IMG/VR virus record: IMGVR_UViG_3300031754_000001
Location: 1 to 64,000 of that record
Length of the DNA stretch: 64,000 bases
Strand: one strand, 5' to 3'
Source of the DNA: a virus
Both the position numbers and the translations under genes were made by a program. Positions within the stretch are counted from its first letter, which is position 1. Each line of letters starts with the position of its first letter. This document shows, piece by piece, positions 1 to 64,000 of the stretch. Below the pieces are notes generated by a model. It saw only the letters and a program-made list of their open reading frames with translations. It was not told where the DNA came from and ran no database searches.

Positions 1-106
1 CCAGCGAGCACGTGCACCTGAGATCCCCGGGCGGCGATGTCATGATCATCGCCCGGCTAGACGGCGGCGGCGGCGATCCGGATCTCAGCGAGACCGGGGC
101 AGGGTA

Positions 107-379
107 ATGCGGCTCGCTGACTGCACACCCGGCCGGAAGGTGGTTATCGGCATGCGGTACCTGATGCTGCCTGGCGGGAGTCCCGGCCTCGGCGGGGTCA
201 CCTGCATGGTACTGGACACCCGGCCCGCGCCGGAGAACCCCGGCGATCACCCGGCGTATCCGTACGGCATGGTACAGGTCCGGCTGCCGGACAGCGTGGA
301 ATGGGGCTGCCGGGAACCGTGGTTCGGGCCGGAAGATCTCGCCTGTCTGGAAATCATCGAACGGGACCTGAACCTGTGA
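107..379 (+). CDS. hypothetical protein
   Basis: 90-aa ORF; its TGA overlaps the next GTG (GTGA). Confidence 0.6.
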   Translation: MRLADCTPGRKVVIGMRYLMLPGGSPGLGGVTCMVLDTRPAPENPGDHPAYPYGMVQVRLPDSVEWGCREPWFGPEDLACLEIIERDLNL

Positions 380-1350
380 CTCCTGACCAGGCCCGGGATC
401 TCATCGAGGCCGCCGTCTCGCCGGATGACCTGTTCCCCGGTGAGGCCGGCACCGCCGCGGTCTACCGCCGGCTGGCGGCGCTGGTGCATCCCGACCGGCA
501 TCCCGGCAGCCCGCGGATGGCAGCCGCGTTCGCCCGGCTCGGACTGTTCCGCGACCAGCGGGATGGCCGCGCCGTGGCGCTGCCCGCATTGCTGGCTCGC
601 GGTGATATCGCGGACCTGTTCGCCAGCGGTGCCCGGGTCCTGAAAATGCCCCGCGACCCCGCTGACAACGACCTGATGGCCCGGGAGGCGACCGCGCTGC
701 GCACGCTGCGCAGGGGGCCGGAACGATCCTGGCCGTTCGTGCCGGAACTGGCCGGGACAACCCGGCAGCGTGATCCCGCTACCGGGATCGTCCGGAGGGT
801 GAGCACCCTGGCCCGGCTGGACGGGTTCGTGACCCTGGCTGACGTGGCTGACGCATTCCCGGCCGGGATCAGCGGCCGGGACGCCGCGTGGATGTGGCGG
901 CGGCTGCTGGCCATCCTGGGGTACGCCCATCAGGCCGGGATCACCCACGGGGCGGTGCTGCCCCCGCATGTCATGATCCATCCCGCCGAGCACGGCCTGG
1001 TCCTGCTTGACTGGTGCTATTCCGTTCAGGGCGATGACACGCGGATTCCCGCGATCGCCGCGCGTTACCGGGACTGGTACCCGCCCGAGGTCACCGCCCG
1101 GCAGCCCGCCGGCCCCTGGACCGACATCGCGATGGCCGCCACGGTCATGACTCGCCTGATGGCCGGGCGGGCGCCCCGGCAGCTGGTCACGTTCGCCGCC
1201 GGGTGCACGCTGTCCCGCCCGGACCGCCGCCCGCAGGACGCCTGGCGGCTGCTCGCCGAATTCGATGATCTCCTGGAGCGGCTGTACGGCCCCCGGACGT
1301 TTCACCCGTTCACCATGCCCGACCCGGCCGGCGTCCCAGCCGGCGGCTGA
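376..1350 (+). CDS. J-domain-like / protein kinase-like fusion protein
   Basis: YRRLAALVHPDRHP (J-domain HPD); kinase-like VLK..E, HGAVLPPHV, LLDWCYS, PPE, TDI motifs; GTG start at 376. Confidence 0.8.
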   Translation: MTPDQARDLIEAAVSPDDLFPGEAGTAAVYRRLAALVHPDRHPGSPRMAAAFARLGLFRDQRDGRAVALPALLARGDIADLFASGARVLKMPRDPADNDLMAREATALRTLRRGPERSWPFVPELAGTTRQRDPATGIVRRVSTLARLDGFVTLADVADAFPAGISGRDAAWMWRRLLAILGYAHQAGITHGAVLPPHVMIHPAEHGLVLLDWCYSVQGDDTRIPAIAARYRDWYPPEVTARQPAGPWTDIAMAATVMTRLMAGRAPRQLVTFAAGCTLSRPDRRPQDAWRLLAEFDDLLERLYGPRTFHPFTMPDPAGVPAGG

Positions 1351-1367
1351 CACGAAGGGATACCCCG

Positions 1368-2342
1368 ATGGGAAGCGGAACCTACTCAGCGAAGGTGTAT
1401 GACGACGCTCGCTCGCTACGGTCAGTGACCGGCAAGAGCGCGTTCGACTACACCGACAGCGGCCTGCACGACAGCGCCCACCCTGCCATGGACGTGAAAG
1501 GGCTGGACGGCCGCGGTGCCATCCGGGAAAGCCGCGACAGCGACGAGCATCCCGTCACCACGGCGATGGCCGTGCTGTTCGACGTCACCGGGTCGATGGG
1601 CGCGGTCCCGCGGCTGCTGCAGGCCAAGATGCCGCAGCTCCTCGGCCTGGTGCTCCGCAAGGGGTACGTCACCGGCCCGCAGATCCTGTTCGGCGCCATC
1701 GGGGACGCCACCGTCGACAGGGCGCCGCTGCAGATCGGCCAGTTCGAATCCGACAACCGGATGGACGACGATCTCGGCAGGCTCCTCCTGGAGGGCGGCG
1801 GGGGCGGCGGCCGGGAGGAATCCTACGAACTCGGCCTGTATTTCATGGCCCGGCATACTTCGGCCGACTGCTGGGAGAAGCGCGGTCACCGCGGGCTCCT
1901 GTTCCTCATCGGCGATGAGAAGGCGTATCCGCGGGTCAAGCGCGCGGAGGTCGCGGAGCATACCGGTGATGCCCTGCAAGCCGACATCAGTTTTACCGAC
2001 ATCCTGGCCGAGGTCCGGAAGCGGTGGGATACCTACTTCATCATGCCGGGTGCCGCCTACCACTCCGGTAACACCGAGATCAGCGATTTCTGGTCCGGGC
2101 ATCTCGGGCAGAATTTCATCCGGGTCCCGGAGACCGACGCGATCCCCGAGACGATCGCGCTGACCGCCGGGCTCGCCGAGGGCAGCACCGACCTGGATTC
2201 CGGGCTCGCCGACCTGGCCGACGTCGGGTCTACCGCCGGCGGGGCAGTCGGCAGCGCGCTGGCCACGTTCGCCGGCGGCGCCGTGGCCGTCACGCCGCCA
2301 CCCGGGCCGCTGGACGCCCCCAGCGGGAACACCCGCCTGTGA
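1368..2342 (+). CDS. vWA-domain protein
   Basis: MIDAS-like FDVTGSMG, GGGG..ESYEL, FLIGDE; SD aagggga. Confidence 0.85.
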   Translation: MGSGTYSAKVYDDARSLRSVTGKSAFDYTDSGLHDSAHPAMDVKGLDGRGAIRESRDSDEHPVTTAMAVLFDVTGSMGAVPRLLQAKMPQLLGLVLRKGYVTGPQILFGAIGDATVDRAPLQIGQFESDNRMDDDLGRLLLEGGGGGGREESYELGLYFMARHTSADCWEKRGHRGLLFLIGDEKAYPRVKRAEVAEHTGDALQADISFTDILAEVRKRWDTYFIMPGAAYHSGNTEISDFWSGHLGQNFIRVPETDAIPETIALTAGLAEGSTDLDSGLADLADVGSTAGGAVGSALATFAGGAVAVTPPPGPLDAPSGNTRL

Positions 2343-2531
2343 ACAGGGCAAAACAGCTCATCTCGCTGGCGTCTAGCTGCACGATGGCGATTCTCACCGG
2401 GATCAAGATCTGGGCCGATTACCGCAAGCACGCCACGCACGGCAAGCACAGCCAGAGATGTGATTGCTTCAGCCAGTGCCTGCCGTGCGCGACGGAAGCC
2501 ATCAGAGCGGGCGCAAGCGGCCTGAAATCTC

Positions 2532-3782
2532 ATGACTAACCACGTGATCGCGGTAGGCCTGGCTTTCGGGGATGAGGGCAAGGGCAGCATCGTTGACTAT
2601 CTGTGCAGCCCGTATGTACCGGATCCGGCTCAGGCCGTCGTGCGGTTCAACGGCGGGTCCCAGGCCGGGCACAACGTGGTAACCGGTGACGGCCGGCATC
2701 ACTGCTTCGCTCAGTTCGGGTCCGGTACGCTGCAGGGCGCCCGCACTCACCTGTCCCGGTTCATGATGACCGATCCGCTGACCCTGATCGCCGAGGCGGC
2801 CCGCCTGGAGGAGACCGGAGTTCGCGATCCGTTCAGCCTGCTGACCATCGACCCCGGCGCGCTGCTGATCACCCCGTACCACGTCGCCGCGAACCGAACC
2901 CGGGAACAGGCGCGCGGCACGGCCCGGCACGGATCGTGCGGGATGGGCATCGGCGAGACCGCCGCGTACGCCGCTGCCTACCCGGAGGTCGCCCCGCGAT
3001 TCGGGGACCTGCTGACTCCGCGCGTCCTGTCTGGCAAGCTGGCCGTTCTCCGGGATTATCTGGGGCTGGACGCCGGGCTGACGGACCCGTACGACGGTAT
3101 CGCCGGGCGCCTGCTCAGCTCGCCTCTGCGGAAACTCGCGGGAAAGACCGCGGTAGCCGACGCTGACGTGCTGCCAGGGCTGCTGGCCGTTACCCCGGTG
3201 GTGTTCGAGGGAGCCCAGGGCGTCCTGCTGGACGAGCGGCACGGGTTCCTCCCGCATGTCACCTGGTCTGACACCACGTTCGCGAACGCGGAGACCCTGC
3301 TCGGCGAGTACGGCGTGACCGCGGTCCGGCTGGGTGTCGTCCGCACGTGGATGACCCGGCACGGCGCCGGGCCGTTCGTCACCGAGGACCCCGCCCTGGC
3401 CCTGCCCGAGCTGCATAACGTCACCGGCCCGTGGCAGGGGCGGGTGCGGCAGGGGCACTTCGACGCGGTGGCGCTGCGGTACGCGCTGGACATCGCCGGC
3501 GCTGACGCGATTGCCGTCACTCACGCCGACACCGCTGCCCGCGGCGGCCTTCGGATGTGCCGGGCCTGGCGGGATGATACCGGCCAGCGGCTGTACCTGC
3601 CTGGTGATCTCTGGGCCAGCCCGGGACTGACTGCCCTGGCCGGCCGCTGCCAGCCGGTCTACGGCCCCGGTCCCGCTGACTGGCCCGGCGCGATCGGGCA
3701 GGCGCTGCGCACTCCCGTCATGGTGATCTCCTCCGGTCCGGACGCGGGCGCCAAGGCGGATACCCGGCAGCTCACCGGGTAG
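2532..3782 (+). CDS. purA: adenylosuccinate synthetase-like protein (PurA family)
   Basis: GLAFGDEGKG, RFNGGSQAGHNV, HGSCGMGIG, FEGAQGVLLD, TRHGAGPF motifs. Confidence 0.85.
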   Translation: MTNHVIAVGLAFGDEGKGSIVDYLCSPYVPDPAQAVVRFNGGSQAGHNVVTGDGRHHCFAQFGSGTLQGARTHLSRFMMTDPLTLIAEAARLEETGVRDPFSLLTIDPGALLITPYHVAANRTREQARGTARHGSCGMGIGETAAYAAAYPEVAPRFGDLLTPRVLSGKLAVLRDYLGLDAGLTDPYDGIAGRLLSSPLRKLAGKTAVADADVLPGLLAVTPVVFEGAQGVLLDERHGFLPHVTWSDTTFANAETLLGEYGVTAVRLGVVRTWMTRHGAGPFVTEDPALALPELHNVTGPWQGRVRQGHFDAVALRYALDIAGADAIAVTHADTAARGGLRMCRAWRDDTGQRLYLPGDLWASPGLTALAGRCQPVYGPGPADWPGAIGQALRTPVMVISSGPDAGAKADTRQLTG

Positions 3783-3822
3783 CCAGCCTGGACGGTCTCG
3801 GTACGCTTAGCTGACAGCAGCA

Positions 3823-3886
3823 CCCGTGGCCGGGTTAGCTCCGGAGCCGGGAACTTCTTGCCTACACAGGAAGGTCCCGGCTCCGG
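3823..3886 (+). promoter_or_regulatory. leader RNA motif plus SD-sequestering hairpin upstream of terminase
   Basis: CCC-GT-GGC-CGG(7)CCG-GA-GCC-GGG, then alternative hairpin 3841-3886 covering AGGAAGG; -10-like TACGCT at about 3802. Confidence 0.6.
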
Positions 3887-3888
3887 TC

Positions 3889-5667
3889 ATGTCCGTCGCC
3901 CTGCGGGTCGTGCCGGATGTCATCCTGCCCGACGGCCAGGTGCTGCGCGGGCTGGCCGGGCAGCAGCAGCCGAGATTCTGGACCGCCCCGCCGCGGCACC
4001 GGGACAAGGACCCGGCCTGCGCGGCGTGCCGGAACCCGGATTACGCGGGCGGCTGCGGCGACTACCAGTCCGCGGACCTGCTCAGCTGGGCGCCGGATTT
4101 CGGCTACGACCTGGATGAATGGCAGCAGTGGTGGCTGGCCGAGGCCTGCGGGACCCGGCCGGACGGCACGTGGGCGGCTTTCGAGAACTACCTGGTCGTC
4201 AGCCGGCAGAACGGCAAGAACCAGTGCCTGGAGGTCCGCGAGCTGGGCGGCCTGTTCGTCTTCGGCGAGACGATGATCATCCACACCGCGCACGAGTTCA
4301 AGGCCGCGGCCGAGCATTTCCGCCGGGTCCGGGACACCATCACCGCCTACGACGAGTTGCGCAAGCGGGTCAAGTCGATCACCACCTCCCACGGCGACGA
4401 GGCGATCGAGCTGCGGCCGGTGCCCACCCTGATCTTCGGCCCGGCCGGCCGGATGGTCCGCCGGACGATTACGCCCCGGCTCCGGTTCCTGGCCCGCAGC
4501 CGGGGTTCCGGCCGGTCTTTCACCGCGGATTGCGTCGTCTACGACGAGGCGATGATCCTGAGCGACGAGCAGGTCGGCGCCTCGATGCCGACGATGAGCG
4601 CCGTCCGCAACCCCCAGATGATCTACACCGCGTCCGCGGGATACAAGGATTCCGTCCAGCTCGGCGCGGTGCGCCGCCGGGTGCTCCGCGGGGACCCGAC
4701 CCTGATGGGCGCCGAGTGGTCAATCAGCCCGCACGCCGACACCTGCCCGCGTGACGAGATCCGCGGCCGGAGCACCAACCGGTACATCACTTGCACCCTG
4801 CATGACGACCGGGACGACCCGCGGTCCTGGGCCAAGGCCAACCCGGCGCTGGGCGATCGGATCACCGTCCGGCACGTCGCCCAGGAGATGGCCTCGATGA
4901 GCACCGACACCTTCGACCGGGAGCGGCTGGGCGTCGGCGACTGGCCGTCCGAGGACGAGTCCTGGTCGGTGATCAGCAAAGAGCACTGGGAAGCCTGCGC
5001 GATGCCCGATCCCGGCGGAGCCTGCCGGCCCATCGCGTTCGCCGTGGACGTGGACCCGGACATGCTCAGCGCGTCGATCGCCGCGGCCTGGTACCGGCCT
5101 AAGCCCGGGTTGCAGCAGGCCGCCGAGGACGCCGAGATGATGACCGCGATGAAGTGGTCGGCTACCACCGGGATGCCATTGTTCTCGCCGCAGCGGAAAA
5201 TCCGGGACGAGAAACCGGTGATCGAGATCCCGAGAGGCTGCCACCGGGAGGGCGTCAGCTGGGTCATCCCGCGGCTGGCCGAACTCAGGACGGCGTGGCG
5301 GCCCATCGCGGTCGCCATCCCGAAGAACGGGCCGGCTGCCGGGCTGATCGATGACGCGGAGAAGGCCGGGATCGAGGTGCTGAAGATGTCATCCGCCGAC
5401 GAGGCCGCCGCGTTCAGCTTCATCGTCACCGCCGCCCGGTCCCGTAATCTCATCCATCTCGGCCAGGAGAATGCCCCGGGCATGTGGCACGCCGTGGCCA
5501 GGGCCGAGACCCGGGACATCGGCGACGGCGGCCACGCCTGGTCGCGCCGCGACAGCGAGTCGGACATCACTCCGGTCACCTCAGGCACGGCCGCGCTGTG
5601 GGCGCTGAACAAGAAGCGCCGGAATTACGATCCGATGCGCAGTATAGGATTAGAACAGGTAATCTAG
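3889..5667 (+). CDS. terL: terminase large subunit
   Basis: Walker A VSRQNGK, Walker B VVYDEA, YTAS coupling motif, KANPALG, nuclease FAVDV and SDITP; in-frame TTA at 5650 just after YDPMRSIG. Confidence 0.95.
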   Translation: MSVALRVVPDVILPDGQVLRGLAGQQQPRFWTAPPRHRDKDPACAACRNPDYAGGCGDYQSADLLSWAPDFGYDLDEWQQWWLAEACGTRPDGTWAAFENYLVVSRQNGKNQCLEVRELGGLFVFGETMIIHTAHEFKAAAEHFRRVRDTITAYDELRKRVKSITTSHGDEAIELRPVPTLIFGPAGRMVRRTITPRLRFLARSRGSGRSFTADCVVYDEAMILSDEQVGASMPTMSAVRNPQMIYTASAGYKDSVQLGAVRRRVLRGDPTLMGAEWSISPHADTCPRDEIRGRSTNRYITCTLHDDRDDPRSWAKANPALGDRITVRHVAQEMASMSTDTFDRERLGVGDWPSEDESWSVISKEHWEACAMPDPGGACRPIAFAVDVDPDMLSASIAAAWYRPKPGLQQAAEDAEMMTAMKWSATTGMPLFSPQRKIRDEKPVIEIPRGCHREGVSWVIPRLAELRTAWRPIAVAIPKNGPAAGLIDDAEKAGIEVLKMSSADEAAAFSFIVTAARSRNLIHLGQENAPGMWHAVARAETRDIGDGGHAWSRRDSESDITPVTSGTAALWALNKKRRNYDPMRSIGLEQVI

Positions 5668-5675
5668 TAATGAGG

Positions 5676-5891
5676 ATGAACCTGCTGCTGGCTTTCGATA
5701 CGGATTCACCGGAGTACTCTCGCGGCGTGGAACTGGGCATTCTCTGGGAGACGCTACGGCGGGATGGCCATGCTCGTTGCATGATGCACGACGGTAATGC
5801 CGAGATGATGATCCGGGCCGCCGAAGCATTGAACCTGCCATTCCGGGCTGAGCCGGCCGGAGATGGCTGGCTACATGCGGAAATAGGATGA
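5676..5891 (+). CDS. hypothetical protein
   Basis: MNLLLAFDTDSPEYSRGVELG...; ATG lies within GGATGA at 5674-5679. Confidence 0.7.
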   Translation: MNLLLAFDTDSPEYSRGVELGILWETLRRDGHARCMMHDGNAEMMIRAAEALNLPFRAEPAGDGWLHAEIG

Positions 5892-5950
5892 TCAGATGCA
5901 GGTGACTTCCGTGCTGGGCACGCACGTGAGGCGTCAGGCCCGGGAAAACC

Positions 5951-6101
5951 GGGCGGTAACGCGCAGACCGCGAGATAGCGACTAGCGATGCGGATGCAAG
6001 CCGGGGCTGGATGCGCAAGCGCCGCCGGGAAGCGGCCGAGCCCGGTGAGCTGCCCGCTAGCAGAGCGGCGTACGGGTTCGAATCCCGCGGGTTACCTGCC
6101 T
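5951..6101 (+). ncRNA. tRNA-like ncRNA with expanded anticodon domain (YrlA-like candidate)
   Basis: Terminal stem GGTAAC/GTTACC, D-like CGC-gagata-GCG, CTAGCG/CGCTAG enclosing about 65 nt, T arm CGGG-TTCGAAT-CCCG. Confidence 0.6.
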
Positions 6102-6121
6102 GGCCGCGGGAGGCCGGCGTG

Positions 6122-6487
6122 ATGTCCCGGTTTCACTACCGGCAGGGCTGGCTGCTGTACGCGAATCCGGAGATCAGACAGGGCATGGTGGTCTCCGGCG
6201 ACGTGCTGACGTTCGAGCTGTCCGCGGAGCGCTCGTTCGGCGGCATGTCCCTGCGCGTCACCTGCGAGCTGCCCGGCGCGAGCCTGCGGCAGTCAGTCCC
6301 GGCGTCGCCCAGGACGCTGGAGCAGCTGATGTGGGAAGCACTGCAGTCATGGCCGGAGCCGGGCGCCAGGGATGGCCGCAGATGGCCACCGGAGATGGAG
6401 GCGCTGCTGGAACTGGCGAAACGCCATCCGGAGGAGTACGAGGAGCTGCGCGAGGGCGCGGCCGTTTTCCGGGCACTGGGCGGATGA
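6122..6487 (+). CDS. hypothetical protein
   Basis: SD GGGAGG before GTG/ATG at 6119/6122; the upstream part of ORF 6011 overlaps the ncRNA. Confidence 0.6.
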   Translation: MSRFHYRQGWLLYANPEIRQGMVVSGDVLTFELSAERSFGGMSLRVTCELPGASLRQSVPASPRTLEQLMWEALQSWPEPGARDGRRWPPEMEALLELAKRHPEEYEELREGAAVFRALGG

Positions 6488-6549
6488 CTAGTTATAGGTG
6501 CGTGAGGGCACGCTACCCCACGCGGAAGCCCAAGATATAGGCAGGTTCG

Positions 6550-6819
6550 ATGAGTACCCTGACGCAATCCATCCCGGTTGATGATCTGGCCCGGCAGGCA
6601 CGCGGTGCGCGTCCCGGCCACGGGTTCGCCACCGCCATCGCCGCTGTCTTCGTCGCTATCGGCTGGACCGCCGGGCGGGCCGTTACCGGCATCGCGTTCG
6701 CCGGGGTGTGCGTCCGGTATGGGTACTGGCGCGGCCGGGGCCTGACTGATGAGGAGATTGCCGCCCGGGGAGCCCGCCCGCAGCAGCTGCCCGGTCCGCC
6801 GCGCCCGTCCAAGCTGTAA
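6550..6819 (+). CDS. small membrane protein
   Basis: 89 aa with two hydrophobic segments. Confidence 0.65.
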   Translation: MSTLTQSIPVDDLARQARGARPGHGFATAIAAVFVAIGWTAGRAVTGIAFAGVCVRYGYWRGRGLTDEEIAARGARPQQLPGPPRPSKL

Positions 6820-6833
6820 TCCGGGACCTGCCT

Positions 6834-7007
6834 GTGCAGTGCAGCGCGGGTAAGGCCGGCCCCGGCGGGTGCCAGGCCCCGGTTACCTGGGTGGTAAAAG
6901 CGGCCAGCATGCGCAGGTATGCCTGCGGGCGGCACCTGAACCGGGTCTGCCTGGCCTTGCTCAGCACCGGGGTCGCGTACATGACCGTCTCGATCGAGGA
7001 CGGATAA
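6834..7007 (+). CDS. small Cys/His-rich hypothetical protein (57 aa)
   Basis: VQCSAG..GCQAP..YACGRHL..., ends TAA 7005-7007; below the ORF-track cutoff. Confidence 0.45.
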   Translation: MQCSAGKAGPGGCQAPVTWVVKAASMRRYACGRHLNRVCLALLSTGVAYMTVSIEDG

Positions 7008-7226
7008 GGCTGACGCAGCGGTCCTGGCGTCATAGCCGGCCAGGACCTGCTCGATCGCATTCAGGTCCTGGCCGGCTATGACGCCATCGATGCCGGGGCC
7101 GGACAGCCAGTACATGCCATAGTCCCGGGCGCCCGGATCCCGGCGCCGGGTCTTCCGCAGGATCAGGCCGCGGCGGGCGGCCATGCGCCGGAGCCGGGCT
7201 TCGCGGACTTTCAGCTCGTCACCCAT
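7005..7226 (-). CDS. small basic protein; probable functional end at in-frame TTA (codon 74)
   Basis: MGDELKVREARLRRMAARRGLILRKTRRRDP..DYGMYWL; beyond the TTA the frame runs antisense through two + genes to 6513. Confidence 0.55.
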
Positions 7227-7482
7227 GCGGGCAAGCGTACCGGAAGATGCTCCCGGAGATGACCGGGAACAGGCTTTCGGAAACAGCCTGAAGAGGGACG
7301 TGCTAAACCCGGTGTACTGCGCGTAACCTGTGAGTTAGCCACTGCCCGTACAGGCCGCCCTCGCGCGGAGCCGGGTTCATCCCGTTCCGATCCGAGGGAG
7401 TCCCGGCCTCGTGGGGCTGACCGCCCGTACCCGAGCTGAGAACTCCTTTTCGCATGTCTGCGGGAGGGGGTGATACGGGACC

Positions 7483-10393
7483 ATGGGTCTTATCGAGCGC
7501 ATTCAGGCAAGCCGTACTGAGAATCGCGTTATCGGAGGAGTACCCTGGCGATTATCGCCCGTGGGACTCGCCTTTCGTTAAGTTCTCCGCTGGCGGCCCC
7601 GTGCACCCGTCGCGGTCGTTTTACGGCCAGGACGAGGCGCTGGGCCTGCCCGCGCTGTACTCTGGGGCCAAGCTGCTGGCCGACTCGGTGGCCTCGCTGC
7701 CGCTGAAGATCTACACCCGGGGTGGCCTGGACGGCCGGGCGATCCGGTACCGGGGGCCGTCTGTCTTCGACATGCCCTCGGTTACCGGGACTACGTTCGA
7801 CTGGCTGTTCACCGCCATGACTTCGCTGGTGCTGCAGGGCAACGCGTGGGGATTCATCACCGGCCGGGACGGTTACGGCTATCCCACCGGGATCGAGTGG
7901 ATCCCGCCGCAGGACGTCTCGGTGATGGACGACGAGCAGCAGCCGTGGAACCCGCTGCGGTCGCGGATCTACGTGTACGGCCGTCTCATGGGCCGGGACG
8001 AGCTGTTCCACGTGAAGGCCTTCGCCGTGGCCGGCCGGACCGAGGGCATCAGCCCGCTGCGCGCGTTCGCGATGACCATCCTGGCCGGCATGGAGGCCCA
8101 GCGGTACGGCACCGACTGGTTCCGCAGCGGCGGGTTCCCGCCCGGCACGTTCCAGAATTCCGAGATCGAGATCGACGCGGACCAGGCCGAGGAGATCCGC
8201 GAGGCGCTGTCCGCCACCATCCGGCGCCGGGAGCCGCTGGTCTATGGTCGCGACTGGGATTACAAGCCCGTGGTCGTGCCGCCGAACGAGGCCCAGTTCA
8301 TCCAGGCCATGCAGATGAACGCCACCCAGGTCGCCGCCATTCTCGGGCTGCCCCCGGACCGGCTCGGCGGCACTAAGGGCGATAGTCTTACGTACAGTTG
8401 TGTTATGAAAGATACACAGATCCTTACGACTCGCGGCTGGTTGCAGTATGACCAGGTAGAAGCCGGGGACACCGCTCTGACACTGAATGTGGAGACCGGT
8501 ACGGCTGAATGGCAGCCGGTCCAGTCCGTACATATCTACCGCGACGGCCCGTATCCGGTGACGGAGTTCCGGTCACTGCGGCATTCATCGGCTACCACCG
8601 GAAACCACCGCTGGCCTGTTATGTTCGCGCACCGCGCATACGGAAACGGTTGGGCTTGGCGGACGACGGAGACGATGCCCTGGGACGCCCGGGTCGCGGC
8701 TGCGGCCCCGTATCAGGCACCAGATCAGCCGAAGTGGTCTGATGCGCTGACCGAGCTGATGGCTTGGTTCTGGACCGAAGGATGGATCGGCAATAACGGC
8801 CAGGTCACGATTACTCAGTCGGGTGCTGCCAATCCGCGGAATACGGCCAAGATCCGCGCCGTGCTCACTGAGCTGTTCGGCCCGGACGTGAAACTTACCG
8901 GCCGGTCACTGCTGGGCAGCAAGGGCTGGCAGAAGCGCGAGGCTGTCCGCGCCGAGCTGGAACGCGATGCTTCGCAGAGCAACCGGGTTATCGGGCGTAC
9001 ATGCGGGGTGGATCCGCATACGGTAGCGCTGGTCCGCGCGGGCAAAATCGATGGCCCAGGCTGGACCGAGGACACCGACAGCCGCCAGATCAGCCATTTC
9101 CGGTTGAATGCGCAAGCGGGATGGTTTCTGACCGAGCACGCGCCGGGCAAGGTAGTTACGACGGAGTTCCTCAGTCAGCTCACTCGCGCGCAGCTGGAGC
9201 TGTTCTATCAGGTATCTGTCGATGCGGACGGGACGCGCCGGACGGACGGCACGGACGGGGCCGTGATGGCGCAGAAGGATCGTGCCCGGCTGGAGTCCTT
9301 CCAGGTCGCGTGCGCGCTTACTGGCCGTGCCGCGGTAGTCCGAGGTCCGGACCGGAGCGGCATGTACCACGTCAGTATCCGGGTCAAGCCGTTCGTGAAG
9401 CCGAAAGGCCACGCCCGCCAGGTCAGCGAAAGCACCGCAGACCTTGTGTGGTGCGTGCAGACGCCGAACAAGACCTGGTTTGCCCGGCGTGACGGGACCT
9501 GCTACTTCACGGGGAACACGGTGGAGCAGTCGACCCTCCAGGTGATCGAGGCCCTGCGCCCGTGGCTGGTCCGGCTGGAGCACGCGTTCTTCCAGATCAT
9601 CCCCGCCAACCGGTACACCCGGTTCGACAGCGACGCGCTGCTGAAGACGGACCTGAAGACCCGGACCGAGATCTACAAGACCCAGCGGGACATGGGCTTG
9701 CGCAACACGGACGAGCTGCGCGACCTGGAGGACCTGGAGCCGCTGCCCGGCAAGGCCGGCGGGGAGAACATCCCGCTGGAGGTCATGGTCGCCATGGCCC
9801 GGTCGATCCGCGGCATCCCGAATTCCATGCTATCCGGCATCACCCTGGAGATGGACCTGGCCGCCGACCGGCTGGAGCAGCTGCAGAAGGAAGATCTCGC
9901 CCAGCCGGATACCGGCATGCCCTCCGCGCCCAGCGCGGACGCGATGCTCGGCCAGCTGGTCGGCGCGACCCGCAGCCACGACCCCGGCGAGCGGGACGAC
10001 GCCCGGCTGATCCTCGATTTCCTGGCTGCCCGGCGCCGGGCCAGGCGGATGCCCCGGGCCGAGCCCGAGTACATCGGTGCCTGGATCCCGTCTAAGCGTG
10101 AGCTGGTGCTGTCCGGGGTCAACGGTCACGATCACGGCGGCGTCAACGGACGTAAATCAGTCATGGATGTAGTACGGGCGACTTGGAGCGGTCCCGCCGG
10201 GACTGTTCCGCCAGAGCGTATTGCGCACGCTCGGATGCTGGCTGGTCAGCTGTTCGGTCTAAGTCAGACCCGGGACTCTCGTGATGCTGCGCTGTCCGTG
10301 CAGCAGTATGACGAATTGGTTCAGCTCATCCGTAAGCATCCGCCATGTGAATCAGCATTGATCGGAACCAATGGTTACGGGAGGGGTGGCTGA
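7483..10393 (+). CDS. HK97-type portal protein with intein and probable 7-nt coding gap at 7552-7558
   Basis: Portal motifs LADSVASLPL, LVLQGNAW, GISPL, AQFIQ, TYS|TVEQ, LRPWL.RLE; the SD-led ATG 7483 (MGLIERIQ..) is out of frame with the body, with the junction at CGA-TTA-T-CGC. Confidence 0.9.
8399..9517 (+). mobile_element. intein in portal (373 aa)
   Basis: Starts CVMKDTQILTTRGW; block B TGNHRW; degenerate LAGLIDADG motifs (WFWTEG, SVDADG); ends FTGN; +1 Thr. Confidence 0.92.
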
Positions 10394-11226
10394 TGTACCA
10401 GGGTCTTCAGCCGCGCTTCTCGTATCGTCTCGACAGGGATCTTGCCCAGGTCGAACAGCCGGTGATGATTCGGGCAGAGCATGACGACGTTCTCCAGCGT
10501 GTCGTATCCGCCATTCTTCCGGGCCTCGATATGGCAGACGTCGCACGGTGCCAGGTTCCAGCCGCAGATCGCACACCGGTCATGGAACTCCCGGCGGATC
10601 ATCATCCGGAAGGTGCTCGGGCTGGTGTAGACACCGTTGCTTGGCCGTCGCCCGGTCATGGCTTTCGCGTGGCCGATCCTCCGGCACTCCTTAGAGCAGT
10701 AGATGTTGCTACCGTAAACGTTGCCGGACGAGCCGAAGCGAATTCCGATGCTCATGCTGGCCACGCTGACCTTGAACTCGCGGGCGAGAGCAGTCATGGT
10801 CTCCCCGTCCGAGTTCCGGCGGCGGCATACGGCCAGGATCTCTTCTGTCAGCTTTTTCGACCCGTGATTGCCCTGCCGGGCAGGTCCTTGCTGCGAGGGC
10901 AGGTACTCGACCGGCTTACCGCAGGCCGCGCAGGGCGCAGTCTGCCGTTCCTTGCGCGGGTGCGGCGGATTGCGCTTCTGGTACGCGAACTTGCAAGGGT
11001 TCCCGCAGAATTTCGCGCGCTGTCGCGCCTTCGGGCTGTCAAACCACGGAATCGGGCCATTACATTCCGTACACCTTTTGCCTGGAATGAATTCGGATCG
11101 CGTGCGACGGCAGGCTTCACTGCAGTATTTCGCATGATCTCTTTCGTATGCGCCGGGCTTCCACGGTATCGGGTCGCCGCAGTTAACACACGTTTTACCT
11201 GGGATTACGTCGGGATGTCCGCTCAT
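10375..11226 (-). CDS. HNH endonuclease with Zn-finger repeats
   Basis: Repeated CxxC..YCS..C; C-terminal CAICG..DVCHI..GG..N...LCPNHH; antisense between portal and protease. Confidence 0.85.
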   Translation of the reverse strand: MSGHPDVIPGKTCVNCGDPIPWKPGAYERDHAKYCSEACRRTRSEFIPGKRCTECNGPIPWFDSPKARQRAKFCGNPCKFAYQKRNPPHPRKERQTAPCAACGKPVEYLPSQQGPARQGNHGSKKLTEEILAVCRRRNSDGETMTALAREFKVSVASMSIGIRFGSSGNVYGSNIYCSKECRRIGHAKAMTGRRPSNGVYTSPSTFRMMIRREFHDRCAICGWNLAPCDVCHIEARKNGGYDTLENVVMLCPNHHRLFDLGKIPVETIREARLKTLVHQPPLP

Positions 11227-11252
11227 GACATCAGTATATGCGGAGGTTTGCA

Positions 11253-12290
11253 ATGTCCGAACTGACTTCACAGCGCGCAACGCTTTCGACACAGGCGGTG
11301 AATGACCTCCCGGACTCTGCATTCGCCCATATTGAACCGGGGGGTACGAAAGACGCGCAAGGGAAGACGGTTCCCCGCTCTAAGCGGCATTTCCCCGTGC
11401 ACGACGAGGCGCACACCCGCAATGCCCTGTCCCGGGCGCCGCAGTCGCCGTTCGGCAAGGCCGCCATGCCGAAGATCCTCAGCGCCGCGCGCAAGTTCGG
11501 GATCAAGGTATCGGCCGACCAGCGCGCCGCCTTCGGCCTGGACGTGACCCTGGACAGCTTCCCGGAGCGCCGGTTCACCCGGTTCCCGCCGGAGGTCCGG
11601 CAGAAGAACGAGCACGGCCCGCAGTTCATCTACGGGTATGCCGCCGCTTTCGGCAAGCTGTCGCGGAAACTCGGGGGCTTCGTGGAGCAGGTAGACACGC
11701 TGGCCTTCAACGAGTCCAAGACCCAGGGCTGGCCGGATGTCGTCTGCCGGTACAACCACAAGGACGACTCGCTGCTCGGCACTACCTACGCCAGGACGCT
11801 GCGGCTGGCCACCGATTCCACCGGCCTGGCCTATGAGGTGGAACCGCCGCAGGCCCGCGCCGACGTGCTGGAGTACGTGACCCGCGGTGACGTCCGGCAC
11901 AGCAGCTTCGCCTTCCGCGTGTATCCCGGCGGGGATGAGTGGGGTGTCAGCGAGTTCAACTACCCGATGAGGACCTTGCTGTCGGTGCAGCTGGTGGACG
12001 TGGCCCCGGTCCTGGACCCGGCCTATCCGGATGCCACCGCCGGCGCACGCGCGATGAACGGCGCGATCGAGTCGCTGGCCGCCTGGGTGCAGGCAGACGT
12101 GGAGGAGGTCCGGAGCCGGGTCGGCGAGGGCCGGGCGATGGAGTTCTTCAAGCGCGTGAGCGTGGACGGCGGCAGCAAGCCCAAGCCCGAGCAGCGCAAG
12201 CCCGCGCCGCGTCCGGTGATGACCGGCGCCCAGGCCCTGCTTGCCCTGCAGGCCAACATGGAGGATCCCTGGGTCGGAGAGGACGACTGA
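11253..12290 (+). CDS. HK97-family prohead protease with N-terminal extension
   Basis: GYAAAF, GGFVEQV, YNH..LLG, SSFAF, LVDVAPV..PAY; N-terminal LPDSAFA..FPVHDEAH.RNALSR domain; SD GGAGG. Confidence 0.9.
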   Translation: MSELTSQRATLSTQAVNDLPDSAFAHIEPGGTKDAQGKTVPRSKRHFPVHDEAHTRNALSRAPQSPFGKAAMPKILSAARKFGIKVSADQRAAFGLDVTLDSFPERRFTRFPPEVRQKNEHGPQFIYGYAAAFGKLSRKLGGFVEQVDTLAFNESKTQGWPDVVCRYNHKDDSLLGTTYARTLRLATDSTGLAYEVEPPQARADVLEYVTRGDVRHSSFAFRVYPGGDEWGVSEFNYPMRTLLSVQLVDVAPVLDPAYPDATAGARAMNGAIESLAAWVQADVEEVRSRVGEGRAMEFFKRVSVDGGSKPKPEQRKPAPRPVMTGAQALLALQANMEDPWVGEDD

Positions 12291-12411
12291 ATCGTATAGA
12301 CGGGGAGATTTAACCCGTTCAGTAAGGAAAACAGAATATATCTGCTGTGGCCGTAGCTGCGTAGGCGTACGGACGGAGCCAGTGCAGATGGCAACCGAAC
12401 AGGAGGAGAAC

Positions 12412-13677
12412 ATGCCATCTGAAGTGGCCAAGCGGCTCCGTGATCGCAGGCTGAACGTCTGGAATGAGGCCAAGGGCCTCGCCGAGTCCGCGGCGACGGA
12501 GAACCGCGCGCTGACGGACGAGGAGCAGGGCAAGTGGGACGCCCTGCAGGAGGAGATGGGCAAGCTCGACACCCGGATCCGCGCGGTGCTGGACACCGAG
12601 AAGCGGGCAAAGGAGGCCGAGGACGCGTTCGACGCGCTGTCCGGCCGCAAGCCCGACGCGGGCCAGGCAGCCCGCACGGCCGGCGGCGGCAAGATGCTGG
12701 ACGAGATCCGCAAGTGGGCGCGCGGCGATGAGGGAGCCGCCCGGCACCTGGAGATCCGGCGCGACGCGGCTCTCGGCCCGATCAACTACCGGATCCTGAC
12801 CACGGCGGGCCAGTCAGGAGGCACAAACGCAAGCAGCATCGTGCCGACTGATTTTTACGACATGCTCATCGCACACCTGATCGAAGTCAGCGGTGTCATG
12901 CAGTGCGGACCCACCGTGCTGAACACGGGCGGCGGCGAGACGTTGCAGGTGCCGAAGACGACAGCACATTCGACCGCGGCCTCGGCGGCGCAGGCGGGCA
13001 ACCTGCCGACTGCGGACCCGGCGTTTTCCATGCAGCCGTTGAGTGCGTACAAGTACGGCATCATGCTGCAGGTCGCCCGGGAGCTGATCGATGACACGGC
13101 CGTTGACCTGCTCGGATATCTTGCTATGCAAGCCGGGCGGGCGCTCGGCAACGCTTTCGGCACCGACCTGGTGAACGGCTCCGGCGCGAGCCAGCCAGCC
13201 GGCGTCGTCACCGTCGCCTCCGCGGGCGTCACCGGCTCCGTGACCGGTGTCTCGGGTGCTCCCTCGTACGCGAACCTGGTGGATCTTGAGTACAGCGTGA
13301 TCGCTCCTTACCGTCAGTCACGGTCCTGCTACTGGCTGGCAGCGGACAAGACGATCGGCTCGTTCAGGAAGATCACCGATACGGTCGGCAGGCCCATCTG
13401 GGAGCCGTCCGCCGTCCTGGGCTCCCCGGACCTGCTGCTCGGCAAGCCCCTGGTGGCCGACCCGTTCATGCCCGCGCTGGCCACCTCGGCCAAGTCGATC
13501 GCGTTCGGCGACTTCAGCCAGTACTTCGTCCGCCTGGTCGGCGGGGTCCGGTTCGAGCGCAGTGACGACTTCGCGTTCGGCTCGGACCTGGTGACGTTCC
13601 GCGCGATCCTGCGCGGCGACGGCACCCTGGTCGACCGGACCGGCGCAATCCGGCTTTACGTTGGGGCGTCCACCTGA
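12412..13677 (+). CDS. major capsid protein (HK97 fold)
   Basis: Coiled-coil N-terminus, VPTDF, RELIDD, DTVGRPIW, LLGKPLV, FGDFSQY, FRAILRGDG; SD AGGAGG. Confidence 0.95.
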   Translation: MPSEVAKRLRDRRLNVWNEAKGLAESAATENRALTDEEQGKWDALQEEMGKLDTRIRAVLDTEKRAKEAEDAFDALSGRKPDAGQAARTAGGGKMLDEIRKWARGDEGAARHLEIRRDAALGPINYRILTTAGQSGGTNASSIVPTDFYDMLIAHLIEVSGVMQCGPTVLNTGGGETLQVPKTTAHSTAASAAQAGNLPTADPAFSMQPLSAYKYGIMLQVARELIDDTAVDLLGYLAMQAGRALGNAFGTDLVNGSGASQPAGVVTVASAGVTGSVTGVSGAPSYANLVDLEYSVIAPYRQSRSCYWLAADKTIGSFRKITDTVGRPIWEPSAVLGSPDLLLGKPLVADPFMPALATSAKSIAFGDFSQYFVRLVGGVRFERSDDFAFGSDLVTFRAILRGDGTLVDRTGAIRLYVGAST

Positions 13678-13697
13678 CCCGGTTCGGGCAGCAATCG

Positions 13698-13743
13698 TTC
13701 CCCGCCCGCGCCGGCGTCCGTGCCGCGGGCGCGGGCGGGGAAG
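13698..13743 (+). terminator. GC-rich hairpin after capsid gene
   Basis: TTCCCCGCCCGCG..CGCGGGCGGGAA imperfect inverted repeat; no U-tract. Confidence 0.4.
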
Positions 13744-13765
13744 TCACGGTAAGGAGAGGGCCGCC

Positions 13766-14350
13766 ATGGCCGAGACCATGCTCATCCGGATGCGCTTCCA
13801 GATGTCTGGGGGCCGTCATGACAACCGGCCGTGGCCTCCCGCCGGGACGGATTTCGAGGTACCCGCCTGGGAGGGCCGGGACCTGATCCGCGGCGAGATG
13901 GCTGACCCGGCAGACGAGCAGGCCCGGAAAGACTGGCAGGCTGAGCAGGAGCGGCGTGCGGGACCGTCCCCGGGCCATCCGTCCAAGCTGGACCCGCGCC
14001 CGGCGGCGGACCCGGGTGCCTCCGTGCCCGCGGTGCTCTCGGAACCTGCCGAGACTGCGGCCGGCCCGGTAGCGAAACCGGGCAGGGCCGGAGATCCGGA
14101 GCCGGAACCGGAGCCATCTGCGGCCGGGTCCGTGGCCGGTAACCGGGCCGGCGAGGCCGGGAGTACGGCTGAGGAAGCGGGCGCCGCGGAGCCTGTCACT
14201 GAGCCCCCGGCCCCCGGCCCGGACGTTCCCGGCCCGTCCTCGCCCAAGCAGGCCTGGATCAGCTACGCCGTGACCCAGGGTGCAGAGCCTGATACAGCCA
14301 GCGCGATGACGAAAGCAGATTTGATGTCTCGCTACGGGGGCCGACTCTGA
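13766..14350 (+). CDS. capsid-adjacent Pro/Ala-rich protein
   Basis: C-terminal KQAWISYAV..A..MTKADL motif often seen after actinophage capsid genes. Confidence 0.75.
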   Translation: MAETMLIRMRFQMSGGRHDNRPWPPAGTDFEVPAWEGRDLIRGEMADPADEQARKDWQAEQERRAGPSPGHPSKLDPRPAADPGASVPAVLSEPAETAAGPVAKPGRAGDPEPEPEPSAAGSVAGNRAGEAGSTAEEAGAAEPVTEPPAPGPDVPGPSSPKQAWISYAVTQGAEPDTASAMTKADLMSRYGGRL

Positions 14351-14694
14351 GCAACAGCCGCCGTCTCCGGCTCTCCGCCGCCGCCAGGACCGCGCTGCCC
14401 CGGTGCGGGACCTGCGGCGGCCGGATCGGCGCGGGCGAGGACCGGATCGAGCTGCACGACGGGCGGCTGGTCTGCGTGCGCTGCCGGGACCGGGGCGTGC
14501 TCGTGAAACGGCTGCCCTGCGGTCACCTGGCGATGCCCGGGACGATGGTGATCTCGGACAGCGCCGACCAGTCCAATTTCCAGTGCATCCGGTGTTCGCC
14601 GCATGCCCGCCTGCCCAGGGGCTATCCTGGGACTAGCGATGCAGTCGCCCGCGGCCTACCGGGAGCCGGGCTCCACATGACGAGGAGCCCCTGA
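14347..14694 (+). CDS. Zn-finger protein, probable CTG start
   Basis: CGTCG, CVRC, LPCGH, CIRC; the open frame extends to CTGA overlapping the previous stop. Confidence 0.5.
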   Translation: MSNSRRLRLSAAARTALPRCGTCGGRIGAGEDRIELHDGRLVCVRCRDRGVLVKRLPCGHLAMPGTMVISDSADQSNFQCIRCSPHARLPRGYPGTSDAVARGLPGAGLHMTRSP

Positions 14695-15290
14695 TGGCCA
14701 TCTCCCCCGCGCACCGGCCGGATGACAACTCCGCGCGGCCTGGCAGCAACGTATCCGGCACTGACTCAAGCCGGGCATTCTCCGGCACTGACAGTCATGA
14801 CGACGACCCCACCAACATGACCGGGCAGTACCCGCCGGGCGGCTGGGGCAACGCGATCTTCGGCGGCCCGCTGCCGGCCGGGACCGGGGCGCCGGGCACT
14901 CAGGGCGCCACGCAGTCAGCGGCGTCCGACCCGACCAACGAGCCGGGGCAGACGCGGGACGGCCTCACCGGGGTCAGCGAGCACGACATCACCTCGACCG
15001 GCGCGCCCGGCACGCCGACCGCGGTGCCCGATGCCGCCAACGATTCCTCCGGTGACACCCTCGTCTCATTCACCGCACCCGGTTCGTACTCCTCGGGCAC
15101 TTACCAGTCCGAGACCTTGCACGATGACCTGGCCGGCCCGGCTGACTCCACCCAGGCCAACGACCAGGGCTACGCGACGGGCGGCCCGCAGCTGCCCGGC
15201 CTGAAAGGCAACGAGCCGCAGGCCGGCAGTGCCCGGTACCAGCCGGCCGGCGGGCACGTGCTGCGCGGCGGCCGGGCAGTCAGGGGCTGA
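14694..15290 (+). CDS. low-complexity Gly/Thr/Asp-rich protein
   Basis: 198 aa; SD AGGAG. Confidence 0.7.
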   Translation: MAISPAHRPDDNSARPGSNVSGTDSSRAFSGTDSHDDDPTNMTGQYPPGGWGNAIFGGPLPAGTGAPGTQGATQSAASDPTNEPGQTRDGLTGVSEHDITSTGAPGTPTAVPDAANDSSGDTLVSFTAPGSYSSGTYQSETLHDDLAGPADSTQANDQGYATGGPQLPGLKGNEPQAGSARYQPAGGHVLRGGRAVRG

Positions 15291-15292
15291 TC

Positions 15293-16789
15293 ATGTCCGG
15301 TGTCCTGGCGTTCAGGACTGGCTGCCTGTGCGCGGGCAGCGGGTGCGGCGGTCACCTGGATCTCGTCCAGCTGGCGTCTGTTGCCGTGAACCCGATCGGC
15401 TGGCAAGGGCCGGCGCAGCACACCTGGACCCGGGCCTGCGACGGGCACCACCCGCCGGGTTCGTGCCCGGGAACTCCGGAGCGGGCGGGTTGAGCCATGC
15501 AGGACCTGAGCAATATGGCCCGTTCCTCGATGTGGCCCACGTCGCAGGAAGGCGGCAATATGCAGGCCACGTCGTCCGAGGCCATGACCGCGCCCGGCAG
15601 CCAGCCGGTTGACAAGCTGGTGGACCGGGCCGTCCAGATGGACCCGGCCGTGGAAATGGGCAAGGCCATCCCGGTGGGCACGGACGGGAAGCCGCAGGCC
15701 CGCGGGCAGGCCTGGGTCAGGCCCGGGGAACCCGCCTGGGGCAGGACGACGACGCCTGATGTGGTGAGGAAGGCATAAGGTGGCTTCTCTCCCGGCTGGC
15801 AGCGACCCGCGGCTGAAGGGCGCGTCAGCCCTGGTGCTCAGCGGGGAGCTGACCGAGGGTGTCAGCGACCTGTCTGAGGCGATGACCGCATCGGGCGGCG
15901 TGCCCGCCCTGCGCGAGGTGAACCAGGACCGCTCCCACCCGGACGCGCCCCTGGTCGAAGAACAACCGCCCGGGAATTACCGGCGGCTGGTGCCCGGTGC
16001 CGCGGGCGGGCACGCGGACGGCAGCTGGCATACCGTCTCGCCGTCCGGACCGCGGGGACCGGTCAAGACCGGGTTCCCGCCCAGGCCGAGAGCGGACCTG
16101 GACCCGGCCCGGCCCGCCGGGAGCGCGATAGCGCCGGAAAACGTCGATTCCAGGAGGACATGATGGCAAGTGCACCAGACCCGGTTACCAGCCCGCCAGC
16201 CCTGCCATGGCAGCCGTACGACGCGAGTGCCCCGGGAGCCGCGGAAGACCAGACCGCGCCGCTGACGATCTATGACGCGGTGCCCGGGGATGCCGGCGGC
16301 GGACCGTGGCGGAAGATCCAGGAAGCCGGGGCCGCTGACTGGGCGACCGGCAAGGTGACCGGGGACTGGCCGTCCAATGGCGCGTCCGGCGACGGCGGCT
16401 GGAAGCAGGCCTGACATGCGCGCCGCGATCATTCTTGCCTTCCTGCTCGCTACTGCCGTCCGGTCTGATGTCGCCCGCCAGTACGCGCCCGGCACCGAGC
16501 CCGCCAAGGGCGGTCAGGACCTGAGCAAGCAGTACGCGCCCGGCAAGGAACTCGCCCACAACGGCAACCAGCACCTGGCGCACAACTACGGGGATACCGC
16601 CAAGTGACTGCGGTCCTGGCTACCGGGTTCTCCGTCAGCGGCGTGCACGGTTTCCTGGTCCTGATCGCGTTCCTGCTGTTCGCGGTGGCCGCCATCATCG
16701 CGTGGGTCGTGACGCCGCGGGCCATCTGGGCCACGTTCGTCTCGGCCGGGCTGGCCCTGGTCACGCTGGCCATGCTGATCACCGGGTAG
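15293..16789 (+). CDS. run of six small hypothetical genes (15293-15493, 15497-15778, 15780-16163, 16160-16414, 16416-16607, 16604-16789)
   Basis: Tightly packed ORFs with GC3 bias; the last is a 2-TM protein. Confidence 0.6.
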
Positions 16790-16793
16790 CGCC

Positions 16794-16886
16794 ATGACCC
16801 CCAGCATCGTCCGGAACGTCCACTACGTCAGCTACGGCACGCCAGGCGGCGGCACCTGGCACTGGCCGGAGCGGGTGCCGGGATGA
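16794..16886 (+). pseudogene. internally deleted small phage protein
   Basis: MTPSIVRNVHYVSYGTPGG joined directly to GTWHWPERV. Confidence 0.5.
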
Positions 16887-17527
16887 CCGACGATCTCCGG
16901 CTGGCCCTGTTCGGCCTGTTCACGCCCGAGGGGTACCTGACCCCCGGCTACGGCGATCACTACCTGTTCTTCGTAGGCAGAGACGACGTGCACGGCATCC
17001 TGCTCGCGCTGCTCACGCACGAGACCATGGGCCTGAAGCTGAACATGTTCGGCTACGACGACGAGGACCTGAACGCCGCCATCCTGGACCTGATGAAGAA
17101 CCCGAACGTCGCCGTGCAGGGGACCCTGGACTCCTCCCAGGCCGGCGGGGTGCACGAGCGGGCGATCCTGGCCGCTGACGTCGCGGGCGACCCGGACTTC
17201 TACAACAGCTTCGTGGTCACCACTAGTGCCACGCACCAGATCAGTCATACCAAGGGCGGCGTGCTGGTCGCGCAGGGCCTGTGGTTCGAGGGCAGCACCA
17301 ACTGGTCATCCTCCGGTGAGGGCACCGGTATCAGGCTGGACCCGCACGCTGTCCCGCAGCCCGGTTACAAAGCACAAAATAACACATTGCTCGTGTCAGC
17401 CAATCCGGTAGGCCTTGCTCGGTTTAGTGCCCGTCTTGATACCGAGCACCTGACCGGGATCGCGCAGCGCGACAGGACGATCGCCAGCCCGCATCTGGTC
17501 CCGGGAGGAGCTGACAGTGGCGGATAA
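16883..17527 (+). CDS. phospholipase D (HKD)-family protein
   Basis: SHTKGG...FEGSTNWS..G..AQNN. Confidence 0.8.
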   Translation: MTDDLRLALFGLFTPEGYLTPGYGDHYLFFVGRDDVHGILLALLTHETMGLKLNMFGYDDEDLNAAILDLMKNPNVAVQGTLDSSQAGGVHERAILAADVAGDPDFYNSFVVTTSATHQISHTKGGVLVAQGLWFEGSTNWSSSGEGTGIRLDPHAVPQPGYKAQNNTLLVSANPVGLARFSARLDTEHLTGIAQRDRTIASPHLVPGGADSGG

Positions 17528-18002
17528 GCTGCCGCTGCCGGTCATGCGGCAGGTCGCGCCGTACCCGGTGATCCTGGACGACCTGGTGCGTCAGCTGGAC
17601 TACCGGAGCCACATGGGCTGGAAGGTCTGGCTGGAGGGTGACTGCCAGCGGGACAAGCCCGGCCGTCATTCCGGCGAGTCGCGCGGCCTGACCCTGATCG
17701 TGCAGCGCCACGGCCCGGACTCCTACGATCACGGCCGCACTCTTACCGTCCATCACTATTTCCCGGTCCCGCCCGCCACGTTCGGCGAGGACTCCTGGAC
17801 GCGGTGGCTGTTCGACACGCTCGGCAAGGTCGATGACCACGAGCGGATGGAAGACTTCGTGATCGCCGGCCGCCGTCCTTTCGCGCCTGTCCATAAGCCG
17901 GGTCACGATCCTTACATCGTTCACCAGATCGCTACCCGGGAGGACGCGGATACCGATTTCCGGGGCCGCCGGGTACATCCGGAGGAGCCTGTTACCACTT
18001 GA
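17517..18002 (+). CDS. hypothetical protein
   Basis: 161 aa; overlaps the upstream gene; SD GGAGG. Confidence 0.7.
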   Translation: MADKLPLPVMRQVAPYPVILDDLVRQLDYRSHMGWKVWLEGDCQRDKPGRHSGESRGLTLIVQRHGPDSYDHGRTLTVHHYFPVPPATFGEDSWTRWLFDTLGKVDDHERMEDFVIAGRRPFAPVHKPGHDPYIVHQIATREDADTDFRGRRVHPEEPVTT

Positions 18003-18201
18003 CCGTTCCCGCTGCTCCAGACCCCGGCAGCCCCCGCTCTATAAGGGGGACCCCGTGGCCTACTGCAATCGCTGCGGAGCGTACGCCAGCCTCGACCAGG
18101 CCGCTATGTGCAGCCGGTGCCGTCATGACTGGCAGCCGGAACTGCCCGCACCCGCTGACCTGGGACACAGCAAGCCGGTCCTGGCGGGCTAGAGTACGGG
18201 G

Positions 18202-18720
18202 ATGACCCGGTTCCGGGATACGCTCGGGAGCTGGCGGGCCGAGTACTCCCGGCACCCCTGGCTCGCGCTAGCCGGGCTGTTCCTGATCCTCGCCTCGCTC
18301 GGCGCTGCCGGGGCTAAGTTCGCCGGGGTAATCCAGGCGGGACACGGGATCCCGGCAGGCCCGGTCACCGGCAGCCCGTCACTGCCGGGCAAGGGGCAGG
18401 GAACCAAGCCGCTGCCGCTGGTCCGGACTAGCAGCAGCAGCAGTACCGTCCCGCTCCCCAGCCGGATGATGCCGCGCCGCCCGTCACCTTCCTCATTTCC
18501 GGCCTCGCTGTCTCCTGTCCGGGCATCACCGGTTCCGTCACCCGTCACATCCGCGTTCTCAACTGCGCCCGCGTCCTCAACCGCGCCCGCGTCCTCAACC
18601 GCGCCCGCGACCTCGCCGCCGGCCAGCACCGTGCCCCCGGCCAGCACCGTGCCCCCGGCTACGCCCCCGGTCACGCCCGCGACTTCAATAGCGGCCGGAA
18701 TCATGACGTCCGGTCGCTGA
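18202..18720 (+). CDS. membrane-anchored Ser/Pro/Thr-rich protein
   Basis: N-terminal TM segment; STAPAS and STVPPA tandem repeats. Confidence 0.55.
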   Translation: MTRFRDTLGSWRAEYSRHPWLALAGLFLILASLGAAGAKFAGVIQAGHGIPAGPVTGSPSLPGKGQGTKPLPLVRTSSSSSTVPLPSRMMPRRPSPSSFPASLSPVRASPVPSPVTSAFSTAPASSTAPASSTAPATSPPASTVPPASTVPPATPPVTPATSIAAGIMTSGR

Positions 18721-18805
18721 TCCGGATACGCTAGGCGCATCGGTACCCGCGGCCGGGCAGGAGCCGGAGCCGGGAACCTCCACTCTCGCTGCCCGGAGGT
18801 TCCTC

Positions 18806-19780
18806 GTGACGCGTTACCTGGTGACCGGCGGTGCCGGGTTCATTGGCTCGGCCCTGGTCAGGAGGTTGCACGAGGATGGCCATCAGGTCACCGTGCTGGA
18901 CGACTTCTCCCGGGGTCGTCCCCAGCGGGTGACAGGCTTCGCCGGGGTCATGACCGGGGACATCCGCGATCCCGGCACCGTGCAGGCCGCCATGCAGGGC
19001 TGCGAATCCGTGATTCACCTGGCGTACATCCAGGGCACCCAGACGTTCTACGCGGAGCCCAGGCTGATTCTCGACGTGGCCCTGCGCGGTATCCTCAACG
19101 TGCTGGAAGCCTGCCGGGAGACCGGCTGCCGGGAGCTGCTGCTGGTATCCAGCTCCGAGGCGTACGAGACGCCCCCGGTGTACCCGACGCCGGAGGACGT
19201 GCCGCTCGCCGTACCGGACCCGCTGAACCCCCGGTACTCCTATGGCGGCGGGAAGATCGCCTCCGAGCTGGCTGCCCTCGCCTGGCAGCGGACCGGGATC
19301 CTGGACCGGCTGATCATCGCCCGGCCGCACAACATCTACGGCCCTGATATGGGCACCCATCACGTGATTCCCGAGTTCTGTGAGCGGATGAACCAGCTGA
19401 CTAGGCGGCGGGATGCTGACATGTTCTGGAAGGACCCGATTCCGTTTCCGATCCAGGGCAGCGGGCAGGAAACCCGGTCGTTCTGCTACGTCGATGACTG
19501 CACCGAGCAGTTCACGACCCTGCTGGCGAAGGCACCCCGCGGCGCGGAAATCTATCATGTTGGCACGATGGAGGAGCGGACTGTTGCCGGCGTCGCGCAC
19601 GCCATCGCCGCCTGCTATGGCCGGGAGATCAAGATCGAGCCGGGCATCCTGCCGGAGGGCAGTCCGTCACGGCGGCTACCCGACACCGGTAAACTCACCG
19701 CGCTGGGCTACGGCGGCCCGCGGGTCAGCTTCGAGGCCGGCGTGGCCCGCACCGCCGGCTGGTACCGGGCTCATGGCTAG
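18806..19780 (+). CDS. NAD-dependent nucleotide-sugar epimerase/dehydratase
   Basis: VTGGAGFIGS, SSSEAY, YGGGK, RPHNIYGP, RSFCYVDD. Confidence 0.92.
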   Translation: MTRYLVTGGAGFIGSALVRRLHEDGHQVTVLDDFSRGRPQRVTGFAGVMTGDIRDPGTVQAAMQGCESVIHLAYIQGTQTFYAEPRLILDVALRGILNVLEACRETGCRELLLVSSSEAYETPPVYPTPEDVPLAVPDPLNPRYSYGGGKIASELAALAWQRTGILDRLIIARPHNIYGPDMGTHHVIPEFCERMNQLTRRRDADMFWKDPIPFPIQGSGQETRSFCYVDDCTEQFTTLLAKAPRGAEIYHVGTMEERTVAGVAHAIAACYGREIKIEPGILPEGSPSRRLPDTGKLTALGYGGPRVSFEAGVARTAGWYRAHG

Positions 19781-19949
19781 GGCGGTCATTCCGCGCCGGG
19801 CGCTGCCGTTCAGGACGCGCGTGCGGCTGCGGCTTGCCCGGTGCGTGGATGACGTGGCGTACTGGCTCGTCTGCCATGATCACTGCACTGCGGCTGAGCG
19901 ACTATGGAAGTTCTGCGGGATGTGGAAATTATGCCCGAGATCCCGGTAA
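19773..19949 (+). CDS. small hypothetical protein; in-frame TTA at 19929 overlaps the next ATG
   Basis: MARAVIPRR..LWKFCGMWK then TTA; TTATG at 19929-19933. Confidence 0.55.
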   Translation: MARAVIPRRALPFRTRVRLRLARCVDDVAYWLVCHDHCTAAERLWKFCGMWKLCPRSR

Positions 19950-21193
19950 GGCGCCGATCGCCGGCTGAAGTCAGGGAACGCCTTCTCGCGGCGGGTTTCC
20001 CCGGAGATCTCGCCAGGGAGGTGACCATGCCCGAGGGTCCAGTCCTGGCTTGCGGCTCCTGCGGTTCCGGGCCGCTGGAACCCGTGCTGGACCTGGGACC
20101 GCAGCCGCTGCCGCAGGCGATGCCGGGCCGGGCCGGGCTGGTGAAATACCCGCTGCGACTGGTGCAGTGCCCGCAGTGCACGCTGGTTCAGCTCGATTAC
20201 ATCGTCTCGCAGCACGAGCTGTTCCCGGCGGATTACCCGTACGCCACCGGGAACACGAAGGCGCTCCGGGTTCATTTCGACCAGCTGGCGGGAGAAGTCA
20301 CTGCCATGATCGGGCACGAGGACCTGGTGGTGGACATCGGCGCGAACGACGGCACGTTCCTCGGCCTGGTGCACCAGGAATGGCTGCGCGAGGACCGCAC
20401 CCGGTTCCGGCCGCGGGTACTGGCCATCGAGCCGACGAACCAGGCGCGCAAGTGCAGGCAGGCCGGGATCGGGGTTGTGCAGGACTATTTCACCGCCGCG
20501 CTCGCCGCCAGGATCAGGCAGGACCACGGGACGGCGAAGGTGATCGTCACGGCGAACACCTTCGGGCACGTCCCGGATCCGCACGACTTCCTGGATGGCG
20601 TGACGGAGCTGCTGGCCGGGGACGGCACGCTCATCATCGACAACCAGGACTGGCACAACGTCGTCAACGACCTGCAGATCGACACGATCTACCACGAGCA
20701 CCTGCGGTACTACTCCCCCGCGTCCCTGTCGCACCTGCTCGCGCGGCACGGCCTGCTGGTGACCAGCCTGACGCGGATCGCGATGCACGGCGGGTCGTTC
20801 CGCGCGATCGCGGTCCGGGAGAAGCCCGGCCTGGCGGTGCGGGCCATCCAGCTGGCCGCCCGGCTGAACGAGCTGCTGAGCGAGGCAGCGAAAGCCGGCC
20901 CCGTTTACGCGATCGGGGCACCTACCCGGGCGACGTCGCTGGTCAACTACGCGGGCCTGGGCAAGTACCTGTACCGCGCCTGCGAGATCGCGGGCAGCGA
21001 GAAGATCGGCGCGGTCATCCCCGGTACCACGGTGCCAATCGTGGATGAGCAGGCCTTGTTTGGCAACCAGCCGCCGTACGCCCTGCTGCTCGCCTGGGAC
21101 CTGTATACCGATATCATCCCGAAACTCCGCGCGAACGGGTACAACGGGAAGATCATCATCCCGCTGCCCGAGCCCAGGATTTTCCATGGCTGA
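19931..21193 (+). CDS. NDP-hexose C-methyltransferase
   Basis: CxxC..LDLGPQPL..CxxC..LVQL, DIGANDG, DTIYHEH, HGGS, KIG..IPGT..PI, LLAW; alternative start at 20027 with SD GGAGGTG. Confidence 0.9.
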   Translation: MPEIPVRRRSPAEVRERLLAAGFPGDLAREVTMPEGPVLACGSCGSGPLEPVLDLGPQPLPQAMPGRAGLVKYPLRLVQCPQCTLVQLDYIVSQHELFPADYPYATGNTKALRVHFDQLAGEVTAMIGHEDLVVDIGANDGTFLGLVHQEWLREDRTRFRPRVLAIEPTNQARKCRQAGIGVVQDYFTAALAARIRQDHGTAKVIVTANTFGHVPDPHDFLDGVTELLAGDGTLIIDNQDWHNVVNDLQIDTIYHEHLRYYSPASLSHLLARHGLLVTSLTRIAMHGGSFRAIAVREKPGLAVRAIQLAARLNELLSEAAKAGPVYAIGAPTRATSLVNYAGLGKYLYRACEIAGSEKIGAVIPGTTVPIVDEQALFGNQPPYALLLAWDLYTDIIPKLRANGYNGKIIIPLPEPRIFHG

Positions 21194-21551
21194 GACGGAG
21201 CTGGCCGCCGGAGTGCGCGGCCTGATGACCGAGCCCCGGCAGGTCACCGCTACCGCCCGGTTCCGCGGGAAGCCCGGCCGGGAAGCCGAAGCCGCTGCGG
21301 CCTGGGCGTTCGAGCTGACCTACTACTTCACCCGCGGAACCGGCGAGGCCCCGCGGGTGACCTATGCGGACGGCATCTACACCTGCACCGGGATCATGCA
21401 GACCACGTACCCGGGCGACCGCCTGGTCACCGACTTTACCCCGGATGAGCCGTGGTCGCTGGATTACGCGTCCGGCCATGACCGGCAGGCCATGCTCCGG
21501 GAGATGTACCCGGGACTCGGCATCTGGTATGACGGCAGGGATCATGGCTGA
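21186..21551 (+). CDS. hypothetical protein
   Basis: Overlaps neighbouring genes on both sides. Confidence 0.6.
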   Translation: MAETELAAGVRGLMTEPRQVTATARFRGKPGREAEAAAAWAFELTYYFTRGTGEAPRVTYADGIYTCTGIMQTTYPGDRLVTDFTPDEPWSLDYASGHDRQAMLREMYPGLGIWYDGRDHG

Positions 21552-22257
21552 CGATGCGCTGGCCTGGCACCGGGAGCTGGAAGCCGAGTACGCCGCCCGG
21601 CTGGCTGAATGGTCTGACATCGCCGAGCAGATGCCGTTGTTGTATGCGGCGGCCCGCGGTTACGCCCGGCCGGTGATCGCTGAGCTGGGTACGCGCACGG
21701 GCCAGTCCACGGCCGCGCTGCTCGCCGGGGCCAGTGCCAGCGGCGGCCACGTCTGGAGCGTGGACTGCGGCCCGGTCACGGTGCCATCCTGGTGGATCAC
21801 GACCGGGCTGTGGTCGTTCCTGCCCGCCGATGACCTGAGCGACGAGGCGGCCCGGTGGCTGCCCGCGGAGCTGGACATCCTGTTCATCGACACGTCGCAC
21901 CTGTACGAGCGCACGCTGGACGAGCTGCACTGGTACGCGCCGCGGGTCCGGCCCGGCGGGACGGTGTTCTGCCACGATCCGGAGCTGAGGCGGGACGACC
22001 CTGTGATGGACGATCCCGTAACCGGCGATCAGTGGCTCCGCGCTGCCGCTGCCGGGCCGGAATACCCGGTTGCCGCCGCGCTCGACACGTACTGCGCGGA
22101 GACGGGCCTGACCTGGGAACGGCAGGTGCAGCAGCACACGCCAGTCGCCTACCAGCCGTTCTACGGCCTGGGCACGATCAGGATCCCGGTGGCGCGGTCA
22201 GCGATAGATGCCTGCCAGGAAGCGCCTGACGAGATTCATTACCTGGCTGGTGACTGA
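21544..22257 (+). CDS. class I SAM methyltransferase (Methyltransf_24-like)
   Basis: ELGTRTGQST, SVD, LFIDTSHLYE, VRPGG..CHD. Confidence 0.88.
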   Translation: MADDALAWHRELEAEYAARLAEWSDIAEQMPLLYAAARGYARPVIAELGTRTGQSTAALLAGASASGGHVWSVDCGPVTVPSWWITTGLWSFLPADDLSDEAARWLPAELDILFIDTSHLYERTLDELHWYAPRVRPGGTVFCHDPELRRDDPVMDDPVTGDQWLRAAAAGPEYPVAAALDTYCAETGLTWERQVQQHTPVAYQPFYGLGTIRIPVARSAIDACQEAPDEIHYLAGD

Positions 22258-22259
22258 CT

Positions 22260-22973
22260 ATGCGCGAGACTGCCGATTCGATCTGGCTGTGCCCGTCCCG
22301 GGGCAGGCCCGGTCAGGTCGCGGAACTGCGGGAAGCCTGGGATAAGGTGACCAGCCCGCAAGCGGCGCTGCTCGTCGCCGTTGATGCGGATGACCCGGAA
22401 CTGGATGCCTACCTGGCGGACGGCCCGGTGCGGGTGATTCCCCCGCTCGGATGGCTCGGCCCGATCCTGAACAGGCTGGCCCCCGGTTACGCCCCGCGGT
22501 ACGGTCACATCGGCTTCCTGGGCGATGATCACCGGCCGCGCACCCCGGGCTGGGACCGGCAGCTGGCCGGCGCCCTGCACGGGCGGCCCGGCGTGGCCTA
22601 CGGCAACGACCTGATCAAGAGCGGGGAGGTGGCCACCGCTGCCCTGATCTCCTCCCGGGTGATCACCGCGCTCGGCTACATGGTGCCGCCCGGGGACGAG
22701 GCGACGGGCCGGCCGCCGGTCCTGCACATGGACACGGATACGTTCTGGACTCAGCTGGGCCGGGACCTGGGCTGCCTGGAGTACCTGGATCACGTGATCA
22801 TCGAGCATATGCACCCGCTGGCCGGCAAGGGCATCCAGGACGCCGGCTACCACCGGGTGAACACCCCGGAACGGCACTATGCTGACCGGATGGCCTATCA
22901 GAGGTTCCTGGCGGAACGCTGGTACGGGCCGGAGGGGGACCTGGCCCGGCTGCGGGAGAAACTGGATGGCTGA
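22260..22973 (+). CDS. GT-A-fold glycosyltransferase
   Basis: PSRGRP, VDADDP, FLGDDHRPRTPGWD, IEHMHP. Confidence 0.8.
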   Translation: MRETADSIWLCPSRGRPGQVAELREAWDKVTSPQAALLVAVDADDPELDAYLADGPVRVIPPLGWLGPILNRLAPGYAPRYGHIGFLGDDHRPRTPGWDRQLAGALHGRPGVAYGNDLIKSGEVATAALISSRVITALGYMVPPGDEATGRPPVLHMDTDTFWTQLGRDLGCLEYLDHVIIEHMHPLAGKGIQDAGYHRVNTPERHYADRMAYQRFLAERWYGPEGDLARLREKLDG

Positions 22974-23531
22974 CACGGCAAAACCGGGCCTGGACCCGAT
23001 CGGCTGGTTCATCGTCACGACGCACCAGCCGATCGGCCATGACAAGACCGCGGCGCTCATCGGCGCGCCGGCCGGGGACAAGAGCGAGTGCCTGATCTGC
23101 CAGTACGAGCAGTATCCCGGCGGCCGTGAGTACGATGCCTCGGGTATCCTGCTTGACCTGGCGGAACAGCGCGAGCTGAAGCGCCAGGCCGTCATCCGCG
23201 CGCTGGCTCCCCGCGATACGCCAGGACAGCCGGGAAGGCGGCCATGAGCGAGGCCAGGGATATGCTCGACCGGTACCTGCAGCGAACCGGGCTGCGCCGG
23301 CCGGCAGACGCCGCCCAGCAGTTCCAGGTCACCCTGCTCCGGCAGTGGATCGGTCACCTGGACGAGGTGCTGGAGCAGAACCTGCCGGACCAGCCGTATT
23401 TCCGGCTCAAGATCATCCGGGAGTTCATGTACGGGGCTGTGCCGGCCGATGCCGAAGCAGAACTGCGCACGGCCATGCACGCGGACATGGCGTACTGGGC
23501 CGACCGCGCGGAACCGGAGGCCCGCACGTGA
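22966..23531 (+). CDS. two hypothetical proteins (22966-23247, 23244-23531)
   Basis: Overlapping ORFs with an ATGA junction between them. Confidence 0.6.
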
Positions 23532-24802
23532 AACTGTCCCTGGTCAGCTGCCGGTCGCCGTTCCTGGACGATGACCGGATCTACCCGCCGCTCGGCCTGC
23601 TGTATCTTAAGTCGGCGGTCGCCGCGCAGGTCCCCGGCGCCGAGATCAGCGTCACGGACAGCTATGACCTGGACGACCTGTCCCAGTTTGCGGACGCCGA
23701 CGTCATCGGCATCTCCGTCATGACCCCCCAGCGGCGCGAGGCGGACCGGATCGCCGTCGCGGTCAAGGGCGCCTGGCCGGGCAAGACGGTGATCGCCGGC
23801 GGCCCGCACGTCCGGCATTACGGCACCGGGATGAAAGGCTGGCCCTGGGATTACCTGGCCGGCGGCGACGGAGAACGCGTGCTCCCGGCAATAATAAAGG
23901 GGGACCATGTTCCGTACCTGACGCACGATCAGGTGCCCCGCGCCGAGCTGGCGGCCATGCCCCGGCCGGACCGGCTCGGCGAGGCCGGCTTCCTGCGGAA
24001 CTACTCCTACACCCTGGCCGGCCTGGACTCGACCACCATGATGCTCGGCCGGGGCTGCCCGATGGCCTGCAAGTTTTGCGAGGACGCCCGCACCCTCACC
24101 CGGTGGACGTCCCTGGCCAACGCGGAAGCCGAGCTGGACGACATCGTGTCCCTCGGGTACAAGGGCGTGTACCTGTTTGATGACCTGTTCGCGATCAACC
24201 TGGGCAAGTGCCGGCCGTACCTGGACCTGCTGAAGGCCTCCGGGCTGAGATTCCGGTGCAACGTGCACGCCCGGTTCATGACGGCCGAGTTCGCCGCGGC
24301 GCTCGCCGACGCCGGGTGCGCGGAAGCCGCGTTCGGCGCGGAATCCGGCTCCCAGCGGATCCTCGACCGGATCGACAAGAAGACCACCGTCGCCCAGAAT
24401 TATGCGTGCGTCCGGCACTGCCGGGACCACGGCATCCTGGTGAAGGCGTTCGTCATGATCGGCCTGCCGGGCGAGACCCGGGAGACGATCGCCGAGACGG
24501 AGCGGTTCATCACCGGATCGGGGGTCGATGACGCCCAGATCGCCATCTACTACCCGTACAAGGGCACCATGCTCCGGCAGGAGATGGACGACGGGACCGC
24601 CGGGGACCTGCTGTTCACCGGGGAAGGGCTGGGTGCCTACGGGCAGAAGGACCTGGGTACCGACGCGGTGGTCCGCACTCCCGAGCTGTCCCCGGAGGAC
24701 CTGGTGGCCATCCGGGAGGAGCTGATCCGGACCTATAAGTTCCGGTCGCACACCGGCCCGCGCGACCATTTCTTCGACGGTCACCTGGCAGGGCAGGGAT
24801 GA
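23528..24802 (+). CDS. B12-binding radical SAM enzyme
   Basis: PPLGLLYL, GGPH, GDGE, RGCPMACKFC, GAESGSQ, MIGLPGET. Confidence 0.92.
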   Translation: MKLSLVSCRSPFLDDDRIYPPLGLLYLKSAVAAQVPGAEISVTDSYDLDDLSQFADADVIGISVMTPQRREADRIAVAVKGAWPGKTVIAGGPHVRHYGTGMKGWPWDYLAGGDGERVLPAIIKGDHVPYLTHDQVPRAELAAMPRPDRLGEAGFLRNYSYTLAGLDSTTMMLGRGCPMACKFCEDARTLTRWTSLANAEAELDDIVSLGYKGVYLFDDLFAINLGKCRPYLDLLKASGLRFRCNVHARFMTAEFAAALADAGCAEAAFGAESGSQRILDRIDKKTTVAQNYACVRHCRDHGILVKAFVMIGLPGETRETIAETERFITGSGVDDAQIAIYYPYKGTMLRQEMDDGTAGDLLFTGEGLGAYGQKDLGTDAVVRTPELSPEDLVAIREELIRTYKFRSHTGPRDHFFDGHLAGQG

Positions 24803-24967
24803 CCGCGTGACCCGGCTCTGCAGGATCTGCGGGAACCTCCGCGAGCTGGCCGACGTCCCGTGGTGCGCCCGGTGCATCGGCCAGCTGCACAGCGCGATCT
24901 GCTCCAAGCCGTTCGGGCACCCGGGATCCTGCGATCCGGCCCCAGCTGTCGCCGGATGGGGAATGCC

Positions 24968-25582
24968 GTGAGCATCCCGAAGGTAACGGTGGTGACCCCG
25001 ACCTGGCAGCGGCACGAGATGCTGCTGACCCGGTGCATTCCCGCGGTCCAGGCGCAGGGCTACCCGGACGTGGAGCACCTGGTGATCAGCGACGGCCCCG
25101 ACCAGGAGCTGGGCGCGAAGCTGAGCCAGCCGTGGCTGGACGGCTGGAAAGGCCTGTGGTACCGCGAGTTGCCGGAACACGCGCCGGAGCCGAATTTCGG
25201 GCATTACGCCCGGCTGCATGGTGCCGAACTGGCCTCCGGCGAGTACGTCACGTACTGCGATGATGATGACGCCCTGCGCCCGCTGCACTGCCAGCTGCTG
25301 GCAGCGGCCCTGGACGAGAACCCGGATGCCGGGTACGCGGTGTCGATGATGCTCTCGCACGGCCCGCACGGTGATACCACCATCGGGTGGGGTCCGCTGG
25401 CTTGCGGGAACGTCGGCACCCCGATGATCATGCACCGCCGGGAGATCCTGGAACACGGGACCTGGGGACCGCCCAGCCGGCTGGAGGACTGGGAAGTGGT
25501 CTTGAAGTGGATCAACGCCGGGATCACGCACGTCCGGGTGGATGAGGAGACTTCCGACGTGTGGCCGAGCCTGTACCGGTAA
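24968..25582 (+). CDS. glycosyltransferase family 2
   Basis: VTVVTPTW, VISDG, GEYVTYCDDDD, EDW. Confidence 0.88.
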   Translation: MSIPKVTVVTPTWQRHEMLLTRCIPAVQAQGYPDVEHLVISDGPDQELGAKLSQPWLDGWKGLWYRELPEHAPEPNFGHYARLHGAELASGEYVTYCDDDDALRPLHCQLLAAALDENPDAGYAVSMMLSHGPHGDTTIGWGPLACGNVGTPMIMHRREILEHGTWGPPSRLEDWEVVLKWINAGITHVRVDEETSDVWPSLYR

Positions 25583-25706
25583 GCTGCCGCCATAACTGCG
25601 ATCACGGAGCTGGAGCAGGCCGTCCCGGGTGACCCGGATGTCATGGCCGTGATCGTCGTCAGGACCGGAGACAGGACCCTGCCTGGCCGGCGATCTCTGC
25701 CGGAGG

Positions 25707-26350
25707 ATGATGATGATGATGACCCAGCCCGTCCTGGACGAGAACGGCCTGCCGCCCCTGCTCGACGCCGGCAATAGCTTGCTGGCCAGGGTGCCCTGCC
25801 ATATGGTCACCGGGAAGCTGCCCACCCCGGACGGCGAATGCGGCGTGCTGACCATCCGGACCGCGGACGTCACCCTCACCCTGATCCTGGATAAGGCCAG
25901 CGTGAGCCAGTGGACGGACGCCATGGCCGGGCTGCGGGATGCGCTGTCCAGCGCGAACCTGGTCATCCCGGTGCGCGGTCAGGCCATGCAGATCGCGGAC
26001 GCGGCCAGGAACGGCCAGCAGCCGTGACGGACCCGGATGAGCGGATCCGGGACTACGTGGCCGGCCTGCCGGATGCCAGCGGCACGTTCACCGGTACCTT
26101 CAGCTCTGATGCGGATGTCGCCGCGCTGGGTGGCCCGCCTGACGCCCTGTTCCCGGTGGATATCGATACCGGGGACCGGTTCAGTCCGGGAGCAATGGTC
26201 CTGACCGAGCTGCGGATCAAGGTAATGCCCGGCGGTAAGGTATATGTCTTCCCGGTTGCCCGCACTGAGATGACCGCCGGCAGTAACCGGGTACGGCTGT
26301 GGTGCCGTCGCCCGCACGCGCGGGAACAGGGCGAAGGGGCTAGCACATGA
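25707..26350 (+). CDS. two hypothetical proteins (25707-26027, 26024-26350)
   Basis: SD GGAGG; GTGA coupling. Confidence 0.55.
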
Positions 26351-26369
26351 TGCTGGTGAGCCCGCACCC

Positions 26370-28577
26370 GTGAAAGTTTTCGCAGGTCACGATGGCGGCA
26401 GCGGATGCAGCTATTACCGCATGGAGTTGCCTCTGGGTGAATTGGGGAAACACGATGGCTACGATGTCACCTTCGCCGACGCGGGCGACCAGGCCACCGG
26501 GACGCCCCGGGTCACGCTGAGAGACCTGCAGGGCTACGACGTGATCACTGCGCAGCGGTGGAACCGGCACGAAGGCCTGGAAGTCTGGCGCCGCGCCCGC
26601 GGCCCGTTCTCCCGGCTGGTGTTCGAGCTGGACGATGACGTCTTCAGCATCACCCCGGAGAACTGGCAGGCCTACCAGCTGTACGGCCGCCCCGACATCC
26701 GCGATGCCGTGTCCCACGCGGTCGAGACCGCGGACCTGGTGACCGTCTCCACCGAGCCCCTGGCGCAAGTGATGCGCGAGTACAACGGCAATGTCACGGT
26801 GCTGGGTAACTGCGTGCCCGGCTGGGTGCTGGATTTGCCCCGGCCGCAGCGGGACCGCCCGCGGATCGGCTGGGGTGGCGGTGCTTCGCACGGCGTGGAC
26901 ATCGGCATCATCGCCGGCCCGGCCCGCCGGTTCCTCAAGCGGTTCCCCGGCTGGGATATCCAGCTCAACGGCACCGATTACCGGCCGACCATCAAGGCCC
27001 CGCGGGACCGGATGTTCTACGCGCCCTGGGCGCAGGTCAACACCGACCCGGAGGGCTTCTACGGCGCGATTGACTTCGACATCGGCCTGTGCCCGCTCTG
27101 GCCCACCACGTTCAGCCGGTCGAAATGTATAGACTCAAGTATGCGGATTTCAACCGACCGGGGTGTCCTTAAAGCGGGCCAGATTGAGCCTGGCATGCGT
27201 GTCTGGCTGAATGGCTGGCGTGAAGTCCAGGCAGTTGCGCGCCAGCCGGAGCAGACCGGATTGCGTATCACGACGCATCGCGGGATGCAGGTCACCGTGA
27301 CTCTAGACCATCGGCTGATGGGCGTTCTAGGCTGGCGTCAGGCCAGGGAACTGCGCATCGGGGATGGCTTGCGGCTCATCCAGGAACGGTGCCCGGAACT
27401 TCCGTACCAGCGAGTGCCCTGGCCGGCAGATGGCAGGCAAACACGAGTTGGCCCGATAGACCCGATGGCTTTCCTGAAAAATACGGAAGGCCCGTCAGTG
27501 ACGATCACTGAAACCTGGGGCCGCATCCTCGGGCTGTTTACCGGAGACGGGAACGTCAGCAGTAAGACCGCGATCCAGTTTTCCTGCGACGGCCAGGACC
27601 AGGACCTGATTAAGCTGCTGATCATCGACCTGGAGTCAGCCGGATTCAAGGCCACGACGGAACAGGCCGTCACCTATGGCGGGGACATCCTGCGCAAGCG
27701 CACAGTCCGGACGGCCAGCGGGCATCTTCTGCGGTTCCTGCTTGGCGTCGGCGTCCTGCATGCGCATCCGGAAACTGGTCACCGATCACGGACGCTCCGC
27801 GTACCGGAGGTGATCTTTCGTAGCCCCGAGCTGGTCCGGGTAGCATTCCTGGCCGGCCTGTTCGAGGCTGACGGTCACGTCGCCCGGTCGGCAGTCTCGC
27901 TGACCAGTAAAAGCGAGGACCTGGCCCGAGATGTGCAGCGTCTCTTGTGGAGCATTGGCATCCCTTCCGGCTTGCACCGGCACAGAGGAAGCCGGCAATC
28001 GCCCTATGCGGACAGGATCTACTGGGCTGTTCAGCTCCGGCTAGAAGAAACCCGGCTGTTCGCGCTGCATGTTGGGTTCTTGTCCCAGCGCAAACAGGCC
28101 AAGCTGGACAGCATCATCAGCCGGGATAATGCGCGCCGGGACCAAGTGAATAAAAACGGTGACCGCCGGGGCTGCGTACCTAACGGCTTGAAGCCAATCC
28201 GCTGGACGGACGAGATCGAGAGCATCCAACTGTGCCAGGTCACTCCGGTGGACATTCAGGTCGATGGCGAAGCCTATTCCGCGGCCGGGATACACAGTCA
28301 TAACAGCGCGATCAAGGCGATCGAGATGGCCGCCCGCGGCATCCCTGTCATCGCCACCGACTGCCCGGCTTACCAGCCCGTGATCACCCACGGCATGAAC
28401 GGCTTCCTGGTAAGGCAGGATCACGAGTGGCTGAAGTACCTGAGCGAGCTGGCCGCCGATGACGGGCTGCGCGCGAAGATGGGCGAGGCCGCCCGGGACA
28501 TGGCCCGCCGTCACCTGATCGAGGACCGCTGGGCAGACTGGGCCGCCGCGTACAGCGGGCTGTTCCCGGCCCGGTGA
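26370..28577 (+). CDS. GT-B glycosyltransferase with intein
   Basis: GCSYYRM, FELDDD, RIGWGG..SH, DIGLCPL..FSRSK|SAIKAIE..RGIPVIA..NGFLV. Confidence 0.9.
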   Translation: MKVFAGHDGGSGCSYYRMELPLGELGKHDGYDVTFADAGDQATGTPRVTLRDLQGYDVITAQRWNRHEGLEVWRRARGPFSRLVFELDDDVFSITPENWQAYQLYGRPDIRDAVSHAVETADLVTVSTEPLAQVMREYNGNVTVLGNCVPGWVLDLPRPQRDRPRIGWGGGASHGVDIGIIAGPARRFLKRFPGWDIQLNGTDYRPTIKAPRDRMFYAPWAQVNTDPEGFYGAIDFDIGLCPLWPTTFSRSKCIDSSMRISTDRGVLKAGQIEPGMRVWLNGWREVQAVARQPEQTGLRITTHRGMQVTVTLDHRLMGVLGWRQARELRIGDGLRLIQERCPELPYQRVPWPADGRQTRVGPIDPMAFLKNTEGPSVTITETWGRILGLFTGDGNVSSKTAIQFSCDGQDQDLIKLLIIDLESAGFKATTEQAVTYGGDILRKRTVRTASGHLLRFLLGVGVLHAHPETGHRSRTLRVPEVIFRSPELVRVAFLAGLFEADGHVARSAVSLTSKSEDLARDVQRLLWSIGIPSGLHRHRGSRQSPYADRIYWAVQLRLEETRLFALHVGFLSQRKQAKLDSIISRDNARRDQVNKNGDRRGCVPNGLKPIRWTDEIESIQLCQVTPVDIQVDGEAYSAAGIHSHNSAIKAIEMAARGIPVIATDCPAYQPVITHGMNGFLVRQDHEWLKYLSELAADDGLRAKMGEAARDMARRHLIEDRWADWAAAYSGLFPAR
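27126..28304 (+). mobile_element. intein with LAGLIDADG endonuclease (393 aa)
   Basis: Starts CIDSSMRIST; TLDHRL; LGLFTGDG and FLAGLFEADG; ends HSHN; +1 Ser. Confidence 0.93.
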
Positions 28578-28877
28578 GCGAGGACGTGCCGTGGGAGGCT
28601 CCGAACGGTACCCGGTGGCTGCACTTTCCCGGATTGGGTGAGTGGACCGGATGGCAGCCCGGAGAGGACGGCGTGTGGTCGCTGACCGAAGAGGAATTCG
28701 CCCAGGCTTACGGGCCGTTCCGGTAGCTGCCCGGCAGGCAAGCGCGAGAATAATGCCGTAACCTGGTCACGCGAGCATATCGCGGCCTTTCGGCAGCCGC
28801 CCCCTGAAGGCTCCCCATGCGGAGTACCTGATACCAGGGGGCGCTGCTATATGGATCAGGAGGGGCGGGCCTTAGGC

Positions 28878-29150
28878 ATGAGCATGTCAACGCGGGTGGC
28901 CGGATTCGCCCCGCCGGATGGGACCTGGCAGTCCATGCAGGCCGTGTGGAACTCCTGCCATGCGGCCGGGGTCCAGATCCCGCAAGAGGTCGCCCGGTTC
29001 TTTAATTACGAAAATCCCGACCCGGCCGGAGTACAGATACCGCTACCGGTGCGCAAGTGGAACGGCGGTCTCGACGGTGCCGGGTACGAGCTGGACGTCG
29101 CCGACATCCCGCCGCAGTGCAAGACCCTCCGGTTCTGGAATTCCTGGTGA
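28878..29150 (+). CDS. hypothetical protein
   Basis: MSMSTRV..LRFWNSW, 90 aa. Confidence 0.7.
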   Translation: MSMSTRVAGFAPPDGTWQSMQAVWNSCHAAGVQIPQEVARFFNYENPDPAGVQIPLPVRKWNGGLDGAGYELDVADIPPQCKTLRFWNSW

Positions 29151-29252
29151 CCCGGGTCAGGCCCTAACGGGCCAGGCGCAGGGCCGTCCCGGTGACCCGC
29201 GCCCATTCCCCGCTGCGGAACATGTACGGGTGCGCGGAGCGGATCAGCGCGC

Positions 29253-30371
29253 TCACAGCATGAGCGGCGTGAGCATCGCCAGCACATCCTCCTGGCTGCC
29301 GAGCCAGTCCTGCCCGGACATCAGCCCGAAACTCTCGCGCTGGCCGGGCTGCACTTTGACCACGTTGGTGGCCGGCTCGGTGCCGAGCACGCTGGTGGCG
29401 GCCAGCTCCCACCAGCAGAAGTGCACGTCCCGGGCGGCGGCCCAGTCCAGGAACTGCGGGAACCACCCGGTGCCCAGCGCCGCGGTGCTCACGTCGGTGC
29501 TCGTGCCGACTTCGCCGATCCACAACGGGGCCTTCCCCTGCGTGACCAGGTACCCGCCGTTGGCGTCCATCTGCGCGACATAAGATGCCTGGGACTGCCC
29601 GGCGCCGTGGTACCAGCTGTAATCGTGCATCGAGTAGACGATGTTCGCGCCGGTCACCGGCTGGGCGCCGGCCCTGGCCAGGTCGCCCGCGTAGTTCAGG
29701 CCCTCGCAGAAGATCAGGCAGTCCGGGTCGATGGCCCGGATCTGGCTGGCGTGCCAGCTATACATCCGCTGGAAGTCAGTGCCCCACACCCCGTCACCCC
29801 AGGTCGGCGTCAGGGTCACGCCGCCGACCGTGGCTGCCCGCGGCTCGTTCTTGAGGTCGTAGCCGATCATCGGGTTGCCCTTGAACCGGTCCGCGATCAC
29901 GAACCAGGTGTCGGAGAACGTGGAGCTGGGCCAGGTGTCGTTATACCACAGGCCCTGCTTGTCGACGGTGCTGCAGCACCAGCCTTCGTGCAGCTGGTGG
30001 CAGACCGCGATGACGTACAGGCCCGCCGCGGTCATGTCGTCCGCCAGCACCTGGTACACGCCCCACGGGGTGAGACCCTGCAGGTCGCCGTTGGCCGACA
30101 GGCGCGCCTCGTCGGCGAGCCCGGTCTTCAGCGTCCCGTTGCTGGTAACGAACGTGCCGAGGGCGAACGGGAACCGGACGTGGTTGAACCCCCAGCTGAT
30201 GATCCGGTCGATGATCTGGTTGCGGGGCAGCTTGTCCAAGCCGTAGGGCAGCAGCCCGTCCTGCTGGGCGCCGCCCCAGTTCACCCCCGCCAGCCGTACG
30301 GGATTACCGTCCGCGCCGAGGATCCTGGCGCCGGAGACGGACAGGGGGAAGGCAGTGGCTGGCAGTGTCAT
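29253..30371 (-). CDS. glycoside hydrolase family 5 (cellulase-like)
   Basis: VRLAGVNWGG, GFNHVRFP, YDLKNEPR (acid/base), YSMHDY, WIGEVG (nucleophile). Confidence 0.9.
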   Translation of the reverse strand: MTLPATAFPLSVSGARILGADGNPVRLAGVNWGGAQQDGLLPYGLDKLPRNQIIDRIISWGFNHVRFPFALGTFVTSNGTLKTGLADEARLSANGDLQGLTPWGVYQVLADDMTAAGLYVIAVCHQLHEGWCCSTVDKQGLWYNDTWPSSTFSDTWFVIADRFKGNPMIGYDLKNEPRAATVGGVTLTPTWGDGVWGTDFQRMYSWHASQIRAIDPDCLIFCEGLNYAGDLARAGAQPVTGANIVYSMHDYSWYHGAGQSQASYVAQMDANGGYLVTQGKAPLWIGEVGTSTDVSTAALGTGWFPQFLDWAAARDVHFCWWELAATSVLGTEPATNVVKVQPGQRESFGLMSGQDWLGSQEDVLAMLTPLML

Positions 30372-30579
30372 GAAGCTAGGGTAGCCGTCCGGACCAGATG
30401 CGGACGGCAATGAAGGCCCCCGTACCGCTCTGAGTTCAGGCAGTGCGGTACGGGGACCTTCGCCAGGGTCCGCTGTATGGATCAGGGAGATTAGTCCCCG
30501 TTCTTCTCTATCCAGGCTCGGGCGATCGTGTGCGGTCTGCGGGCGTCCAGGTTCGGCGGCAGTTCCGGGCAAGCCACGG

Positions 30580-32235
30580 TTACAGGTCGCCCCGGCCGTG
30601 GTTAGCCAGCAGTTCCGGCACCGCGCTGTCGAAGCCGCTGATGTCGATCTGCCGCGGGTCGTCCGGGTCGGCGATGGAGAACTCTGTGGGGACCACGGCG
30701 ATGACCTGCAGCCGGGCGTCGATGCCCATCTTCTGCCGGTAGTTCTCCAGCGCCTGGTGCGGGTGGATCGAGCCGAACCAGGTCTCGTTGTCGGTGTAGC
30801 ACTGGAACACGTCGACCTCCACCCGATTCCGCAGCGCCCAGACCATCGGCGCGGCACAGTCCGTGCTGCCGCCCCAGCTCTGGGACATGACCCGCATCAC
30901 CTGGTCCAGCCGCATTCCCGGCGAGACCTGCAGCGGGTACAGCTCAGAATTGAACCCGTAAAGGCCGTACCGGGGCTCGGTCGCCATCTGGACCATGGCC
31001 ATCGCGCCCGCGATCTCAGCCGCGACAAACGGGTAGCCCTCACCAGGCGGCACGTTCCGGAAGTACTGGCTGGTGATCGGCCAGCCCATGGAACCGGAGG
31101 TATCGACAGCACCCATGACGCGCTTGCCTGCCGGGATCACGGCCGGGAAGGCCGCGTAGAAGGCGCCGGACAGCGCGTCGCAGACCTGCGGGACGGGAAC
31201 CCACGTGGAGTCGCCCTTCGCCGACCGTCCGGCCGCGTAAGTCCGCAGCGCGATCAGGATGGCGACCGGATGGACCCGCGCCGCGGCCAGCCGGGCCGGG
31301 TCGCGCAGCTGGTCGCAGATCACCCGGCAGTGCAGGCCGAGCGGGTCTAGCACGCCCAGCCGGGTCAGCTTCGGCAGGTTCCGCAGCAGCGCCGTCATCG
31401 GCAGCCCGGCGTCGGCCAGCGCCCGCCAGACATCCGGCTGCGATGTCGCCTCATCCGGCAGCGCCTCCCACGGCAGGCCCGGGTAGTCGCCGATCAGCCG
31501 CACGTAGGCAGCCGCCTTGGCTGCCGGCCTGCCGTCCCCGCGCTCGATCTCCCGGGCACGCTGGTAGGCCAGGATCCACTTTGGCAACTCACCGCGCTCG
31601 GTGACGCCCTTGGCCAGCCAGTTGAACAGGTCCCGGTGCGGCTGGTCCGCGTTCTTCGTGGAGTGCGCGGAGCGTAGCACGTCCAGGTGCGTCCAGCCCT
31701 GCCGCTGCCGGTACTTGACCAGCTGGTAGGCCAGCTCCTCCGGGTCCTGGTGCAGGTACCAGCCCGCGAACGCGCGCCGGGCCACCGGACCCCAGCCGCG
31801 GAACTGCTCAGTGTACTTGGCCGCGGTGAACAGGTGCGTGCCCGTCCGGACCACCCGGTCGAAAGCCGCGGCGGCGGACCGGCGGCCCTCGGTGTCGCCC
31901 AGGGCCATGGCCGTCATGACGGCGAACAGGGCCGGGTCGTTGCGCGGCGCGCGGCCGGCTACGGAGATTTCTGTCGCCATCGCGACCAGCTCCGCCGGCC
32001 GGTTCCGCGCCCAGTCCAGCAGAATCGAGCCGTTATCCAGTGCCAGCGGGCGTGCCTTGACGTAATACGTGCCGCTGTCCGGGACGCCCAGGGTCAGGAA
32101 CCGGTTGATCCGGGAGGCGCCGGGGATGGTGAAGGTGAAGCTGCCTGCGTTATTAGCCTTCTGCCGGGGATCGGCCTGCTCGCGCTGGGGCGTAGCGGCG
32201 CCCCGCGTCCTGATCAGCTCCAGTGCGTCGGCCAT
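30580..32235 (-). CDS. rsr: Ro60/Rsr TROVE-vWA RNA-binding protein
   Basis: NNAG..RFLTLG..GTYY, RTGTHLF, VKYRQRQGWTH.D.LR, LPWE, ARVHP, vWA VDTSGSM, TDNETW. Confidence 0.95.
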   Translation of the reverse strand: MADALELIRTRGAATPQREQADPRQKANNAGSFTFTIPGASRINRFLTLGVPDSGTYYVKARPLALDNGSILLDWARNRPAELVAMATEISVAGRAPRNDPALFAVMTAMALGDTEGRRSAAAAFDRVVRTGTHLFTAAKYTEQFRGWGPVARRAFAGWYLHQDPEELAYQLVKYRQRQGWTHLDVLRSAHSTKNADQPHRDLFNWLAKGVTERGELPKWILAYQRAREIERGDGRPAAKAAAYVRLIGDYPGLPWEALPDEATSQPDVWRALADAGLPMTALLRNLPKLTRLGVLDPLGLHCRVICDQLRDPARLAAARVHPVAILIALRTYAAGRSAKGDSTWVPVPQVCDALSGAFYAAFPAVIPAGKRVMGAVDTSGSMGWPITSQYFRNVPPGEGYPFVAAEIAGAMAMVQMATEPRYGLYGFNSELYPLQVSPGMRLDQVMRVMSQSWGGSTDCAAPMVWALRNRVEVDVFQCYTDNETWFGSIHPHQALENYRQKMGIDARLQVIAVVPTEFSIADPDDPRQIDISGFDSAVPELLANHGRGDL

Positions 32236-32260
32236 GACCGTCCCCTTCCCTGTCGTGAAA

Positions 32261-32757
32261 AACAGGAGCCCGCGAGCGTATTACGGCAACCGGAGCGCTA
32301 TCGCGCCTGATTAGGAGTCAGGAGATAACCGACTGCCATCCGGCCCGCGGGGGGGTTCCTGTTCTTCAGTTGTGCTGGCAAGCGTATTGGTGAAAACCGG
32401 TGTTTTACGCGCTCTAGTGCTGAGCTACGGGGCTGTCCGCCCCGGCGAGGAGTTCCACCTCGCGGCCTCGACCTCCGCAGGGTGATAACCAATTCTCGTC
32501 CGGCCTGCCAGTGTCTTGCTGACGAGCGTATTGAGAGCACCGGGGAACCCTCCTTACGGAGGGGCTGGGGCTTCTCTGACCCCGGATGGGCTTGCGCCCT
32601 GGCGAGATAACCGATTCTCATCCGGCCCGTCAGTAAAGCAGAGCTGGCGAGCGTATCAGTGACAACCGGGTCCCTGCCATCAGGGAAGGGCCGGGATTCG
32701 CGTCCCGAGCCCGGAGGAGTCGAACCTTCGGTAACCGATCATCGTCCGGCCCGCCAG
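32261..32757 (-). ncRNA. array of four Y-RNA-like RNAs (32261-32363, 32374-32512, 32518-32634, 32644-32757)
   Basis: Shared arms GGCCGGAYG..YGGTTA and CCGGT..ATACGCTYG pair into a bulged terminal stem; variable interiors; directly upstream of rsr. Confidence 0.8.
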
Positions 32758-32788
32758 AAGCTATATCCATAGCGTGAGCATTATTAGC

Positions 32789-32858
32789 TGGCCCGGCGGG
32801 AGTCGAACCCGCGTCCCCGGCTTAGGAGGCCGTTACTCTCTCCTCTGAGCTACGGGCC
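32789..32858 (-). tRNA. tRNA-Arg(CCT)
   Basis: Cloverleaf; anticodon loop CTCCTAA. Confidence 0.9.
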
Positions 32859-32860
32859 AT

Positions 32861-32936
32861 TGGAGGCGGAACCCGGAATCGAACCGGGGTGACGCGTTTT
32901 GCAGACGCGGGCCTGTCCTGACTCGGCCATACCGCC
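32861..32936 (-). tRNA. tRNA-Cys(GCA)
   Basis: Loop CTGCAAA; encoded CCA. Confidence 0.9.
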
Positions 32937-33006
32937 GGGAGGGCACCCCGTTCAGTAACGGATGCTCGCGCAGGGCCGTCGCTAGGACGAGCCTTCACGG
33001 GATGCC

Positions 33007-33081
33007 TGGTGCGCCCGGCAGGATTCGAACCTGCGCTCACGGCTCCGGAGGCCGTAGCTCTTTCCCCTGAGCTACGGGCGC
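33007..33081 (-). tRNA. tRNA-Arg(CCG)
   Basis: Loop CTCCGGA; encoded CCA. Confidence 0.92.
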
Positions 33082-33305
33082 GTGCTATCTGACTGCCCGG
33101 TATCCAGCCGGGTCACGACGGAGGAAGGCTGCCGGATTACCGTCACCGGGCCGATTTCCCAGTCCTGCCTGCAGGCGTCGTCCAGGATCACGCCTGCCGC
33201 CTGGGTGATCGAGATGCCTGCCTGCTTAGCCTGGGTGATCAGGTAATCGTGCGTTTCGGTGCGGACTCGCAGCTGTGTCGTGAACCATCCGGGCGTGTCT
33301 GCCAT
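33072..33305 (-). CDS. small ribbon-helix-helix-like protein
   Basis: TQLRVRTETHDYLITQAKQAGISITQAA; TAGCAT 6 nt before ATG (leaderless). Confidence 0.6.
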   Translation of the reverse strand: MADTPGWFTTQLRVRTETHDYLITQAKQAGISITQAAGVILDDACRQDWEIGPVTVIRQPSSVVTRLDTGQSDSTRP

Positions 33306-33378
33306 ATGGACATGCTACGCCATCCTATTTACCAGGCCAGAAGATTCGCGGAAGAGTTCCGGTAGATCGCTGAACTAG

Positions 33379-33462
33379 TGGCGGAACCAGGTGCCGACCC
33401 TGGCATGCCCTGAAGGACGACGGTTTTACGGACCGCTGAGCGCGCCGGCGCTCACTCCCGCC
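33379..33462 (-). tRNA. tRNA-Tyr(GTA), divergent
   Basis: Loop CCGTAAA; long variable arm; atypical D and T loops. Confidence 0.7.
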
Positions 33463-33535
33463 TGGGGTGGCTGACGGGGACGAGCCGCATAATCCAGGCC
33501 CACAACCTGGTGCTCTACTGTGAGCTACAACCACC
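33463..33535 (-). tRNA. tRNA-His(GTG)
   Basis: G-1; loop TTGTGGG; CCA; divergent T loop. Confidence 0.8.
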
Positions 33536-33536
33536 G

Positions 33537-33607
33537 TGCCCGGCGACGGAATCGGACCGCCGTAACGCGGGTGTGGACCGCGTGCTCTCCCATTGAGCTA
33601 GCTGGGC
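33537..33607 (-). tRNA. tRNA-Val(CAC)
   Basis: Loop TCCACAC. Confidence 0.8.
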
Positions 33608-33689
33608 ATTATGCTGACTGCGCGAGGCTCCGGGTACCGATCCAGCACAGGGTGGGTGCGCGCGAACCGGAGCCTCGCGTTAGTCATCG

Positions 33690-33761
33690 TGCGCCCAGGA
33701 GGAGTCGAACCCCCATTGCCGGATCCGTAGTCCGGAGCCCTGTCCTTTAGACGATGGGCGC
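33690..33761 (-). tRNA. tRNA-Arg(ACG)
   Basis: Loop CTACGGA. Confidence 0.9.
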
Positions 33762-33772
33762 TTGGCACTGCG

Positions 33773-33845
33773 TGGTCACACCTGGGATCGAACCAGGGTC
33801 CTCTGCCTTGTCGGGGCAGCGCTCATGCCGCTGAGCTACGTGACC
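33773..33845 (-). tRNA. tRNA-Val(GAC)
   Basis: Loop CCGACAA. Confidence 0.85.
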
Positions 33846-33949
33846 AGGTGTCCCATCCGCCGGGGAGCGGTTTCGCCTGGCGGTTCCCCCGCTGCCGCGC
33901 GCAGCGATACGGGGGCCTGCCCGGACAAGCACCAGGGACCGGGTGCTCG

Positions 33950-34024
33950 CGGCCGAGACGGGGTTTGAACCCGCGGTCTTCACCTTGACAGGGTGACGGG
34001 GACTCCTGGCTCCCCTACACGGCC
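33950..34024 (-). tRNA. tRNA-Asp(GTC)
   Basis: Loop CTGTCAA. Confidence 0.88.
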
Positions 34025-34037
34025 ATGCGGTATTGCG

Positions 34038-34111
34038 CTCCGGTGACTGGACTCGAACCAGTGACCCTCCGCTTAACAGGCGGTTGCTACTGCCGACTGA
34101 GCTACACCGGA
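34038..34111 (-). tRNA. tRNA-Asn(GTT)
   Basis: Loop CTGTTAA. Confidence 0.9.
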
Positions 34112-34124
34112 TCATGTGACTTCG

Positions 34125-34196
34125 TGGCGGAGACCGGATTTGAACCGGTGTGTCCTGGGTTATGAGCCCTGGCTGGGTGACCGAGCCCCCTCCGCG
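34125..34196 (-). tRNA. tRNA-fMet(CAT)
   Basis: Unpaired C1; GGG/CCC anticodon stem; loop CTCATAA. Confidence 0.8.
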
Positions 34197-34223
34197 TCGT
34201 ATGGCACCAGCATAACCGGTGCC

Positions 34224-34304
34224 TGGTGACGCTGACGGGAATCGAACCCGCGTCTGTCTCTGCTTGAAAGGCAGGCCGCCCCTGGCCATCAGAGCAACAG
34301 CGCC
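34224..34304 (-). tRNA. tRNA-Glu(TTC)
   Basis: Loop CTTTCAA; CCA. Confidence 0.8.
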
Positions 34305-34366
34305 ATGACCAGGGGGGCCGCTGGTCTCGGCTCCCCGGCGAGCTGGCCGGGGACTAGCCCGTGATG

Positions 34367-34441
34367 TGGTCCTGGAGGGACTCGAACCCTCGGTCTCCGC
34401 CTTGAGAGGGCGGCGAACACTCCAGCCTGCTCCGCAGGACC
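34367..34441 (-). tRNA. tRNA-Glu(CTC)
   Basis: Loop CTCTCAA. Confidence 0.88.
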
Positions 34442-34508
34442 ATGTGAACTTGTGAAAGCGCGGAGACTATCAGCCGGGCCTGCGCGTGACCTGCGGAAAC
34501 GTAATCTG

Positions 34509-34582
34509 CGCGCCGACGAGGACTCGAACCTCGGGCCGTTCCCTTAGAGGGGGACCGCTCTGTCCGGCTGAGCTACCGGCGC
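34509..34582 (-). tRNA. tRNA-Arg(TCT)
   Basis: Loop CCTCTAA. Confidence 0.85.
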
Positions 34583-34607
34583 CTGGTAACGATATCACTA
34601 CACTCCG

Positions 34608-34679
34608 TGGGCCGACAGGGGTTCGAACCCTGGACGCGCGGGTTAAAGGCCCGCCGCTCTGCCGCTGAGCTACCGGTCC
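34608..34679 (-). tRNA. tRNA-Lys(TTT)
   Basis: Loop CCTTTAA. Confidence 0.85.
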
Positions 34680-34725
34680 CTGCTTATGAGCAGGAACTGT
34701 TTCGTGATCATGATCAGATGCCTCC

Positions 34726-34802
34726 TGGTGCGCAGGGTGGGACTTGAACCCACGATCTTCGGATTATGAGTCCGGCGCCTTGACCAGCTTGGCCACCTGC
34801 GC
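34726..34802 (-). tRNA. tRNA with CAT anticodon (Ile2 or Met)
   Basis: Loop CTCATAA; CCA. Confidence 0.88.
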
Positions 34803-34812
34803 CTGGAAATCG

Positions 34813-34885
34813 TAGCGAGAGCGGGAACCGAGCCCGCGGCCTCTGCCTTATGGGGGCAGCGCTCTGCCAGCTGAGCTATCTCGCT
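34813..34885 (-). tRNA. tRNA-Met(CAT)
   Basis: Loop CCCATAA; T loop CTCGGTT. Confidence 0.78.
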
Positions 34886-34886
34886 A

Positions 34887-34963
34887 TGGTGGGGTTGGTT
34901 GGACTTGAACCAACGGTCTCTTCCTTATCAGAGAAGCGCTCTAACCAGCTGAGCCACAACCCC
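34887..34963 (-). tRNA. tRNA-Ile(GAT)
   Basis: Loop CTGATAA; CCA. Confidence 0.92.
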
Positions 34964-34985
34964 CCTGGGTACTGCGCGCACTGCG

Positions 34986-35076
34986 CGGAGGAGGTGGGAT
35001 TTGAACCCACACGGGGACTCCCGCCCCCTGACTGTTTTCGGGACAGCTGCCGTTAGGCCAATCGGCTTACCCCTCC
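34986..35076 (-). tRNA. tRNA-Ser(CGA)
   Basis: Loop CCCGAAA; long variable arm. Confidence 0.85.
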
Positions 35077-35415
35077 TGGTGAATCAGGCGTGCTGCCATG
35101 CCGCTAGGCGAATCTTTCGGGCGAGGCCCCCGCGCCGGGGCGTGATCCGCACACCGTGTTCCCGGCTGGGCAGTGTCCCGCGATCCCGGGCGCCTGGTTG
35201 CCCGGACGGGAGTAACCCCTGTTGTGGTGCCCTCGGGGTCGTCACGCCCCTGCAGGCTCCCCGGCATTACGGGGCCTCTTACTGAGCTAACCGTGCGCAC
35301 GGCTTGCCGCCAGCGCCAGATCTGCCTGCCTGACCGGAACCCCGGAAGACCCCGGCTGGGCCAGTAACTCCAGGCAACCACCGTAATCCAGTTACGCGCC
35401 GGGGTCAACCATGCA
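35077..35415 (-). ncRNA. large structured ncRNA candidate (possibly GOLLD-like)
   Basis: About 340 nt between two Ser tRNAs; many hairpins; no credible ORF. Confidence 0.45.
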
Positions 35416-35420
35416 CGAAG

Positions 35421-35505
35421 CGGAGGGCGCGAGATTCGAACTCGCGAGGGACAGAGCCCAACCGCCTTTCCAGGACGGCGCCATAGGCCTCTAGGCGAGC
35501 CCTCC
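35421..35505 (-). tRNA. tRNA-Ser(GGA)
   Basis: Loop CTGGAAA; long variable arm. Confidence 0.9.
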
Positions 35506-35517
35506 AGGTACGTCGAG

Positions 35518-35607
35518 CGGAGGATCGGGGATTTGAACCCCGGAGGGCACATACGTCCCAACTGCATTAGCAGTGCAGCGCCATGGGCCAGGCTAGGCGA
35601 ATCCTCC
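35518..35607 (-). tRNA. tRNA-Ser(GCT)
   Basis: Loop CTGCTAA; long variable arm. Confidence 0.9.
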
Positions 35608-35677
35608 AGGTGTACTGCAATCTTGCACCAGATTTTGTATCGTAGATCCAGGAAAAAAGCCTGTGAAAGGAAGGCAG

Positions 35678-36547
35678 ATGACTGGTAACCAGTACGCGGT
35701 GCACAGCCGGCAGATCGCCGCCAGGCTCCGGCAGTTCCGGATCGAGTCCGGGCTCAGCGGTGAGGCGGTCGCGAACCGGTTCGGGTGGTCGCCGTCCAAG
35801 GTTTCCCGGATCGAGCTGTTCCGGACCGGGGTCAGCCTGCGCGACCTGCGCGATCTCCTGGACCTCTATGAGGTCGGCGGACCCGAGCGGGAAGCCCTGG
35901 ACTCACTCGCCGGGAAAATCCGCGGCCGGGGACCCGATGACTATTCCGAGGCGGTCATGACCCAGGAATGGTCCGTGACGGCGCTGCCCGCTCCCGTGCG
36001 CACGGTCGCCTATGCCCGCGGGGTCTTCCGGGCCGCCCAGCCGATTACCCGGGTAGTGGTGCGCGACATCGAGCACGAGATACAGGCCACCATCTTCCGG
36101 CAGATCCGGCTGGCCAGGAGCGAGAACGCGGATCCGATGCTGCTCCGGGTCTGCCTTGACGAGGCGGTGCTGAGCCGCCGGTACGGGGACGAGGCCGTGA
36201 TGACCGCCCAGCTCACCCGGCTGACCGAACTCGCCGCCCAGCCGAACATCACGCTGCGGGTGCTGCCGCTCAGCACGCCCGTGATCCGGCCGCCTAGTTT
36301 CTCCCTGTTCCACTTCACGGGCAGTGAGACGGAGGAACTGGTCATGCCCGCCTTGTCGGTGGAGCACGTAGAGGGAACCTGGGTGCCGGGCTCGGACGAG
36401 GATACGTACCTCTACCAGGTGACCTTCGGTCATCTCTGGTCGCTGGCGCTGCCGGAAGACGAGACCCTGGCCGTCATCCGGCGGCTGTGCGAAGTGTCCG
36501 AGGAGGGACTTGAACCCTCACGTCCCTTCCGGGACACACGGGCCTGA
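35678..36547 (+). CDS. XRE-family HTH regulator with DUF5753-like domain
   Basis: LRQFR..SGLS..VA..FGWSPSKVSRIE; LDEAVLSR..G..VM.AQL.RL..QPNITLRVLP; actinomycete-type family. Confidence 0.88.
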   Translation: MTGNQYAVHSRQIAARLRQFRIESGLSGEAVANRFGWSPSKVSRIELFRTGVSLRDLRDLLDLYEVGGPEREALDSLAGKIRGRGPDDYSEAVMTQEWSVTALPAPVRTVAYARGVFRAAQPITRVVVRDIEHEIQATIFRQIRLARSENADPMLLRVCLDEAVLSRRYGDEAVMTAQLTRLTELAAQPNITLRVLPLSTPVIRPPSFSLFHFTGSETEELVMPALSVEHVEGTWVPGSDEDTYLYQVTFGHLWSLALPEDETLAVIRRLCEVSEEGLEPSRPFRDTRA

Positions 36548-36580
36548 ACCGTGCGCGTCTTCCAGTTTCACCACCCGGAC
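36495..36580 (-). tRNA. tRNA-Leu(CAG)
   Basis: Loop TTCAGGC; long variable arm. Confidence 0.9.
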
Positions 36581-36833
36581 ATGGGGATCACGACGTCGAT
36601 TTCCTGTTGCGGAATCGCATGAGGTTCAGTCAGTACGGCCGGCGCCAGTTATCCCGGTCGTGATCCTGCTTGGGTGAACCAGGCCCTTACACAGCAGGCA
36701 CCCCGGGCTCGCGCGGCTCGCCTGCTCCGTTTCCTGGCTGCTAAGTCGCGTTTCGCCAGGTAACACCCTTCTCCGGCCTGCTCGCGCAGTGATCTGCCAG
36801 AGGATCTACCCCACCTGGGGGCCTGGTTCTCCG

Positions 36834-36906
36834 AGCGGATGACGGGATTCGGACCCGCGACCCCCACCTTGGCAAGGTGATGCGCTACCAGCTGCGCTAC
36901 ATCCGC
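36834..36906 (-). tRNA. tRNA-Gly(GCC)
   Basis: Loop TTGCCAA. Confidence 0.9.
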
Positions 36907-37116
36907 ATTGGATGCCGCTCGCCCCGGCATTACCCGGGTTCTCGGGTTTCCCGTCAGGAACCGGACGGCTAGCCGCGGTAAGCCAGCTAACCCGTTTTGC
37001 GCCCCTGTCCGGCTGCGCTGATCTCACAGCCTGGAGAGGACCAGCACGACGGGATCAGTTCCGCCGTACGAGGTCCGGAGGCCGGAACGCACCGCCTCCG
37101 CCTTACCGTTTAAACG

Positions 37117-37189
37117 AGCCCCGACCCCGGTTCGAACGGGGGACCTGCGCCCTACCATGGCGCTACTCTGCCGGCTGAGTTACCGGGGC
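37117..37189 (-). tRNA. tRNA-Thr(GGT)
   Basis: Loop ATGGTAG. Confidence 0.85.
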
Positions 37190-37257
37190 ATGCTGGGCGG
37201 TAAAGACGCCCATGGACAGCCGCTGACATTCTGGGACTGTCCTGATCTGTCCACAAG

Positions 37258-37329
37258 CTGGGGTACCAGGATTCGGACCTGGACTGAGAGGGCCAAAATC
37301 TCTCCGGCTGCCAGTTACCGCATACCCCA
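37258..37329 (-). tRNA. tRNA-Gln(TTG)
   Basis: Loop TTTTGGC. Confidence 0.82.
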
Positions 37330-37400
37330 TGGAGCCGTTCCCCGGTGCTACCCCGGGCCGCCCGCCTTACAGGGGCGAGGTCGCGGCTGCGCGCAACGGC
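37330..37400 (-). tRNA. tRNA-Thr(TGT), divergent
   Basis: Loop CCTGTAA; shrunken D arm; non-canonical T loop; CCA. Confidence 0.65.
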
Positions 37401-37401
37401 C

Positions 37402-37490
37402 TGGTGTCCGAGGCGGGACTTGAACCCGCACGCCCCTTCCGGAGCACTAGCACCTCAAGCTAGCGCGTCTACCTGTTTCACCACCCGGAC
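37402..37490 (-). tRNA. tRNA-Leu(GAG)
   Basis: Loop TTGAGGT; CCA. Confidence 0.92.
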
Positions 37491-37494
37491 TCAG

Positions 37495-37562
37495 AGCCGC
37501 CCCCCGGTGCTGATCCGGGTCTCCCGCCTTACGAAAGCGAGGCCGCAACCGTGCGCGGCGGC
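37495..37562 (-). tRNA. tRNA-Thr(CGT), divergent
   Basis: Loop TTCGTAA; shrunken D arm; T loop ATCAGCA. Confidence 0.65.
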
Positions 37563-37566
37563 ATTG

Positions 37567-37639
37567 CTGGGATACCTGGATTCGAACCAAGACTACGAGG
37601 GCCAGAACCTCGCGGGCTGCCTGATTACCCCATACCCCA
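37567..37639 (-). tRNA. tRNA-Gln(CTG)
   Basis: Loop TTCTGGC. Confidence 0.9.
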
Positions 37640-37652
37640 TTGGTACTGCCAG

Positions 37653-37726
37653 TGCCCGGGGCGGGAGTCGAACCCGCACTGTTTCGCTTTTGAGGCGATC
37701 GCTCTGCCTGTTGGACGTACCCGGGC
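37653..37726 (-). tRNA. tRNA-Leu(CAA), short variable arm
   Basis: Loop CTCAAAA. Confidence 0.82.
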
Positions 37727-37921
37727 AATAATCAGGCAATAGCATGGTGCAGATCAGGCACCTACCACAACGGGACTCGGCTGCACACCGCTTACCCGTT
37801 CCTTTGCGTCCTTCGCCGCCGTATCCGTGCCAGGCGAGCTGGCGTGCAGCAACCCGGTTCCCGGCATACGGCAGGACCGAGCGCCACCCGCAGATCCTGA
37901 CAACCTCGGTGCCTGATCTCG

Positions 37922-37993
37922 TGCGCCGCCAGGGACTTGAACCCCGAACTTGCTGGTTAAGGGCCAGCTACTCTGCCATTGAGTTAGCGGCGC
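37922..37993 (-). tRNA. tRNA-Lys(CTT)
   Basis: Loop CCCTTAA. Confidence 0.87.
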
Positions 37994-37997
37994 GCAG

Positions 37998-38069
37998 AGC
38001 CCTGGACCGGAATCGAACCGGCATTCGCTGCTTGGAAGGCAGCAACACTAGCCATTGTGTTACCAAGGC
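37998..38069 (-). tRNA. tRNA-Gly(TCC)
   Basis: Loop CTTCCAA. Confidence 0.88.
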
Positions 38070-38268
38070 AGGTCCCGGGGCCGTGCCGTGCCAGAGCCTG
38101 TATTTTGCCGGCTTGCGGCCAGCTCATCAGGGTGACGGCACCGTTGAGAGGTGCCCCGGGCGGCATGAGGCCCGGCCTTGCGCAAGGCCTGGCTTTACCG
38201 GGAGGGACGTCACTCCCCTGGTGTCACCGGGCTGCCGTGTTCCAGGATTTCCCGGCGTCATGCCGTTG

Positions 38269-38342
38269 TGGTCAGGGCCTGGATCGAACAGGCGCCCTCT
38301 TGCTTTTCAGGCAAGCGCTCATACCGGCTGAGCTACCTGACC
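38269..38342 (-). tRNA. tRNA-Phe(GAA)
   Basis: Loop CTGAAAA. Confidence 0.9.
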
Positions 38343-38347
38343 ATCAG

Positions 38348-38420
38348 TCGGGAACCCGGGTGCCGATCCCGGTGTCTCCTGCTCCCAAAGCAGGTGGGTT
38401 AGCCGTCTCCCTCGTTCCCG
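38348..38420 (-). tRNA. tRNA-Pro(TGG), divergent T loop
   Basis: Loop TTTGGGA; T loop ATCGGCA. Confidence 0.75.
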
Positions 38421-38430
38421 TTGTTGCTCG

Positions 38431-38504
38431 TCGGAGCGGCGGTATTCGAAACCGCGGCCTCCTGTCCCCCAGACAGGCGCGCTGCCAAGCTGCGCCACGC
38501 TCCG
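38431..38504 (-). tRNA. tRNA-Pro(GGG)
   Basis: Loop CTGGGGG. Confidence 0.88.
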
Positions 38505-38522
38505 TTTGATCTGCCAGAATAG

Positions 38523-38596
38523 TCGGGGCAACAGGATTCGAACCTGTGGCCTCGTCGTCCCGAACGACGCGCGCTGCCAAGCTGCGCCATGCCCCG
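38523..38596 (-). tRNA. tRNA-Pro(CGG)
   Basis: Loop TTCGGGA. Confidence 0.92.
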
Positions 38597-38620
38597 GTGG
38601 TTTCCCGTGAATCTTTACTG

Positions 38621-38953
38621 TCATGCTTCTAGCAGTTCAGTCAGCCCGTGCTCCAGCCGCCAGTGATGCTGCTGGTGATGCGGCTCGCATAGCCATATGA
38701 CCAGGCGAGGATTACCGTAATCCGGATGATGAGCCTGAGCTGGCTTGATGCCGCAGACCGCGCACGGGCCAGGAACTACCTGACCCCGCTTGACCAGCAC
38801 GTGCGTGTACGCGCGGGTAATTCCCTTACGCCGCTGGTCTTCGCTCGGCTGATGTGTCTTCCGCCACTCGCGCATGTAAGCCGCGTGGCAATCGGCACAG
38901 TACCTCTGACCTGTCCTCGAATGAGGAACTCCGCACCGGGAGCACGGTTTCAC
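38621..38953 (-). CDS. small HNH-like endonuclease
   Basis: CSRCG..YCADC; PCAVCG..AQAHHPDY..WLCEPHH. Confidence 0.8.
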   Translation of the reverse strand: MKPCSRCGVPHSRTGQRYCADCHAAYMREWRKTHQPSEDQRRKGITRAYTHVLVKRGQVVPGPCAVCGIKPAQAHHPDYGNPRLVIWLCEPHHQQHHWRLEHGLTELLEA

Positions 38954-38969
38954 GCTAACAGCCTATGCG

Positions 38970-39040
38970 TGGAGATGGTGCGGATCGAACGCACTGCAGC
39001 ACGCTTGCGGGGCGCGCCCGGTACCCTACCTGTCATCCCC
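38970..39040 (-). tRNA. tRNA-Ala(CGC)
   Basis: G3:U70 pair; loop CCCGCAA; atypical D arm. Confidence 0.75.
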
Positions 39041-39044
39041 GGAT

Positions 39045-39162
39045 GCGGCACTCTCTCCGATTAAGCTACCGGTCAACAACCGGGCCGGCTTTCCGCGACG
39101 CGTACTCACAGGTGGCCTGATCTGCTAAGTGACCGGACGGGACTCGAACCCGCGTCCGCCGC
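39045..39162 (-). ncRNA. circularly permuted tRNA-like RNA
   Basis: 3' half (GCGGC, GGAC, T arm TTCGAGT, CCGGTCA) precedes 5' half (TGACCGG, TAGCTTAATCGGAGAGAGT, GCCGC). Confidence 0.75.
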
Positions 39163-39164
39163 CG

Positions 39165-39237
39165 TGGAGCCTACGAGAGTCGAACTCGTGACCTTCTCAA
39201 TGCCATTGAGACGCGCTGCCAGCTGCGCCAAGACCCC
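39165..39237 (-). tRNA. tRNA-Ala(GGC)
   Basis: G3:U70 pair; loop ATGGCAT. Confidence 0.9.
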
Positions 39238-39443
39238 ATAGTGCTGGTTCCCTGGCCGGGCCGTCTAGCAACAACCGGCCCGGCCAGGGGTCAGCACATC
39301 GCAGGAGACCAAAGGAACTCCTGCTCGATGGCGGGATTGGCCGTCCCGCCGAAATGCTCACGCTATGGAGATGTCAAGATGGCCAGCCGGAGCTGACCGC
39401 GGTGACATGCACTATCCGCGGCTCTCGCCTTGGACGGTGGTCG

Positions 39444-39515
39444 CAGGGGCGGAAGGACTCGAACCCTCGTAGGCAGGTTTGGAATCTGCTGTCCTGGCCG
39501 CTAAACGACGCCCCT
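39444..39515 (-). tRNA. tRNA-Trp(CCA)
   Basis: Loop TTCCAAA. Confidence 0.9.
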
Positions 39516-39801
39516 TCGGTATGAAGTTGTCCTGAAACTAAGAGAACCGCCCTGCCGGCTTCCCGGTGGCGGTTCTGGTCCTGGACCTTCCGGTCCGCTA
39601 TCCAGGTTCCGCCTCGCCGGGCCGGCTGCCTTCCCTCCACGCGGGCAGCATGGCGATCGGGCAGGTGCGCCCGTCGTGCTGCTTCGCTGAGGAGAGGTAC
39701 ATCACGGCTCCAGTCTAGGCCCTGCGTCAACTGATTTCCTGCGGTGCCCCGGGCGGCTTAGCGGTTTCCCGCCAGAGGCCGGTTCTGGGGCCTACATGTC
39801 A

Positions 39802-39831
39802 ATCATACGGCATAGGACAGGCAGTCGGCAA
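39802..39831 (-). promoter_or_regulatory. sigma70-type promoter for the tRNA/Y-RNA/rsr unit
   Basis: TTGCCG-18 nt-TATGAT pointing into the array. Confidence 0.6.
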
Positions 39832-39875
39832 CTCCTGTTTCCCGGGACCTCTGCGAACCGGGTTAGCCTAGCCTG

Positions 39876-40208
39876 GTGACCCCTGCCGGGACCGCTGCGG
39901 AAGCCGCTGCCAGGGCATCCGCCTGGATCAGCCTGTCCGCGAACCTGGTCGACGTCCTGGCCTGGCATCGCAGCCTGTGCGCGGCCTGCCAGCCGCTCCG
40001 GTCGTGCCCGGAATACGGCGAGATCATCAGCGAGTACGGTGCCGGGGAGTTCGGCGTGGCTGTGTTCTACCCGGATGACGCCGGGCTGCCAGGCGCGTTA
40101 CGCGTTGCCCAGCTCCTGGATCGCCGCGCTGACGCCGCCCGGGAACAGCCACGGGTTACCGGGCCGCTCGGTGCCCTCGGTGCTACTGCTGTTACCGTTA
40201 GCCCTTGA
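39876..40208 (+). CDS. hypothetical protein with in-frame TTA at 40098
   Basis: HRSLCAAC..CPEY motif; GCG-TTA-C-GCG at 40095-40104. Confidence 0.5.
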   Translation: MTPAGTAAEAAARASAWISLSANLVDVLAWHRSLCAACQPLRSCPEYGEIISEYGAGEFGVAVFYPDDAGLPGALRVAQLLDRRADAAREQPRVTGPLGALGATAVTVSP

Positions 40209-40706
40209 GAACATAATTACCGCCTGTGAATAGTAGATTACTGTCCTGGTACGGGGCAGCTTACCCGCAACGCGGCGGGATAGCGCCTTATATCTCAGTT
40301 ACGTCGCAGGCCAGGAGCCTGACATAGCCGTCAGCCAGGCGCGAGATGGCCGGGTAAGGTCAGCTGGTGATCCTCGTCGCTCCCGCCCGCCGGGATTGCT
40401 GCCGTGATCCGGGGGACATGACGAGAATCCTGGCTTACCAGTTGTCTACAAAATTCACTGCCGTCGCCGGAGCCTTGCCAATGGCGGCAGGCCCTACTAT
40501 GTCCTGAAGTGGCCCGGCGGACCCCCGTGGGGAAGCGAGGAGGGAGTTGTCATGGCTGACGGCGATTCACCCGGGACCCCGGTGAAGCCAGCAGTGGAAG
40601 TCCGGGGCGGCGAGCATCCTGACTGGGCGGGCGCGGAACCCGGCCAGCCTGTCCGCGAGCTGCCGGATCCCGTACCGGGGGAGCCCGCGGCAGACGGCGA
40701 GAGCGG

Positions 40707-41273
40707 GTGATGACGGCGAGCCGTCCCGAGGAACTGGGCGCGCTCGTCCGCACGGCGGGCCAGATGGAGCAGGCGTGGCTGAACCGGGTTCCCCATGCCG
40801 GCGATGCCCGTTATACCCCCTGGATGCCGTTCTCCATCCCGGCGTACATCGCGATGGTGACGGAGGCGCTGCCGGAAATCCGGGGGGACCGGTTCCTGGA
40901 GATCGGCTCGGGTATCGGCACCAAGCTGCTGCTCGCCCGCGAGTTCTGCGGTTTCTCGGTCCTCGGCATCGAGCGGACCGCCGAGTACGCCGCGGTGGCC
41001 GGCTCGATGGGACTGGAGACGAAGACCGCCGACGCGCTGGACTGGGCCGGCTATGACGAGGCCGACCTGACCTGGTTCAACCGGGTATTCCGGGACCTGT
41101 CCGCCGAGACCGCCCTGGAGGCGAAAGTCTGGGCCGAGACAGCGCCCGGCGCGGTGATCATGTGCGCCAACCTTGAGTCCCGGCCGCCAATGACGTGGTA
41201 CCCGGTCCTGGACAGCTGGGACTCCGAGCGCCGCGGCATTTGGCAGAAGCCGTTCGCGCCCGCGGGCAGCTGA
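40707..41273 (+). CDS. class I SAM methyltransferase
   Basis: FLEIGSGIG, LGIE, ADAL. Confidence 0.85.
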   Translation: MMTASRPEELGALVRTAGQMEQAWLNRVPHAGDARYTPWMPFSIPAYIAMVTEALPEIRGDRFLEIGSGIGTKLLLAREFCGFSVLGIERTAEYAAVAGSMGLETKTADALDWAGYDEADLTWFNRVFRDLSAETALEAKVWAETAPGAVIMCANLESRPPMTWYPVLDSWDSERRGIWQKPFAPAGS

Positions 41274-41474
41274 TACCCTGGCCTGCATCAGGCCGTAGCT
41301 GCCTTTTCCGGGCACGGACGGGAACGGAGATGATCCCGTCCACTGCCCGGGACTCATTTCCGGCCGGCCTGCCGTCCGTGCCCGGAATTGCGATAACCTG
41401 GGCCTATCAAGCCGTGGCACTTAGGCGCTGACGCGAGCAGGTGAGCCGGGAGTTCCGCCCGGAAGGCCCGCTCC

Positions 41475-41912
41475 GTGCTCCAAGTCATGTGTCCCGGATG
41501 CCTGACCCAGGTATTCCTGGAGTGCACCTGCCCGCCCGGCTACGTCAATGCTGCCGGAGCGCACCAGCCCGGCTGCAGTCACGCGGATCCCGACGCGATG
41601 GTCCGGTGCCCGCCCGGGGCGGCACAGTGCTGCCAGGTGGATCACGACCACGCCGCCGCGGCCAACGCCTGTCCTGGCGGCCACGGTGCCTGCCCCGAGC
41701 CGGAGACCTGCCGGCTCTGGAAGGGCGCCATCGCCGACGCCTTCCACCCGCAGTTCACTGGCGGCCACCCGCTGTTCGAGGGGACGGAACCGCCGCCGTG
41801 CCCGGGAGGCCACTGCCACAAGGACATCGACGGCTGCACCGTCTGCCGGCCGCTGATCATCACGATGCTCCCGGGCGGCACCACCGTTGCGCTGGCCGGG
41901 ACGGGCGGCTGA
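41475..41912 (+). CDS. Cys/His-rich hypothetical protein
   Basis: 145 aa; many Cys; repeated CPGGH. Confidence 0.6.
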   Translation: MLQVMCPGCLTQVFLECTCPPGYVNAAGAHQPGCSHADPDAMVRCPPGAAQCCQVDHDHAAAANACPGGHGACPEPETCRLWKGAIADAFHPQFTGGHPLFEGTEPPPCPGGHCHKDIDGCTVCRPLIITMLPGGTTVALAGTGG

Positions 41913-41913
41913 C

Positions 41914-42360
41914 ATGGCCCAGACCGCGATCGACCAGGTGCGCTCCTCGCTGATGCTCAACGCCCTCCTGCCGGTCGGCGGCACGGCCGGGAACCCGGGA
42001 ACGCAGCTGACCGCGCTGAACGCGAGCGCCATGAAGCTGAAGCTGACCTCCGCCGCGTCCTCCGGGTCGGCGAGCGGCACCGAGATCACCGGCTCCGGCT
42101 ACGTCGCCGGGGGCACGGCGTTCTCGGACATCGCCACGACCCAGGCATCCGCGGCCGGCAGCAACGTGCTGCTCCCGAAAACCACCGTGTTCGCCTGGGT
42201 GAACGGGTCCGGCGGCAACTGGTCGATCGTCTCGCTGGAGATCACCGATGGCGCCCCGATCCGGGTGTGGTACGGCAACTGGAACGGCCAGCCGGTCGTC
42301 GTGGCCAACGGCAACACTTTCCAGGTGGCCGCCCTGGCCATCTCTGCTGGAGGCTTTTAG
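41914..42360 (+). CDS. virion structural protein (beta-rich)
   Basis: GTEITGSGYVAGG..VWYGNW..VANGNTF pattern. Confidence 0.7.
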   Translation: MAQTAIDQVRSSLMLNALLPVGGTAGNPGTQLTALNASAMKLKLTSAASSGSASGTEITGSGYVAGGTAFSDIATTQASAAGSNVLLPKTTVFAWVNGSGGNWSIVSLEITDGAPIRVWYGNWNGQPVVVANGNTFQVAALAISAGGF

Positions 42361-42361
42361 T

Positions 42362-42405
42362 AACTATAACTTATAGTTGCTTTTAGCTATGGTACGTGCT
42401 AATGT
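42362..42405 (+). promoter_or_regulatory. leaderless promoter with palindromic operator
   Basis: AACTATAA-C-TTATAGTT palindrome overlapping TTGCTT-17-TAATGT, 5 nt before ATG 42411. Confidence 0.65.
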
Positions 42406-42410
42406 AAAGC

Positions 42411-43412
42411 ATGACCAAACACTATACGCATGAGCACGATCAGGAGATCGCCCAGCTGTATCAAGCTGGTCAGACGACCTACGAGATAGCGGCAGTCTTC
42501 GGAATCTCACCGACACCCGTTACCCGTGCACTAGAGCGGCAGGGAGTTCCGCTTCGGCGAGGTGGCAGGCGCACCACATGGACCGGCACGCCGGAGCAGA
42601 AGGCAGCCGTCGTCGCGGCTTACCTGGAAGGCGAGTCCATCCGGCGAATAGCCCAGCGGCTCGCAGTCCGTGCTACCTGCATAATCGAGGCGCTTAACGA
42701 GGCTAGCATTGACCGGCGTCACCGGGGCAAGCAACCCATGCTCGATGATGAGACAGCGCGCGAAATCGCGGAAGCCTATCAGGCAGGCGAGAAACTTACT
42801 GGCCTGGCTGCCCGCTATAATGTCAGTTACATCACGATCCGGAACTACCTGGTGAAACAGGGCATCGAAATGCGTCCCGCGCATAAGTCCGTGTTCTGGA
42901 CGGAGGAGCGGAAAGCTGAAGCCGCCCGCCGGTATCAGGCAGGCGAGAACCAGCAGGAAATCGCCGCTGTACTCAGGTGCAGTCAGCACGGCGTGTCGAA
43001 TATCCTGCGCAGGCTCGGTGTCCTGGCACGCGGACCTTACCGGCGCCGGGAAGGTCATCCGTCCTGGAACGGCGGTCGAACGCTCACCGAAGACGGCTAC
43101 GTTCGCGTCAAGCTACCCGACGAGTACAGGCACCTGTTTCCGGATATACCTGCGAACGGCTACGTATTGGAGCACCGACTGGTGATGGCCCGGCACCTGG
43201 GCCGGCCGCTGCACCCGGACGAGAACGTGCACCACAAACGGGACAACGCGGAGAACGACCTGGAGCACCTGGAATTGTGGACGTCCAGCCAGCCGTCCGG
43301 CCGCCGGGTAGAGGAGATCGTGGCATGGGCGGCGGAGATGCTGATCCGGTACGCGCCGGAAGCCCTGGTACCGGGCTGGCAGGAACTGCCATTGCCGGAG
43401 GCAGTCACGTAA
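42411..43412 (+). CDS. HNH homing endonuclease with four HTH repeats
   Basis: Four YxxGxxxxxIA/LA repeats; HPSWNGGR; GYVLEHRLVM..LGRPL..ENVHH..N..HLELW. Confidence 0.88.
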   Translation: MTKHYTHEHDQEIAQLYQAGQTTYEIAAVFGISPTPVTRALERQGVPLRRGGRRTTWTGTPEQKAAVVAAYLEGESIRRIAQRLAVRATCIIEALNEASIDRRHRGKQPMLDDETAREIAEAYQAGEKLTGLAARYNVSYITIRNYLVKQGIEMRPAHKSVFWTEERKAEAARRYQAGENQQEIAAVLRCSQHGVSNILRRLGVLARGPYRRREGHPSWNGGRTLTEDGYVRVKLPDEYRHLFPDIPANGYVLEHRLVMARHLGRPLHPDENVHHKRDNAENDLEHLELWTSSQPSGRRVEEIVAWAAEMLIRYAPEALVPGWQELPLPEAVT

Positions 43413-43500
43413 ACTGCCCGTAGAGGCCGTAGCCGCACCTGTCACGGGTTGCGCGGATGGAGCCAGGCTCCCCCGTCCGTGAGAGGTTCTGAGGTAACCC

Positions 43501-44086
43501 GTGGCCGACAGTGATGTTCCCATCACCGCTGGCTCTGGCACCAACATCCACACCTTCCTCAACGGTGCCGGTTTCCACGACCAGGTGGTGCGGGAATCCC
43601 CGGCTACGGCGGTCGCGGCGCCGACGTCGTGGACGCTGGCGGTGGTGGGCACCACGTCCACGATCGCCGCGGACATCACCCGCCGGTCAGTGATCCTGTG
43701 GAACACCAGTGTCAGCGCGACCGTGTACCTGCGCTACGACGGGACTGCGCCGACCACCGCGGCAGGCGGGTTCCACGACGAGATCCCGCCGGGCGGGCGG
43801 CTGGAGGTCGCCAAGGAACTGGTCACCCTGGCCGAGTCGTTCATCGCATCGGCCGCCGTGGGCACGCTGAACATCTCCCTTGCGACGGCAGCCTGACATG
43901 AGCGATCAGGCACTGATCTCCGCCTACATCTGGGCCGCCTCCGTCATCGTGGTACTGGCCGTCGTCGTGGTACTGGGCGTCGCCCTCGCCTGTGCCGGCC
44001 CACTCCGCCGGGCGTTCTTCCGGATCCGGCACGCGATTGCCCGCGCAGTTCATCGCGCGGTACGGAAGGCGGCGACATGGGCTTGA
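43501..44086 (+). CDS. structural protein (43501-43896) and small membrane protein (43898-44086)
   Basis: Beta-rich 131 aa; 62-aa TM protein. Confidence 0.6.
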
Positions 44087-47031
44087 CGCTGCCTGGGCTG
44101 ATCGGCCGGTTTTTCGCCGCCGCGTCGAACATCTTCGCATCCTCCTCGTTCGCCGGAGACACCTGGCCGTCGCTGTACGTGTTCGGAGACGGCCGGATCT
44201 ACCTCGGAGATGGCACCGAGGACCTGACATCCGGAACGCTGGTCTACACGCTGCCTGAGTTCTACGTCCGGGCGCGGGCTAACCGGATCGGGTTCGTCTT
44301 GCGGTCTACCAACATGACTGACCCGGTAGTGCGGAACCTGCTGGAGCTTCAGGACAACATCGGCGCCCCGATTTTCTCGGTTGCCACCAGTGGCGGCGTG
44401 TTCCTCAATGACAATTTCGGGCAGTGCTACTCAGTTATCACCCCGCCGAATTTCTTTACCAATATCTACGGGTACATGCAGCTGACGCAGCAGTCCGCGT
44501 TCCGCTGCTCGGCTGGCCCGGCGATGAATATCATGACCTGGGCCGACGCGGTGTCGGAAGTGTACCAGCGGGGCCGGGTCGGGACGGCGGGACGGTGGAC
44601 CGCCACTAACGCCTCATTCGCGTCGGTCAATGTCACCGGCCCGCCGACCGGGATGAACGCGGTACGGCAGTGGTCCTCGACGGCGGCGGGGAACATCGTG
44701 GCAACCACCGCGACGGGAACTGCCGGGTATCCGGTGCCGGCGCTGGCATTTGTCGCGGCGATGGTCTTCACCAAGTCGGTGACCGTGGCCCGGTCCAAGA
44801 CCCTCGGACTGCTGTTCTACAACGCGGCCGGCACCGCTATCGGGTCCGCGACCGTGGGTGCTGCGGTGACGGACACGACGACCGGGTGGACCCGGCTGGA
44901 CGTGCAGGCCGTCTCCCCCGTAGGGGCCGCATACTGCGCGCTGCAGCTTACCGTCACCGGCTGCGCGGGGGCGGCTGAATTGCACCAGGACTCGGCGGCA
45001 GGTATCTGGCCCGGGTGCACCACCAGCCAGGTGACCGCGTGGAACCCGCCGTTCACGTTCCGGCAGGACGCGTTCATGCCAGCCGCGTGGGCCGTGACCG
45101 GGTGCACCGGGAACACGGTCACCCCGATCGTCGTCACGGTCGGCGCCGGTCACCCGTTCATGGTCGGCGACACGGTGACGACCACCGCCATCGGCGGGAA
45201 CACTGCCGCGAACCAGGTCAACGCCGTCATCACCGCGGTCACCGCGACCACGTTCACCATCCCGGGGACCGGGAACGGTGCTTACACCTCCGGCGGGTCA
45301 GCGCAGATGATCTACAGCGCTATCGGCCAGTACGACGGGGCGAACGCGGGAGACATCGCGATCCGGGCGGACGGCCCGTCCAACATCGTGCAGCGGTTCT
45401 TCACCAACGCGACCGCCGGGATACCGTCCGCGCAACGGTGGGTCGGCGATCCGAGGATCACCAGCCAGCCCGCCAGGATTAACTGGTACGGCGGCAACTA
45501 CCTCCAGCAGACCGGCTCCGCGGACCTGGACTACACGCTGCCCAACGTGGCGACCGGCATGCTGCACAACGACCCGCCGGACAGCGTGAACCGCGGCGTC
45601 ATCGCCACCCCCGGCCAGTGGAACCTGATCAACGACGCGTCCAACGCCCAGGCGTTCGGCGGCATGGCCAACTTCGTGCAGGCGGTGCGCAAGAAGTCCA
45701 CCGGAGCCCCGTATGTGTCGAAAGACGGCATGTTCGCGTTCATGTACGGGCTGTGGGACATGGCAACGGTTAGCTCGGCCGGCGGTGCCTCCCAGATGGC
45801 GCAGATTAACGGGACCGGGAACACCGGGGCCATCGCGAACACCTTGCGAGCCCTGATCTGCCAGGCTCGCGCCAGCTCCATTCTGCCGTGGAATGACACG
45901 CATTTCGTTCTGACAGGGAACTCGGTGTCCGGGACAGTGCAGTATTCCTGGTCCCAGGGCGGACCGGGAGTAGGCGGGACATTCACTTACTGGCCTACGA
46001 CGACGAGTTCTACCTTCACGTTTACTATCCCGGCTGATTTTACCGGGGGTGCCGTCACCATCCTGGGACCCGGGGCGCCGGGTGCGTTCGGCGGCACGTT
46101 CACGTTCACCGGGACATTGTTTACTACCGGCGGGGTCGCCAACCCAGGTCCACTTTACATCTCCTCGACGTCCCCGGTCGGGGCACGGGCGCGGGTCGCG
46201 ATCCGGTTCAAGAACCTGACCGCGGCGCACGCCGGCCTCACCATCATCGGGACTACCACCCAGGTTGATGCCACTGGCGGGACAGCGATCGACTGTGCCG
46301 CCATCGAAGGGCAGTATCCCAACCTTGTCGCGGTGTTCGGGGTACCCCGGCTCCCGGCGAATGCTAACTACGCTTCGCTGGCAGGGGCAGGCTCGTACTG
46401 GAATAGCAACTCAGGATCATCCGGTGACGCTGATGTCAATCAGATGAACGCGGCGCTGAAAGCACTCGTAGCGGAATTCGACAGTTCCGTGTTTTTCGTG
46501 GACACCGACGCCGCGCTGCAGAAGCAGGCATCCTTCTTTGCCGCGGACGGCTTTTCCATGAGCGCGCTGGGCGTGCATGCCATGGCATCGCAATTCGTCG
46601 CCGCGCTGCAAGCGCAGCTACCGCTCATCGATTTCAGGAATGTCAACCATGATTATCACGATACGACCGTCGTGCCGGTCGGCGGACCGTGGTCCAAGTC
46701 CGGCCCGCTGTCCGTCAGCACGGGCGTATCCCGGTTCTATGCCGATGATTACTACTACCTGTCCTCCGTCCGCGCGTCAGTCAACACCGCCCCGGTTGGC
46801 GCGAGCATCATCGTGGACGTCCTCAAAAACGGATCCACGATATTCACGACCACCGCCAACCGGCCGACGATCACCGCGGGGACGAACAGCGCCATCTCGG
46901 CCGCCCCGCCGGACCTGCTGTTCGTGGTCCCCGGGGATTACCTGACTGTCAATGTCGCGCAGGTCGGAACAGGCAATCCGGGTGCTGACCTGACCGTCAA
47001 CGTACTCGGCCGCAAGATCCCCATTCCGTGA
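44077..47031 (+). CDS. large virion fibre/receptor-binding-like protein
   Basis: 984 aa, Thr/Gly/Ala-rich; carbohydrate-binding-like segment, degenerate SGNH-like segment, C-terminal VDVLKNG..RPTI..DLTV domain. Confidence 0.7.
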   Translation: MGLTLPGLIGRFFAAASNIFASSSFAGDTWPSLYVFGDGRIYLGDGTEDLTSGTLVYTLPEFYVRARANRIGFVLRSTNMTDPVVRNLLELQDNIGAPIFSVATSGGVFLNDNFGQCYSVITPPNFFTNIYGYMQLTQQSAFRCSAGPAMNIMTWADAVSEVYQRGRVGTAGRWTATNASFASVNVTGPPTGMNAVRQWSSTAAGNIVATTATGTAGYPVPALAFVAAMVFTKSVTVARSKTLGLLFYNAAGTAIGSATVGAAVTDTTTGWTRLDVQAVSPVGAAYCALQLTVTGCAGAAELHQDSAAGIWPGCTTSQVTAWNPPFTFRQDAFMPAAWAVTGCTGNTVTPIVVTVGAGHPFMVGDTVTTTAIGGNTAANQVNAVITAVTATTFTIPGTGNGAYTSGGSAQMIYSAIGQYDGANAGDIAIRADGPSNIVQRFFTNATAGIPSAQRWVGDPRITSQPARINWYGGNYLQQTGSADLDYTLPNVATGMLHNDPPDSVNRGVIATPGQWNLINDASNAQAFGGMANFVQAVRKKSTGAPYVSKDGMFAFMYGLWDMATVSSAGGASQMAQINGTGNTGAIANTLRALICQARASSILPWNDTHFVLTGNSVSGTVQYSWSQGGPGVGGTFTYWPTTTSSTFTFTIPADFTGGAVTILGPGAPGAFGGTFTFTGTLFTTGGVANPGPLYISSTSPVGARARVAIRFKNLTAAHAGLTIIGTTTQVDATGGTAIDCAAIEGQYPNLVAVFGVPRLPANANYASLAGAGSYWNSNSGSSGDADVNQMNAALKALVAEFDSSVFFVDTDAALQKQASFFAADGFSMSALGVHAMASQFVAALQAQLPLIDFRNVNHDYHDTTVVPVGGPWSKSGPLSVSTGVSRFYADDYYYLSSVRASVNTAPVGASIIVDVLKNGSTIFTTTANRPTITAGTNSAISAAPPDLLFVVPGDYLTVNVAQVGTGNPGADLTVNVLGRKIPIP

Positions 47032-47044
47032 GAAAAGAGCGCCC

Positions 47045-47674
47045 ATGTCCGGGTACAAGCCAGTCGGTACCGAGCTGCTGTACTCCTATGCCACCCCGGC
47101 GACGATCAGCGTGGTGTCCGCGTCGGCGGTAACGATCACCGCCGGGTGGCCCGCCATCGAGATCCCGGCGCATTTCTTCTCCAACGTGGGTGACTGGTCG
47201 TCCTCGCTGCGGTTCAGGATGGGCGGGTTCATCACCACCACCGCGACGGTTCCCACATTCCAGTGGGGCCTGGCCGCCGCGATCAAGGCCAGCCCCCCGG
47301 CGTTCTCGGCGGCGACGCCGCTCGGCCAGACGGCCGCGGTCATCCCCAGCGCGACCGGCGTGACCGCCGCGTCCTGGTTCCTGGACCTGGATATCACCCT
47401 GAAGACGCTGACCGGGGTAGCGACATCGGTCCTGGTCACCATGGGCAAGGTCGACATGCCGGGGATTGTCGCGGCACCGTTCCTGGGCGCGACAGTTCCC
47501 GCCGCCGCCGGGGCAAACACGATGTCCACCTACGACGTGAACCAGCCGTACCACCTGTGGCCGTTCCTGACCCTGGGCGCCGCGACGGCAGGCAATCAGG
47601 TCACTGCCCAGTACGCGAAATTGTATGGCGAGAATTTACCGGAGCGAGAACTAGCAGGAAATGGCGGTAACTGA
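47045..47674 (+). CDS. structural protein; in-frame TTA at 47636 near C-terminus
   Basis: ..KLYGEN then TTA..AAC-TGA. Confidence 0.75.
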   Translation: MSGYKPVGTELLYSYATPATISVVSASAVTITAGWPAIEIPAHFFSNVGDWSSSLRFRMGGFITTTATVPTFQWGLAAAIKASPPAFSAATPLGQTAAVIPSATGVTAASWFLDLDITLKTLTGVATSVLVTMGKVDMPGIVAAPFLGATVPAAAGANTMSTYDVNQPYHLWPFLTLGAATAGNQVTAQYAKLYGENLPERELAGNGGN

Positions 47675-48866
47675 TGGCCGGCACGACGAACATCCCGCTG
47701 ACCACCCTGGCTCCCGGCACGTACAGTTTCGGGCCGGCGGCCCTGGCCGACACCGACTCCCAGGCCGTGCTCACGGTTGACCGTACCCCGGCGGGCGGGC
47801 TGAATTCCGCGCCCGTCACCACGACAGTGCAGATCATCGTGCAACAGAGCGACGACGGCGGCGCGACCTGGGTGCAGCGAGTCGCGTACACCCTGTCCGG
47901 CGGGTCCTACGCCAAAGGAGCCAACCCGCCGGTCACCACATCCGGGTGCGTCTGCAACTTCCAGCCCGCAACGGGCCGCGAGGTCCGGGCGCAAGTCGTC
48001 GTCGCGGGGGCCTCCATCGCGGTAGCGGGCAGCCTAGTCATCTCCTGATCTGCCGTATGTCTTCGTAACTCGCGCCAGGAGGTGACCGGGACGTGACGAC
48101 GCTGACGGTTACCGCCACCCAGGGCACAAGCAGCGCAACCGGAATGCTCATGCGCATCCGGGTACTCACCGGGGCTGCCGCCGCCGCCGCCCAGACCGGA
48201 GGCTCAGTTGCGGCCGGCGGCGGGGCCACGTCATCCGTTAACATCACGACGACCGTTGCCGGATCTCTCGTTTACGGCGCTCTCGGAAACCAGGGTTCCT
48301 GTGCCACCGGGGAACCGTCCACCACCATCGTTGATAATTTCGATGACACGGTAGCCGGGCAGTGGTACGGCTCGTACCGCACCACCGCCGTCACCGGGAC
48401 GCCCGGGGTGACGCTTGTCGGGTCGACCGTCAGCAACGGCTTCGGGTCGATCGCGGCGCAGGAAATCCTGGCCAGCGGGACCATCGCCGAAGACGCCTCC
48501 GCGCCTGCTGTCGTCAGCAGTAACTCCCTGACCGCGCTGACCTCGGCTAGTTTCACCCCGCCGCCTGGCAGCCTGATCGCCGTCATGATCCAGTGCGACG
48601 GGACGGCCAGCGGATTCGAGACCTGCACGGTCACCGATACGGGCGGCGGCCTAACCTGGGCGCAGAAGGCCAACACCAGCGCGATCAGCGGCTGCCTGTA
48701 TGCCGGCGTGTGGATCGCGGACGTGCCGGCTAGCGCAGCAGCTTCCGCGCAGTCCGCGCTCGTTCAGCGCGGGCGCCTGCGCCGGAACCGCGGGCGCGGG
48801 CGCCGCCAGCAGCTGCAGGTCAATCCCGGTCGGCCGGGCTTCGAGGGCTGGGGGCACCCGCTGTGA
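47674..48866 (+). CDS. two probable structural proteins (47674-48048, 48093-48866)
   Basis: Thr/Ser/Gly-rich beta-type ORFs; TGATG coupling and SD GGAGGTG. Confidence 0.7.
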
Positions 48867-50743
48867 GCCTGCTCCTGCTGTTCGGCGGATCCGTCACCTT
48901 CCCCGGAACCGTCACCCTGGGCGGGGCCGGGTCCCTGGGCACCGCCGCTACCCAGCTGCCCGCAGCCGTTACCCTGTCCGGCACCGGCTCGCTGGCCGCG
49001 CTCGCCACCCAGCTCCCGGCCGTCATTACGCTGGGCGCGGCCGGCTCGGTCGGCAACCTGGACATCACCAGAGCCCCGGTCACCCTGGGAGCTGCCGGAT
49101 CCCTGAGCACCGCTGCCGTGCAAGGCGCCGGCGCCACCCTCGGGGCCGCGGGATCGCTGACCGCCCCGTCCGTCCTGATTCCCGCCGCCGTCACCCTGGC
49201 CGGCACCGGATCCCTGGCCGCGCTCGCTACCCAGCTCCCGGCTGCCGTCACCCTCGGAGCGACCGGTTCTATCGGGAACCTGGATATCACCGGAGCCCCG
49301 GCTATCCTTGGCGGTGCAGGTGCGGTCACGACAGCCGCCGTGCAGGGTACAGGTGCGGTATTCAGCGGGGCCGGCCAGCTGACCGCACCTTCCGCGCAAC
49401 TGGCCGGGGCGGTGCTTGGCGCTGCGGGCTCGCTGGCCGCGCTCGCCACCCAGCTCCCGGCCGCCGTCACCCTCGGCGCCGCGGGCTCGGTCGGCAACCT
49501 GGATATCACCGGGACACCGGTCACCCTCGGCGGTGCCGGCTCGATCACGACGGCTGCCGTGCAGGGCGCCGGGGCGACGCTGGGCGGTGCAGGATCGCTG
49601 GGCACGGCCGCCATCCAGCTGGCCGGGGCGGCACTCGGTGCGACGGGCTCGCTGGCAACAGCCGTTATCCAGCTGGCCGGGGCGGCACTCGGCGGCGCGG
49701 GCTCGCTGGCGGCCATGCCGGGAGGAACCGGGGCCGGGGTCGTGACACTCAGCGGCCAGGGCTCCCTGAGCGCTCCTGCCGTCCAGGGGGTCATCGTCAC
49801 CCTAGGCGCGGCCGGGAACCTGTCCGCAGCCGCTGTGACCGCTGCCGGGGCCACCCTGGGCGGAGCAGCCTCCATCGGTACCCCAGGTGCTGTCCAGCGC
49901 GCTCCCGCGACGCTGGGAGCGGCAGGCTCGGTCGGGAACCTGGATATCACCGGGGCTGGCGCCGCGTTCGGGGCAGCCGGAACGCTGACGACTGCGGCTG
50001 TCCAGATGGTGCCTGCCGTGCTCGGGGGCGCCGGATCGCTGAGCACGGCAGCCATCCTGAGCGCGAGCACGGTCCTGGGTGCTGCCGGGGCGGTAACGGC
50101 CTCCGCCATGATCGTGCTCCCGGGTACGGCTGCCCTGAACGCGGCCGGATCGGTGACCGCCGGGACAGGCGGCAGCGGCAGCGGAACGCTCGGGGCGGCC
50201 GGAACGCTGACGACAGCGGGAACCCTCGCTCCCCCGGTTACCCTGGCCGGGACCGGCGCCCTGAGCGTCCTCGCCGTCCAGGGCGCCGCCGCTGCGCTGG
50301 GCGCCGCCGGGTCACTGATCGCGGTCACGGCCCTGGGCGCGGTCACGACGCTGGGTGCCGCGGGCTCGCTAGGCACCCTGCCGCCGTCTCAGGGCGGCAG
50401 CCTGAATGGCCAGGGCACGCTGAACGCCTCGCTCAGCACGATTCTCGTCCCGGTTACCCTGTCTGGCACCGGGTCGCTTGCCACGCTCGCGGCACTGCGG
50501 GCCACCGCCATCCTGACCGGAACCGGGATCCTGACGGCCGGGGCTGCCCAGCTGGCCGGGACGACCCTGGCCGCGGCCGGATTGCTGACCGCGCTCGGCA
50601 CTACGCACCCGCCCCAGATCAAGGGCTTCAGCACCGCGTACGGCGTGACCCGGCCCGTGCAGTCAGCGGCAGCCGTGACCGAAGCCGCGGGCATGTCCGC
50701 CAGCGTGACCGAGACCGCCGGATCGTCTTCCGGCGTATCCTGA
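48863..50743 (+). CDS. Ala/Gly/Thr repeat protein
   Basis: About 30 repeats of 18-19 aa (VTLGAAGSLxxxAxQ). Confidence 0.75.
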   Translation: MSLLLLFGGSVTFPGTVTLGGAGSLGTAATQLPAAVTLSGTGSLAALATQLPAVITLGAAGSVGNLDITRAPVTLGAAGSLSTAAVQGAGATLGAAGSLTAPSVLIPAAVTLAGTGSLAALATQLPAAVTLGATGSIGNLDITGAPAILGGAGAVTTAAVQGTGAVFSGAGQLTAPSAQLAGAVLGAAGSLAALATQLPAAVTLGAAGSVGNLDITGTPVTLGGAGSITTAAVQGAGATLGGAGSLGTAAIQLAGAALGATGSLATAVIQLAGAALGGAGSLAAMPGGTGAGVVTLSGQGSLSAPAVQGVIVTLGAAGNLSAAAVTAAGATLGGAASIGTPGAVQRAPATLGAAGSVGNLDITGAGAAFGAAGTLTTAAVQMVPAVLGGAGSLSTAAILSASTVLGAAGAVTASAMIVLPGTAALNAAGSVTAGTGGSGSGTLGAAGTLTTAGTLAPPVTLAGTGALSVLAVQGAAAALGAAGSLIAVTALGAVTTLGAAGSLGTLPPSQGGSLNGQGTLNASLSTILVPVTLSGTGSLATLAALRATAILTGTGILTAGAAQLAGTTLAAAGLLTALGTTHPPQIKGFSTAYGVTRPVQSAAAVTEAAGMSASVTETAGSSSGVS

Positions 50744-50799
50744 TGACAGGCCAGCCGCGGTCAGACGGTCCGTGCGGGGTTCCGGCGTGAGGAGCCCGG

Positions 50800-51747
50800 G
50801 TGACGGCGACCGTCTTCTACGACAACGTGAACGAAGTGGCCCTGATCGCCAACACGTTCACCAACGCCGCAGGAGTCCCGGCTGACCCGACCACGGTATC
50901 CTGCGTCATCACCGACCCGGCGGCCACCGTGGTCACGCACTCCTACGCCGGGACGCTGCCCGCCGATATCGTGAAGGTGAGCACCGGCAAGTACACGCTG
51001 GCCGTGCCGTGCTCGCCGGCCATCGCCGGGGTTGACGGGCTGTGGGGTGCCGGGTGGATCGGCACCGGGGCGGTTTCCGATGTCCAGCCGGTCACCTGGC
51101 GGGTCCTGCCGTTCAGCACGTCCCAGCTGTGGTACATCGGCCTGGAGGAATTCAAGGACCGTCTCGGCATCACCGACAATACCGACGATTACGCCTGCCA
51201 GACCGCGATCGCTGCGGCAAGCAACTGGGTCAATGAATATACGGGACGGCATTTCAACCGGGTCACCGAGACGCGCACTTTCGTCCCGTATGACATTTAC
51301 CGGCTGAACGTCGACGACATCGTGCCCGGCACGGCGATCACGCTCAACGTCGATTTCGACGGCGACGGGACTTACGAGCAGGCCTGGGTCAAGGATGTCG
51401 ATTACCAGCTGTTCCTGGGCAGGAACACGTTCAATACCGGCTCGTCCGGGGTGCAGCGGCCGTATGAGAAAGTCCGGGTGATCACCTCCGGGCGTACCTT
51501 CCCGTTCTTGTGGCCGTTCGCCCCGCTTAACCGGGTGCAGATCGCGACGACGTGGGGCTGGCCCGCGATCCCGCCGGCTGTCCCCGAGGCTACCCGGATC
51601 CTGGCCGCGGACGAGTTCAAGATGAAAGACGCGCCTTTCGGCGTCGCAGGTGTCTCCGACTACGGCATCGTGAGAATCCAGAGCAACCCGTGGCTGGTGG
51701 AGAACCTGCGCCCTTACGTGCGAGGTCGTCGTAAGGTCGGAGTATGA
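50800..51747 (+). CDS. head-tail adaptor with N-terminal extra domain
   Basis: YIGLEEFKDRLG..AAASNWVNEYTGRHF..TWGWPAIPPAV..A..LA..KDAPFGVAG..L.PY. Confidence 0.85.
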   Translation: MTATVFYDNVNEVALIANTFTNAAGVPADPTTVSCVITDPAATVVTHSYAGTLPADIVKVSTGKYTLAVPCSPAIAGVDGLWGAGWIGTGAVSDVQPVTWRVLPFSTSQLWYIGLEEFKDRLGITDNTDDYACQTAIAAASNWVNEYTGRHFNRVTETRTFVPYDIYRLNVDDIVPGTAITLNVDFDGDGTYEQAWVKDVDYQLFLGRNTFNTGSSGVQRPYEKVRVITSGRTFPFLWPFAPLNRVQIATTWGWPAIPPAVPEATRILAADEFKMKDAPFGVAGVSDYGIVRIQSNPWLVENLRPYVRGRRKVGV

Positions 51748-51975
51748 GGCATATCCGGAAGCATTCACGGACACGGCGCATACTGATCGATTCTCACGAC
51801 TTGCGTTTCGGCTTGTTCTATGTAAAGAAACATAGTGCATGGATCCATCTGCCCGGAGTGGTCATTCGCCTGAAAGGAGACGGCTGATGTTCATCCTGAC
51901 CACCGTGAATTGCAGCGCGCTGGTGCCCGTGATCATTCCGAGAGCAGGCGCGGGCAGCCGGGGCGGGCGCGGGCG

Positions 51976-52224
51976 GTGAAGATCATGATCCTGGCCGGAT
52001 GGCGGCGGCTGATCATCCAGGCGGGCGGCTGGTCCCTGATCGATCTCGATATCCTCAGCCCGCTGCGCAGCCCGGCAGCGGTCCGGTCTGTTCCCGACGT
52101 GCCCGGCACGGACCCGCGCAGTACCACGGGCGCCCAGGTTGAGCAGGCCGGCGAGCCCGCGCCCGGGTTCGGGTTCCGCGGCAGTATCGCCACCGTCGTG
52201 GCCCGTGACAACAGGAAAGACTGA
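51976..52224 (+). CDS. hypothetical protein
   Basis: 82 aa ending with a GFGF motif. Confidence 0.45.
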   Translation: MKIMILAGWRRLIIQAGGWSLIDLDILSPLRSPAAVRSVPDVPGTDPRSTTGAQVEQAGEPAPGFGFRGSIATVVARDNRKD

Positions 52225-52225
52225 C

Positions 52226-52858
52226 ATGGCGGTCAAGATCGGCGTGGTAGGCGACCTGTCGTTCGGGGACCCGGGGCGGCTGGCCGCGGTGCTCGACGCC
52301 GCGCTGATCGCCTGCGATTACGTGGTTCAGGTAGGCGATCTGCATCCGGCCTATCCCCAGGTGACCTCCCGGTACGCGACTAGCGGGCATAAGCTGTTCC
52401 CGGTCCCGGGCAATCACGACGTGGATTACAACTCGATCGGCTGCCCGCGCACCTGGCGGCTGGACCTGCAGGCACCCTCAGTGACCCTGCTTGGCCTGGA
52501 TAACGCGGCCGGGTCGCTGAGCCCGGATTCCAAGGTCCTGTTCAACGCGGCCAAGACCGCCCGGTTCGAGTTCGTTTTCGCGCACATGCCGCCGTGTGAG
52601 CTGGTTCTCCCGGATGGAAGCACTAACGGGCATAACATGGCCGAAGCCGGCGGCGGTGCCGACGCGGACTGGCTGACGAACATGCTGAAGACCCGGGCTG
52701 ACGCCATGTTCTGCGGGCATTACCACGGCTGGACCTATCAGCAGGCCCCGTTCGGGCCGATTATCGTGGACGGCCGGGGTGGCGCGGCGCCTGAGCTGGC
52801 CTATACCCTGCTCACCGTTACAGACGAAGGCTGGGTACTTCACTCAGTTGGGGTGTGA
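52226..52858 (+). CDS. calcineurin-like metallophosphoesterase
   Basis: VVGD, QVGDL, VPGNHD, FAHMP, FCGHYH. Confidence 0.9.
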   Translation: MAVKIGVVGDLSFGDPGRLAAVLDAALIACDYVVQVGDLHPAYPQVTSRYATSGHKLFPVPGNHDVDYNSIGCPRTWRLDLQAPSVTLLGLDNAAGSLSPDSKVLFNAAKTARFEFVFAHMPPCELVLPDGSTNGHNMAEAGGGADADWLTNMLKTRADAMFCGHYHGWTYQQAPFGPIIVDGRGGAAPELAYTLLTVTDEGWVLHSVGV

Positions 52859-52859
52859 C

Positions 52860-53606
52860 ATGGCCGCCCAGCCGCGCAAGGCTAAGCGCTCCCCAGCTCA
52901 GGTCAAGGCGAGCCAGGCGTTCGCGCGGGCCGGGCGCGCGGCCCAGGCTAAGGTCCGGCAGGCGGCAATCGCCAAGACCGGCAAGCCGCCGCCCCGCAGC
53001 AGGAAGCAGCAGGCAGCGTCCCGGAACTTCGCCGCGGCCGGGCGCGCGGCCCAGGCAGCCCGGCGGGCAGGCAAGCAGCCAGTCAAGCCGAAAGCCGTGG
53101 CAGCCCCGTGCCCGGATATGCTCGGTTCAGCCGGGAGCCTCAATAAGCCGGCCCCCCAGTTGCGCCCAACCGGGCTCCCGGCACCGCTGAACTCCCAATT
53201 CCAGTTGGAGCCAGGGCCGTTCATTCCAAGTGAACCGGCCTTCTCGTTGCACCGCCTGCCCGCCTGCGGCCCGGTCGCGCTGGCTGAGCACCTGGCCGTC
53301 TTCACCGGGATCCTCGTCCCGGACGAGGCCATCCTGGCGCTGCATGACCGGGCTGGGGTGATCAGCCTGGACGGCCTGCTCGAACGCGTCGCGGCGGAAG
53401 GACTGGCCGGGCCGGAGACGAGACTGGCCCACTTCGAACGGTGCGATCCGGATACGGCCGTGCCCGGCCTGATCTACGGGATCCAGCTGCGCGTCGGCTA
53501 CCATGCGGTACTGCTGCGGCCGGACGGCATGCTGAGCTGGGGTCAGGTAATGCCCCGGCACGGCGTCCCGGCAGAGGCCTGGTGGCTGGAGTGGGAGGCG
53601 GAGTGA
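52860..53606 (+). CDS. basic-repeat protein with C-terminal papain/C39-like motifs
   Basis: Two ASxxFAxAGRAAQA repeats; ACGPVALA..GYHAVLL..LSWG. Confidence 0.6.
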   Translation: MAAQPRKAKRSPAQVKASQAFARAGRAAQAKVRQAAIAKTGKPPPRSRKQQAASRNFAAAGRAAQAARRAGKQPVKPKAVAAPCPDMLGSAGSLNKPAPQLRPTGLPAPLNSQFQLEPGPFIPSEPAFSLHRLPACGPVALAEHLAVFTGILVPDEAILALHDRAGVISLDGLLERVAAEGLAGPETRLAHFERCDPDTAVPGLIYGIQLRVGYHAVLLRPDGMLSWGQVMPRHGVPAEAWWLEWEAE

Positions 53607-53724
53607 GCCCGGCCCGGCGTCGCAAGCGGAAACGACTGCCGTGGATGGTCCGGGCGATGGCAGCTATCCTCACGACCCGGAAGAGGAAGCGGAAACGGGA
53701 ACCGGGCGACGTCGCGGAGGCTGA

Positions 53725-54009
53725 ATGAACGAGCAGCCGGAGAGCGGGGAGAACCCGGAACTGCCGGGCCTGGAAGAACTCCTGCGCGCATCCCAGGGCA
53801 TCACCCCGGACATGACCGGCGCGATCAGCGCGATGGCCTCGGTTCACGCCCAGTGGCGCCAGGCGTGGGCGGACACCGGCAAGTTCACTGACGAGGAAAC
53901 GTTCGAGCTGGTCCGCCTCTTGGTAGCCTCGTCTGCCGGGGGAATCCGCTCGCTCGGGTTATCCTGGCTGCCGGAGGGACGTACTAGTCACCGCCGCCCG
54001 GGAAGCTAG
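53725..54009 (+). CDS. hypothetical protein; in-frame TTA at 53959
   Basis: ..GKFTDEETFELVR..IRSLG then TTA. Confidence 0.65.
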   Translation: MNEQPESGENPELPGLEELLRASQGITPDMTGAISAMASVHAQWRQAWADTGKFTDEETFELVRLLVASSAGGIRSLGLSWLPEGRTSHRRPGS

Positions 54010-54146
54010 CCGGAAAATCGCGACCCCGGGCAGGAGCGTGAGTAGCCGGCTCGGCGCGCTCTCCCTCCGGATATCTGGCACACTGGTAAACGCAGCGGGC
54101 CGGAGGAACCGGACCCAGGGCAGGCATCACCGGAGCCCCTGCCCTC

Positions 54147-54884
54147 GTGCCTGACCTCACCCCGGACACCGCGGCCGAGCAGCACCGCCTGCTTGCCCAG
54201 GCTGACGCGATGGACGGCCTGCCGCAGGCTCCCGCGGGTACCCGCCAGGACCGCGGCGACCGGGCCGGCGAGGCTCGCGCCCTGCTTCAGGATCTCGCCG
54301 TGAAACGAGACGAGATCCGGCGGCTGCGCCGGGAAGCCTTCCGCTCCCATTCGCTGGGCCGCTGGGTCACCCTGGTAATGCGCGATCAGGCCGGCGGGGT
54401 CTTCTCCGGCCACCAGCTGTGGGCGCGGAACCCGCATGTCCGGTCCGGCAGCCAGCTCACGTTCGGTGAGCGGTCCGCCGACATCATGCGGAATGCGTTC
54501 GGGTCCTGGGCGTTCGTCGGCGGGTTCCTGGCGTTCATGGCCTCCTGGATGATCCTGAACTCCGTCCTGCTGGCTCACGGCGGGTTCGACAAGTACCCCT
54601 GGATCCTGCTGAACCTGGGCCTGTCGATGATGGCCGGGCTGCAGGGCGCGCTGATCCTGATCGCCGCCAAGCGGGCCGACCGGGTGCAGGCAGAGCAGGC
54701 CCTGGCGCACTACGCCGAAACCTCCAAGCTGGATGCGCTGCAGACCCAGAACAACGAGATGACCGCACGGATCGAGACGGCTACTAGCCTGCTCGCCGAA
54801 ATCCACCGGCATGTCAGCGCGCTGTCCCCGGAAGCCGGCACGTTCAGCCCGGATGAGGTCCCGCCGGAGAACGGCTATGGCTGA
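54147..54884 (+). CDS. DUF1003-like membrane protein
   Basis: TFGERSAD..FGSWAF..FDKYPWILLNLGLS. Confidence 0.85.
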   Translation: MPDLTPDTAAEQHRLLAQADAMDGLPQAPAGTRQDRGDRAGEARALLQDLAVKRDEIRRLRREAFRSHSLGRWVTLVMRDQAGGVFSGHQLWARNPHVRSGSQLTFGERSADIMRNAFGSWAFVGGFLAFMASWMILNSVLLAHGGFDKYPWILLNLGLSMMAGLQGALILIAAKRADRVQAEQALAHYAETSKLDALQTQNNEMTARIETATSLLAEIHRHVSALSPEAGTFSPDEVPPENGYG

Positions 54885-55582
54885 TGAAAGCCCCCCGGTC
54901 ATGCTGGACTGGTCGCTGTGGTGCGGTCGGCATCTGGAGCCGTACCGGGCACGGTGGCCGGAAGGCGCGATGGTCGCGATGATGCGGCTGTTCGACGCGG
55001 CCGTGAAGATGCCCGCCGTGGCCGAGGCAGCCGGGCATAAGACGGAGAACCTGACCGGGGCGCTGCAGCGATTCGCGCCGCTGTGCTGCTTCATCAGCCG
55101 GGACGAGCTGGAAGCGATCTACGCCGAGACAGTGCTGCTGCCCCCGGGAGCCGGCCATGGCTAACCTGATCGCCATCCGGAACGCGATCGCCGCGAATAT
55201 CACGAAGTACACCGGGCTGCGCGCGGACGGCCAGGCCCGTGATTCCGTTACGCCGCCCTGCGCAGTAGTGCTGCCCGGCAGCCCGTACATCACCTATGCC
55301 GTCACCATGGACGGCGCGCTGAATTTCAATTTCATCGTCCTGCTGATCATCTCCGATGCCGCCCCGGTGGAGAAAACCCAGCGAGCCCTGGACGCGCTGC
55401 TCGGCGCGGGCAAGAGCACAGACGTGACCGGATCGGTCCCGATGGCGATCGAGCAGGATAACACCCTCGGCGGGACGGTGGATTTCATCCAGTCGGTCAC
55501 GGCTACGAATTACGGCCGCATCGATTACGCCGGCCAGACGTATTTCGGGGCCAGGGTTAACTGCGTCGTAGGAGGAATGTGA
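54877..55582 (+). CDS. hypothetical protein (54877-55164) and tail terminator-like protein (55157-55582)
   Basis: IRNAIA..TPPCAVV..AIEQDNTLGG.V pattern in the second ORF. Confidence 0.7.
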
Positions 55583-57585
55583 TGGTCACCACCGCCTGGC
55601 ACGTCGAGCGCGTGCGGATCGAGGAGTACCCGGTCCCGGGCAAGCCGCTCGGCCGCCATGTCTACCACGATTCCCGGAACAGGGCCTACCCGTGGCCCCG
55701 GCAGGCCGGCCGGGAACTGACCTCCCAGCTGTGGACCCGGCACACGCCGATCCTCGATCAGGGATCTATCGGGTCATGCTATCCTCCGGGTGTGAGGATA
55801 CGAATGGCTGATGGCAGTGAACGGCCCATTGAAGACGTGCGGCTCGGTGAGCACGTAGCTACGGCCGAAGGGAATACTGGCCGCGTCATGCAGACAATGA
55901 TCCGAGACGAGGATGGCGGTCTTATCCGCCTGATCTTGTGGGGGCACAGTCACCTGCGCATGACCCGCGAGCACCCGGTCCTGACCAAGCGCGGTTACAT
56001 CCCGGTCAGCAAACTTCGCGTCGGTGATCAGGTAGCCCTCACTCGGTACTTGCCAGAGCAGTACACAACTCATGTCGTCACAGCCGGGCACATTGCTCAG
56101 CCAAGTCACCGGGTTGTCCGGGGTACCCGCTGGCAGGGGCTTCCCGGACGCCGCGGGCTAACTGCAGGCAGTCACATCATCCCGGAAAAGATCGAGCTAA
56201 CTCCGGCATTCGGGCGGCTTATCGGGCTATTTCTGGCAGAGGGCAACATCGATGAAGCCAAGGTGGTCTTCTCCCTGCACCTGAATGAGAAACCCACGCT
56301 AGGTGACGAGATTGCCTCAATCATGTCGGCCTACGGTGTCCAGGCTTCCCGGCGGGACCTGCCAGAGCACCACGGTCACAAGGTCAGCGTGCACGGCACC
56401 GGATGGGCACGGCTCCTGTCATCGCTATGCGGGAACGGTGCGGGACTCAAACGCCTGCACCCTGACCTGACTTCTGGCCCGCCGGAATTTCTGGAGGCAG
56501 TCTTGTCCGGTTGGCGAGATGGGGATGGCCACCGTAAGAAGGATGCCGCTGAGCATACCGGGATCACGATCAGCCACGATCTTGCCCTGGCCATGTACGA
56601 CATTGCCCAGGCTCTCGGCTACCGGCCAGTCATCCGCCATACCCCGCCAGTCGTTAACGGGTTTGCTCGGACCCGGCAGTGGCGCTGGGAAGTAGCTACA
56701 TCGGGCTTGAACGCCCGGAATTACAGCACCCAGGATGATCAGCATGTCTGGCGGAAGGTTCGCGAGATCCGGCTGGAGGATTACATCGGACCGGTTTATG
56801 ACCTGACCGTGGAAGGCGATCACTCCTATGTTGCCGAAGGTGTCGGCGTACACAACTGCACCGGTAACGAGGAAGCAGGCGCGCTCGGCACCGACCCGCT
56901 GTTCGCCGCCCTGCGCAGCGGCTACCCGGTGCTGGACGAAGCGCTGGCGGTCAGGATCTACTCGATGGCCGAGACCATCGACGGGGATGGCCCGTACCCG
57001 CCGAACGACAACGGATCGTCCGGGCCGTCCGCTGCCCAGGCCGCGAAGAACCTCGGCCTGATCGCCGGGTACCTGCACTGCTTCAGCCTGGCTGACGTGC
57101 TCGACGCGCTGGAGGCCGGCCCGGTCGGCATCGGCGCCAACTGGTATGACTCGATGGATTCACCGGACAGCTCGGGCCTGGTGGTCATCAGCGCGGGCGC
57201 TCAGGTCCGCGGCGGCCACGAGTTCCTGTGCCGGGGCAAGGACACCGACGCCCGGCTCCTGCACTTCGACAACAGCTGGGGCACGTCATTCGGCGTCAAC
57301 GGCAGCTTCTCCATGGGCTACGCCACCCTGGAGCGGCTGCTGGCCGAGCAAGGCGACGCCACCGTCTCGCTGCCGCTGACTGCACCCGCTCCGGTACCCG
57401 TCCCTGTTCCCGTGCCAGTACCGCCGGCTCCTGTCCCCACGCCGCCGAACCCCGGCCCGGACACAGATCCCGCCGACGATGCCCTGGCCAGGACCGTCTC
57501 CAACTGGGCGCAGGGGCATCACACGGGATCGAACGAGCGCGCCGCCAGGGCCATCCAGGCGTGGCTCACGGCGAAGGGGCTTTAG
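55579..57585 (+). CDS. papain-like (C1) cysteine peptidase with intein, possibly lysis- or virion-related
   Basis: LDQGSIGS|CTGN, GGHEF, DNSWG..FG.NG.F. Confidence 0.88.
   Translation: MMVTTAWHVERVRIEEYPVPGKPLGRHVYHDSRNRAYPWPRQAGRELTSQLWTRHTPILDQGSIGSCYPPGVRIRMADGSERPIEDVRLGEHVATAEGNTGRVMQTMIRDEDGGLIRLILWGHSHLRMTREHPVLTKRGYIPVSKLRVGDQVALTRYLPEQYTTHVVTAGHIAQPSHRVVRGTRWQGLPGRRGLTAGSHIIPEKIELTPAFGRLIGLFLAEGNIDEAKVVFSLHLNEKPTLGDEIASIMSAYGVQASRRDLPEHHGHKVSVHGTGWARLLSSLCGNGAGLKRLHPDLTSGPPEFLEAVLSGWRDGDGHRKKDAAEHTGITISHDLALAMYDIAQALGYRPVIRHTPPVVNGFARTRQWRWEVATSGLNARNYSTQDDQHVWRKVREIRLEDYIGPVYDLTVEGDHSYVAEGVGVHNCTGNEEAGALGTDPLFAALRSGYPVLDEALAVRIYSMAETIDGDGPYPPNDNGSSGPSAAQAAKNLGLIAGYLHCFSLADVLDALEAGPVGIGANWYDSMDSPDSSGLVVISAGAQVRGGHEFLCRGKDTDARLLHFDNSWGTSFGVNGSFSMGYATLERLLAEQGDATVSLPLTAPAPVPVPVPVPVPPAPVPTPPNPGPDTDPADDALARTVSNWAQGHHTGSNERAARAIQAWLTAKGL
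55777..56856 (+). mobile_element. intein with LAGLIDADG endonuclease (360 aa)
   Basis: Starts CYPPGVRIRMADG; TREHPV; IGLFLAEG and LSGWRDGDG; VYDLTV; ends VHN; +1 Cys. Confidence 0.94.
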
Positions 57586-57831
57586 GTGGAGCCCCCGCTG
57601 ATCCCGCCGGAGGAGTTCGTCGCCCAGGTTAACGCGCGCAACCCGGGCCTGCCGTACCGGACCGCGCTGGATCCGCTGATGATGCTGCTCTGGCACACCG
57701 TCTCGGCCCCGCCGGAGCGCGACCAGCTGACGATCATCACGGGCTATTGATGAGCGGCTGGCCCGGGTCCCGCTGCTGTGGACCGCGGCCGGGCTGATGC
57801 TTGGTAACGAGGCTGTTCAGGACAAGTACGA

Positions 57832-58368
57832 CTACGAAGGCGCAACAGCCTGAATTACCCAGGTTTCGCCCCGGACGAGCATTCCGATCGTCGTCTTTCC
57901 CATGCAGAACTCCCGTGCCAGGCTGGCCTGAGACTCCCCGGCAGCATTCCGTGCCCGGATCTGCTCAACAAGTTTCCAGGTCAGCTTGGCACGGCCGTTC
58001 TGCTCGCCGGCGGGTTCCGTGCCGTCCCGCCAGCGGTCCTCCTGGTTGCGTTTTGGCGTCCCGTAGTAGAGATTGTCCGGGCTGCAGTCGGTCTGCCCTG
58101 CTGGACCATGGCAGACCTGGTGTCCTGGCGGGCGTTTCCCGATCCAGGTCTGGGCAACCAGGGTGCCGACATAACAGTTGGTACTCTCTCCGTTGACACT
58201 GAGGAGAACCATCAGGCGCTCATATTCGCCGCTTGGATAGGCTTTGCGGATACCCCCGCGCGTACCGGGCCGGGGAAGGCTGCGGATACGTCCGTGACTA
58301 GAGGCGTCGTAGAAACCTTCAAGGCCAGGAATCGCCCGCCACTGCTCGGGCTCGCTAAGATAGCTCAC
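57832..58368 (-). CDS. NUMOD4-HNH homing endonuclease
   Basis: EQWRAIPG..YDASSHGRIRS; VCH..D..DNLYYGTPKRN; AKLT..HTH. Confidence 0.88.
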   Translation of the reverse strand: MSYLSEPEQWRAIPGLEGFYDASSHGRIRSLPRPGTRGGIRKAYPSGEYERLMVLLSVNGESTNCYVGTLVAQTWIGKRPPGHQVCHGPAGQTDCSPDNLYYGTPKRNQEDRWRDGTEPAGEQNGRAKLTWKLVEQIRARNAAGESQASLAREFCMGKTTIGMLVRGETWVIQAVAPS

Positions 58369-58503
58369 AGCGCAGGTCCAATCTGCGTCAGGTGGCCCGG
58401 TCGCTGCCCTGGACGGCACGGCCGGGCTGATACCTGGATGTTACCCGCGGCTGCGGCCTTCTGGAGCCAGCCTCTCTCGTTTCACGGAGGGAGGTGATGC
58501 TAA

Positions 58504-59578
58504 GTGCGTGTTCTGATTTGTCACCCAGGACCCGATTTTTCCGTAGCAGATGTTTATGCGGGCTGGACCGAAGGCCTGAAAGAAATGGGTTGTGAAGTGG
58601 CCGGATACAATCTTTTACCCAACGACAGGCTCATTTTCTACTCGCTGGCCCTGATCGACAGCGGGGAAGAGGATGAAACCGGGCACCCGATCGTGCGCCA
58701 GGCGATGACTCAGGAGCAGGCTTTTGCTGCTGCTATGCAGGGATTGAGTCATGCCTGTTATACTTTCTGGCCCGATGCCATCTTGTTTATCAGCGGGTTC
58801 TTTCTCAATGCCGCTACTTACGAGCTACTGCGCAGCCGTAAGCACAAGCTAGTCATCCTGAATACAGAATCGCCTTATTTACCAGGACAACGAGCAGCTG
58901 ACCCGCGGGCAGCTCGCGCACCTGAACCTGCTGAATGACCCCACGAACCTGGAATCGTTCAGGAAAGTGACCCCGGCTGAGTACATGCCGCACGCCTACC
59001 GGCCTTCCGTGCATTATCCCCGGCGGGGACCGCGCAACCCGGAACTGGTCAGCGACCTGTGCTTCATCGGCACCGCATTCCGGAGCCGGGTGGAGTTTTT
59101 CGAGAAGATGGACCTGGCCGGGCTTGACGTGCTGATCGGCGGAGCCGACTGGGGCTCGGTCGACCCGGGCAGCCCGCTGGCGCCGTTCATCGGGTCCGGG
59201 GTCGGCAACCCCGATTGCGTCGACAACACCGAGGCGGCCAGGCTGTACCGGCACGCGAAAGCCGGCCTCAACTTCTACCGGCGGGAAACCGCCGAGGCCG
59301 AGAACTGGGACGGCACCGCCTGGGCGATGGGGCCGCGGGAGATCGAGCTGGCCGCCACGGAGCTATTCTTCCTCCGGGATCCCCGGCCCGAGGGCGACGA
59401 GGTGCTGTCTATGCTGCCCACGTTCACCGGTCCGGAAGACGCGAGCGGGAAGCTGCGCTGGTGGCTAGCGCACGACCGCGAACGGGAGAAACGAGCTGCC
59501 CAGGCCCGCGCTGCGATCGCGGACCGGACGTTCACCGCGAACGCCCGCCGCCTGCTCCAGCTGCTTGACAGGATCTGA
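58504..59578 (+). CDS. CgeB-like glycosyltransferase split by a 4-nt gap at 58879-58882
   Basis: ..NTESPY (frame 1) joins QDNEQ..YMPHAY..DLCFIGT..LNFYR..GPREIELAA (frame 2) at TAT-T-TAC; second TTA at 58615. Confidence 0.85.
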
Positions 59579-59581
59579 GGG

Positions 59582-59839
59582 TTATCTCTCCGGGGGCAGC
59601 CCGAGCATGGCGTTCAGGCCCTCATCCGCTATCGTGCCGCTGATATCGATACTGAGCGGCGGGATGCTGCTCAGCAGCCTGATCGCCCCGGCTGCCCTCC
59701 GGATATGTTCCGTGAATTCCCGGGTGTCCTGCACGACGACGCAGCTCGCGTCCGCGGCGGCCTGGTACAGGTTTCCCCAGACATCCTGCGGCGGGGAAGG
59801 CCGGGCGATCGGGTCCAGGACGATCCGCAGCCTGATCAT
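59582..59839 (-). CDS. hypothetical protein
   Basis: 85 aa; SD GGAGGTG. Confidence 0.55.
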   Translation of the reverse strand: MIRLRIVLDPIARPSPPQDVWGNLYQAAADASCVVVQDTREFTEHIRRAAGAIRLLSSIPPLSIDISGTIADEGLNAMLGLPPER

Positions 59840-59843
59840 GTGA

Positions 59844-60143
59844 TCACCTCCAGGCCAGGTTACCCAGGCTGTCGTCGGTCTTGCCGCCGGGGCCGTGTCT
59901 CGCTCTCCGGCCGCTGCCCGGCCCGCGGAACGCCCGCAGGACGAGGCTCCCTACCGTCACTGTCGTGATCCGGCCGTACTTCGAAAGCGTTACCACCCGA
60001 TAGCCTTTGCTGTTCAGCTGCGGCGCGAGCAGGCCGCCGGCCGTGGCCGCCCTCGGCAGCGAGTACACCTGACCGCAGCAGCTCACCTCGTAGAAGCCGG
60101 CGTACCGGGGTACCGGCAGCCACTGCTCCCTGCCTGCGCACAT
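59844..60143 (-). CDS. short NUMOD4-HNH-like protein
   Basis: EQWLPVP..FYEVS..GQVYS..VLRAF..RH..D.SLGNL; lacks the last HNH residues. Confidence 0.7.
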   Translation of the reverse strand: MCAGREQWLPVPRYAGFYEVSCCGQVYSLPRAATAGGLLAPQLNSKGYRVVTLSKYGRITTVTVGSLVLRAFRGPGSGRRARHGPGGKTDDSLGNLAWR

Positions 60144-60346
60144 GAGGCCCGTACCGTGCTGCATCGTAATGAGCGTTGCCGCTCCAGCACGGGCCGGGCC
60201 TCGACTTTCCCAGGATACAGGATTGGGATCCGGGAGTTCATGAACTAGGCAACTTAAACTGATGCCGACGTTGCCGAGGCCCGTAGCTGCCCACCAGGCG
60301 TACGGATGTGGAGCCGGCTCCCTACTGTTCCTTAGAGGGAGCACAG

Positions 60347-60793
60347 TTGTCCCGCATTCACGGACGTAACGGAGTGGCGTACGTTTCTGTAGACGGCATT
60401 GGTGGCGCAAACCCTGTTGCGAGCCCCATGGCGTTCCTGAGTGACTGGAGCATCAACTTCACCGTCGCGAAAGTTGATGTTACCGCCATGCTCGACTCGA
60501 ACCTCATTTACGTTGCGGGACTCCCGGACGCATCGGGAGACTTCACGGGGTTCTACGACACCGCGACTGCTCAGACGTACGTCGCGGCTACAGACGGCCT
60601 TCCGCGAAACTTCTATCTCTACCCGTCCAACCTGGCCGCTCAGATGTCACCAGTGCCCCAATATTTCTTTGGTACTGTCCTGCCCGATTATTCACTCGCA
60701 GGTGGTGTCGCCGCAGCCGTATCACTCAAGAGCACTTGGAACGCGGCCAGCCGGATCCAGCGGTACCCGGTTTACGGCCTGCCGGGCACCTGA
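60347..60793 (+). CDS. major tail (tube) protein
   Basis: SRIHGRNG..WSIN..DVT..YVAGLPDASG.F.GFYD; TTG start; SD GAGGGAG. Confidence 0.85.
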   Translation: MSRIHGRNGVAYVSVDGIGGANPVASPMAFLSDWSINFTVAKVDVTAMLDSNLIYVAGLPDASGDFTGFYDTATAQTYVAATDGLPRNFYLYPSNLAAQMSPVPQYFFGTVLPDYSLAGGVAAAVSLKSTWNAASRIQRYPVYGLPGT

Positions 60794-60897
60794 CAAGTCC
60801 CGGGGCGCGGAACGTGGGAAGCCGCGCCCCGGTTCCCCGTTTCTGGCATGGCCCGCTGCGCACGGGAGCTGCCCCCGTCTCGTGAGAGGAGGCAGCC

Positions 60898-61682
60898 ATG
60901 CCCGAGGAAGCAGGGCTGGACATCGATTTCGACGCCGAGCTGGCCAGGATCCAGGGCACGGGCGCCGGGGTACCGCAGCCGCCGCCCGCCGCCGAGGTGG
61001 AGGTCACCGAGGGCACGATCGTCACCTCGGACCGCACCGTGGAATTCATGGGCGAGCGGTTCCGTATCAGCGACAGGATCGGCCTGATGCCGATGCTCAA
61101 GTTCTCCGCGCACGCGGACATGAGCACGTCCGACCCGGGTGCCCTGGCCGCCATGTACTCGATGCTGAAGGACTGCATCTATCCCGGCCAGCCCGGCTGC
61201 GGGAACTGCAAGGCCTGCAAGGCGGACGACGAGCGCGCGTGCAAGGACTCCGACCCGGGCGACTGGCGCAGGTTCGAGCAGCACGCCATCGACGCCAAGG
61301 CTGACGCCGACGACCTGCTGGACGTCATCACCAGGGCGATCGAGCTGATCTCGGGCCGCCCTACCGAGCCGCCCTCACCCTCCTCGGCTGGTCGGCGCAG
61401 CACGCGGGACGCCTCGATGGCACGCTCCTCCGCTCGTCGGGCCAGGGGATCGAGGCGCTGACCGTCCGGCAGTGCTGCAACGTCGCCTACTCGATCCTGA
61501 CCGAGGGCCGCAGCGACCAGGAGCTGGAGGAGCTGGACTTCGAGATCGGCATGGCCGAGAGCCCGGAGGCCGAGGCGATGCGGGCGCTGCGCGAGCACCA
61601 GGAGGCGATGGGCATGAAGTTCGCGGACCCGGATGCCCCGGTCATGGCACCGCTGGGCAGCCAGGACGAGGAGTTCCGGTAG
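60898..61682 (+). CDS. tail assembly chaperones G (60898-61461) and G-T (about 61359-61682, -1 frame)
   Basis: The GRPT motif (CGC CCT AC) opens a -1 frame PYRAALTLLGW..EEFR*; position between major tail and tape measure genes. Confidence 0.75.
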
Positions 61683-61876
61683 TGGATGACTTCGGCCGCC
61701 ATCTCGGGTGCCTGCTGTACGGGCTCCTGGGCCTGGCCGCGGGCGGCATCCTCGTCGCGGTCGTGCTCGCGTGCCTGATCCTGGCGGGCGTGCTGTTATG
61801 GCCGGCGATATCGCGTGGGACGATGCCGCGCTGTATGACCTGCTGCACTCCCCGGTCGGGCCGGTCGGGGAGCTGA
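61682..61876 (+). CDS. small membrane protein; in-frame TTA at 61796 overlaps the next ATG
   Basis: VDDFGRHLGCLLY..AGVL then TTA; TTATG. Confidence 0.55.
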   Translation: MDDFGRHLGCLLYGLLGLAAGGILVAVVLACLILAGVLLWPAISRGTMPRCMTCCTPRSGRSGS

Positions 61877-62250
61877 TCGCCGAGCTGAGCGAGCGCGGCG
61901 CGGCCGTGGCCCGCGCGGTGGTCCCGATCCGCCGCAGCCGGGCCGGGCATAACAGCACCGCTAAGCCGCCCGGGTTCACCAAGGCCGGCATCCGCGTGCA
62001 CGGCCCGGTTACCGGCAGCCGCGGCGGCCTGTACGGGGGCGTGAATGCGCCTTTCGACCCGGGCGCCTTCCTGGAATACCCGGCTGAGCAGATGTCGAGA
62101 ACCTACCCGTTCCTCACGACCGGCATGAATTCGCTGGAGTTGTTATGGCCGGCCGCAAACTCGGCGACGTGTTCTTCGTGGTCAGCCCGGAGACTAAGTA
62201 CTTCCGGGCGGAAACCGACGCCGGGATCAAGCGCGCTATCGCCGGGATGA
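61798..62250 (+). CDS. neck/tail-completion (HK97 gp10-like) protein; TTA at 62143 overlaps the tape measure ATG
   Basis: LLHSPVGPV..ARAVVP..FLEYPA..YPFLTTG. Confidence 0.7.
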   Translation: MAGDIAWDDAALYDLLHSPVGPVGELIAELSERGAAVARAVVPIRRSRAGHNSTAKPPGFTKAGIRVHGPVTGSRGGLYGGVNAPFDPGAFLEYPAEQMSRTYPFLTTGMNSLELLWPAANSATCSSWSARRLSTSGRKPTPGSSALSPG

Positions 62251-64000
62251 AAGTGACCGTACCGGTCGGCGCGGACGCCAGGAGCGCGATCGCCACGATT
62301 GACGGCCTGCAGGCCAAGATGAAGGCCGTCGCCGCCAGGCTGTCCGACCTGCGGATCGGCGCCGACGATAAGGCAGCCGAAGCCGTGATCGTCCGGCTGC
62401 AGGCCAAGCTGGCCGCGCTGGCCAAGGCTGTCTCTGCTATCACGATGACCGCGGACACCACCAAGCTGGACGCCTCTATCGCCAGGGAGAAGGCAAAGCT
62501 GGAAGCGCTGCGCCTGGCTGCCAGTGACCTGAAGATGGACGCCGACAGCACGGCCGCCGTCGCGAAGATCGCCGCCCTGGAAGCACAGGCGTTCCACCTC
62601 GGCAAGAGCCTGGATAAGCTGACCGCCGATGTCGATATCGACCGTGCGCTTACCAAGATCTACGCGATCGAGGCCGAGCTGAAAGTGCTCCGGTCCCGTG
62701 CTGAAGTCATCCGGCTGGACGCGGACTCCAAGGCCATCACCGCCGCGATCACCGCGACCGAGGCCTCGATCGCGGACCTGTCCCACAAAGCAGCGGACAT
62801 CAAGCTGGGCGCCAGCATCGACACCGGCAAGCTGCTGACCGCCGAAGCCGGGCTGCTCGGCATCGAGGCGGCCGTAGAGAAACTAACCCCTGTCGCGGTC
62901 AAGGGCGATGCCGCGCTCGGCGCGCTCGGCGCCGCCCTCACCGGAACCGGTACCGGCTGGGGATTCCTGACCCGGAACATCGCGCTGTTCGGCGGCATAT
63001 TCAACCGGGTACTGCCGATGGTCGCCACGTCCGTCGCGGTCTGGCACGTGCTGGCCGACGCGGTTATCGAAGTCGCCGCGGTCTGGATCCCGGCGGGCCT
63101 GGCCGTGGGCGCCTTCGCCATCGCGGCCTCTGACGCGGCGACGGAAATCCAGCGGCGGATGACCGCCGTGCACACCGTGATGGACGCTACCGGCCAGTCC
63201 GTCCCGCCGCTGACCCGGGCCATGGAGAACCTGCATAACGCGGTACGGCCCCAGGTCTACCAGCTTTTCGGTGACGCCCTGACCGTCATGAACTCCCGGA
63301 CGGGGACATTCGCGCAGGTAGCCAAGCAGACCGGCACGGTGATCGACCAGCTCGCCGCCCGGATGGTGTACGCCGTCACGGCCGGCAACAAGCTGGGCAC
63401 CAGCACTACCCAGCTCAGCGGTTTCTGGAAGACCGCCATCACCGACGCGTCCAAGCTGGGCGATTCCATCGGCAACCTGTTCGGGATCTTCGGCAATCTT
63501 TTCCGGGCCATTCCCGGGTTCGCCGCCGGGCTGCTCACCATCGGGGACGACTTCACCAAGATCCTGGAGACAGCTTCGGCCGCCGCCATCCCGGTACTCA
63601 AGTGGGTGCTGCTGCTGCACGGCTACATCCTCTACACCGGGCTCGCGGTCACCGGGACGCTGGCGTTCATCGGCGCCGTCGCCAACCTGGCCAAGCAATT
63701 CGTCACCTTCGCCGCCGGGTCCGTGCTGGCCGGAGTAGGCGCGCTGAAGGCCTTCGGGTCGACCCTGGTCAGCATCGGGCTGGCCCTGGCCGGCTACGTG
63801 GAATCGATCATCGTCGCGGACGGGGCCTCGGCCAGTTTCGCCGCGGCGCTGGCCCCGCTGGCCGCCAACCCGATGATCTGGGTGGCGGCTGCCGCCGTGG
63901 CCCTGGGCGGCCTGGTGTACTGGCTGGTCACGAGCAAGGACGCCGCGCAGCAGTTCAACGCCTCCATGCAGCAGACGATCCAGAACGCGCCGCTGTCCAA
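62145..64000 (+). CDS. tape measure protein (5' part; runs off the window)
   Basis: ATG 62145 with SD GGAG; open Ala/Leu-rich helical frame to the window end; absent from the ORF track because it has no stop. Confidence 0.85.
   Translation, partial: MAGRKLGDVFFVVSPETKYFRAETDAGIKRAIAGMKVTVPVGADARSAIATIDGLQAKMKAVAARLSDLRIGADDKAAEAVIVRLQAKLAALAKAVSAITMTADTTKLDASIAREKAKLEALRLAASDLKMDADSTAAVAKIAALEAQAFHLGKSLDKLTADVDIDRALTKIYAIEAELKVLRSRAEVIRLDADSKAITAAITATEASIADLSHKAADIKLGASIDTGKLLTAEAGLLGIEAAVEKLTPVAVKGDAALGALGAALTGTGTGWGFLTRNIALFGGIFNRVLPMVATSVAVWHVLADAVIEVAAVWIPAGLAVGAFAIAASDAATEIQRRMTAVHTVMDATGQSVPPLTRAMENLHNAVRPQVYQLFGDALTVMNSRTGTFAQVAKQTGTVIDQLAARMVYAVTAGNKLGTSTTQLSGFWKTAITDASKLGDSIGNLFGIFGNLFRAIPGFAAGLLTIGDDFTKILETASAAAIPVLKWVLLLHGYILYTGLAVTGTLAFIGAVANLAKQFVTFAAGSVLAGVGALKAFGSTLVSIGLALAGYVESIIVADGASASFAAALAPLAANPMIWVAAAAVALGGLVYWLVTSKDAAQQFNASMQQTIQNAPLS

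What the first reader, a model, noticed from the sequence alone, without database searches (positions are those of the whole stretch)
3823..60896. Recurrent 5'-leader RNA motif overlapping SD-sequestering hairpins: candidate late-gene translational switch
Seen: the fold outer stem, bulge, GGC-[inner hairpin]-GA-GCC, outer stem occurs at 3823-3851 (terminase), 7344-7376 (portal), 12340-12389 (capsid), 14647-14671, 18746-18774 (epimerase), 43416-43468, 58449-58472 (glycosyltransferase), 60273-60318 (major tail) and 60845-60873 (chaperone), more weakly at 40303 and 54116. Outer and inner stems covary (CCC/GGG, GCC/GGC, GGCT/AGCC; CGG/CCG, CGC/GCG, CGT/ACG) while GGC..GAGCY is fixed. The capsid, tail and 43416 copies share an extended CCGTAGCYGC..CGGA arm. 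Several follow a TANNNT -10 element. In at least six, the 3' arm overlaps a hairpin hiding the SD (e.g. GGAACCTCC/GGAGGTTCC, GCTCCCT/AGGGAGC, GGGCTCC/GGAGCCC). Inference: a ligand or phage protein stabilises the motif and frees the RBS.
Basis: partly seen in the sequence, partly recalled or inferred. Interest (0 to 1): 0.85.

Follow-up and report, generated by a model that had tools for sequence, protein, structure and literature searches.

The report
Late-gene leader RNA hairpin tag
A small conserved bulged RNA hairpin sits just after the promoter of the capsid, tail, packaging, sugar and lysis genes of this uncultured soil phage and its relatives, beside a fold that hides the ribosome landing site, so it is probably a shared on-switch tag for late messages whose reader is still unknown.

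Summary
The motif is real. All nine main sites hold it. The two "weaker" sites (40303, 54116) do not. I found four more copies: a partial one at 41291 and, beyond the window, 71831, 110903 and 111036. Every copy is on the + strand. The complete copies within the window lie 22-37 nt before a late-gene start.

Related uncultured phages (capsid 77-92% identical) gave 102 matches to a covariance model, 99 on the capsid strand, and the stems covary. Capsid, major tail and 43416 carry a double-loop long form.

A TANNNT -10 hexamer ends 8-22 nt upstream in 76 of 91 leaders, so the hairpin opens the transcript. RNA just 3' of the motif pairs with the SD or start codon. In 47 capsid leaders this helix occurs in three matched sequence forms (36), never mismatched.

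No Rfam family matches, and five literature searches found no description. The best reading is a Com/mom-like translational switch tag on late mRNAs. This scan has already noted the same kind of element in related genomes.

The parts
3802..3807 (+). -10-like hexamer TACGCT, 15 nt before the terminase-leader motif
3823..3851 (+). Short-form motif, terminase large subunit leader: P1 CCCG/CGGG, loop UGG/AGC, P2 CCGG/CCGG
3876..3886 (+). Anti-motif CCCGGCTCCGG, complementary to the motif's 3' half, between SD (3868-3874) and ATG 3889
7324..7329 (+). -10-like hexamer TAACCT before the portal-leader motif
7344..7376 (+). Short-form motif with a 6-nt 5' loop, portal leader (start GTG 7411). Weak by model score; orthologous copies in relatives score up to 32 bits
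12340..12389 (+). Long-form (double-loop) motif, major capsid leader. Core is 12343-12384; the extended outer stem is ATCTGC 12340-12345 with GCAGAT 12384-12389
12385..12421 (+). Start-occluding helix of the capsid leader: CAGATGGCA 12385-12393 pairs with TGCCATCTG 12413-12421 (ATG at 12412). It overlaps the 3' arm of the extended outer stem
14623..14628 (+). -10-like hexamer TATCCT
14647..14671 (+). Short-form motif, leader of gene 14694-15290 (no family)
14668..14690 (+). SD-sequestering hairpin GGGCTCC (14668-14674) / GGAGCCC (14684-14690). Its 5' arm shares 4 nt with P1's 3' strand
18727..18732 (+). -10-like hexamer TACGCT
18746..18774 (+). Short-form motif, NAD-dependent epimerase leader
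18773..18803 (+). SD-sequestering hairpin GGAACCTCC / GGAGGTTCC; 2 nt overlap with P1
41291..41321 (+). Partial long-form copy (inner domain only), after TACCCT at 41274-41279
43416..43468 (+). Long-form motif, leader of gene 43501-43896
58449..58472 (+). Minimal short-form motif (24 nt), glycosyltransferase leader (GTG 58504)
58471..58494 (+). SD-sequestering hairpin CCTCTCTC / GAGGGAGG; 2 nt overlap with P1
60255..60260 (+). -10-like hexamer TAAACT
60273..60318 (+). Long-form motif, major tail protein leader (TTG 60347)
60317..60342 (+). SD-sequestering hairpin GCTCCCT / AGGGAGC; 2 nt overlap with P1
60845..60873 (+). Short-form motif with an A-U closing pair (GGCA/TGCC), leader of gene 60898-61461
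60868..60896 (+). Helix GCTGCC / GGCAGC. Its 5' arm is the motif's own 3' strand and its 3' arm abuts ATG 60898

Best explanation
The element is a cis-acting RNA hairpin at the 5' end of late mRNAs. Most copies follow a minimal -10-only promoter (GGnnTAnnCT).

ANATOMY. The transcript begins a few bases before a hairpin made of:
- P1, 4-5 covarying pairs;
- an invariant internal loop, 5'-NGG-3' opposite 5'-AGC-3';
- P2, which opens with CC/GG and is then variable.
The capsid leader, the weakly identified major tail gene (60273) and the unnamed gene at 43501 carry a second, inverted copy of the loop.

PROPOSED MECHANISM. RNA immediately 3' of the hairpin, often overlapping its 3' strand, pairs with the Shine-Dalgarno or start-codon region. 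A trans-acting reader, most likely a phage protein made earlier in infection, binds the invariant loop. This holds the hairpin closed so that the neighbouring translation-inhibiting helix opens or cannot form. Translation of the whole late set then switches on, and the strength of each occluding helix sets each gene's output.

SHOWN: the motif, its covariation, its position after -10 hexamers and before late genes, and the covarying occluding helices.
For: MOTIF AND COVARIATION.
- R1 gave 102 matches at E<=1 in 57 of the 80 capsid loci of relatives, 99 on the capsid strand.
- Under my register 93.5% of cells pair, against 82.0% in shuffles. Seven of 8 pairs show two-sided changes, reached by 0 of 500 shuffles.
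- The closing pairs of the loop covary: G-C 67, A-U 2, C-G 2 for one pair, and C-G 71, U-A 2 for the other.
- Loop bases G, G, G and C are invariant in 71 of 71 distinct copies and A is present in 69. N is never G.

PROMOTER. TANNNT ends 8-22 nt upstream in 76 of 91 leaders, with almost none elsewhere in the 63 nt examined. The consensus is GGnnTAnnCT, purines follow 6-7 nt later, and there is no -35. TANNNT is the Streptomyces -10 element (PMC8780764, passages).

LATE GENES ONLY. The motif precedes terminase, portal, capsid, epimerase, glycosyltransferase, major tail and endolysin, plus unnamed neighbours. None precedes the replication genes.

SWITCH.
- The 3' half is complementary to the RBS window: mean z -0.99, 35% below -1.64, n=52. 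The 5' half gives +0.63.
- Capsid leaders show matched types GAUGCC/GGCAUC 23, GAUGGC/GCCAUC 6 and GAAGGC/GCCUUC 7, with no mismatched combination among 47 unique leaders.
- Terminase leaders L099 and L088 change the P1 5' strand, the P1 3' strand and the downstream anti-motif together.
- Leaders with the CAGG variant of P1 have CCTGG downstream in 5 of 11, against 9 of 71 for CGGG leaders, Fisher p 0.018.
- Forcing the motif raises predicted RBS accessibility in 9 of 11 own leaders.

SPACING. Promoter-plus-motif units can lie only about 0.5-1.8 kb apart (58449, 60273, 60845). This fits a per-message role.
Against: - No reader was found. Pfam scans of 100 proteins of at least 50 aa encoded at 75.8-139.6 kb gave 13 families, none RNA-binding. 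No Com-type zinc ribbon passed the cut-off in this genome or three relatives. The record is estimated only 66% complete.
- In all 11 own leaders the motif is not part of the predicted minimum-energy fold; forcing it costs 5-18 kcal/mol.
- RBS accessibility of motif genes is only slightly below that of the other 186 genes, 0.386 against 0.439, one-sided p 0.039. Against genes with a 60-nt upstream gap, p is 0.057.
- In the epimerase, glycosyltransferase and major tail leaders the SD hairpin overlaps P1 by only 2 nt and persists when the motif is forced.
- One subgroup of capsid leaders keeps the occluding helix without any overlap with P1.
- The statistics over relatives are not corrected for shared ancestry.
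- There are no RNA data.
Confidence: 0.45

Rival explanations
1. Factor-free kinetic tuning. The hairpin forms first during transcription and delays pairing of its 3' side with the RBS or start region. Each message is then translated only for a window set by the refolding rate, as recalled for the MS2 maturation gene. The hairpin also protects the 5' end.
For: The motif is transcribed before its competitor. The alternative folds are much more stable, by 5-18 kcal/mol. Occluder strength differs by gene: it is strongest for terminase, which is needed in few copies. No reader protein was found.
Against: A purely structural role does not explain five invariant loop bases in 71 distinct copies while the stems drift. 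It also does not explain the duplicated inverted loop in the long form.
Confidence: 0.17
2. Transcription elongation or antitermination tag. A promoter-proximal hairpin is read by a phage factor or by RNA polymerase itself, like nut boxB with N, HK022 put (both recalled) or HIV TAR with Tat. This makes late transcription processive.
For: The distance from the -10 hexamer is fixed in 76 of 91 leaders. The element is a bulged hairpin right after the start site, like TAR (PMC6483171, passages). More distant prophage relatives carry a different small hairpin with a CGNNA loop before the capsid gene, which suggests clade-specific reader/RNA pairs.
Against: Units are so dense (three within 2.4 kb, two within 160 nt at 110.9-111.1 kb) that read-through of terminators seems unnecessary. 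The conserved, covarying pairing with the SD or start region points to translation. The simple terminator scan found no + strand intergenic terminators in 1-20 kb, though that scan suits high-GC genomes poorly.
Confidence: 0.15
3. Processing or stability element only. The hairpin marks late mRNAs for, or protects them from, a host or phage ribonuclease without affecting initiation.
For: It sits a few nucleotides from the predicted 5' end, and it precedes every abundant late message.
Against: The helices are far too short for RNase III. About 6-9 unpaired bases would remain at the 5' end. This role does not explain the covarying occluding helices.
Confidence: 0.1
4. Small-molecule riboswitch. 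The NGG/AGC loop binds a metabolite that signals the late state of the infected cell.
For: The architecture is that of an expression platform with mutually exclusive folds, and the double-loop long form could give cooperativity.
Against: Only 24 nt in its minimal form. No Rfam match even at E<=5. The 26 Streptomyces, Amycolatopsis and other prophage loci tested lack it. A host-metabolite sensor would be expected more widely.
Confidence: 0.05
5. DNA-level site. The conserved bases are an operator or promoter-downstream element read as double-stranded DNA.
For: The position relative to the -10 hexamer is fixed.
Against: GG and AGC lie 7 to about 45 nt apart. The stems covary with G-U wobbles on the sense strand: 21 G-U against 11 A-C cells. 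The element is strictly strand-specific, 99 of 102. The conserved bases are not palindromic.
Confidence: 0.04

Closest known systems
Phage Mu Com protein and the mom mRNA translation inhibition structure (PMC6483171: abstract and passages read)
   Same: A short hairpin lies just 5' of a helix that holds the start codon. Binding of a phage protein to the hairpin is proposed to expose the start signals. Com's selected motif (CC, a short gap, GAG, with a C-G closing pair and an important GA) loosely resembles CC...GGAGC here.
   Different: Mu has one target gene; here there are at least 12 late leaders per genome. The conserved bases here form an internal loop, and the CC-to-GAG gap is 4-40 nt rather than 2-3. 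No Com-family protein passed the cut-off in 4 genomes.
Start-associated sequences (SAS) and extended SAS of Cluster K mycobacteriophages (PMC3203893: passages read)
   Same: An actinophage repeat in one orientation in front of many genes. It contains GGAGCC, is suspected to act in translation initiation, and has an unknown reader.
   Different: SAS is a 13-nt linear box 3-7 nt from the start codon. It occurs in non-structural genes. The authors saw no RNA-pairing support for the extended repeats. Here the element is 22-37 nt upstream, is a covarying hairpin, and marks structural and lysis genes.
Lambda N with nut boxB, HK022 put (both recalled from my own knowledge) and HIV Tat with TAR (mentioned in PMC6483171)
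   Same: Small promoter-proximal RNA hairpins read co-transcriptionally, with clade-specific sequences.
   Different: Those control elongation, have one or two copies per genome, and are read at the terminal loop or a bulge. Here there are many copies, each beside an RBS-occluding helix.
Non-equilibrium folding control of the MS2 maturation gene (recalled, no paper opened)
   Same: A 5' leader fold competes with a long-range helix that closes the ribosome binding site.
   Different: That is a single gene in an RNA phage, with no invariant loop suggesting a reader.

Membership tests
Any Rfam 15 family | Match to a curated covariance model at or near its gathering score | tested here: not met
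   At gathering thresholds only tRNAs matched. At E<=5 there were 47 matches in the window, none at a motif site.
Cluster K SAS | 13-nt box GGGATAGGAGCCC 3-7 nt upstream of the start codon | tested here: not met
   Only GGAGCC is shared. The motif ends 22-37 nt before the starts (definition from PMC3203893).
Cluster K SAS | Restricted to non-structural (right-arm) genes | tested here: not met
   Here it precedes terminase, portal, capsid, tail and lysin genes.
Cluster K ESAS | 17-bp inverted repeats whose departures do not support RNA pairing | tested here: not met
   The stems here covary and keep pairing.
Mu Com/mom system | Hairpin immediately 5' of a start-occluding helix | tested here: met
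   Capsid 12385-12393 pairs with 12413-12421, with three matched sequence forms in 36 of 36 typed leaders. Terminase, 14694 and 60898 have helices that use the motif's 3' strand.
Mu Com/mom system | Com-type zinc-ribbon protein (PF10122) encoded by the phage | tested here: not met
   0 of 4 genomes over the cut-off; best 11.8 bits in one relative. This genome is an incomplete record.
Mu Com/mom system | Protein binding activates translation | not testable with these tools
   Needs reporter or binding assays.
Lambda-type nut site | boxB hairpin with a conserved GNRA-like pentaloop | tested here: not met
   Terminal loops here vary in length and sequence; the conserved bases lie in an internal loop. 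The definition is recalled.
Lambda-type nut site | Confers terminator read-through | not testable with these tools
   No transcription data. No RNA run was listed.
Riboswitch | Conserved aptamer also found in cellular genomes with related gene context | tested here: inconclusive
   No significant match in 26 actinomycete prophage loci. Whole host genomes were not searched because the model holds too little information.

The most novel reading that the evidence does not exclude
Late timing in this phage family is set mainly at translation. Host-type, -10-only promoters transcribe each late gene. One reader of the NGG/AGC loop (a phage protein, or conceivably a small ligand) then flips a common leader switch on a dozen or more messages at once. 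The double-loop version gives cooperative, stronger activation for the highest-copy virion proteins. More distant relatives carry a different hairpin, which implies reader/RNA pairs that co-evolve and are orthogonal between clades.
Probability: 0.3. Interest if true: 0.8.

Novelty: new variant of a known kind. Interest (0 to 1): 0.65.

Why it matters
How large actinophages time and balance late-gene expression is largely unknown. The purpose of repeats such as the Cluster K start-associated sequences has been open since 2011.

This element offers a compact, testable case. It is a 24-50 nt RNA with an invariant loop and clear covariation. It has hundreds of natural variants and a defined competing helix, and it sits in front of every major virion and lysis gene.

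Finding its reader would show whether a whole late regulon can be switched at the level of translation. It could also supply orthogonal RNA/protein control parts for high-GC hosts such as Streptomyces.

Tried and rejected
REJECTED SITES AND READINGS.
No model found them. By eye, 40303 has a 1-nt loop, and 54116 is an RBS-type GGAGCCCC 10 nt before GTG 54147.
It fits slightly worse than mine. Its distinguishing pairs show only wobble or broken cells: G-U 2 and other 3 at one pair, U-G 2 at another. In my register the same sequences show A-U, C-G and U-A compensations. The number of events is small, so both conformers may exist.

UNINFORMATIVE ANALYSES.
- Loose descriptors gave hundreds of hits on both strands. 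One stricter version gave 26 (+) and 7 (-), against about 15 and 13.5 per strand in shuffles. Only the compact version was informative.
- MAFFT misaligned the mixed set of nine sites and site 58449.
In 27 of those loci, taken from contigs I had not yet seen, the model mostly found only the pattern match itself. This says nothing about spread beyond the family.
- Blastx classing of downstream genes worked for capsid and terminase but poorly for 14694.

BLANKS.
- RNA runs: none was listed.
- Reader candidates: an alpha-CTD-like protein and a sub-threshold CXXCXGXG protein were noted. Neither has any link to RNA.
- Cultured phiC31-like phage RemusLoopin has no capsid leader at all.
- Literature searches found no description of this motif. 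Supplements are closed and could hold motif lists I could not see.

ERRORS OF MINE.
- One search used mis-indexed constraints and is superseded.
- Searches placed the glycosyltransferase and major tail starts at 58499 and 60350. The likely starts are GTG 58504 and TTG 60347, so those two RBS windows are 3-5 nt off.
- crashed and was fixed.

Full report
CONTEXT. The window is the first 64 kb of a 139,583-bp IMG/VR viral record. The record is linear and CheckV estimates it 66% complete. It has about 67% G+C and 34 tRNA genes on the minus strand at 32.7-39.5 kb. No cultured phage is close: megablast found nothing, the capsid is at most 32% identical to any record in the phage collection, and the terminase at most about 36%. 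A codon-usage gene call of my own gave 195 genes. Virion genes lie on the + strand from 1 to 75.7 kb, and 15.6% of the genome is intergenic.

THE OBSERVATION. All nine main sites hold the described element.
- The pattern GGCC-N(4-14)-GGAGCCRGS occurs 12 times forward and 2 times reverse. The control pattern gives 2 and 3.
- A compact structural descriptor gives 8 hits on the + strand, all intergenic, and 2 on the - strand. In 200 dinucleotide shuffles both strands together average 1.58 (sd 1.23, maximum 7).
- Looser descriptors are swamped by chance in this G+C-rich DNA.
- Model R1, built from seven short copies, ranked the held-out reader sites 58449, 7344, 12340 and 60273 at places 8, 10, 12 and 25 of 49 matches. 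It missed 43416.
- Model R2, built only from relatives' copies, put nine + strand leader sites on top of the list for the whole genome. No coding-region hit scored above 18.6 bits.
- Model R3, built from capsid leaders, found the long form at 43410-43472 and 60266-60327 (E about 4e-5 each). It also found a partial copy at 41293-41321.
- Sites 40303 and 54116 were never found.
- Copies outside the window lie at 71831-71853, 110903-110928 and 111036-111063.

RELATIVES AND COVARIATION. The capsid protein has 270 related stretches in IMG/VR, of which 80 loci at 77-92% identity were held. In 57 of these loci (778 kb) R1 gave 102 matches at E<=1, 99 of them on the capsid strand. The 42 distinct capsid leaders share an invariant GGCCGUAGC...CGGACGGAGCC around a hairpin that changes freely but stays paired.

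Counting pairs on the 73 distinct short copies supports this fold: P1, an internal loop 5'-NGG-3'/5'-AGC-3', then P2.
- 93.5% of cells pair, against 82.0% in shuffles.
- Seven of 8 pairs show two-sided changes.
- Slid controls reach at most 63% pairing.

The base before NGG and the last base of GGAGCY are G-C 67, A-U 2 and C-G 2. The first base of P2 and the G before AGC are C-G 71 and U-A 2. The window's own 60845 copy (GGCA...UGCC) is one such case. The events are few, so the preference is moderate.

The loop bases are invariant (G, G, G and C in 71 of 71; A in 69 of 71) and N is never G. The long form repeats the loop in inverted orientation across a 4-bp CCGU/ACGG helix.

POSITION. In 76 of 91 leaders (79 from relatives, 12 from this genome) a TANNNT hexamer ends 8-22 nt before P1, with a peak at 13-16. 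Hardly any such hexamer lies elsewhere in the 63 nt examined. The aligned consensus is GGnnTAnnCT, purines follow 6-7 nt later, and there is no -35. TANNNT is the -10 element mapped at 2361 start sites in Streptomyces avermitilis (PMC8780764, abstract and passages). So the hairpin should begin about 6-9 nt into the transcript. This is inferred, not measured.

Seven of the 12 own copies have such a hexamer. The capsid, glycosyltransferase, 60845 and 71831 copies do not, and the TAAACT hexamer at the 43416 copy abuts P1, outside the 8-22 nt window.

The genes served are:
- terminase large subunit, portal (start GTG 7411) and major capsid protein;
- an NAD-dependent epimerase and a glycosyltransferase;
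- a weakly matching major tail protein;
- an endolysin with a peptidoglycan-binding domain;
- four genes with no family.
These are late functions, as far as the genes can be named. The replication block at 95-110 kb has none, but the lysin at its end has two tandem promoter-motif units.

THE NEIGHBOURING INHIBITORY HELIX. Reading and folding the leaders shows a helix that holds the SD or the start codon and begins at, or overlaps, the motif's 3' strand.
- Terminase: an 11-nt anti-motif lies between the SD and the ATG.
- Gene 14694: GGGCUCC pairs with GGAGCCC.
- Gene 60898: GCUGCC pairs with GGCAGC.
- Epimerase, glycosyltransferase and major tail: the SD hairpins overlap P1 by only 2 nt.

Over 52 unique leaders the motif's 3' half is more complementary to the RBS window than to shuffled versions (mean z -0.99, 35% below -1.64). 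The 5' half is less complementary (+0.63). Terminase leaders L099 and L088 change P1's 5' strand, P1's 3' strand and the anti-motif together. CAGG-type leaders have CCTGG downstream in 5 of 11, against 9 of 71 for CGGG-type, p 0.018.

The clearest case is the capsid. The nine bases after the motif (12385-12393) pair with the start codon and codons 2-4 (12413-12421). Among 47 unique capsid leaders this helix occurs in three matched sequence forms, 23, 6 and 7 leaders, with no mismatched combination. The other 11 are of other kinds.

POINTS AGAINST A SIMPLE SWITCH.
- The motif is never part of the predicted minimum-energy fold of a full leader; forcing it costs 5-18 kcal/mol.
- Forcing it raises predicted RBS accessibility in 9 of 11 leaders but not in the capsid or 14694 leaders.
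- Motif genes are only slightly less accessible than the other 186 genes, 0.386 against 0.439, p 0.039.
- In one capsid subgroup the occluder does not overlap P1.
- The counts over relatives are not corrected for shared ancestry.

SEARCH FOR A READER AND FOR KNOWN FAMILIES.
- Rfam 15 has no match at any site, even at E<=5.
- Pfam scans of 100 proteins from the non-virion half gave 13 families, none RNA-binding.
- An alpha-CTD-like domain protein lies at 90425-91312, and a sub-threshold zinc-finger-like match at 113964-114746.
- No Com-type zinc ribbon passed the cut-off in this genome or three large relatives.
- No RNA run was listed.

More distant relatives are prophages of Streptomyces, Amycolatopsis, Pseudonocardia and others, with capsids about 50% identical. 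They lack the motif: 8 matches at E<=1, 5 of them on the wrong strand. They carry a different small hairpin instead: P1, CA, a 3-bp stem, loop CGNNA, A, P1'. It occurs 34 times on the capsid strand and never on the other, always 60-480 nt before the capsid gene. Different hairpins in different clades fit cognate reader/RNA pairs better than a host factor or a common metabolite.

COMPARISON WITH WHAT IS KNOWN. The nearest working analogue is Mu Com with the mom mRNA. There a zinc-finger protein binds a short hairpin next to a translation inhibition structure that holds the start codon, and it activates translation (PMC6483171, abstract and passages). Its selected motif (CC, a gap, GAG) is loosely similar.

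The nearest actinophage precedent is the Cluster K start-associated sequence, which shares GGAGCC and an unknown reader. It differs in being a linear box at the RBS of non-structural genes (PMC3203893, passages). Promoter-proximal hairpins such as nut boxB, put and TAR are the model for the elongation-control rival.

Five full-text searches found no description of this element. Supplements could not be opened.

This scan has already reported what appears to be the same kind of late-leader hairpin in other, related genomes (notes e1-6108590, e1-5692633 and e1-5921369). I read those notes after my analysis, and they reach similar conclusions.

VERDICT. The element is real, undescribed in the resources I could search, and conserved. 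It is a leader RNA tag of late messages. It is most likely the docking site of a regulator that relieves a neighbouring translation-inhibiting helix.

Noticed in passing
L228-L255 (genome-contig loci), positions about 5516-5940, capsid start at 6001: Prophage relatives in Streptomyces, Amycolatopsis, Pseudonocardia, Actinomadura and others carry 1-3 tandem copies of a different covarying hairpin (P1, CA, GGG, CGNNA, CCC, A, P1') before the capsid gene. It occurs 34 times on the gene strand and 0 on the other.
   Followed up: partly
window 41274-41430: A partial long-form copy (inner domain only) follows a TACCCT hexamer. It leads into a possible 33-codon ORF starting at ATG 41331.
   Followed up: no
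window 32212-32239, minus strand: A motif-like hairpin (R1 21.5 bits, E 0.044) with an A-U closing pair spans the predicted ATG of the Ro60/TROVE gene 30580-32235. This may be chance.
   Followed up: no
G000 110886-111063 (beyond the window): Two promoter-plus-motif units lie in tandem before the endolysin gene. The first is followed by a 19-codon ORF and a terminator-like hairpin rather than a gene.
   Followed up: no
G000 90425-91312, minus strand (beyond the window): A 295-aa protein whose C-terminus matches the RNA polymerase alpha C-terminal domain (PF03118, 29.8 bits). It could be a phage transcription factor for the -35-less promoters.
   Followed up: partly
window 7411-7460: The portal leader points to GTG 7411, and relatives conserve GUG GGG CUG AUC GAG. 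This start is out of frame with the long portal ORF that opens after the stop at 7420.
   Followed up: no
window 2532-3782: An adenylosuccinate synthetase gene (PF00709, E 8e-59) lies directly upstream of the terminase promoter.
   Followed up: no
window 14609-14632 and orthologous sites in relatives: The -10 hexamer of the 14694-type leaders sits inside an inverted repeat (CCCAGG...CCTGGG). This could be an upstream terminator hairpin or an operator.
   Followed up: no
window 39043-39161 and 32408-32470, minus strand: Sub-threshold matches to the YrlA (Y RNA-like) family: 32.2 and 23.9 bits against a gathering score of 69. They lie near the Ro60 gene.
   Followed up: no

Follow-up and report, generated by a model that had tools for sequence, protein, structure and literature searches.

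A probable UUA-led coding gap in the portal gene of an uncultured phage and a natural series of related gaps in homologous portals

The portal gene in the analysed window, the first 64,000 nucleotides of the IMG/VR virus record IMGVR_UViG_3300031754_000001, probably contains a coding gap of 7 nt, which ribosomes would cross by translational bypassing triggered by a UUA codon; judging from sequence comparisons, we put the probability of this reading at about 0.75. Translation would begin at ATG 7483 and proceed until CGA (7549) occupies the P site and UUA, a codon practically unused in this phage lineage, enters the A site. Assuming that tRNA-Leu(UAA) is scarce in the host, the ribosome would pause at this point, and the peptidyl-tRNA-Arg would release CGA, to which it is bound by a weak inosine-adenosine wobble pair. 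The mRNA would slide by 7 nt, the same tRNA would re-pair on CGC (7556), and decoding would restart at CCG 7559; the resulting portal would read ...VIGGVPWR-PWDSPFVK..., as is typical of the family. Reading of UUA as leucine would yield a product of 32 residues, ending at 7579. The hop product is predicted to contain, free of residues from the gap, the junction peptide VIGGVPWRPWDSPFVK, the R-P bond of which is expected to be resistant to trypsin; the consensus that homologues conserve at the junction lends this indirect support.

The arrangement of the gene agrees with what the sequence-only reading had described. The frame opened by ATG 7483, which is preceded by a Shine-Dalgarno-like site, comprises 32 codons (MGLIERIQASRTENRVIGGVPWRLSPVGLAFR) and is closed by a TAA, while the +1 frame relative to this start encodes the portal body (Table 1). 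The proposed CGA-TTA-T-CGC junction is found letter for letter, with a single T at 7555 between TTA and CGC, and CCG at 7559 resumes PWDSPF, such that skipping of 7 nt joins the two parts as VIGGVPWR-PWDSPF. The portal body matches Pfam Phage_portal (E 1.4e-46) in two halves interrupted by an intein-like insert, and as an HK97-family phage portal protein (PF04860) it scores 159.6 bits, against a curated cut-off of 39.1. It is the only portal gene in the whole 139.6-kb record, and the remainder of its ORF is open over 979 codons.

Table 1. Features of the portal gene and of its proposed coding gap (positions in the window)
Feature	Position	Strand	Basis or remark
Shine-Dalgarno-like GGGAGGGGGTGAT for ATG 7483	7462..7474	+	ends 8 nt before the ATG; same motif before the start in 24/24 frame-broken relatives
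Portal coding part 1, start through putative take-off codon (MGLIERIQASRTENRVIGGVPWR)	7483..7551	+	matches the N-terminus of 98/119 listed homologues
Internal SD-like GGAGGAG over Gly-Gly-Val codons, possible stimulator	7534..7540	+	ends 8 nt before the take-off codon
5-bp stem GGCGA/UCGCC with UUA as loop	7547..7559	+	part of the minimum-energy fold
Putative take-off codon CGA (Arg)	7549..7551	+	letters and codon use in relatives
In-frame UUA, proposed slow ('hungry') A-site codon	7552..7554	+	near-absence of TTA in relatives
Putatively undecoded 7 nt TTATCGC, missing from insert-free homologues	7552..7558	+	frameshift-aware alignment to family profile (window is row L084)
Putative landing codon CGC (Arg)	7556..7558	+	first downstream triplet cognate to the take-off tRNA
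Portal coding part 2 (PWDSPFVKFSAGGP...)	7559..10393	+	holds a 373-codon intein-like insert, 8399-9517
TAA closing the 32-codon product if UUA is read as Leu	7579..7581	+	frame from ATG 7483
Phage tRNA-Arg(ACG) gene, candidate decoder of take-off and landing codons	33689..33761	-	tRNA gene list

The N-termini of homologous portals offer the most direct view of the protein that this gene is expected to make. In 98 of the 119 listed homologues, the peptide ...RVIGGVPW(R/K/Q)PWDSPF... is encoded in a single frame, and it equals the fusion predicted from the 7-nt skip. A portal could also be made here with no recoding at all, if translation started at ATG 7454, from which the ORF is open, or at the internal GTG 7601, where the database gene call (P0001, 930 aa) begins 39 codons late, leaving the 7483 frame as a short leader peptide; we consider this very improbable. 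The earlier reading had pointed out that ATG 7454 lacks an obvious Shine-Dalgarno sequence, and indeed no purine-rich ribosome-binding site lies upstream of it. Alignment of the portal N-termini, a test set beforehand, gives no general match to the 7454 frame: likeness to this frame is confined to five of the 119 listed homologues, which read GDY[R/C]PW or GENRPW, and these N-termini have the appearance of gene calls made across a similar break. P0002, one of the five, reads GDYRPW and is 79% identical. A start downstream of 7560 is also disfavoured, as the next in-frame start, GTG 7601, would delete eight family-invariant residues (W24, P26, W27, P30, F34 and G37-P39). Moreover, in the 24 related portals with a broken frame described below, an ATG or GTG start with its Shine-Dalgarno site is always kept, and codons 2-21 display a dN/dS of 0.13, compared with 0.26 in insert-free sequences. 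Selection is evident on both parts of the gene, and for the portion ahead of the break it is purifying, which argues against its being a mere leader.

The same observations bear on a more trivial explanation, a dead gene in a defective phage or a 7-nt indel artefact of assembly, which would be conceivable for a single metagenomic contig. We regard it as the most improbable of the alternatives considered: the five proteins with GDY[R/C]PW or GENRPW come from assemblies other than that of the window and have N-termini fitting the same kind of break, 24 distinct frame-broken relatives share one design, and the record has no second portal gene to stand in for this one, the ORF of which is otherwise intact. 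A blastn search with positions 7300-8500 against 50,697 cultured phage records gave no match, and tblastn against the same records retrieved distant portals only, at 32% identity or less, for example those of cluster-J-type mycobacteriophages. Among 185,579 species genomes, there were 38 pattern matches and no relatives, hence no prophage or host clue. The junction-spanning exact 19-mer has three matches in IMG/VR (L081-L083), which we attribute to chance and do not count as support; they represent one unrelated sequence of lower GC content, in which the 19-mer is ordinary in-frame coding sequence. Among sequencing runs, a search for the stretch listed a single DNA run, perhaps that of the source sample, and no RNA run; 0 contigs of the DNA run could be placed on the stretch, an outcome that may be a false negative.

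A frameshift-aware alignment to the family profile reveals that the gap of the window belongs to a natural series. From 165 sources, eight of which had no N-terminal anchor and were left out (L081-83, L137, L139, L152, L162 and L164), 157 loci were parsed into 100 distinct N-terminal DNAs; 89 of these have a DP score of at least 100, and the 11 sequences scoring lower stay outside all counts. L132, an ordinary 12-nt protein-level insertion, was taken out, and L150, which has AAA where others have TTA, was held separate. Counted with no account of relatedness, 38 TTA-led inserts occur in 31 of the 89 distinct portals. They represent 31 alleles at eight sites, all in codons 22-34, with lengths of 2-12 nt; 24 alleles are frame-breaking, with a net need of +1 in 15 and of +2 in nine, and the other seven (6, 9 or 12 nt) are in frame. 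TTA opens 38 of the 41 extra stretches of the conserved N-terminal region, whereas as an in-frame codon it is encountered in none of 5,362 aligned N-terminal codons and in one of 44,220 codons further downstream in the portals of the 89 relatives. This TTA-led pattern is far beyond chance. In sequences with two inserts, such as L033, L038 and L055, the shifted frame that separates the inserts still encodes the consensus peptide. By eye, further TTA inserts can be discerned in L143, L147 and L160, three of the uncounted sequences with DP scores below 100.

The inserts also display a regular relationship between their two ends. The last three nucleotides of the insert are identical to the codon before TTA in eight alleles, agree with it at two of three positions in 21 and at one in two, adding up to 68 matches at 93 positions, compared with a mean of 32 and a maximum of 47 in 10,000 permutations. 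In 22 of the 31 alleles, the insert-end codon is identical or synonymous to the codon before TTA. In case of the window, the two are CGA and CGC, both of which are decoded by one inosine-bearing tRNA-Arg, and the tRNA-Arg(ACG) gene that had been noted in the phage tRNA array is present on the minus strand (Table 1). CGA precedes TTA in 15 of the 16 carriers at this site but in only three of 73 insert-free sequences, while GTT, TAT, TCT, AAT, GAT and TTT serve as putative take-off codons at the other sites. These take-off codons are wobble-weak and rare. A single hop mechanism fits every length class of insert, and together the homologue N-termini, the invariant residues and the matched-codon rule over 31 alleles support the original suggestion that bypassing would yield the portal.

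Without any hop, a ribosome stalled at UUA might instead shift by +1, which would give a portal with two additional residues, either by tRNA-Tyr pairing with UAU (...VPWR-YR-PWDSPF) or by a shift after UUA has been read as leucine (...VPWRL-R-PWDSPF). The +1 path of the window allele (UAU CGC) is free of stops, and the existence of in-frame alleles of 6, 9 or 12 nt implies that two to four extra residues might be tolerated there if UUA is read. However, of the 15 net +1 alleles, 10 have a UAA or UAG overlapping the UUA that bars this path, and nine alleles would need +2 or -1, so that a frameshift would require at least two further mechanisms. It also leaves the likeness of the gap-end codon to the take-off codon without a reason, and it does not explain that all inserts in codons 22-29 begin with TTA and never with a common leucine codon. 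In the RF2 (prfB) type of +1 shift, the P-site tRNA re-pairs in the +1 frame and a Shine-Dalgarno sequence lies about 3 nt upstream. In the window, the triplet at the +1 position of CGA is GAU, on which the tRNA cannot re-pair, and GGAGGAG ends 8 nt before CGA. It is known that slow decoding in the A site favours +1 shifts (PMC10732093). Antonov et al. report that a stop placed in the +1 frame of the phiHau3 gap left recoding undiminished (PMC10732093). Taken together, we consider the frameshift quite unlikely and bypassing the better account of the portal gap.

Local elements might assist the proposed hop. The stem GGCGA/UCGCC (7547-7551 / 7555-7559) is perfect and forms part of the minimum-energy fold, bearing out the claim that UUA makes up the loop of a 5-bp hairpin. 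The stability of this fold is not exceptional, with a z-score of -0.94 for the 61-nt region (37 of 200 shuffles at least as stable) and of -1.57 for a 25-nt segment against mononucleotide shuffles. As a general feature of the inserts the hairpin was rejected, with z-scores below -1 in only 15 of 31 alleles (mononucleotide shuffles). GGAG within codons 19-23 is found in 14 of 31 carriers and in seven of 58 insert-free sequences (Fisher p 0.0012, uncorrected for relatedness). We infer that the hairpin or the upstream GGAGGAG are possible hop helpers. A quick stop after a decoded UUA was likewise rejected as a general feature, as many alleles have no zero-frame stop in the stretch examined.

As in the phiHau3 type, the proposed pause would presuppose a host short of functional tRNA-Leu(UAA), in the manner of bldA-type control. 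The 139.6-kb record contains 34 tRNA genes, and no tRNA-Leu(UAA) was found among them; this record is about 66% complete, and a phage tRNA-Leu(UAA) could therefore sit in the missing part. If the phage indeed supplies no tRNA for UUA among its 34, the level of tRNA-Leu(UAA) in the host could gate or throttle the output of virion genes. By analogy, the gap could serve to keep portal output low or to couple it to charged tRNA-Leu(UAA) of the host.

A further reading concerns the origin of the inserts. For T4 gene 60 and MobA, it has reportedly been argued that the insert abolishes a target of homing-endonuclease cleavage; the portal inserts might similarly exist mainly as marks that destroy such a target, with bypassing letting the gene survive. 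This idea is compatible with the hop, and an HNH gene lies antisense just past the portal (10375-11322; Pfam HNH_2, E 1e-7), the portal itself contains an intein-like insert, and the TTA-led inserts are packed in 13 codons and scattered over the tree, where the distribution of the 31 carriers implies 20 changes and that of the 16 carriers at site 25 implies 16 (quick FastTree). The surroundings of the carriers speak against it. In the 1.5 kb preceding the portal start, ORFs were scanned if they had 100 or more codons and a GC3 of 0.70 or higher; HNH, GIY-YIG and LAGLIDADG families are matched by none of 61 such ORFs from 23 carrier loci, which gave one VRR_NUC match, and by none of 128 from 49 insert-free loci. 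On the downstream side, searched by BLAST with the HNH protein of the window, HNH relatives adjoin carriers (the L028 and L040 groups and the window) and insert-free portals (L018, L026, L031 and L065) equally. We therefore hold an origin as endonuclease marks to be unlikely, with the UUA-triggered hop standing apart from this question.

Comparison with known recoding systems places the proposed bypass among short-range hops. In T4 gene 60, a 50-nt gap is bypassed between matched GGA take-off and landing codons, with a stop following the take-off codon and a stem at the take-off site. The portal site resembles it in the matched landing codon and the poorly decodable A-site codon after take-off, and its take-off codon may likewise lie in a stem, the predicted 5-bp stem with z-scores of only -0.94 to -1.57. 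Unlike gene 60, the gap of the window is 7 nt rather than 50, the rare sense codon UUA replaces the stop, and no mobile-nuclease link was seen in the portal data set (1.5 kb upstream; HNH BLAST downstream). Hungry-codon bypassing in E. coli, attributed to Gallant and Lindsley and to Weiss et al. 1987, is said to comprise short hops occurring as low-level laboratory events. Those hops share with the proposed portal hop a short forward movement that ends on a cognate or near-cognate triplet, a few nucleotides away, when the A-site codon is slow to decode. The portal sites, by contrast, are conserved, and an essential protein depends on them.

The closest parallels are coding gaps led by UUA in large terminase genes, which Smith et al. 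2013 reportedly proposed. The published set, in the available text, comprises four sites in three of 100 terminase genes: two 10-nt gaps in the large terminase gene of phiHau3, and 7-nt gaps in the terminase genes of StrepC.1 and of an S. catenulae prophage (PMC10732093). For such gaps, a junction peptide was detected by mass spectrometry in E. coli (Antonov et al. 2023, RNA Biol 20:926, PMC10732093). In phiHau3, output has been proposed to be tied to charged tRNA-Leu(UAA) of the host. As far as these cases are described there, the window portal is alike in having a frame-breaking, UUA-led insert in an essential, low-copy packaging gene, with flanks that are contiguous in insert-free homologues, and in having a proposed landing codon and a predicted local structure that would draw this codon near UUA. 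The gap length of 7 nt is common to the window portal and the StrepC.1 and S. catenulae prophage terminases. Three hallmarks of the phiHau3 type are present in the window: a frame-breaking insert in an intact essential gene, UUA in first place and a pairable landing codon, CGC. The window portal differs from that type in being a portal and not a terminase and in belonging to an unrelated, uncultured lineage. The portal family also goes beyond the described four sites, with its 31 alleles at eight sites; its gaps span 2-12 nt, and a gene may have as many as two of them. According to the accessible part of a preprint, some gene-60 relatives use the rare codon AGG (bioRxiv 10.1101/2022.08.31.505936). 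The overlap of the Bxb1 primase genes 50/51 near a rare UUA, for which frameshifting or bypassing has been suggested (PMC12646305), resembles the portal in that an actinophage gene is spread over two frames and has a rare UUA where they meet, but unlike for the portal family, the mechanism is left undefined and no series of matched codons is reported in the available text.

UUA-mediated bypassing has thus already been proposed in print for terminase genes (PMC10732093). In a limited literature search, we have so far found no portal case, the published cases being a few Streptomyces phage terminase genes. The described record comprises three terminase genes, with four sites between them, and one heterologous experiment (PMC10732093). 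The present data extend this design to another essential gene, in a phage lineage that is unrelated, and to a second gene of the same genome. The 31 independent natural alleles vary in gap length, in take-off and landing pairs and in context, and they offer a testable set of rules for short-range hopping.

We tentatively suggest, at somewhat less than even odds, that the uncultured soil actinophages of a large clade use UUA not as a leucine codon but as a dedicated 'hop here' signal, which could gate virion-gene output by the tRNA-Leu(UAA) of the host. In such a scenario, UUA-led gaps would arise and vanish often, with at least 20 changes among the 89 portals, and would occur in several genes of one genome, namely the portal, a glycosyltransferase and other flagged sites in the record. 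If this is true, the 31 alleles would constitute a rule book of gap lengths, codon pairs and overlapping +1 stops. Gene callers mis-annotate genes with UUA gaps; as long as TTA-led gaps go unrecognised, annotations of high-GC phages will show portal, terminase and other genes as truncated or frameshifted. Such mis-annotation is seen here in the late start called for the window portal and in the five relatives with apparently false N-termini.

A crude scan of the window for TTA hops by frame and GC3 was noisy, and its requirement for 150 nt of upstream frame made it miss the portal site. The second candidate in the window is the glycosyltransferase gene, which needs a TAT-TTA-C hop of 4 nt. In all 39 glycosyltransferase homologues compared, among 120 matches listed, ESPY is encoded in one frame, and in 38 of these 39 it continues as ...TESPYQ(D/E)..Q....

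The window forms the first 64 kb of an uncultured-virus record of 139,583 bp (67.8% G+C, linear ends, ~ 66% complete by CheckV) that contains a single portal gene, whose two profile matches represent halves flanking an intein-like insert. The sequence-only reading, which had described a 7-nt gap in this gene, proves exact: ATG 7483, behind GGGAGGGGGTGAT, opens a frame encoding MGLIERIQASRTENRVIGGVPWRLSPVGLAFR that terminates at 7579-7581, the portal body lies in the + 1 frame relative to it, and the junction runs CGA (7549), TTA (7552), T (7555), CGC (7556), CCG (7559). The 5-bp stem GGCGA/UCGCC with its UUA loop also exists and appears in the predicted fold; folding of the 61-nt junction region is ordinary (z - 0.94; 37 of 200 shuffles equally good). 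In the frame returned by a plain ORF finder, the Pfam Phage_portal match begins at residue 66. The spacer between terminase and portal (5667-7483, ~ 1.8 kb) is unusual for such a gene pair. The first residue of the intein-like insert is Cys, following ...DSLTYS, and its last residues are ...FTGN, preceding TVEQSTLQ; these flanks are contiguous in intein-free homologues. A Pfam search of the insert gave no match at E < 0.01, with weak helix-turn-helix matches only.

Coordinates of features in the window
Feature	Positions	Strand	Remarks
Spacer ORF	6011-6484	+	no Pfam match
Spacer ORF	6513-7226	-	no Pfam match
Portal ORF	7454-10393		979 codons; plain ORF finder
GGAGGAG	7534-7540		portal, Gly-Gly-Val codons
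Intein-like insert in portal	8399-9517	+	373 codons
HNH endonuclease gene	10375-11322	-	directly after portal; Pfam HNH_2 E 1e-7, DUF2256 zinc-ribbon repeats
tRNA array	32787-39515	-	34 genes, 18 amino acids
Glycosyltransferase	58504-59578		Pfam Glyco_trans_1_2 in C-terminal half

A protein search with residues 1-320 yielded 263 relatives, and N-termini were examined for all 119 listed proteins excluding self-matches. In 98 of these 119, (M/V)GLIERIQASR..RVIGGVPW(R/K/Q)PWDSPF.KF..GGP.HP is read in a single frame, and therefore VIGGVPWR-PWDSPF, the fusion predicted for a hop, represents the family consensus, relative to which the window portal carries 7 additional nucleotides. One further uninterrupted homologue, P0062, has the same N-terminus but with Thr. 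Five proteins (P0002, P0024, P0039, P0043, P0106) display unrelated residues followed by GDY(R/C)PW or GENRPW, which is best read as the gene-caller product of the same kind of break, and three harbor in-frame extra residues at the same places (VPWRLSRPW, VPWRLNRPW, GGVLVPW); 12 of the 119 are truncated gene calls. The database gene call for the window's own contig (P0001) starts at GTG 7601 and loses eight family-invariant residues. Judging from the homologues, the true N-terminus is the fusion entered from the 7483 frame.

A 40-sequence alignment served to retrieve relatives at the DNA level, 80 loci from IMG/VR and 80 from metagenomes. RVIGGVPW and GGPxHP lie the canonical 60 nt apart in 44 of 76 loci; in the other 32, 65-75 nt separate them. 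Loci were aligned by a frameshift-aware dynamic programme to a position-specific profile of the first 62 residues; 157 of 165 sources could be parsed, giving 100 distinct N-terminal DNAs, of which 89 were retained at a score >= 100. From profile position 15 on, the conserved part, these 89 sequences contain 41 extra stretches, and 38 begin with TTA in frame, immediately 3' of a sense codon. As background in the same sequences, in-frame TTA is found at none of the 5,362 aligned N-terminal codons and once among 44,220 portal codons further downstream. The TTA-led inserts, present in 31 of the 89 sequences and doubled in several, fall into 31 different alleles, distributed over eight sites (codons 22, 25, 28, 29, 31, 32, 33 and 34) with lengths of 2, 4, 5, 6, 7, 8, 9, 10, 11 and 12 nt; the reading frame is broken in 24 of these alleles and preserved in 7. 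Of the remaining three stretches, two together make up an ordinary 12-nt insertion at the protein level in locus L132, and the third is a 7-nt insert at codon 25 of metagenome locus L150, with window-like geometry (CGA xxx C CGC) and AAA replacing TTA. Downstream in-frame codons of the L150 portal include AAA in 0 of 409 and AAG in 13, and AAA may be a second slow codon with the same use. In metagenome locus L108, the first ~ 30 portal codons are apparently absent and a ribosome-binding site is fused just 5' of a TGG-TTA-GCC-TGC-AAA insert; either a deletion or a chimeric assembly could account for this locus.

The last three inserted nucleotides (landing codon) resemble the codon before TTA (take-off codon): 8 alleles show identity, 21 agree at two of the three positions and 2 at a single one, and both codons are identical or synonymous in 22 of 31. 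Overall, 68 of 93 positions match, compared with a mean of 32 and a maximum of 47 upon permutation of landing codons (10,000 trials). CGA take-off codons pair with CGC, CGT, CGA, CGG or TGC; further typical pairs are GTT->GTC/GTT, TCT->TCC, TAT->TAC, AAT->AAT, TTT->TTT, CAG->CAG, GAT->GGY, TGG->AGG/CGG/TGC/TGG, ATG->ATT and CGC->CGA. As take-off codons, rare synonyms with weak wobble pairing are used: 15 of 16 carriers at site 25 have CGA, versus 3 of 73 insert-free sequences, and elsewhere CGA occurs at 1.1 per 1,000 codons.

With a slow UUA in the A site, the peptidyl-tRNA would re-pair with the first compatible downstream triplet, and such a hop would explain all three insert length classes by a single mechanism. 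In the window's own allele, TTAT, a + 1 path is open, so a + 1 frameshift adding two residues may operate instead in this one sequence. Across the family, a frameshift model requires + 1 for 15 alleles but + 2 or - 1 for 9, and provides no reason for matched take-off and landing codons. Moreover, 10 of the 15 net + 1 alleles have A or G immediately 3' of TTA, and there an immediate + 1 shift would run into UAA or UAG. These natural overlaps are the counterpart of a test by Antonov et al. in phiHau3, in which a + 1-frame stop in the gap left recoding undiminished (PMC10732093, section 3.6). The comparative evidence argues strongly for the UUA hop proposed for the portal by the sequence-only reading.

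Constraint on the upstream piece points in the same direction. All 24 distinct frame-broken sequences keep a start at consensus position 1 (ATG in 22, GTG in 2), preceded by a GGAGGTGAT-like site. Over codons 2-21 they display pS 0.70, pN 0.23 and dN/dS 0.13, versus dN/dS 0.26 in 56 insert-free sequences, constraint that is at least equal; the piece upstream of the break is best regarded as a translated, constrained portion of the portal protein. In the two-insert sequences L033, L038, L055, L129, L008 and L140, the peptide between the inserts fits the consensus in the shifted frame only. The unshifted frame of L033 is open throughout, and therefore a gene caller would see an intact, locally scrambled protein.

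GGAG within codons 19-23 (Gly-Gly-Val) occurs in 14 of 31 carriers versus 7 of 58 insert-free sequences (Fisher p 0.0012, kinship ignored). Hairpins that pair the take-off with the landing side and hold UUA in or near the loop are predicted for many alleles, with z < - 1 in 15 of 31 only (mononucleotide shuffles). Both features are possible helpers of recoding.

A quick tree built from 245 residues of the downstream portal requires at least 20 state changes for the 31 carriers, and 16 for the 16 site-25 carriers, so inserts were often gained, lost or exchanged. A link of the inserts to homing endonucleases is opposed by a scan of 1.5 kb upstream of the portal, which detected no homing-type nuclease families at 23 carrier and 49 insert-free loci, and by the distribution of the downstream HNH gene, relatives of which adjoin some related portals of carriers and non-carriers alike.

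The portal gap most likely belongs to a type of recoding that is known but has seldom been documented, UUA-mediated bypassing. This mechanism was put forward in 2013 for the phiHau3 terminase, as cited in PMC10732093; that 2023 study supported it with a bioinformatic survey, which identified gaps of 10 and 7 nt in 3 of 100 terminase genes, and with mass-spectrometric detection of a junction peptide in E. coli. A possible UUA-linked bypass has also been raised for the Bxb1 primase in a 2025 paper (PMC12646305). A full-text literature search found no report of UUA bypassing in portal genes. The portal inserts described here form an unusually rich natural series of alleles.

The 34 tRNA genes of the record include Arg(ACG), as the earlier reading had noted, along with Val(GAC), Asp, Asn, Ser(GGA), Trp, Phe, Gln and Met, tRNAs that read most take-off codons found in the portal family; Tyr and His tRNAs are absent from the array. 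Three Leu tRNAs are present (CAG, GAG, CAA), and none of the 34 genes in this ~ 66%-complete record has the Leu anticodon UAA.

A second gene of the window, a glycosyltransferase, appears to need a hop of the same kind. Its frame changes at TAT(58876)-TTA-C (58876-58882), and a 4-nt skip (TAT->TAC) would give ...LNTESPY-QDNEQL... Among 120 listed homologues, all 39 inspected carry ESPY in a single frame, and ...TESPYQ(D/E)..Q... is continuous in 38, the 39th (P0130) displaying a break like that of the window. Further upstream (58612-58620), the window gene has CTT-TTA-CCC, an in-frame addition of 'LP' relative to the GYNLNDRL of most inspected homologues. Other in-frame TTA codons in credible window genes are few and lie at gene ends or close to them (C-terminus of the terminase, 5650; 47636).

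Follow-up and report, generated by a model that had tools for sequence, protein, structure and literature searches.

Two consecutive gene junctions of this phage, the second at the start of the tape-measure-like gene, read TTATG. An in-frame TTA sits in the place of the stop codon and shares one base with the ATG of the next gene. Because TTA lies where related phages have their stop codons, ribosomes probably take it as a stop-like signal at both junctions (J1 and J2). We see about an even chance that UUA can hardly be decoded during infection, so that the upstream protein stops at this codon and translation passes to the overlapping AUG.

Phage record and relatives

The window analysed here is the first 64 kb of the 139,583-bp (139.6 kb) record of an uncultured soil phage (G000), which has about 67% G+C and is 66% complete. 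Its closest cultured relatives in a portal protein search against cultured phages are actinobacterial, namely Gordonia and Mycobacterium phages, at a portal identity of only 29–35%. The phage may have an actinobacterial-type host. A nucleotide search with positions 60800–64000 against cultured phages gave no match. The relatives compared include the complete G001 (210 kb), the incomplete G002 (G000 being incomplete as well), G004/L013, L001, L002, L004, L005, and L049. Gene calls and coding scores come from a simple codon log-odds model built for this analysis. The tblastn searches without composition correction were too noisy apart from single rows, and the counts of TTA in conserved blocks were taken from a filtered version.

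Gene junctions J1 and J2

A small hydrophobic, GC3-rich ORF meets a conserved 115-aa gene at J1, and this gene meets the tape-measure-like gene at J2 (Table 1). The preliminary description had reported both junctions, including the tape-measure start, as having the geometry of TGATG with TTA in the place of the stop, and this is correct: each TTA overlaps its ATG by one base, and homologues support both starts. Both ATGs are true starts, as the N-termini of relatives align to 61798 (..I.W...) and 62145 (MAGR.LGD), and the tape-measure N-terminus MAGRKLGD is conserved among relatives. Past TTA, the upstream frame of J1 runs for 25 more codons to TGA (61874–61876) and overlaps the next gene by 79 nt. 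At J2, TTA is codon 116 of the gene starting at 61798, followed by 34 more codons, TGA (62248–62250), and an overlap of 106 nt. A stop in the +1 frame comes 13–17 codons after UUA at the two sites. The codon usage of both read-through tails is non-coding-like by codon log-odds (Table 1), and the small ORF has a coding signal before its TTA (mean log-odds of +0.46 over 38 codons; +0.53 per codon over 30).

Table 1. Features at the TTATG junctions and at other TTA sites of the window
Feature	Position	Strand	Remarks
Large terminase, TTA after ...RSIG	5650..5652	+	Stop position of relatives; from alignment
Canonical TGATGGCCGGC junction	47672..47682	+	Same 9-base start; comparator within G000
TTA at orthologues' last-residue position before stop	53959..53961	+	Common to G001
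Chaperone-like upstream ORF, 187 aa	60898..61461	+	3' part overlapped by −1 frame ending at 61682
−1 frame extension (T-like part)	61332..61682	+	Ends ...DEEFR TAG (61680–61682)
Small hydrophobic ORF	61682..61798	+	GTG 61682 overlaps TAG; 38 codons, then TTA
J1, in-frame TTA without stop	61796..61798	+	One-base overlap with ATG 61798; sequence, junction scan
Conserved 115-aa gene	61798..62145	+	Between chaperone pair and tape measure; ends ...NSLEL + TTA; relatives
Read-through tail of small ORF, 25 codons + TGA	61799..61876	+	Mean log-odds −0.27; +0.44 in ATG frame
Inverted near-copy of junction 13-mer (12/13)	61942..61954	−	Within 115-aa gene; third match with up to one mismatch
J2, in-frame TTA without stop	62143..62145	+	Overlaps tape-measure ATG 62145; sequence, junction scan
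Tape-measure-like gene, 1967 aa	62145..64000, on to 68048 of record	+	NlpC/P60 and SLT domains
Read-through tail of 115-aa gene, 34 codons + TGA	62146..62250	+	Mean log-odds −0.33; +0.48 in ATG frame

Upstream of the small ORF, two chaperone-like ORFs overlap in different frames, an arrangement kept in L001, L002, L004, and L005. From its position only, this two-frame pair would be named a tail assembly chaperone. In relatives, the −1 frame extension ends with a TGA that shares bases with the start codon (GTG or ATG) of the 115-aa gene; the small hydrophobic ORF was seen in G000 alone among the records compared. Neither the chaperone-like ORFs nor the small ORF and the 115-aa protein had a match in Pfam or PHROGs. 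A scan of genome contigs for the 115-aa family confirmed no relative and thus gave no prophage or host lead.

The junction 13-mer TGTTATGGCCGGC has two exact copies in the window (61794–61806 and 62141–62153), and the count for the entire record is also two. With up to one mismatch there are three matches against 0.12 expected, and three were reached in 0 of 100 shuffles. The RNA of the third, inverted match is predicted to be able to pair with J1 or J2, and such a pairing partner is absent at the six other checkable TTATG sites. The hexamer TTATGG is not enriched (five matches against 9.4 expected). A shared RNA structure at the junctions was rejected, as folding z-scores at seven sites ranged from −2.4 to +1.4 and gave no common structure. 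Folding of the 115-aa gene over 391 nt gave a result no better than shuffles (z = 0.59).

TTA at the stop positions of related phages

In 19 of the 20 rows of relatives aligned at J2, a canonical stop lies 0–4 codons from the TTA. The twentieth row, L049, reads ATC TTA TGG, again without a stop. The J2 position in relatives reads TAG-ATG, TGATG, TAGTG, TAAATG, or TTA-TGA, and the J1 position reads GTGA or ATGA. The 25- and 34-codon tails are kept by no relative compared. TGATG or TAATG at these places in relatives had been proposed as a check on the junctions, and stop-type junctions are what the relatives have. TTA ends the 115-aa gene at four separate places of its family tree, with modest support at some forks.

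The same replacement is found in other genes. The junction between the chaperone and the 115-aa gene of G004/L013 (10513) reads GAG CTG TTA TGG where relatives read ...DEEFR TGA, and a small ORF of G002 (10678) ends with ...RGGRGR TTA TGG against ...RGGRGR and a stop in G004. For the large terminase, 17 of the 23 rows listed for relatives have a stop directly after the codon aligned to the S-I-G TTA of G000, and the terminase stop of G001 aligns to the TTA itself. In a 94-aa gene, the TTA of G000 and G001 corresponds to the terminal Leu codon of G002 and G004, a CTG directly before TGA or TAG. The G000 and G001 proteins are only about 50% identical; the stop-less TTA is common to both, and their tails differ. 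The part of the preliminary description that placed UUA in the stop slot is therefore supported, since relatives have stops at the positions of J1 and J2 and TTA aligns with orthologues' stops at four further genes; the functional protein probably ends there.

It is unlikely that these sites reflect plain stop loss, in which TTA is read as leucine, the proteins carry the 25- and 34-residue tails, the genes overlap, and TTA is present by chance or through UU before AUG aiding initiation. The ORFs of table 11 are open to 61876 and 62250. High-GC genomes also yield long off-frame ORFs, and the tails fall at the 67th–93rd percentile for the same frame at other gene starts. Since most junction ATGs have G-rich Shine-Dalgarno-like stretches upstream, independent initiation is possible. 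The CAUAA of the initiator-type anticodon loops, a loop that we observed, is complementary to UUAUG, and such complementarity may affect initiation. The sporadic occurrence of the trait among relatives also fits a lost stop. However, stop loss leaves unexplained why the rarest codon is found at all seven long-tailed ATG junctions one change from TGA or TAA, where about one in five would be TTA if the five possible neighbour codons were equally likely. It also leaves unexplained TTA in the stop slot of gene ends that are not junctions, and it does not fit the lack of coding signal in the tails or the retention of TTA in the diverged 94-aa gene.

The third junction given in the preliminary description is not supported as one. 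The letters AAA TTA TG are present at 19926–19933 (TTA at 19929), and coding scores are about zero on either side, with a TTA-frame tail of just five codons. Similarity of the downstream methyltransferase-like gene to its homologues begins no earlier than about residue 44 in the long ORF; the GGGAGG-led ATG at 20021 fits its start better than the ATG of the 19929 site.

TTA usage across the clade

No codon is rarer than TTA: it occurs 10 times among the 39,068 called codons of G000 and 10 times among 57,055 in the complete G001, and it is limited to gene ends and frame breaks. Seven of ten fall within the final 41 codons of their ORF, compared with a baseline of 20% and with 16–40% for other rare codons. 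Conserved G000–G001 alignments contain TTA at 2 of 16,288 and 3 of 17,539 positions, each 0–6 residues from a block edge, and in the filtered alignments no TTA falls in the interior of a conserved block.

We scanned six related records (466,461 bases; 466 kb) uniformly for such junctions. The scan gave seven TTA-ATG junctions without a stop, with tails of 16–75 codons, and by the same criteria six TGATG and one TAGTG. At one of the seven (G001 118569) the upstream ORF is doubtful. Junctions with other codons numbered 62, of which 52 are ATGA or GTGA overlaps, six have tails of 1–4 codons, and four have tails of at least 10; one of these four is the shadow of a TTA site. TTA is thus the sole sense codon recurring in the stop slot of NNATG junctions across the clade. 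The AUG sits exactly at the orthologous N-terminus at all seven sites. The geometry recurs in records from other samples (G001, G002, G004, and L049). No stop-less TTATG junction lies within another 283,905 bases that flank terminase genes in 25 relatives, which makes the trait sporadic.

An assembly or sequencing error turning TGATG or TAATG into TTATG is extremely improbable even for a metagenome assembly of about 10–12x depth, as positions 51566–63900 show 0 differences to a Logan contig of run X1, a second assembly that may stem from the sample and reads of the record, and the other samples repeat the geometry.

TTA at frame breaks and inside genes

TTA also appears where translation has to go on. 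It heads +1 frame breaks in the portal (7552) and glycosyltransferase (58879) genes of G000, and at both places it heads a gap within one continuous conserved protein, as in translational bypassing. The G001 glycosyltransferase gene has a +1 break at AAT TTA C, and the TTA site at G004 4539 has a GGA..GGA pair. An in-frame TTA stands between conserved flanks of the same frame at G000 58615 and at codon 27 of the G001 portal, so UUA there must be read or hopped in frame.

These sites make a hard-wired code change quite unlikely. UUA would then be a fourth stop codon in the phages or their hosts and always terminate, as in NCBI table 23 (Thraustochytrium mitochondria). Table 23 ends the two genes at 61798 and 62145 with textbook one-base overlaps, and the alignment of TTA to orthologues' stops (J2, G004 10513, G002 10678, terminase 5650, and the 94-aa gene) and its absence from conserved interior positions agree with reassignment. 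However, the essential G000 portal must continue past 7552 into the +1 frame, the glycosyltransferases of G000 and G001 must continue past their TTA as well, and the two in-frame sites lie between conserved flanks. A release-factor gene was also not found in G000, G001, or G002.

Recoding at the junctions is very unlikely. UUA would induce a +1 shift (UAU), a −1 shift (GUU then AUG), or a hop, and the product would carry a different short tail or be fused to the downstream protein. The +1 breaks at TTA-Y in the portal and glycosyltransferase genes and the GGA..GGA pair of G004 show the kind of site that would be involved. G precedes TTA at six of the seven junctions, so that a ribosome shifting by −1 would decode GUU-AUG and enter the downstream frame, and GGAG directly precedes the P-site codon of J2 and G004 10513. 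However, a slippery heptamer is absent, and the position of AUG at the orthologous N-terminus of every junction points to initiation rather than fusion. The +1 tails of 13–74 codons fall at the 34th–76th percentile of expectation; their ordinary lengths indicate no selection for a quick +1 stop, and frameshift-mediated termination was rejected as a general answer. The YUG-to-AUG hop suggested in the preliminary description finds no support, because the codons before TTA (CUG, UUG, AGG, ACG, CGG, AUC, and CUG) include no common take-off codon able to re-pair with AUG. Matching landing codons are also missing: there is no UUG near the UUG of J2, and the next CUG is 36 nt past J1.

Possible mechanism of a proposed stop-like action of UUA

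We found 34 tRNA genes in G000 and 39 in the complete G001, and tRNA-Leu(UAA) is absent from both sets. Other rare codons ending in A do have their U34 tRNAs in these phages. For an odd G001 tRNA, the Tyr(AUA) call by ARAGORN was rejected, as it is more simply a CAU tRNA with the loop CCCAUAA, as in G000. Searches of G000, G001, and G002 (G000 and G002 being incomplete) found no release or rescue factor RF/ArfB (PF00472), peptidyl-tRNA hydrolase Pth (PF01195), or SpoU/TrmL-type methylase (PF00588). With no such gene found in these records, any release must use host factors.

From these data we infer how a stop-like UUA may work. The upstream gene would reach its normal C-terminus and meet UUA rather than UGA, UAA, or UAG. 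As the phage supplies no tRNA-Leu(UAA), and as the bldA tRNA that reads UUA in Streptomyces-type hosts does not function while cells are growing, UUA would hardly be read during infection, the ribosome would stall with UUA in the A site, and productive upstream synthesis would end. Release may occur by drop-off of peptidyl-tRNA or by rescue of the ribosome. Translation of the next gene would then start from the overlapping AUG, either by reinitiation or with its own G-rich Shine-Dalgarno-like stretch. Once charged tRNA-Leu(UAA) is present, read-through would add junk tails of 25 and 34 residues, with ribosomes crossing the next start, and the stop would thus be conditional. It speaks against a stop-like reading that the stalled ribosome would occupy the overlapping AUG as well, and that tmRNA rescue would tag proteins presumably needed by the phage.

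A stronger claim, which we hold only tentatively and with considerable doubt, is that UUA is a genuine tRNA-gated terminator in a clade of large high-GC soil actinophages. The upstream protein would end without a release-factor codon and translation would restart at the overlapping AUG; the same codon would act as a stop where a landing site is lacking and would induce a hop or shift where one is present. If true, bacterial translation would offer a natural example of termination-like release at a sense codon. Virion gene expression would be linked to the tRNA-Leu(UAA) state of the host, which would suggest that phages sense host physiology via a single tRNA. If UUA can replace a stop, standard gene callers would over-extend genes and produce false overlaps of 80–110 nt and junk C-termini. 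Compact cassettes such as GAG-TTG-TTA-TGG-CC suit testing of ribosome exit from a hungry codon and reinitiation.

Comparison with known systems

In geometry, J1 and J2 are identical to TGATG or TAATG coupling, and the clade counts of the two kinds of junction are similar. They differ in that the overlapping triplet is TTA, a sense codon on which release factors would not be expected to act; no bacterial release factor is known to read UUA. Sense codons at gene ends are known from organelles, where human mitochondria have 'hungry' AGA or AGG at the ends of two genes. The phage junctions resemble these and the Thraustochytrium case in having a sense codon without an efficient decoder at gene ends. 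Unlike the organelle systems, the phages also have TTA where translation must continue, and simple reassignment therefore does not fit.

UUA bypassing in the terminase of phage phiHau3 was reportedly described by Smith et al. in 2013. A later article proposes UUA-triggered bypassing for the large terminase of this Streptomyces phage and two prophages (Antonov et al., 2023; PMC10732093). It also gives the cognate tRNA as non-functional in vegetatively growing cells. UUA-dependent recoding in actinophages so far comprises a few terminase genes with only partial experimental support, and the sections of that article covered here do not describe UUA in the stop slot. Our literature search found no paper on UUA in the stop slot of coupled phage genes; the 2013 work of Smith et al. 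and the supplements of PMC10732093 were outside its scope and may hold relevant cases. The phage studied here is like phiHau3 in that a high-GC actinophage has a near-unused UUA where standard decoding gives a useless product, and phiHau3-type frame breaks headed by TTA are also present in the phages compared here (portal 7552 and glycosyltransferase 58879). Unlike in that bypass, no frame resumes past the UUA of J1 and J2: similarity to relatives stops, a different protein starts, and there are no matched take-off and landing codons within a few bases.

A second precedent is the upstream ORF of Streptomyces adpA. Its UUA lies 5–6 nt before the main AUG and is followed by G (+1 UAG), and its own UGA overlaps the AUG (AUGA). 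The article on it considers whether a paused ribosome occludes the start, and also termination at UUA or close to it (PMC10732093). J1 and J2 share the UUA at the 3' end of an upstream ORF adjoining the next start. Unlike in adpA, their UUA shares a base with the AUG and is followed by U, and the in-frame stop is 25–34 codons on.

Two junctions in the tail module with TTA in place of a stop codon

The virus record is linear, with 139,583 bases and an estimated completeness of 66% (CheckV), and the G+C content ranges from 63 to 72% along the window, its first 64 kb. Two consecutive gene pairs in the tail module meet at a TTATG, here termed J1 and J2. As the preliminary description had stated, the TTA is in the frame of the upstream gene at both junctions, and its A is the first base of the next ATG. 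Read with table 11, the upstream ORFs continue for 25 (J1) and 34 (J2) codons, resulting in overlaps of 79 and 106 nt. A codon log-odds model, home-made like our gene calls and trained on long ORFs of the same record, gave +0.46 (J1) and +0.38 (J2) per codon upstream of the TTA, −0.27 and −0.33 in the tails that read-through would add, and +0.44 and +0.48 in the ATG frame. Size, position, and NlpC/P60 and SLT domains are our grounds for calling the 1967-aa gene downstream of J2 the tape measure. The Logan contig of the single public run holding the stretch covers 51566-63900 with no differences from the record, excluding an assembler artefact; a read-level error is still possible because this run may be the source sample. 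The neighboring chaperone-like pair would need a putative −1 shift (region 61380-61470) from the 60898 frame to the frame ending at 61682.

Coordinates of the tail-module features and of the TTA-ATG sites from the uniform scan
Feature	Record	Position	Remark
ORF with weak major-tail-protein matches	G000 (this record)	60308-60793	PHROG
Chaperone-like frame 1	G000	60898-61461	overlapped by second, −1 frame
Chaperone-like −1 frame	G000	ends with TAG at 61680-61682	
Small hydrophobic ORF	G000	start 61682	
Conserved 115-aa gene	G000	start 61798	known family: none
Tape-measure-like gene, 1967 aa	G000	62145-68048	NlpC/P60 and SLT domains
TTA-ATG site (J1)	G000	61796	
TTA-ATG site (J2)	G000	62143	
TTA-ATG site	G001	126506	
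TTA-ATG site	G001	118569	upstream ORF doubtful
TTA-ATG site	G002	10678	
TTA-ATG site	G004	6317	
TTA-ATG site	G004	10513	

The 13-mer TGTTATGGCCGGC is found at 61794 and 62141 and nowhere else in the whole record; with at most one mismatch, there are three matches versus 0.12 expected. An inverted copy (12/13) lies on the minus strand at 61942-61954, within the 115-aa gene, and RNA folding predicts that it pairs with J2 (MFE structure) or J1 (centroid). Six other checkable TTATG junctions have no counterpart of this copy.

The clade sample consisted of short loci and six related records, including G001 (complete, 210,383 bp, with terminal repeats) and four fragments (G002-G005). We scanned the six records (466,461 bases) uniformly for NN[A/G]TG sites with a coding frame upstream and a coding +2 frame downstream. 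Seven TTA-ATG sites with tails of 16-75 codons were obtained. Other codons occupied the slot at 62 sites, comprising 52 ATGA/GTGA overlaps, six tails of 1-4 codons, and four tails of at least 10, one of which is a shadow of the G004 site at 6317. By these criteria, there were also six TGATG and one TAGTG, the canonical one-base overlaps. TTA is one of five possible outcomes of a single change from TGATG or TAATG, and it was seen in all seven ATG-type cases derivable in this way. The trait is sporadic, since a further 283,905 bases around the terminase genes of relatives held no stop-less TTATG junction. For a third junction proposed earlier at 19926-19933, the letters are present but the surrounding stretch has no coding signal. 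The homologues of its downstream gene resemble it only from about residue 44 of the long ORF onward, and the SD-led ATG at 20021 fits better; this site was not counted.

Position of TTA relative to the stops of orthologous genes

Relatives of the 115-aa protein were gathered from viral and metagenome contigs, giving 20 rows, some of them near-identical; none were found in reference genomes. The preliminary description had proposed looking for canonical stops in relatives, and 17 of the 20 rows do have one at the J2 position, without TTA (TAG-ATG, TGATG, TAGTG, TAA-ATG, TGA, and others). TTA is the final sense codon in two rows, directly followed by TGA (G001) or TAA (L045), and the last row (L049) reads ATC TTA TGG and is stop-less, the ATG opening a mini-ORF of 12 codons that itself overlaps the tape-measure start through a TAATG. 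A long tail like that of the window was present in none of the relatives compared. The N-termini of the relatives' tape measure (M-A-G-R-x-L-G-D) and 115-aa protein align to ATG 62145 and ATG 61798, respectively. At the J1 position, relatives lack the small ORF and their chaperone T frame ends with GTGA/ATGA, overlapping the 115-aa gene's start. Only G004/L013 differs, reading GAG CTG TTA TGG CGG, the same stop-less geometry in another gene pair. The four terminal-TTA rows fell into four separate groups in a tree of 19 distinct 115-aa family proteins, one group with support of 100/99 and the others with modest support. In L002/L009, L011, L014-L016, and L049, the 115-aa gene is separated from the tape measure by a mini-ORF of 5-14 codons. 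It begins with an ATG overlapping the preceding stop (or TTA), and in several of these relatives its stop overlaps or abuts the tape-measure start, resembling a relay of stop-start overlaps.

Other genes were compared in the same manner. The large terminase of the window (5641-5682) ends with ...RSIG TTA GAA CAG GTA ATC TAG TAA TGA. Among the 23 relatives' rows listed, 17 have TAG, TAA, or TGA directly after the aligned SIG (or equivalent) codon, and the G001 stop aligns with the window's TTA. The small ORF upstream of the gene at G002 10676 reads ...RGGRGR TTA TGG, whereas G004 has ...RGGRGR and a stop. A 94-aa gene has TTA TCC TGG CT in both G000 (53959) and G001 (54809, minus strand), where G002 and G004 have CTG TGA and CTG TAG; the G000 and G001 proteins are about 50% identical, and their tails are unrelated after three residues. 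The stretch TTATCCTGGCT..AGGCAGCG after this TTA (53959-54009) resembles a G004 stretch downstream of the stop and may be a conserved non-coding element.

Because nothing useful follows J1 and J2 and the orthologous proteins end there, our reading from sequence comparison is that the upstream gene probably ends functionally at the UUA of these junctions and that the overlapping AUG is the likely hand-over point.

TTA usage and reading-frame breaks

No other codon comes close to the rarity of TTA, which occurs 10 times among the 39,068 called codons of G000 and 10 times among the 57,055 of G001; the next rarest, TGT, was counted 28 and 64 times. Seven of the ten TTA codons in G000 are within the final 41 codons of an ORF (baseline 20%; other rare codons 16-40%), and two of the remaining three are upstream of a better-fitting SD-led start. 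The distribution in G001 follows the same pattern. The filtered G000-G001 protein alignments contained TTA at 2 of 16,288 and 3 of 17,539 aligned codons, all 0-6 residues from a block edge, with other rare codons counted 9-64 times.

A simple code with TTA as stop misfits the clade, because frame breaks where translation has to continue lie at TTA. The G000 portal (7483-7600) begins with MGLIERIQASRTENRVIGGVPWR (MGLIERIQ...GGVPWR) in one frame and, past TTA 7552 and one base, resumes in the +1 frame with RPWDSPFVKFSAGG (RPWDSPFVKF); the G001 portal is unbroken and colinear. The G000 glycosyltransferase (58504-59578; Pfam Glyco_trans_1_2, C-terminal half) has a +1 frame break at TAT TTA C (58876-58882, TTA 58879), where G001 reads ESPYQDEE unbroken. 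The G001 gene in turn breaks at AAT TTA C, opposite an in-frame CTT TTA CCC (insert, 58615) of G000. In G004 (L033, 4527-4550), GGA TTA GCC A GGA TTC (TTA 4539) is followed by coding in the +1 frame.

TTA 7552 forms the loop of GGCGA-TTA-TCGCC. In G001, an in-frame TTA lies three codons further along, opposite a two-residue gap in G000. The G001 portal (101545-104136, minus strand) carries an apparent intein-like insert (...TYSCVTEDTQILTTRGW...), and the window's portal ORF, with 979 codons, is similarly long. A matched GGA..GGA pair surrounds the 7-base TTA-headed gap at G004 4539, in the phiHau3 style.

Possible decoding of UUA and relation to known systems

The window encodes 34 tRNA genes in a minus-strand array (32787-39515). 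Among the tRNAs of G000 and the complete G001, tRNA-Leu(UAA) is absent, the G000 Leu set being CAG, GAG, and CAA; both encode U34 tRNAs for AGA, AAA, CAA, GGA, AUA, and others. In Streptomyces, which may not be the host of this phage, the cognate tRNA-Leu(UAA) does not function during vegetative growth, according to PMC10732093. In one CAU tRNA (34812-34885), the anticodon loop is unusual (CCCAUAA, position 33 being C); the G001 counterpart of this tRNA is assigned by ARAGORN to Tyr(AUA) in another register.

The common denominator of these TTA sites may be that UUA is not readily decodable by the ribosome. Where a landing site or +1 option yields a useful protein, translation would go on. The peptide may be freed by drop-off with Pth, by rescue of the ArfB type, or after slow near-cognate decoding that runs into the tail. 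Several tests brought no support for alternatives: searches of G000, G001, and G002 (G000 and G002 being incomplete) for phage genes of the RF/ArfB, Pth, or TrmL-like kind found none, and no RNA structure is common to the seven TTA-ATG sites. Two considerations weigh against a stall at UUA: the stalled ribosome would cover the AUG meant for hand-over, and tmRNA rescue would mark the upstream proteins for degradation. The YUG-to-AUG hop suggested earlier is disfavored by preceding codons that vary between sites. Tails in both the 0 and the +1 frame are no shorter than expected, which speaks against frameshift-mediated termination.

Among described systems, phiHau3-type UUA bypass and the adpA upstream ORF come closest. 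Bypassing without functional tRNA-Leu(UAA) in the former has partial experimental support (PMC10732093, PMC5009743), and the UUA-headed coding gaps proposed for phiHau3-type terminases are matched by the portal, glycosyltransferase, and G004 4539 breaks. In adpA, the UUA of the upstream ORF lies 5-6 nt ahead of the main AUG, and UUA-linked termination and drop-off are discussed as hypotheses for these systems (PMC10732093). In the partly accessible literature searched, we found no account of coupled phage genes in which UUA takes the place of the stop. We place the finding within UUA-dependent recoding in actinophages, with release at a sense codon as a possible alternative reading. At 47630-47682, the window reads GAG AAT TTA CCGGAGC GAG AAC TAG, with duplicated Glu-Asn codons around a TTA-headed stretch. 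A hop there would land adjoining the TAG. Without one, the ORF meets the following gene at a canonical TGATGGCCGGC junction.
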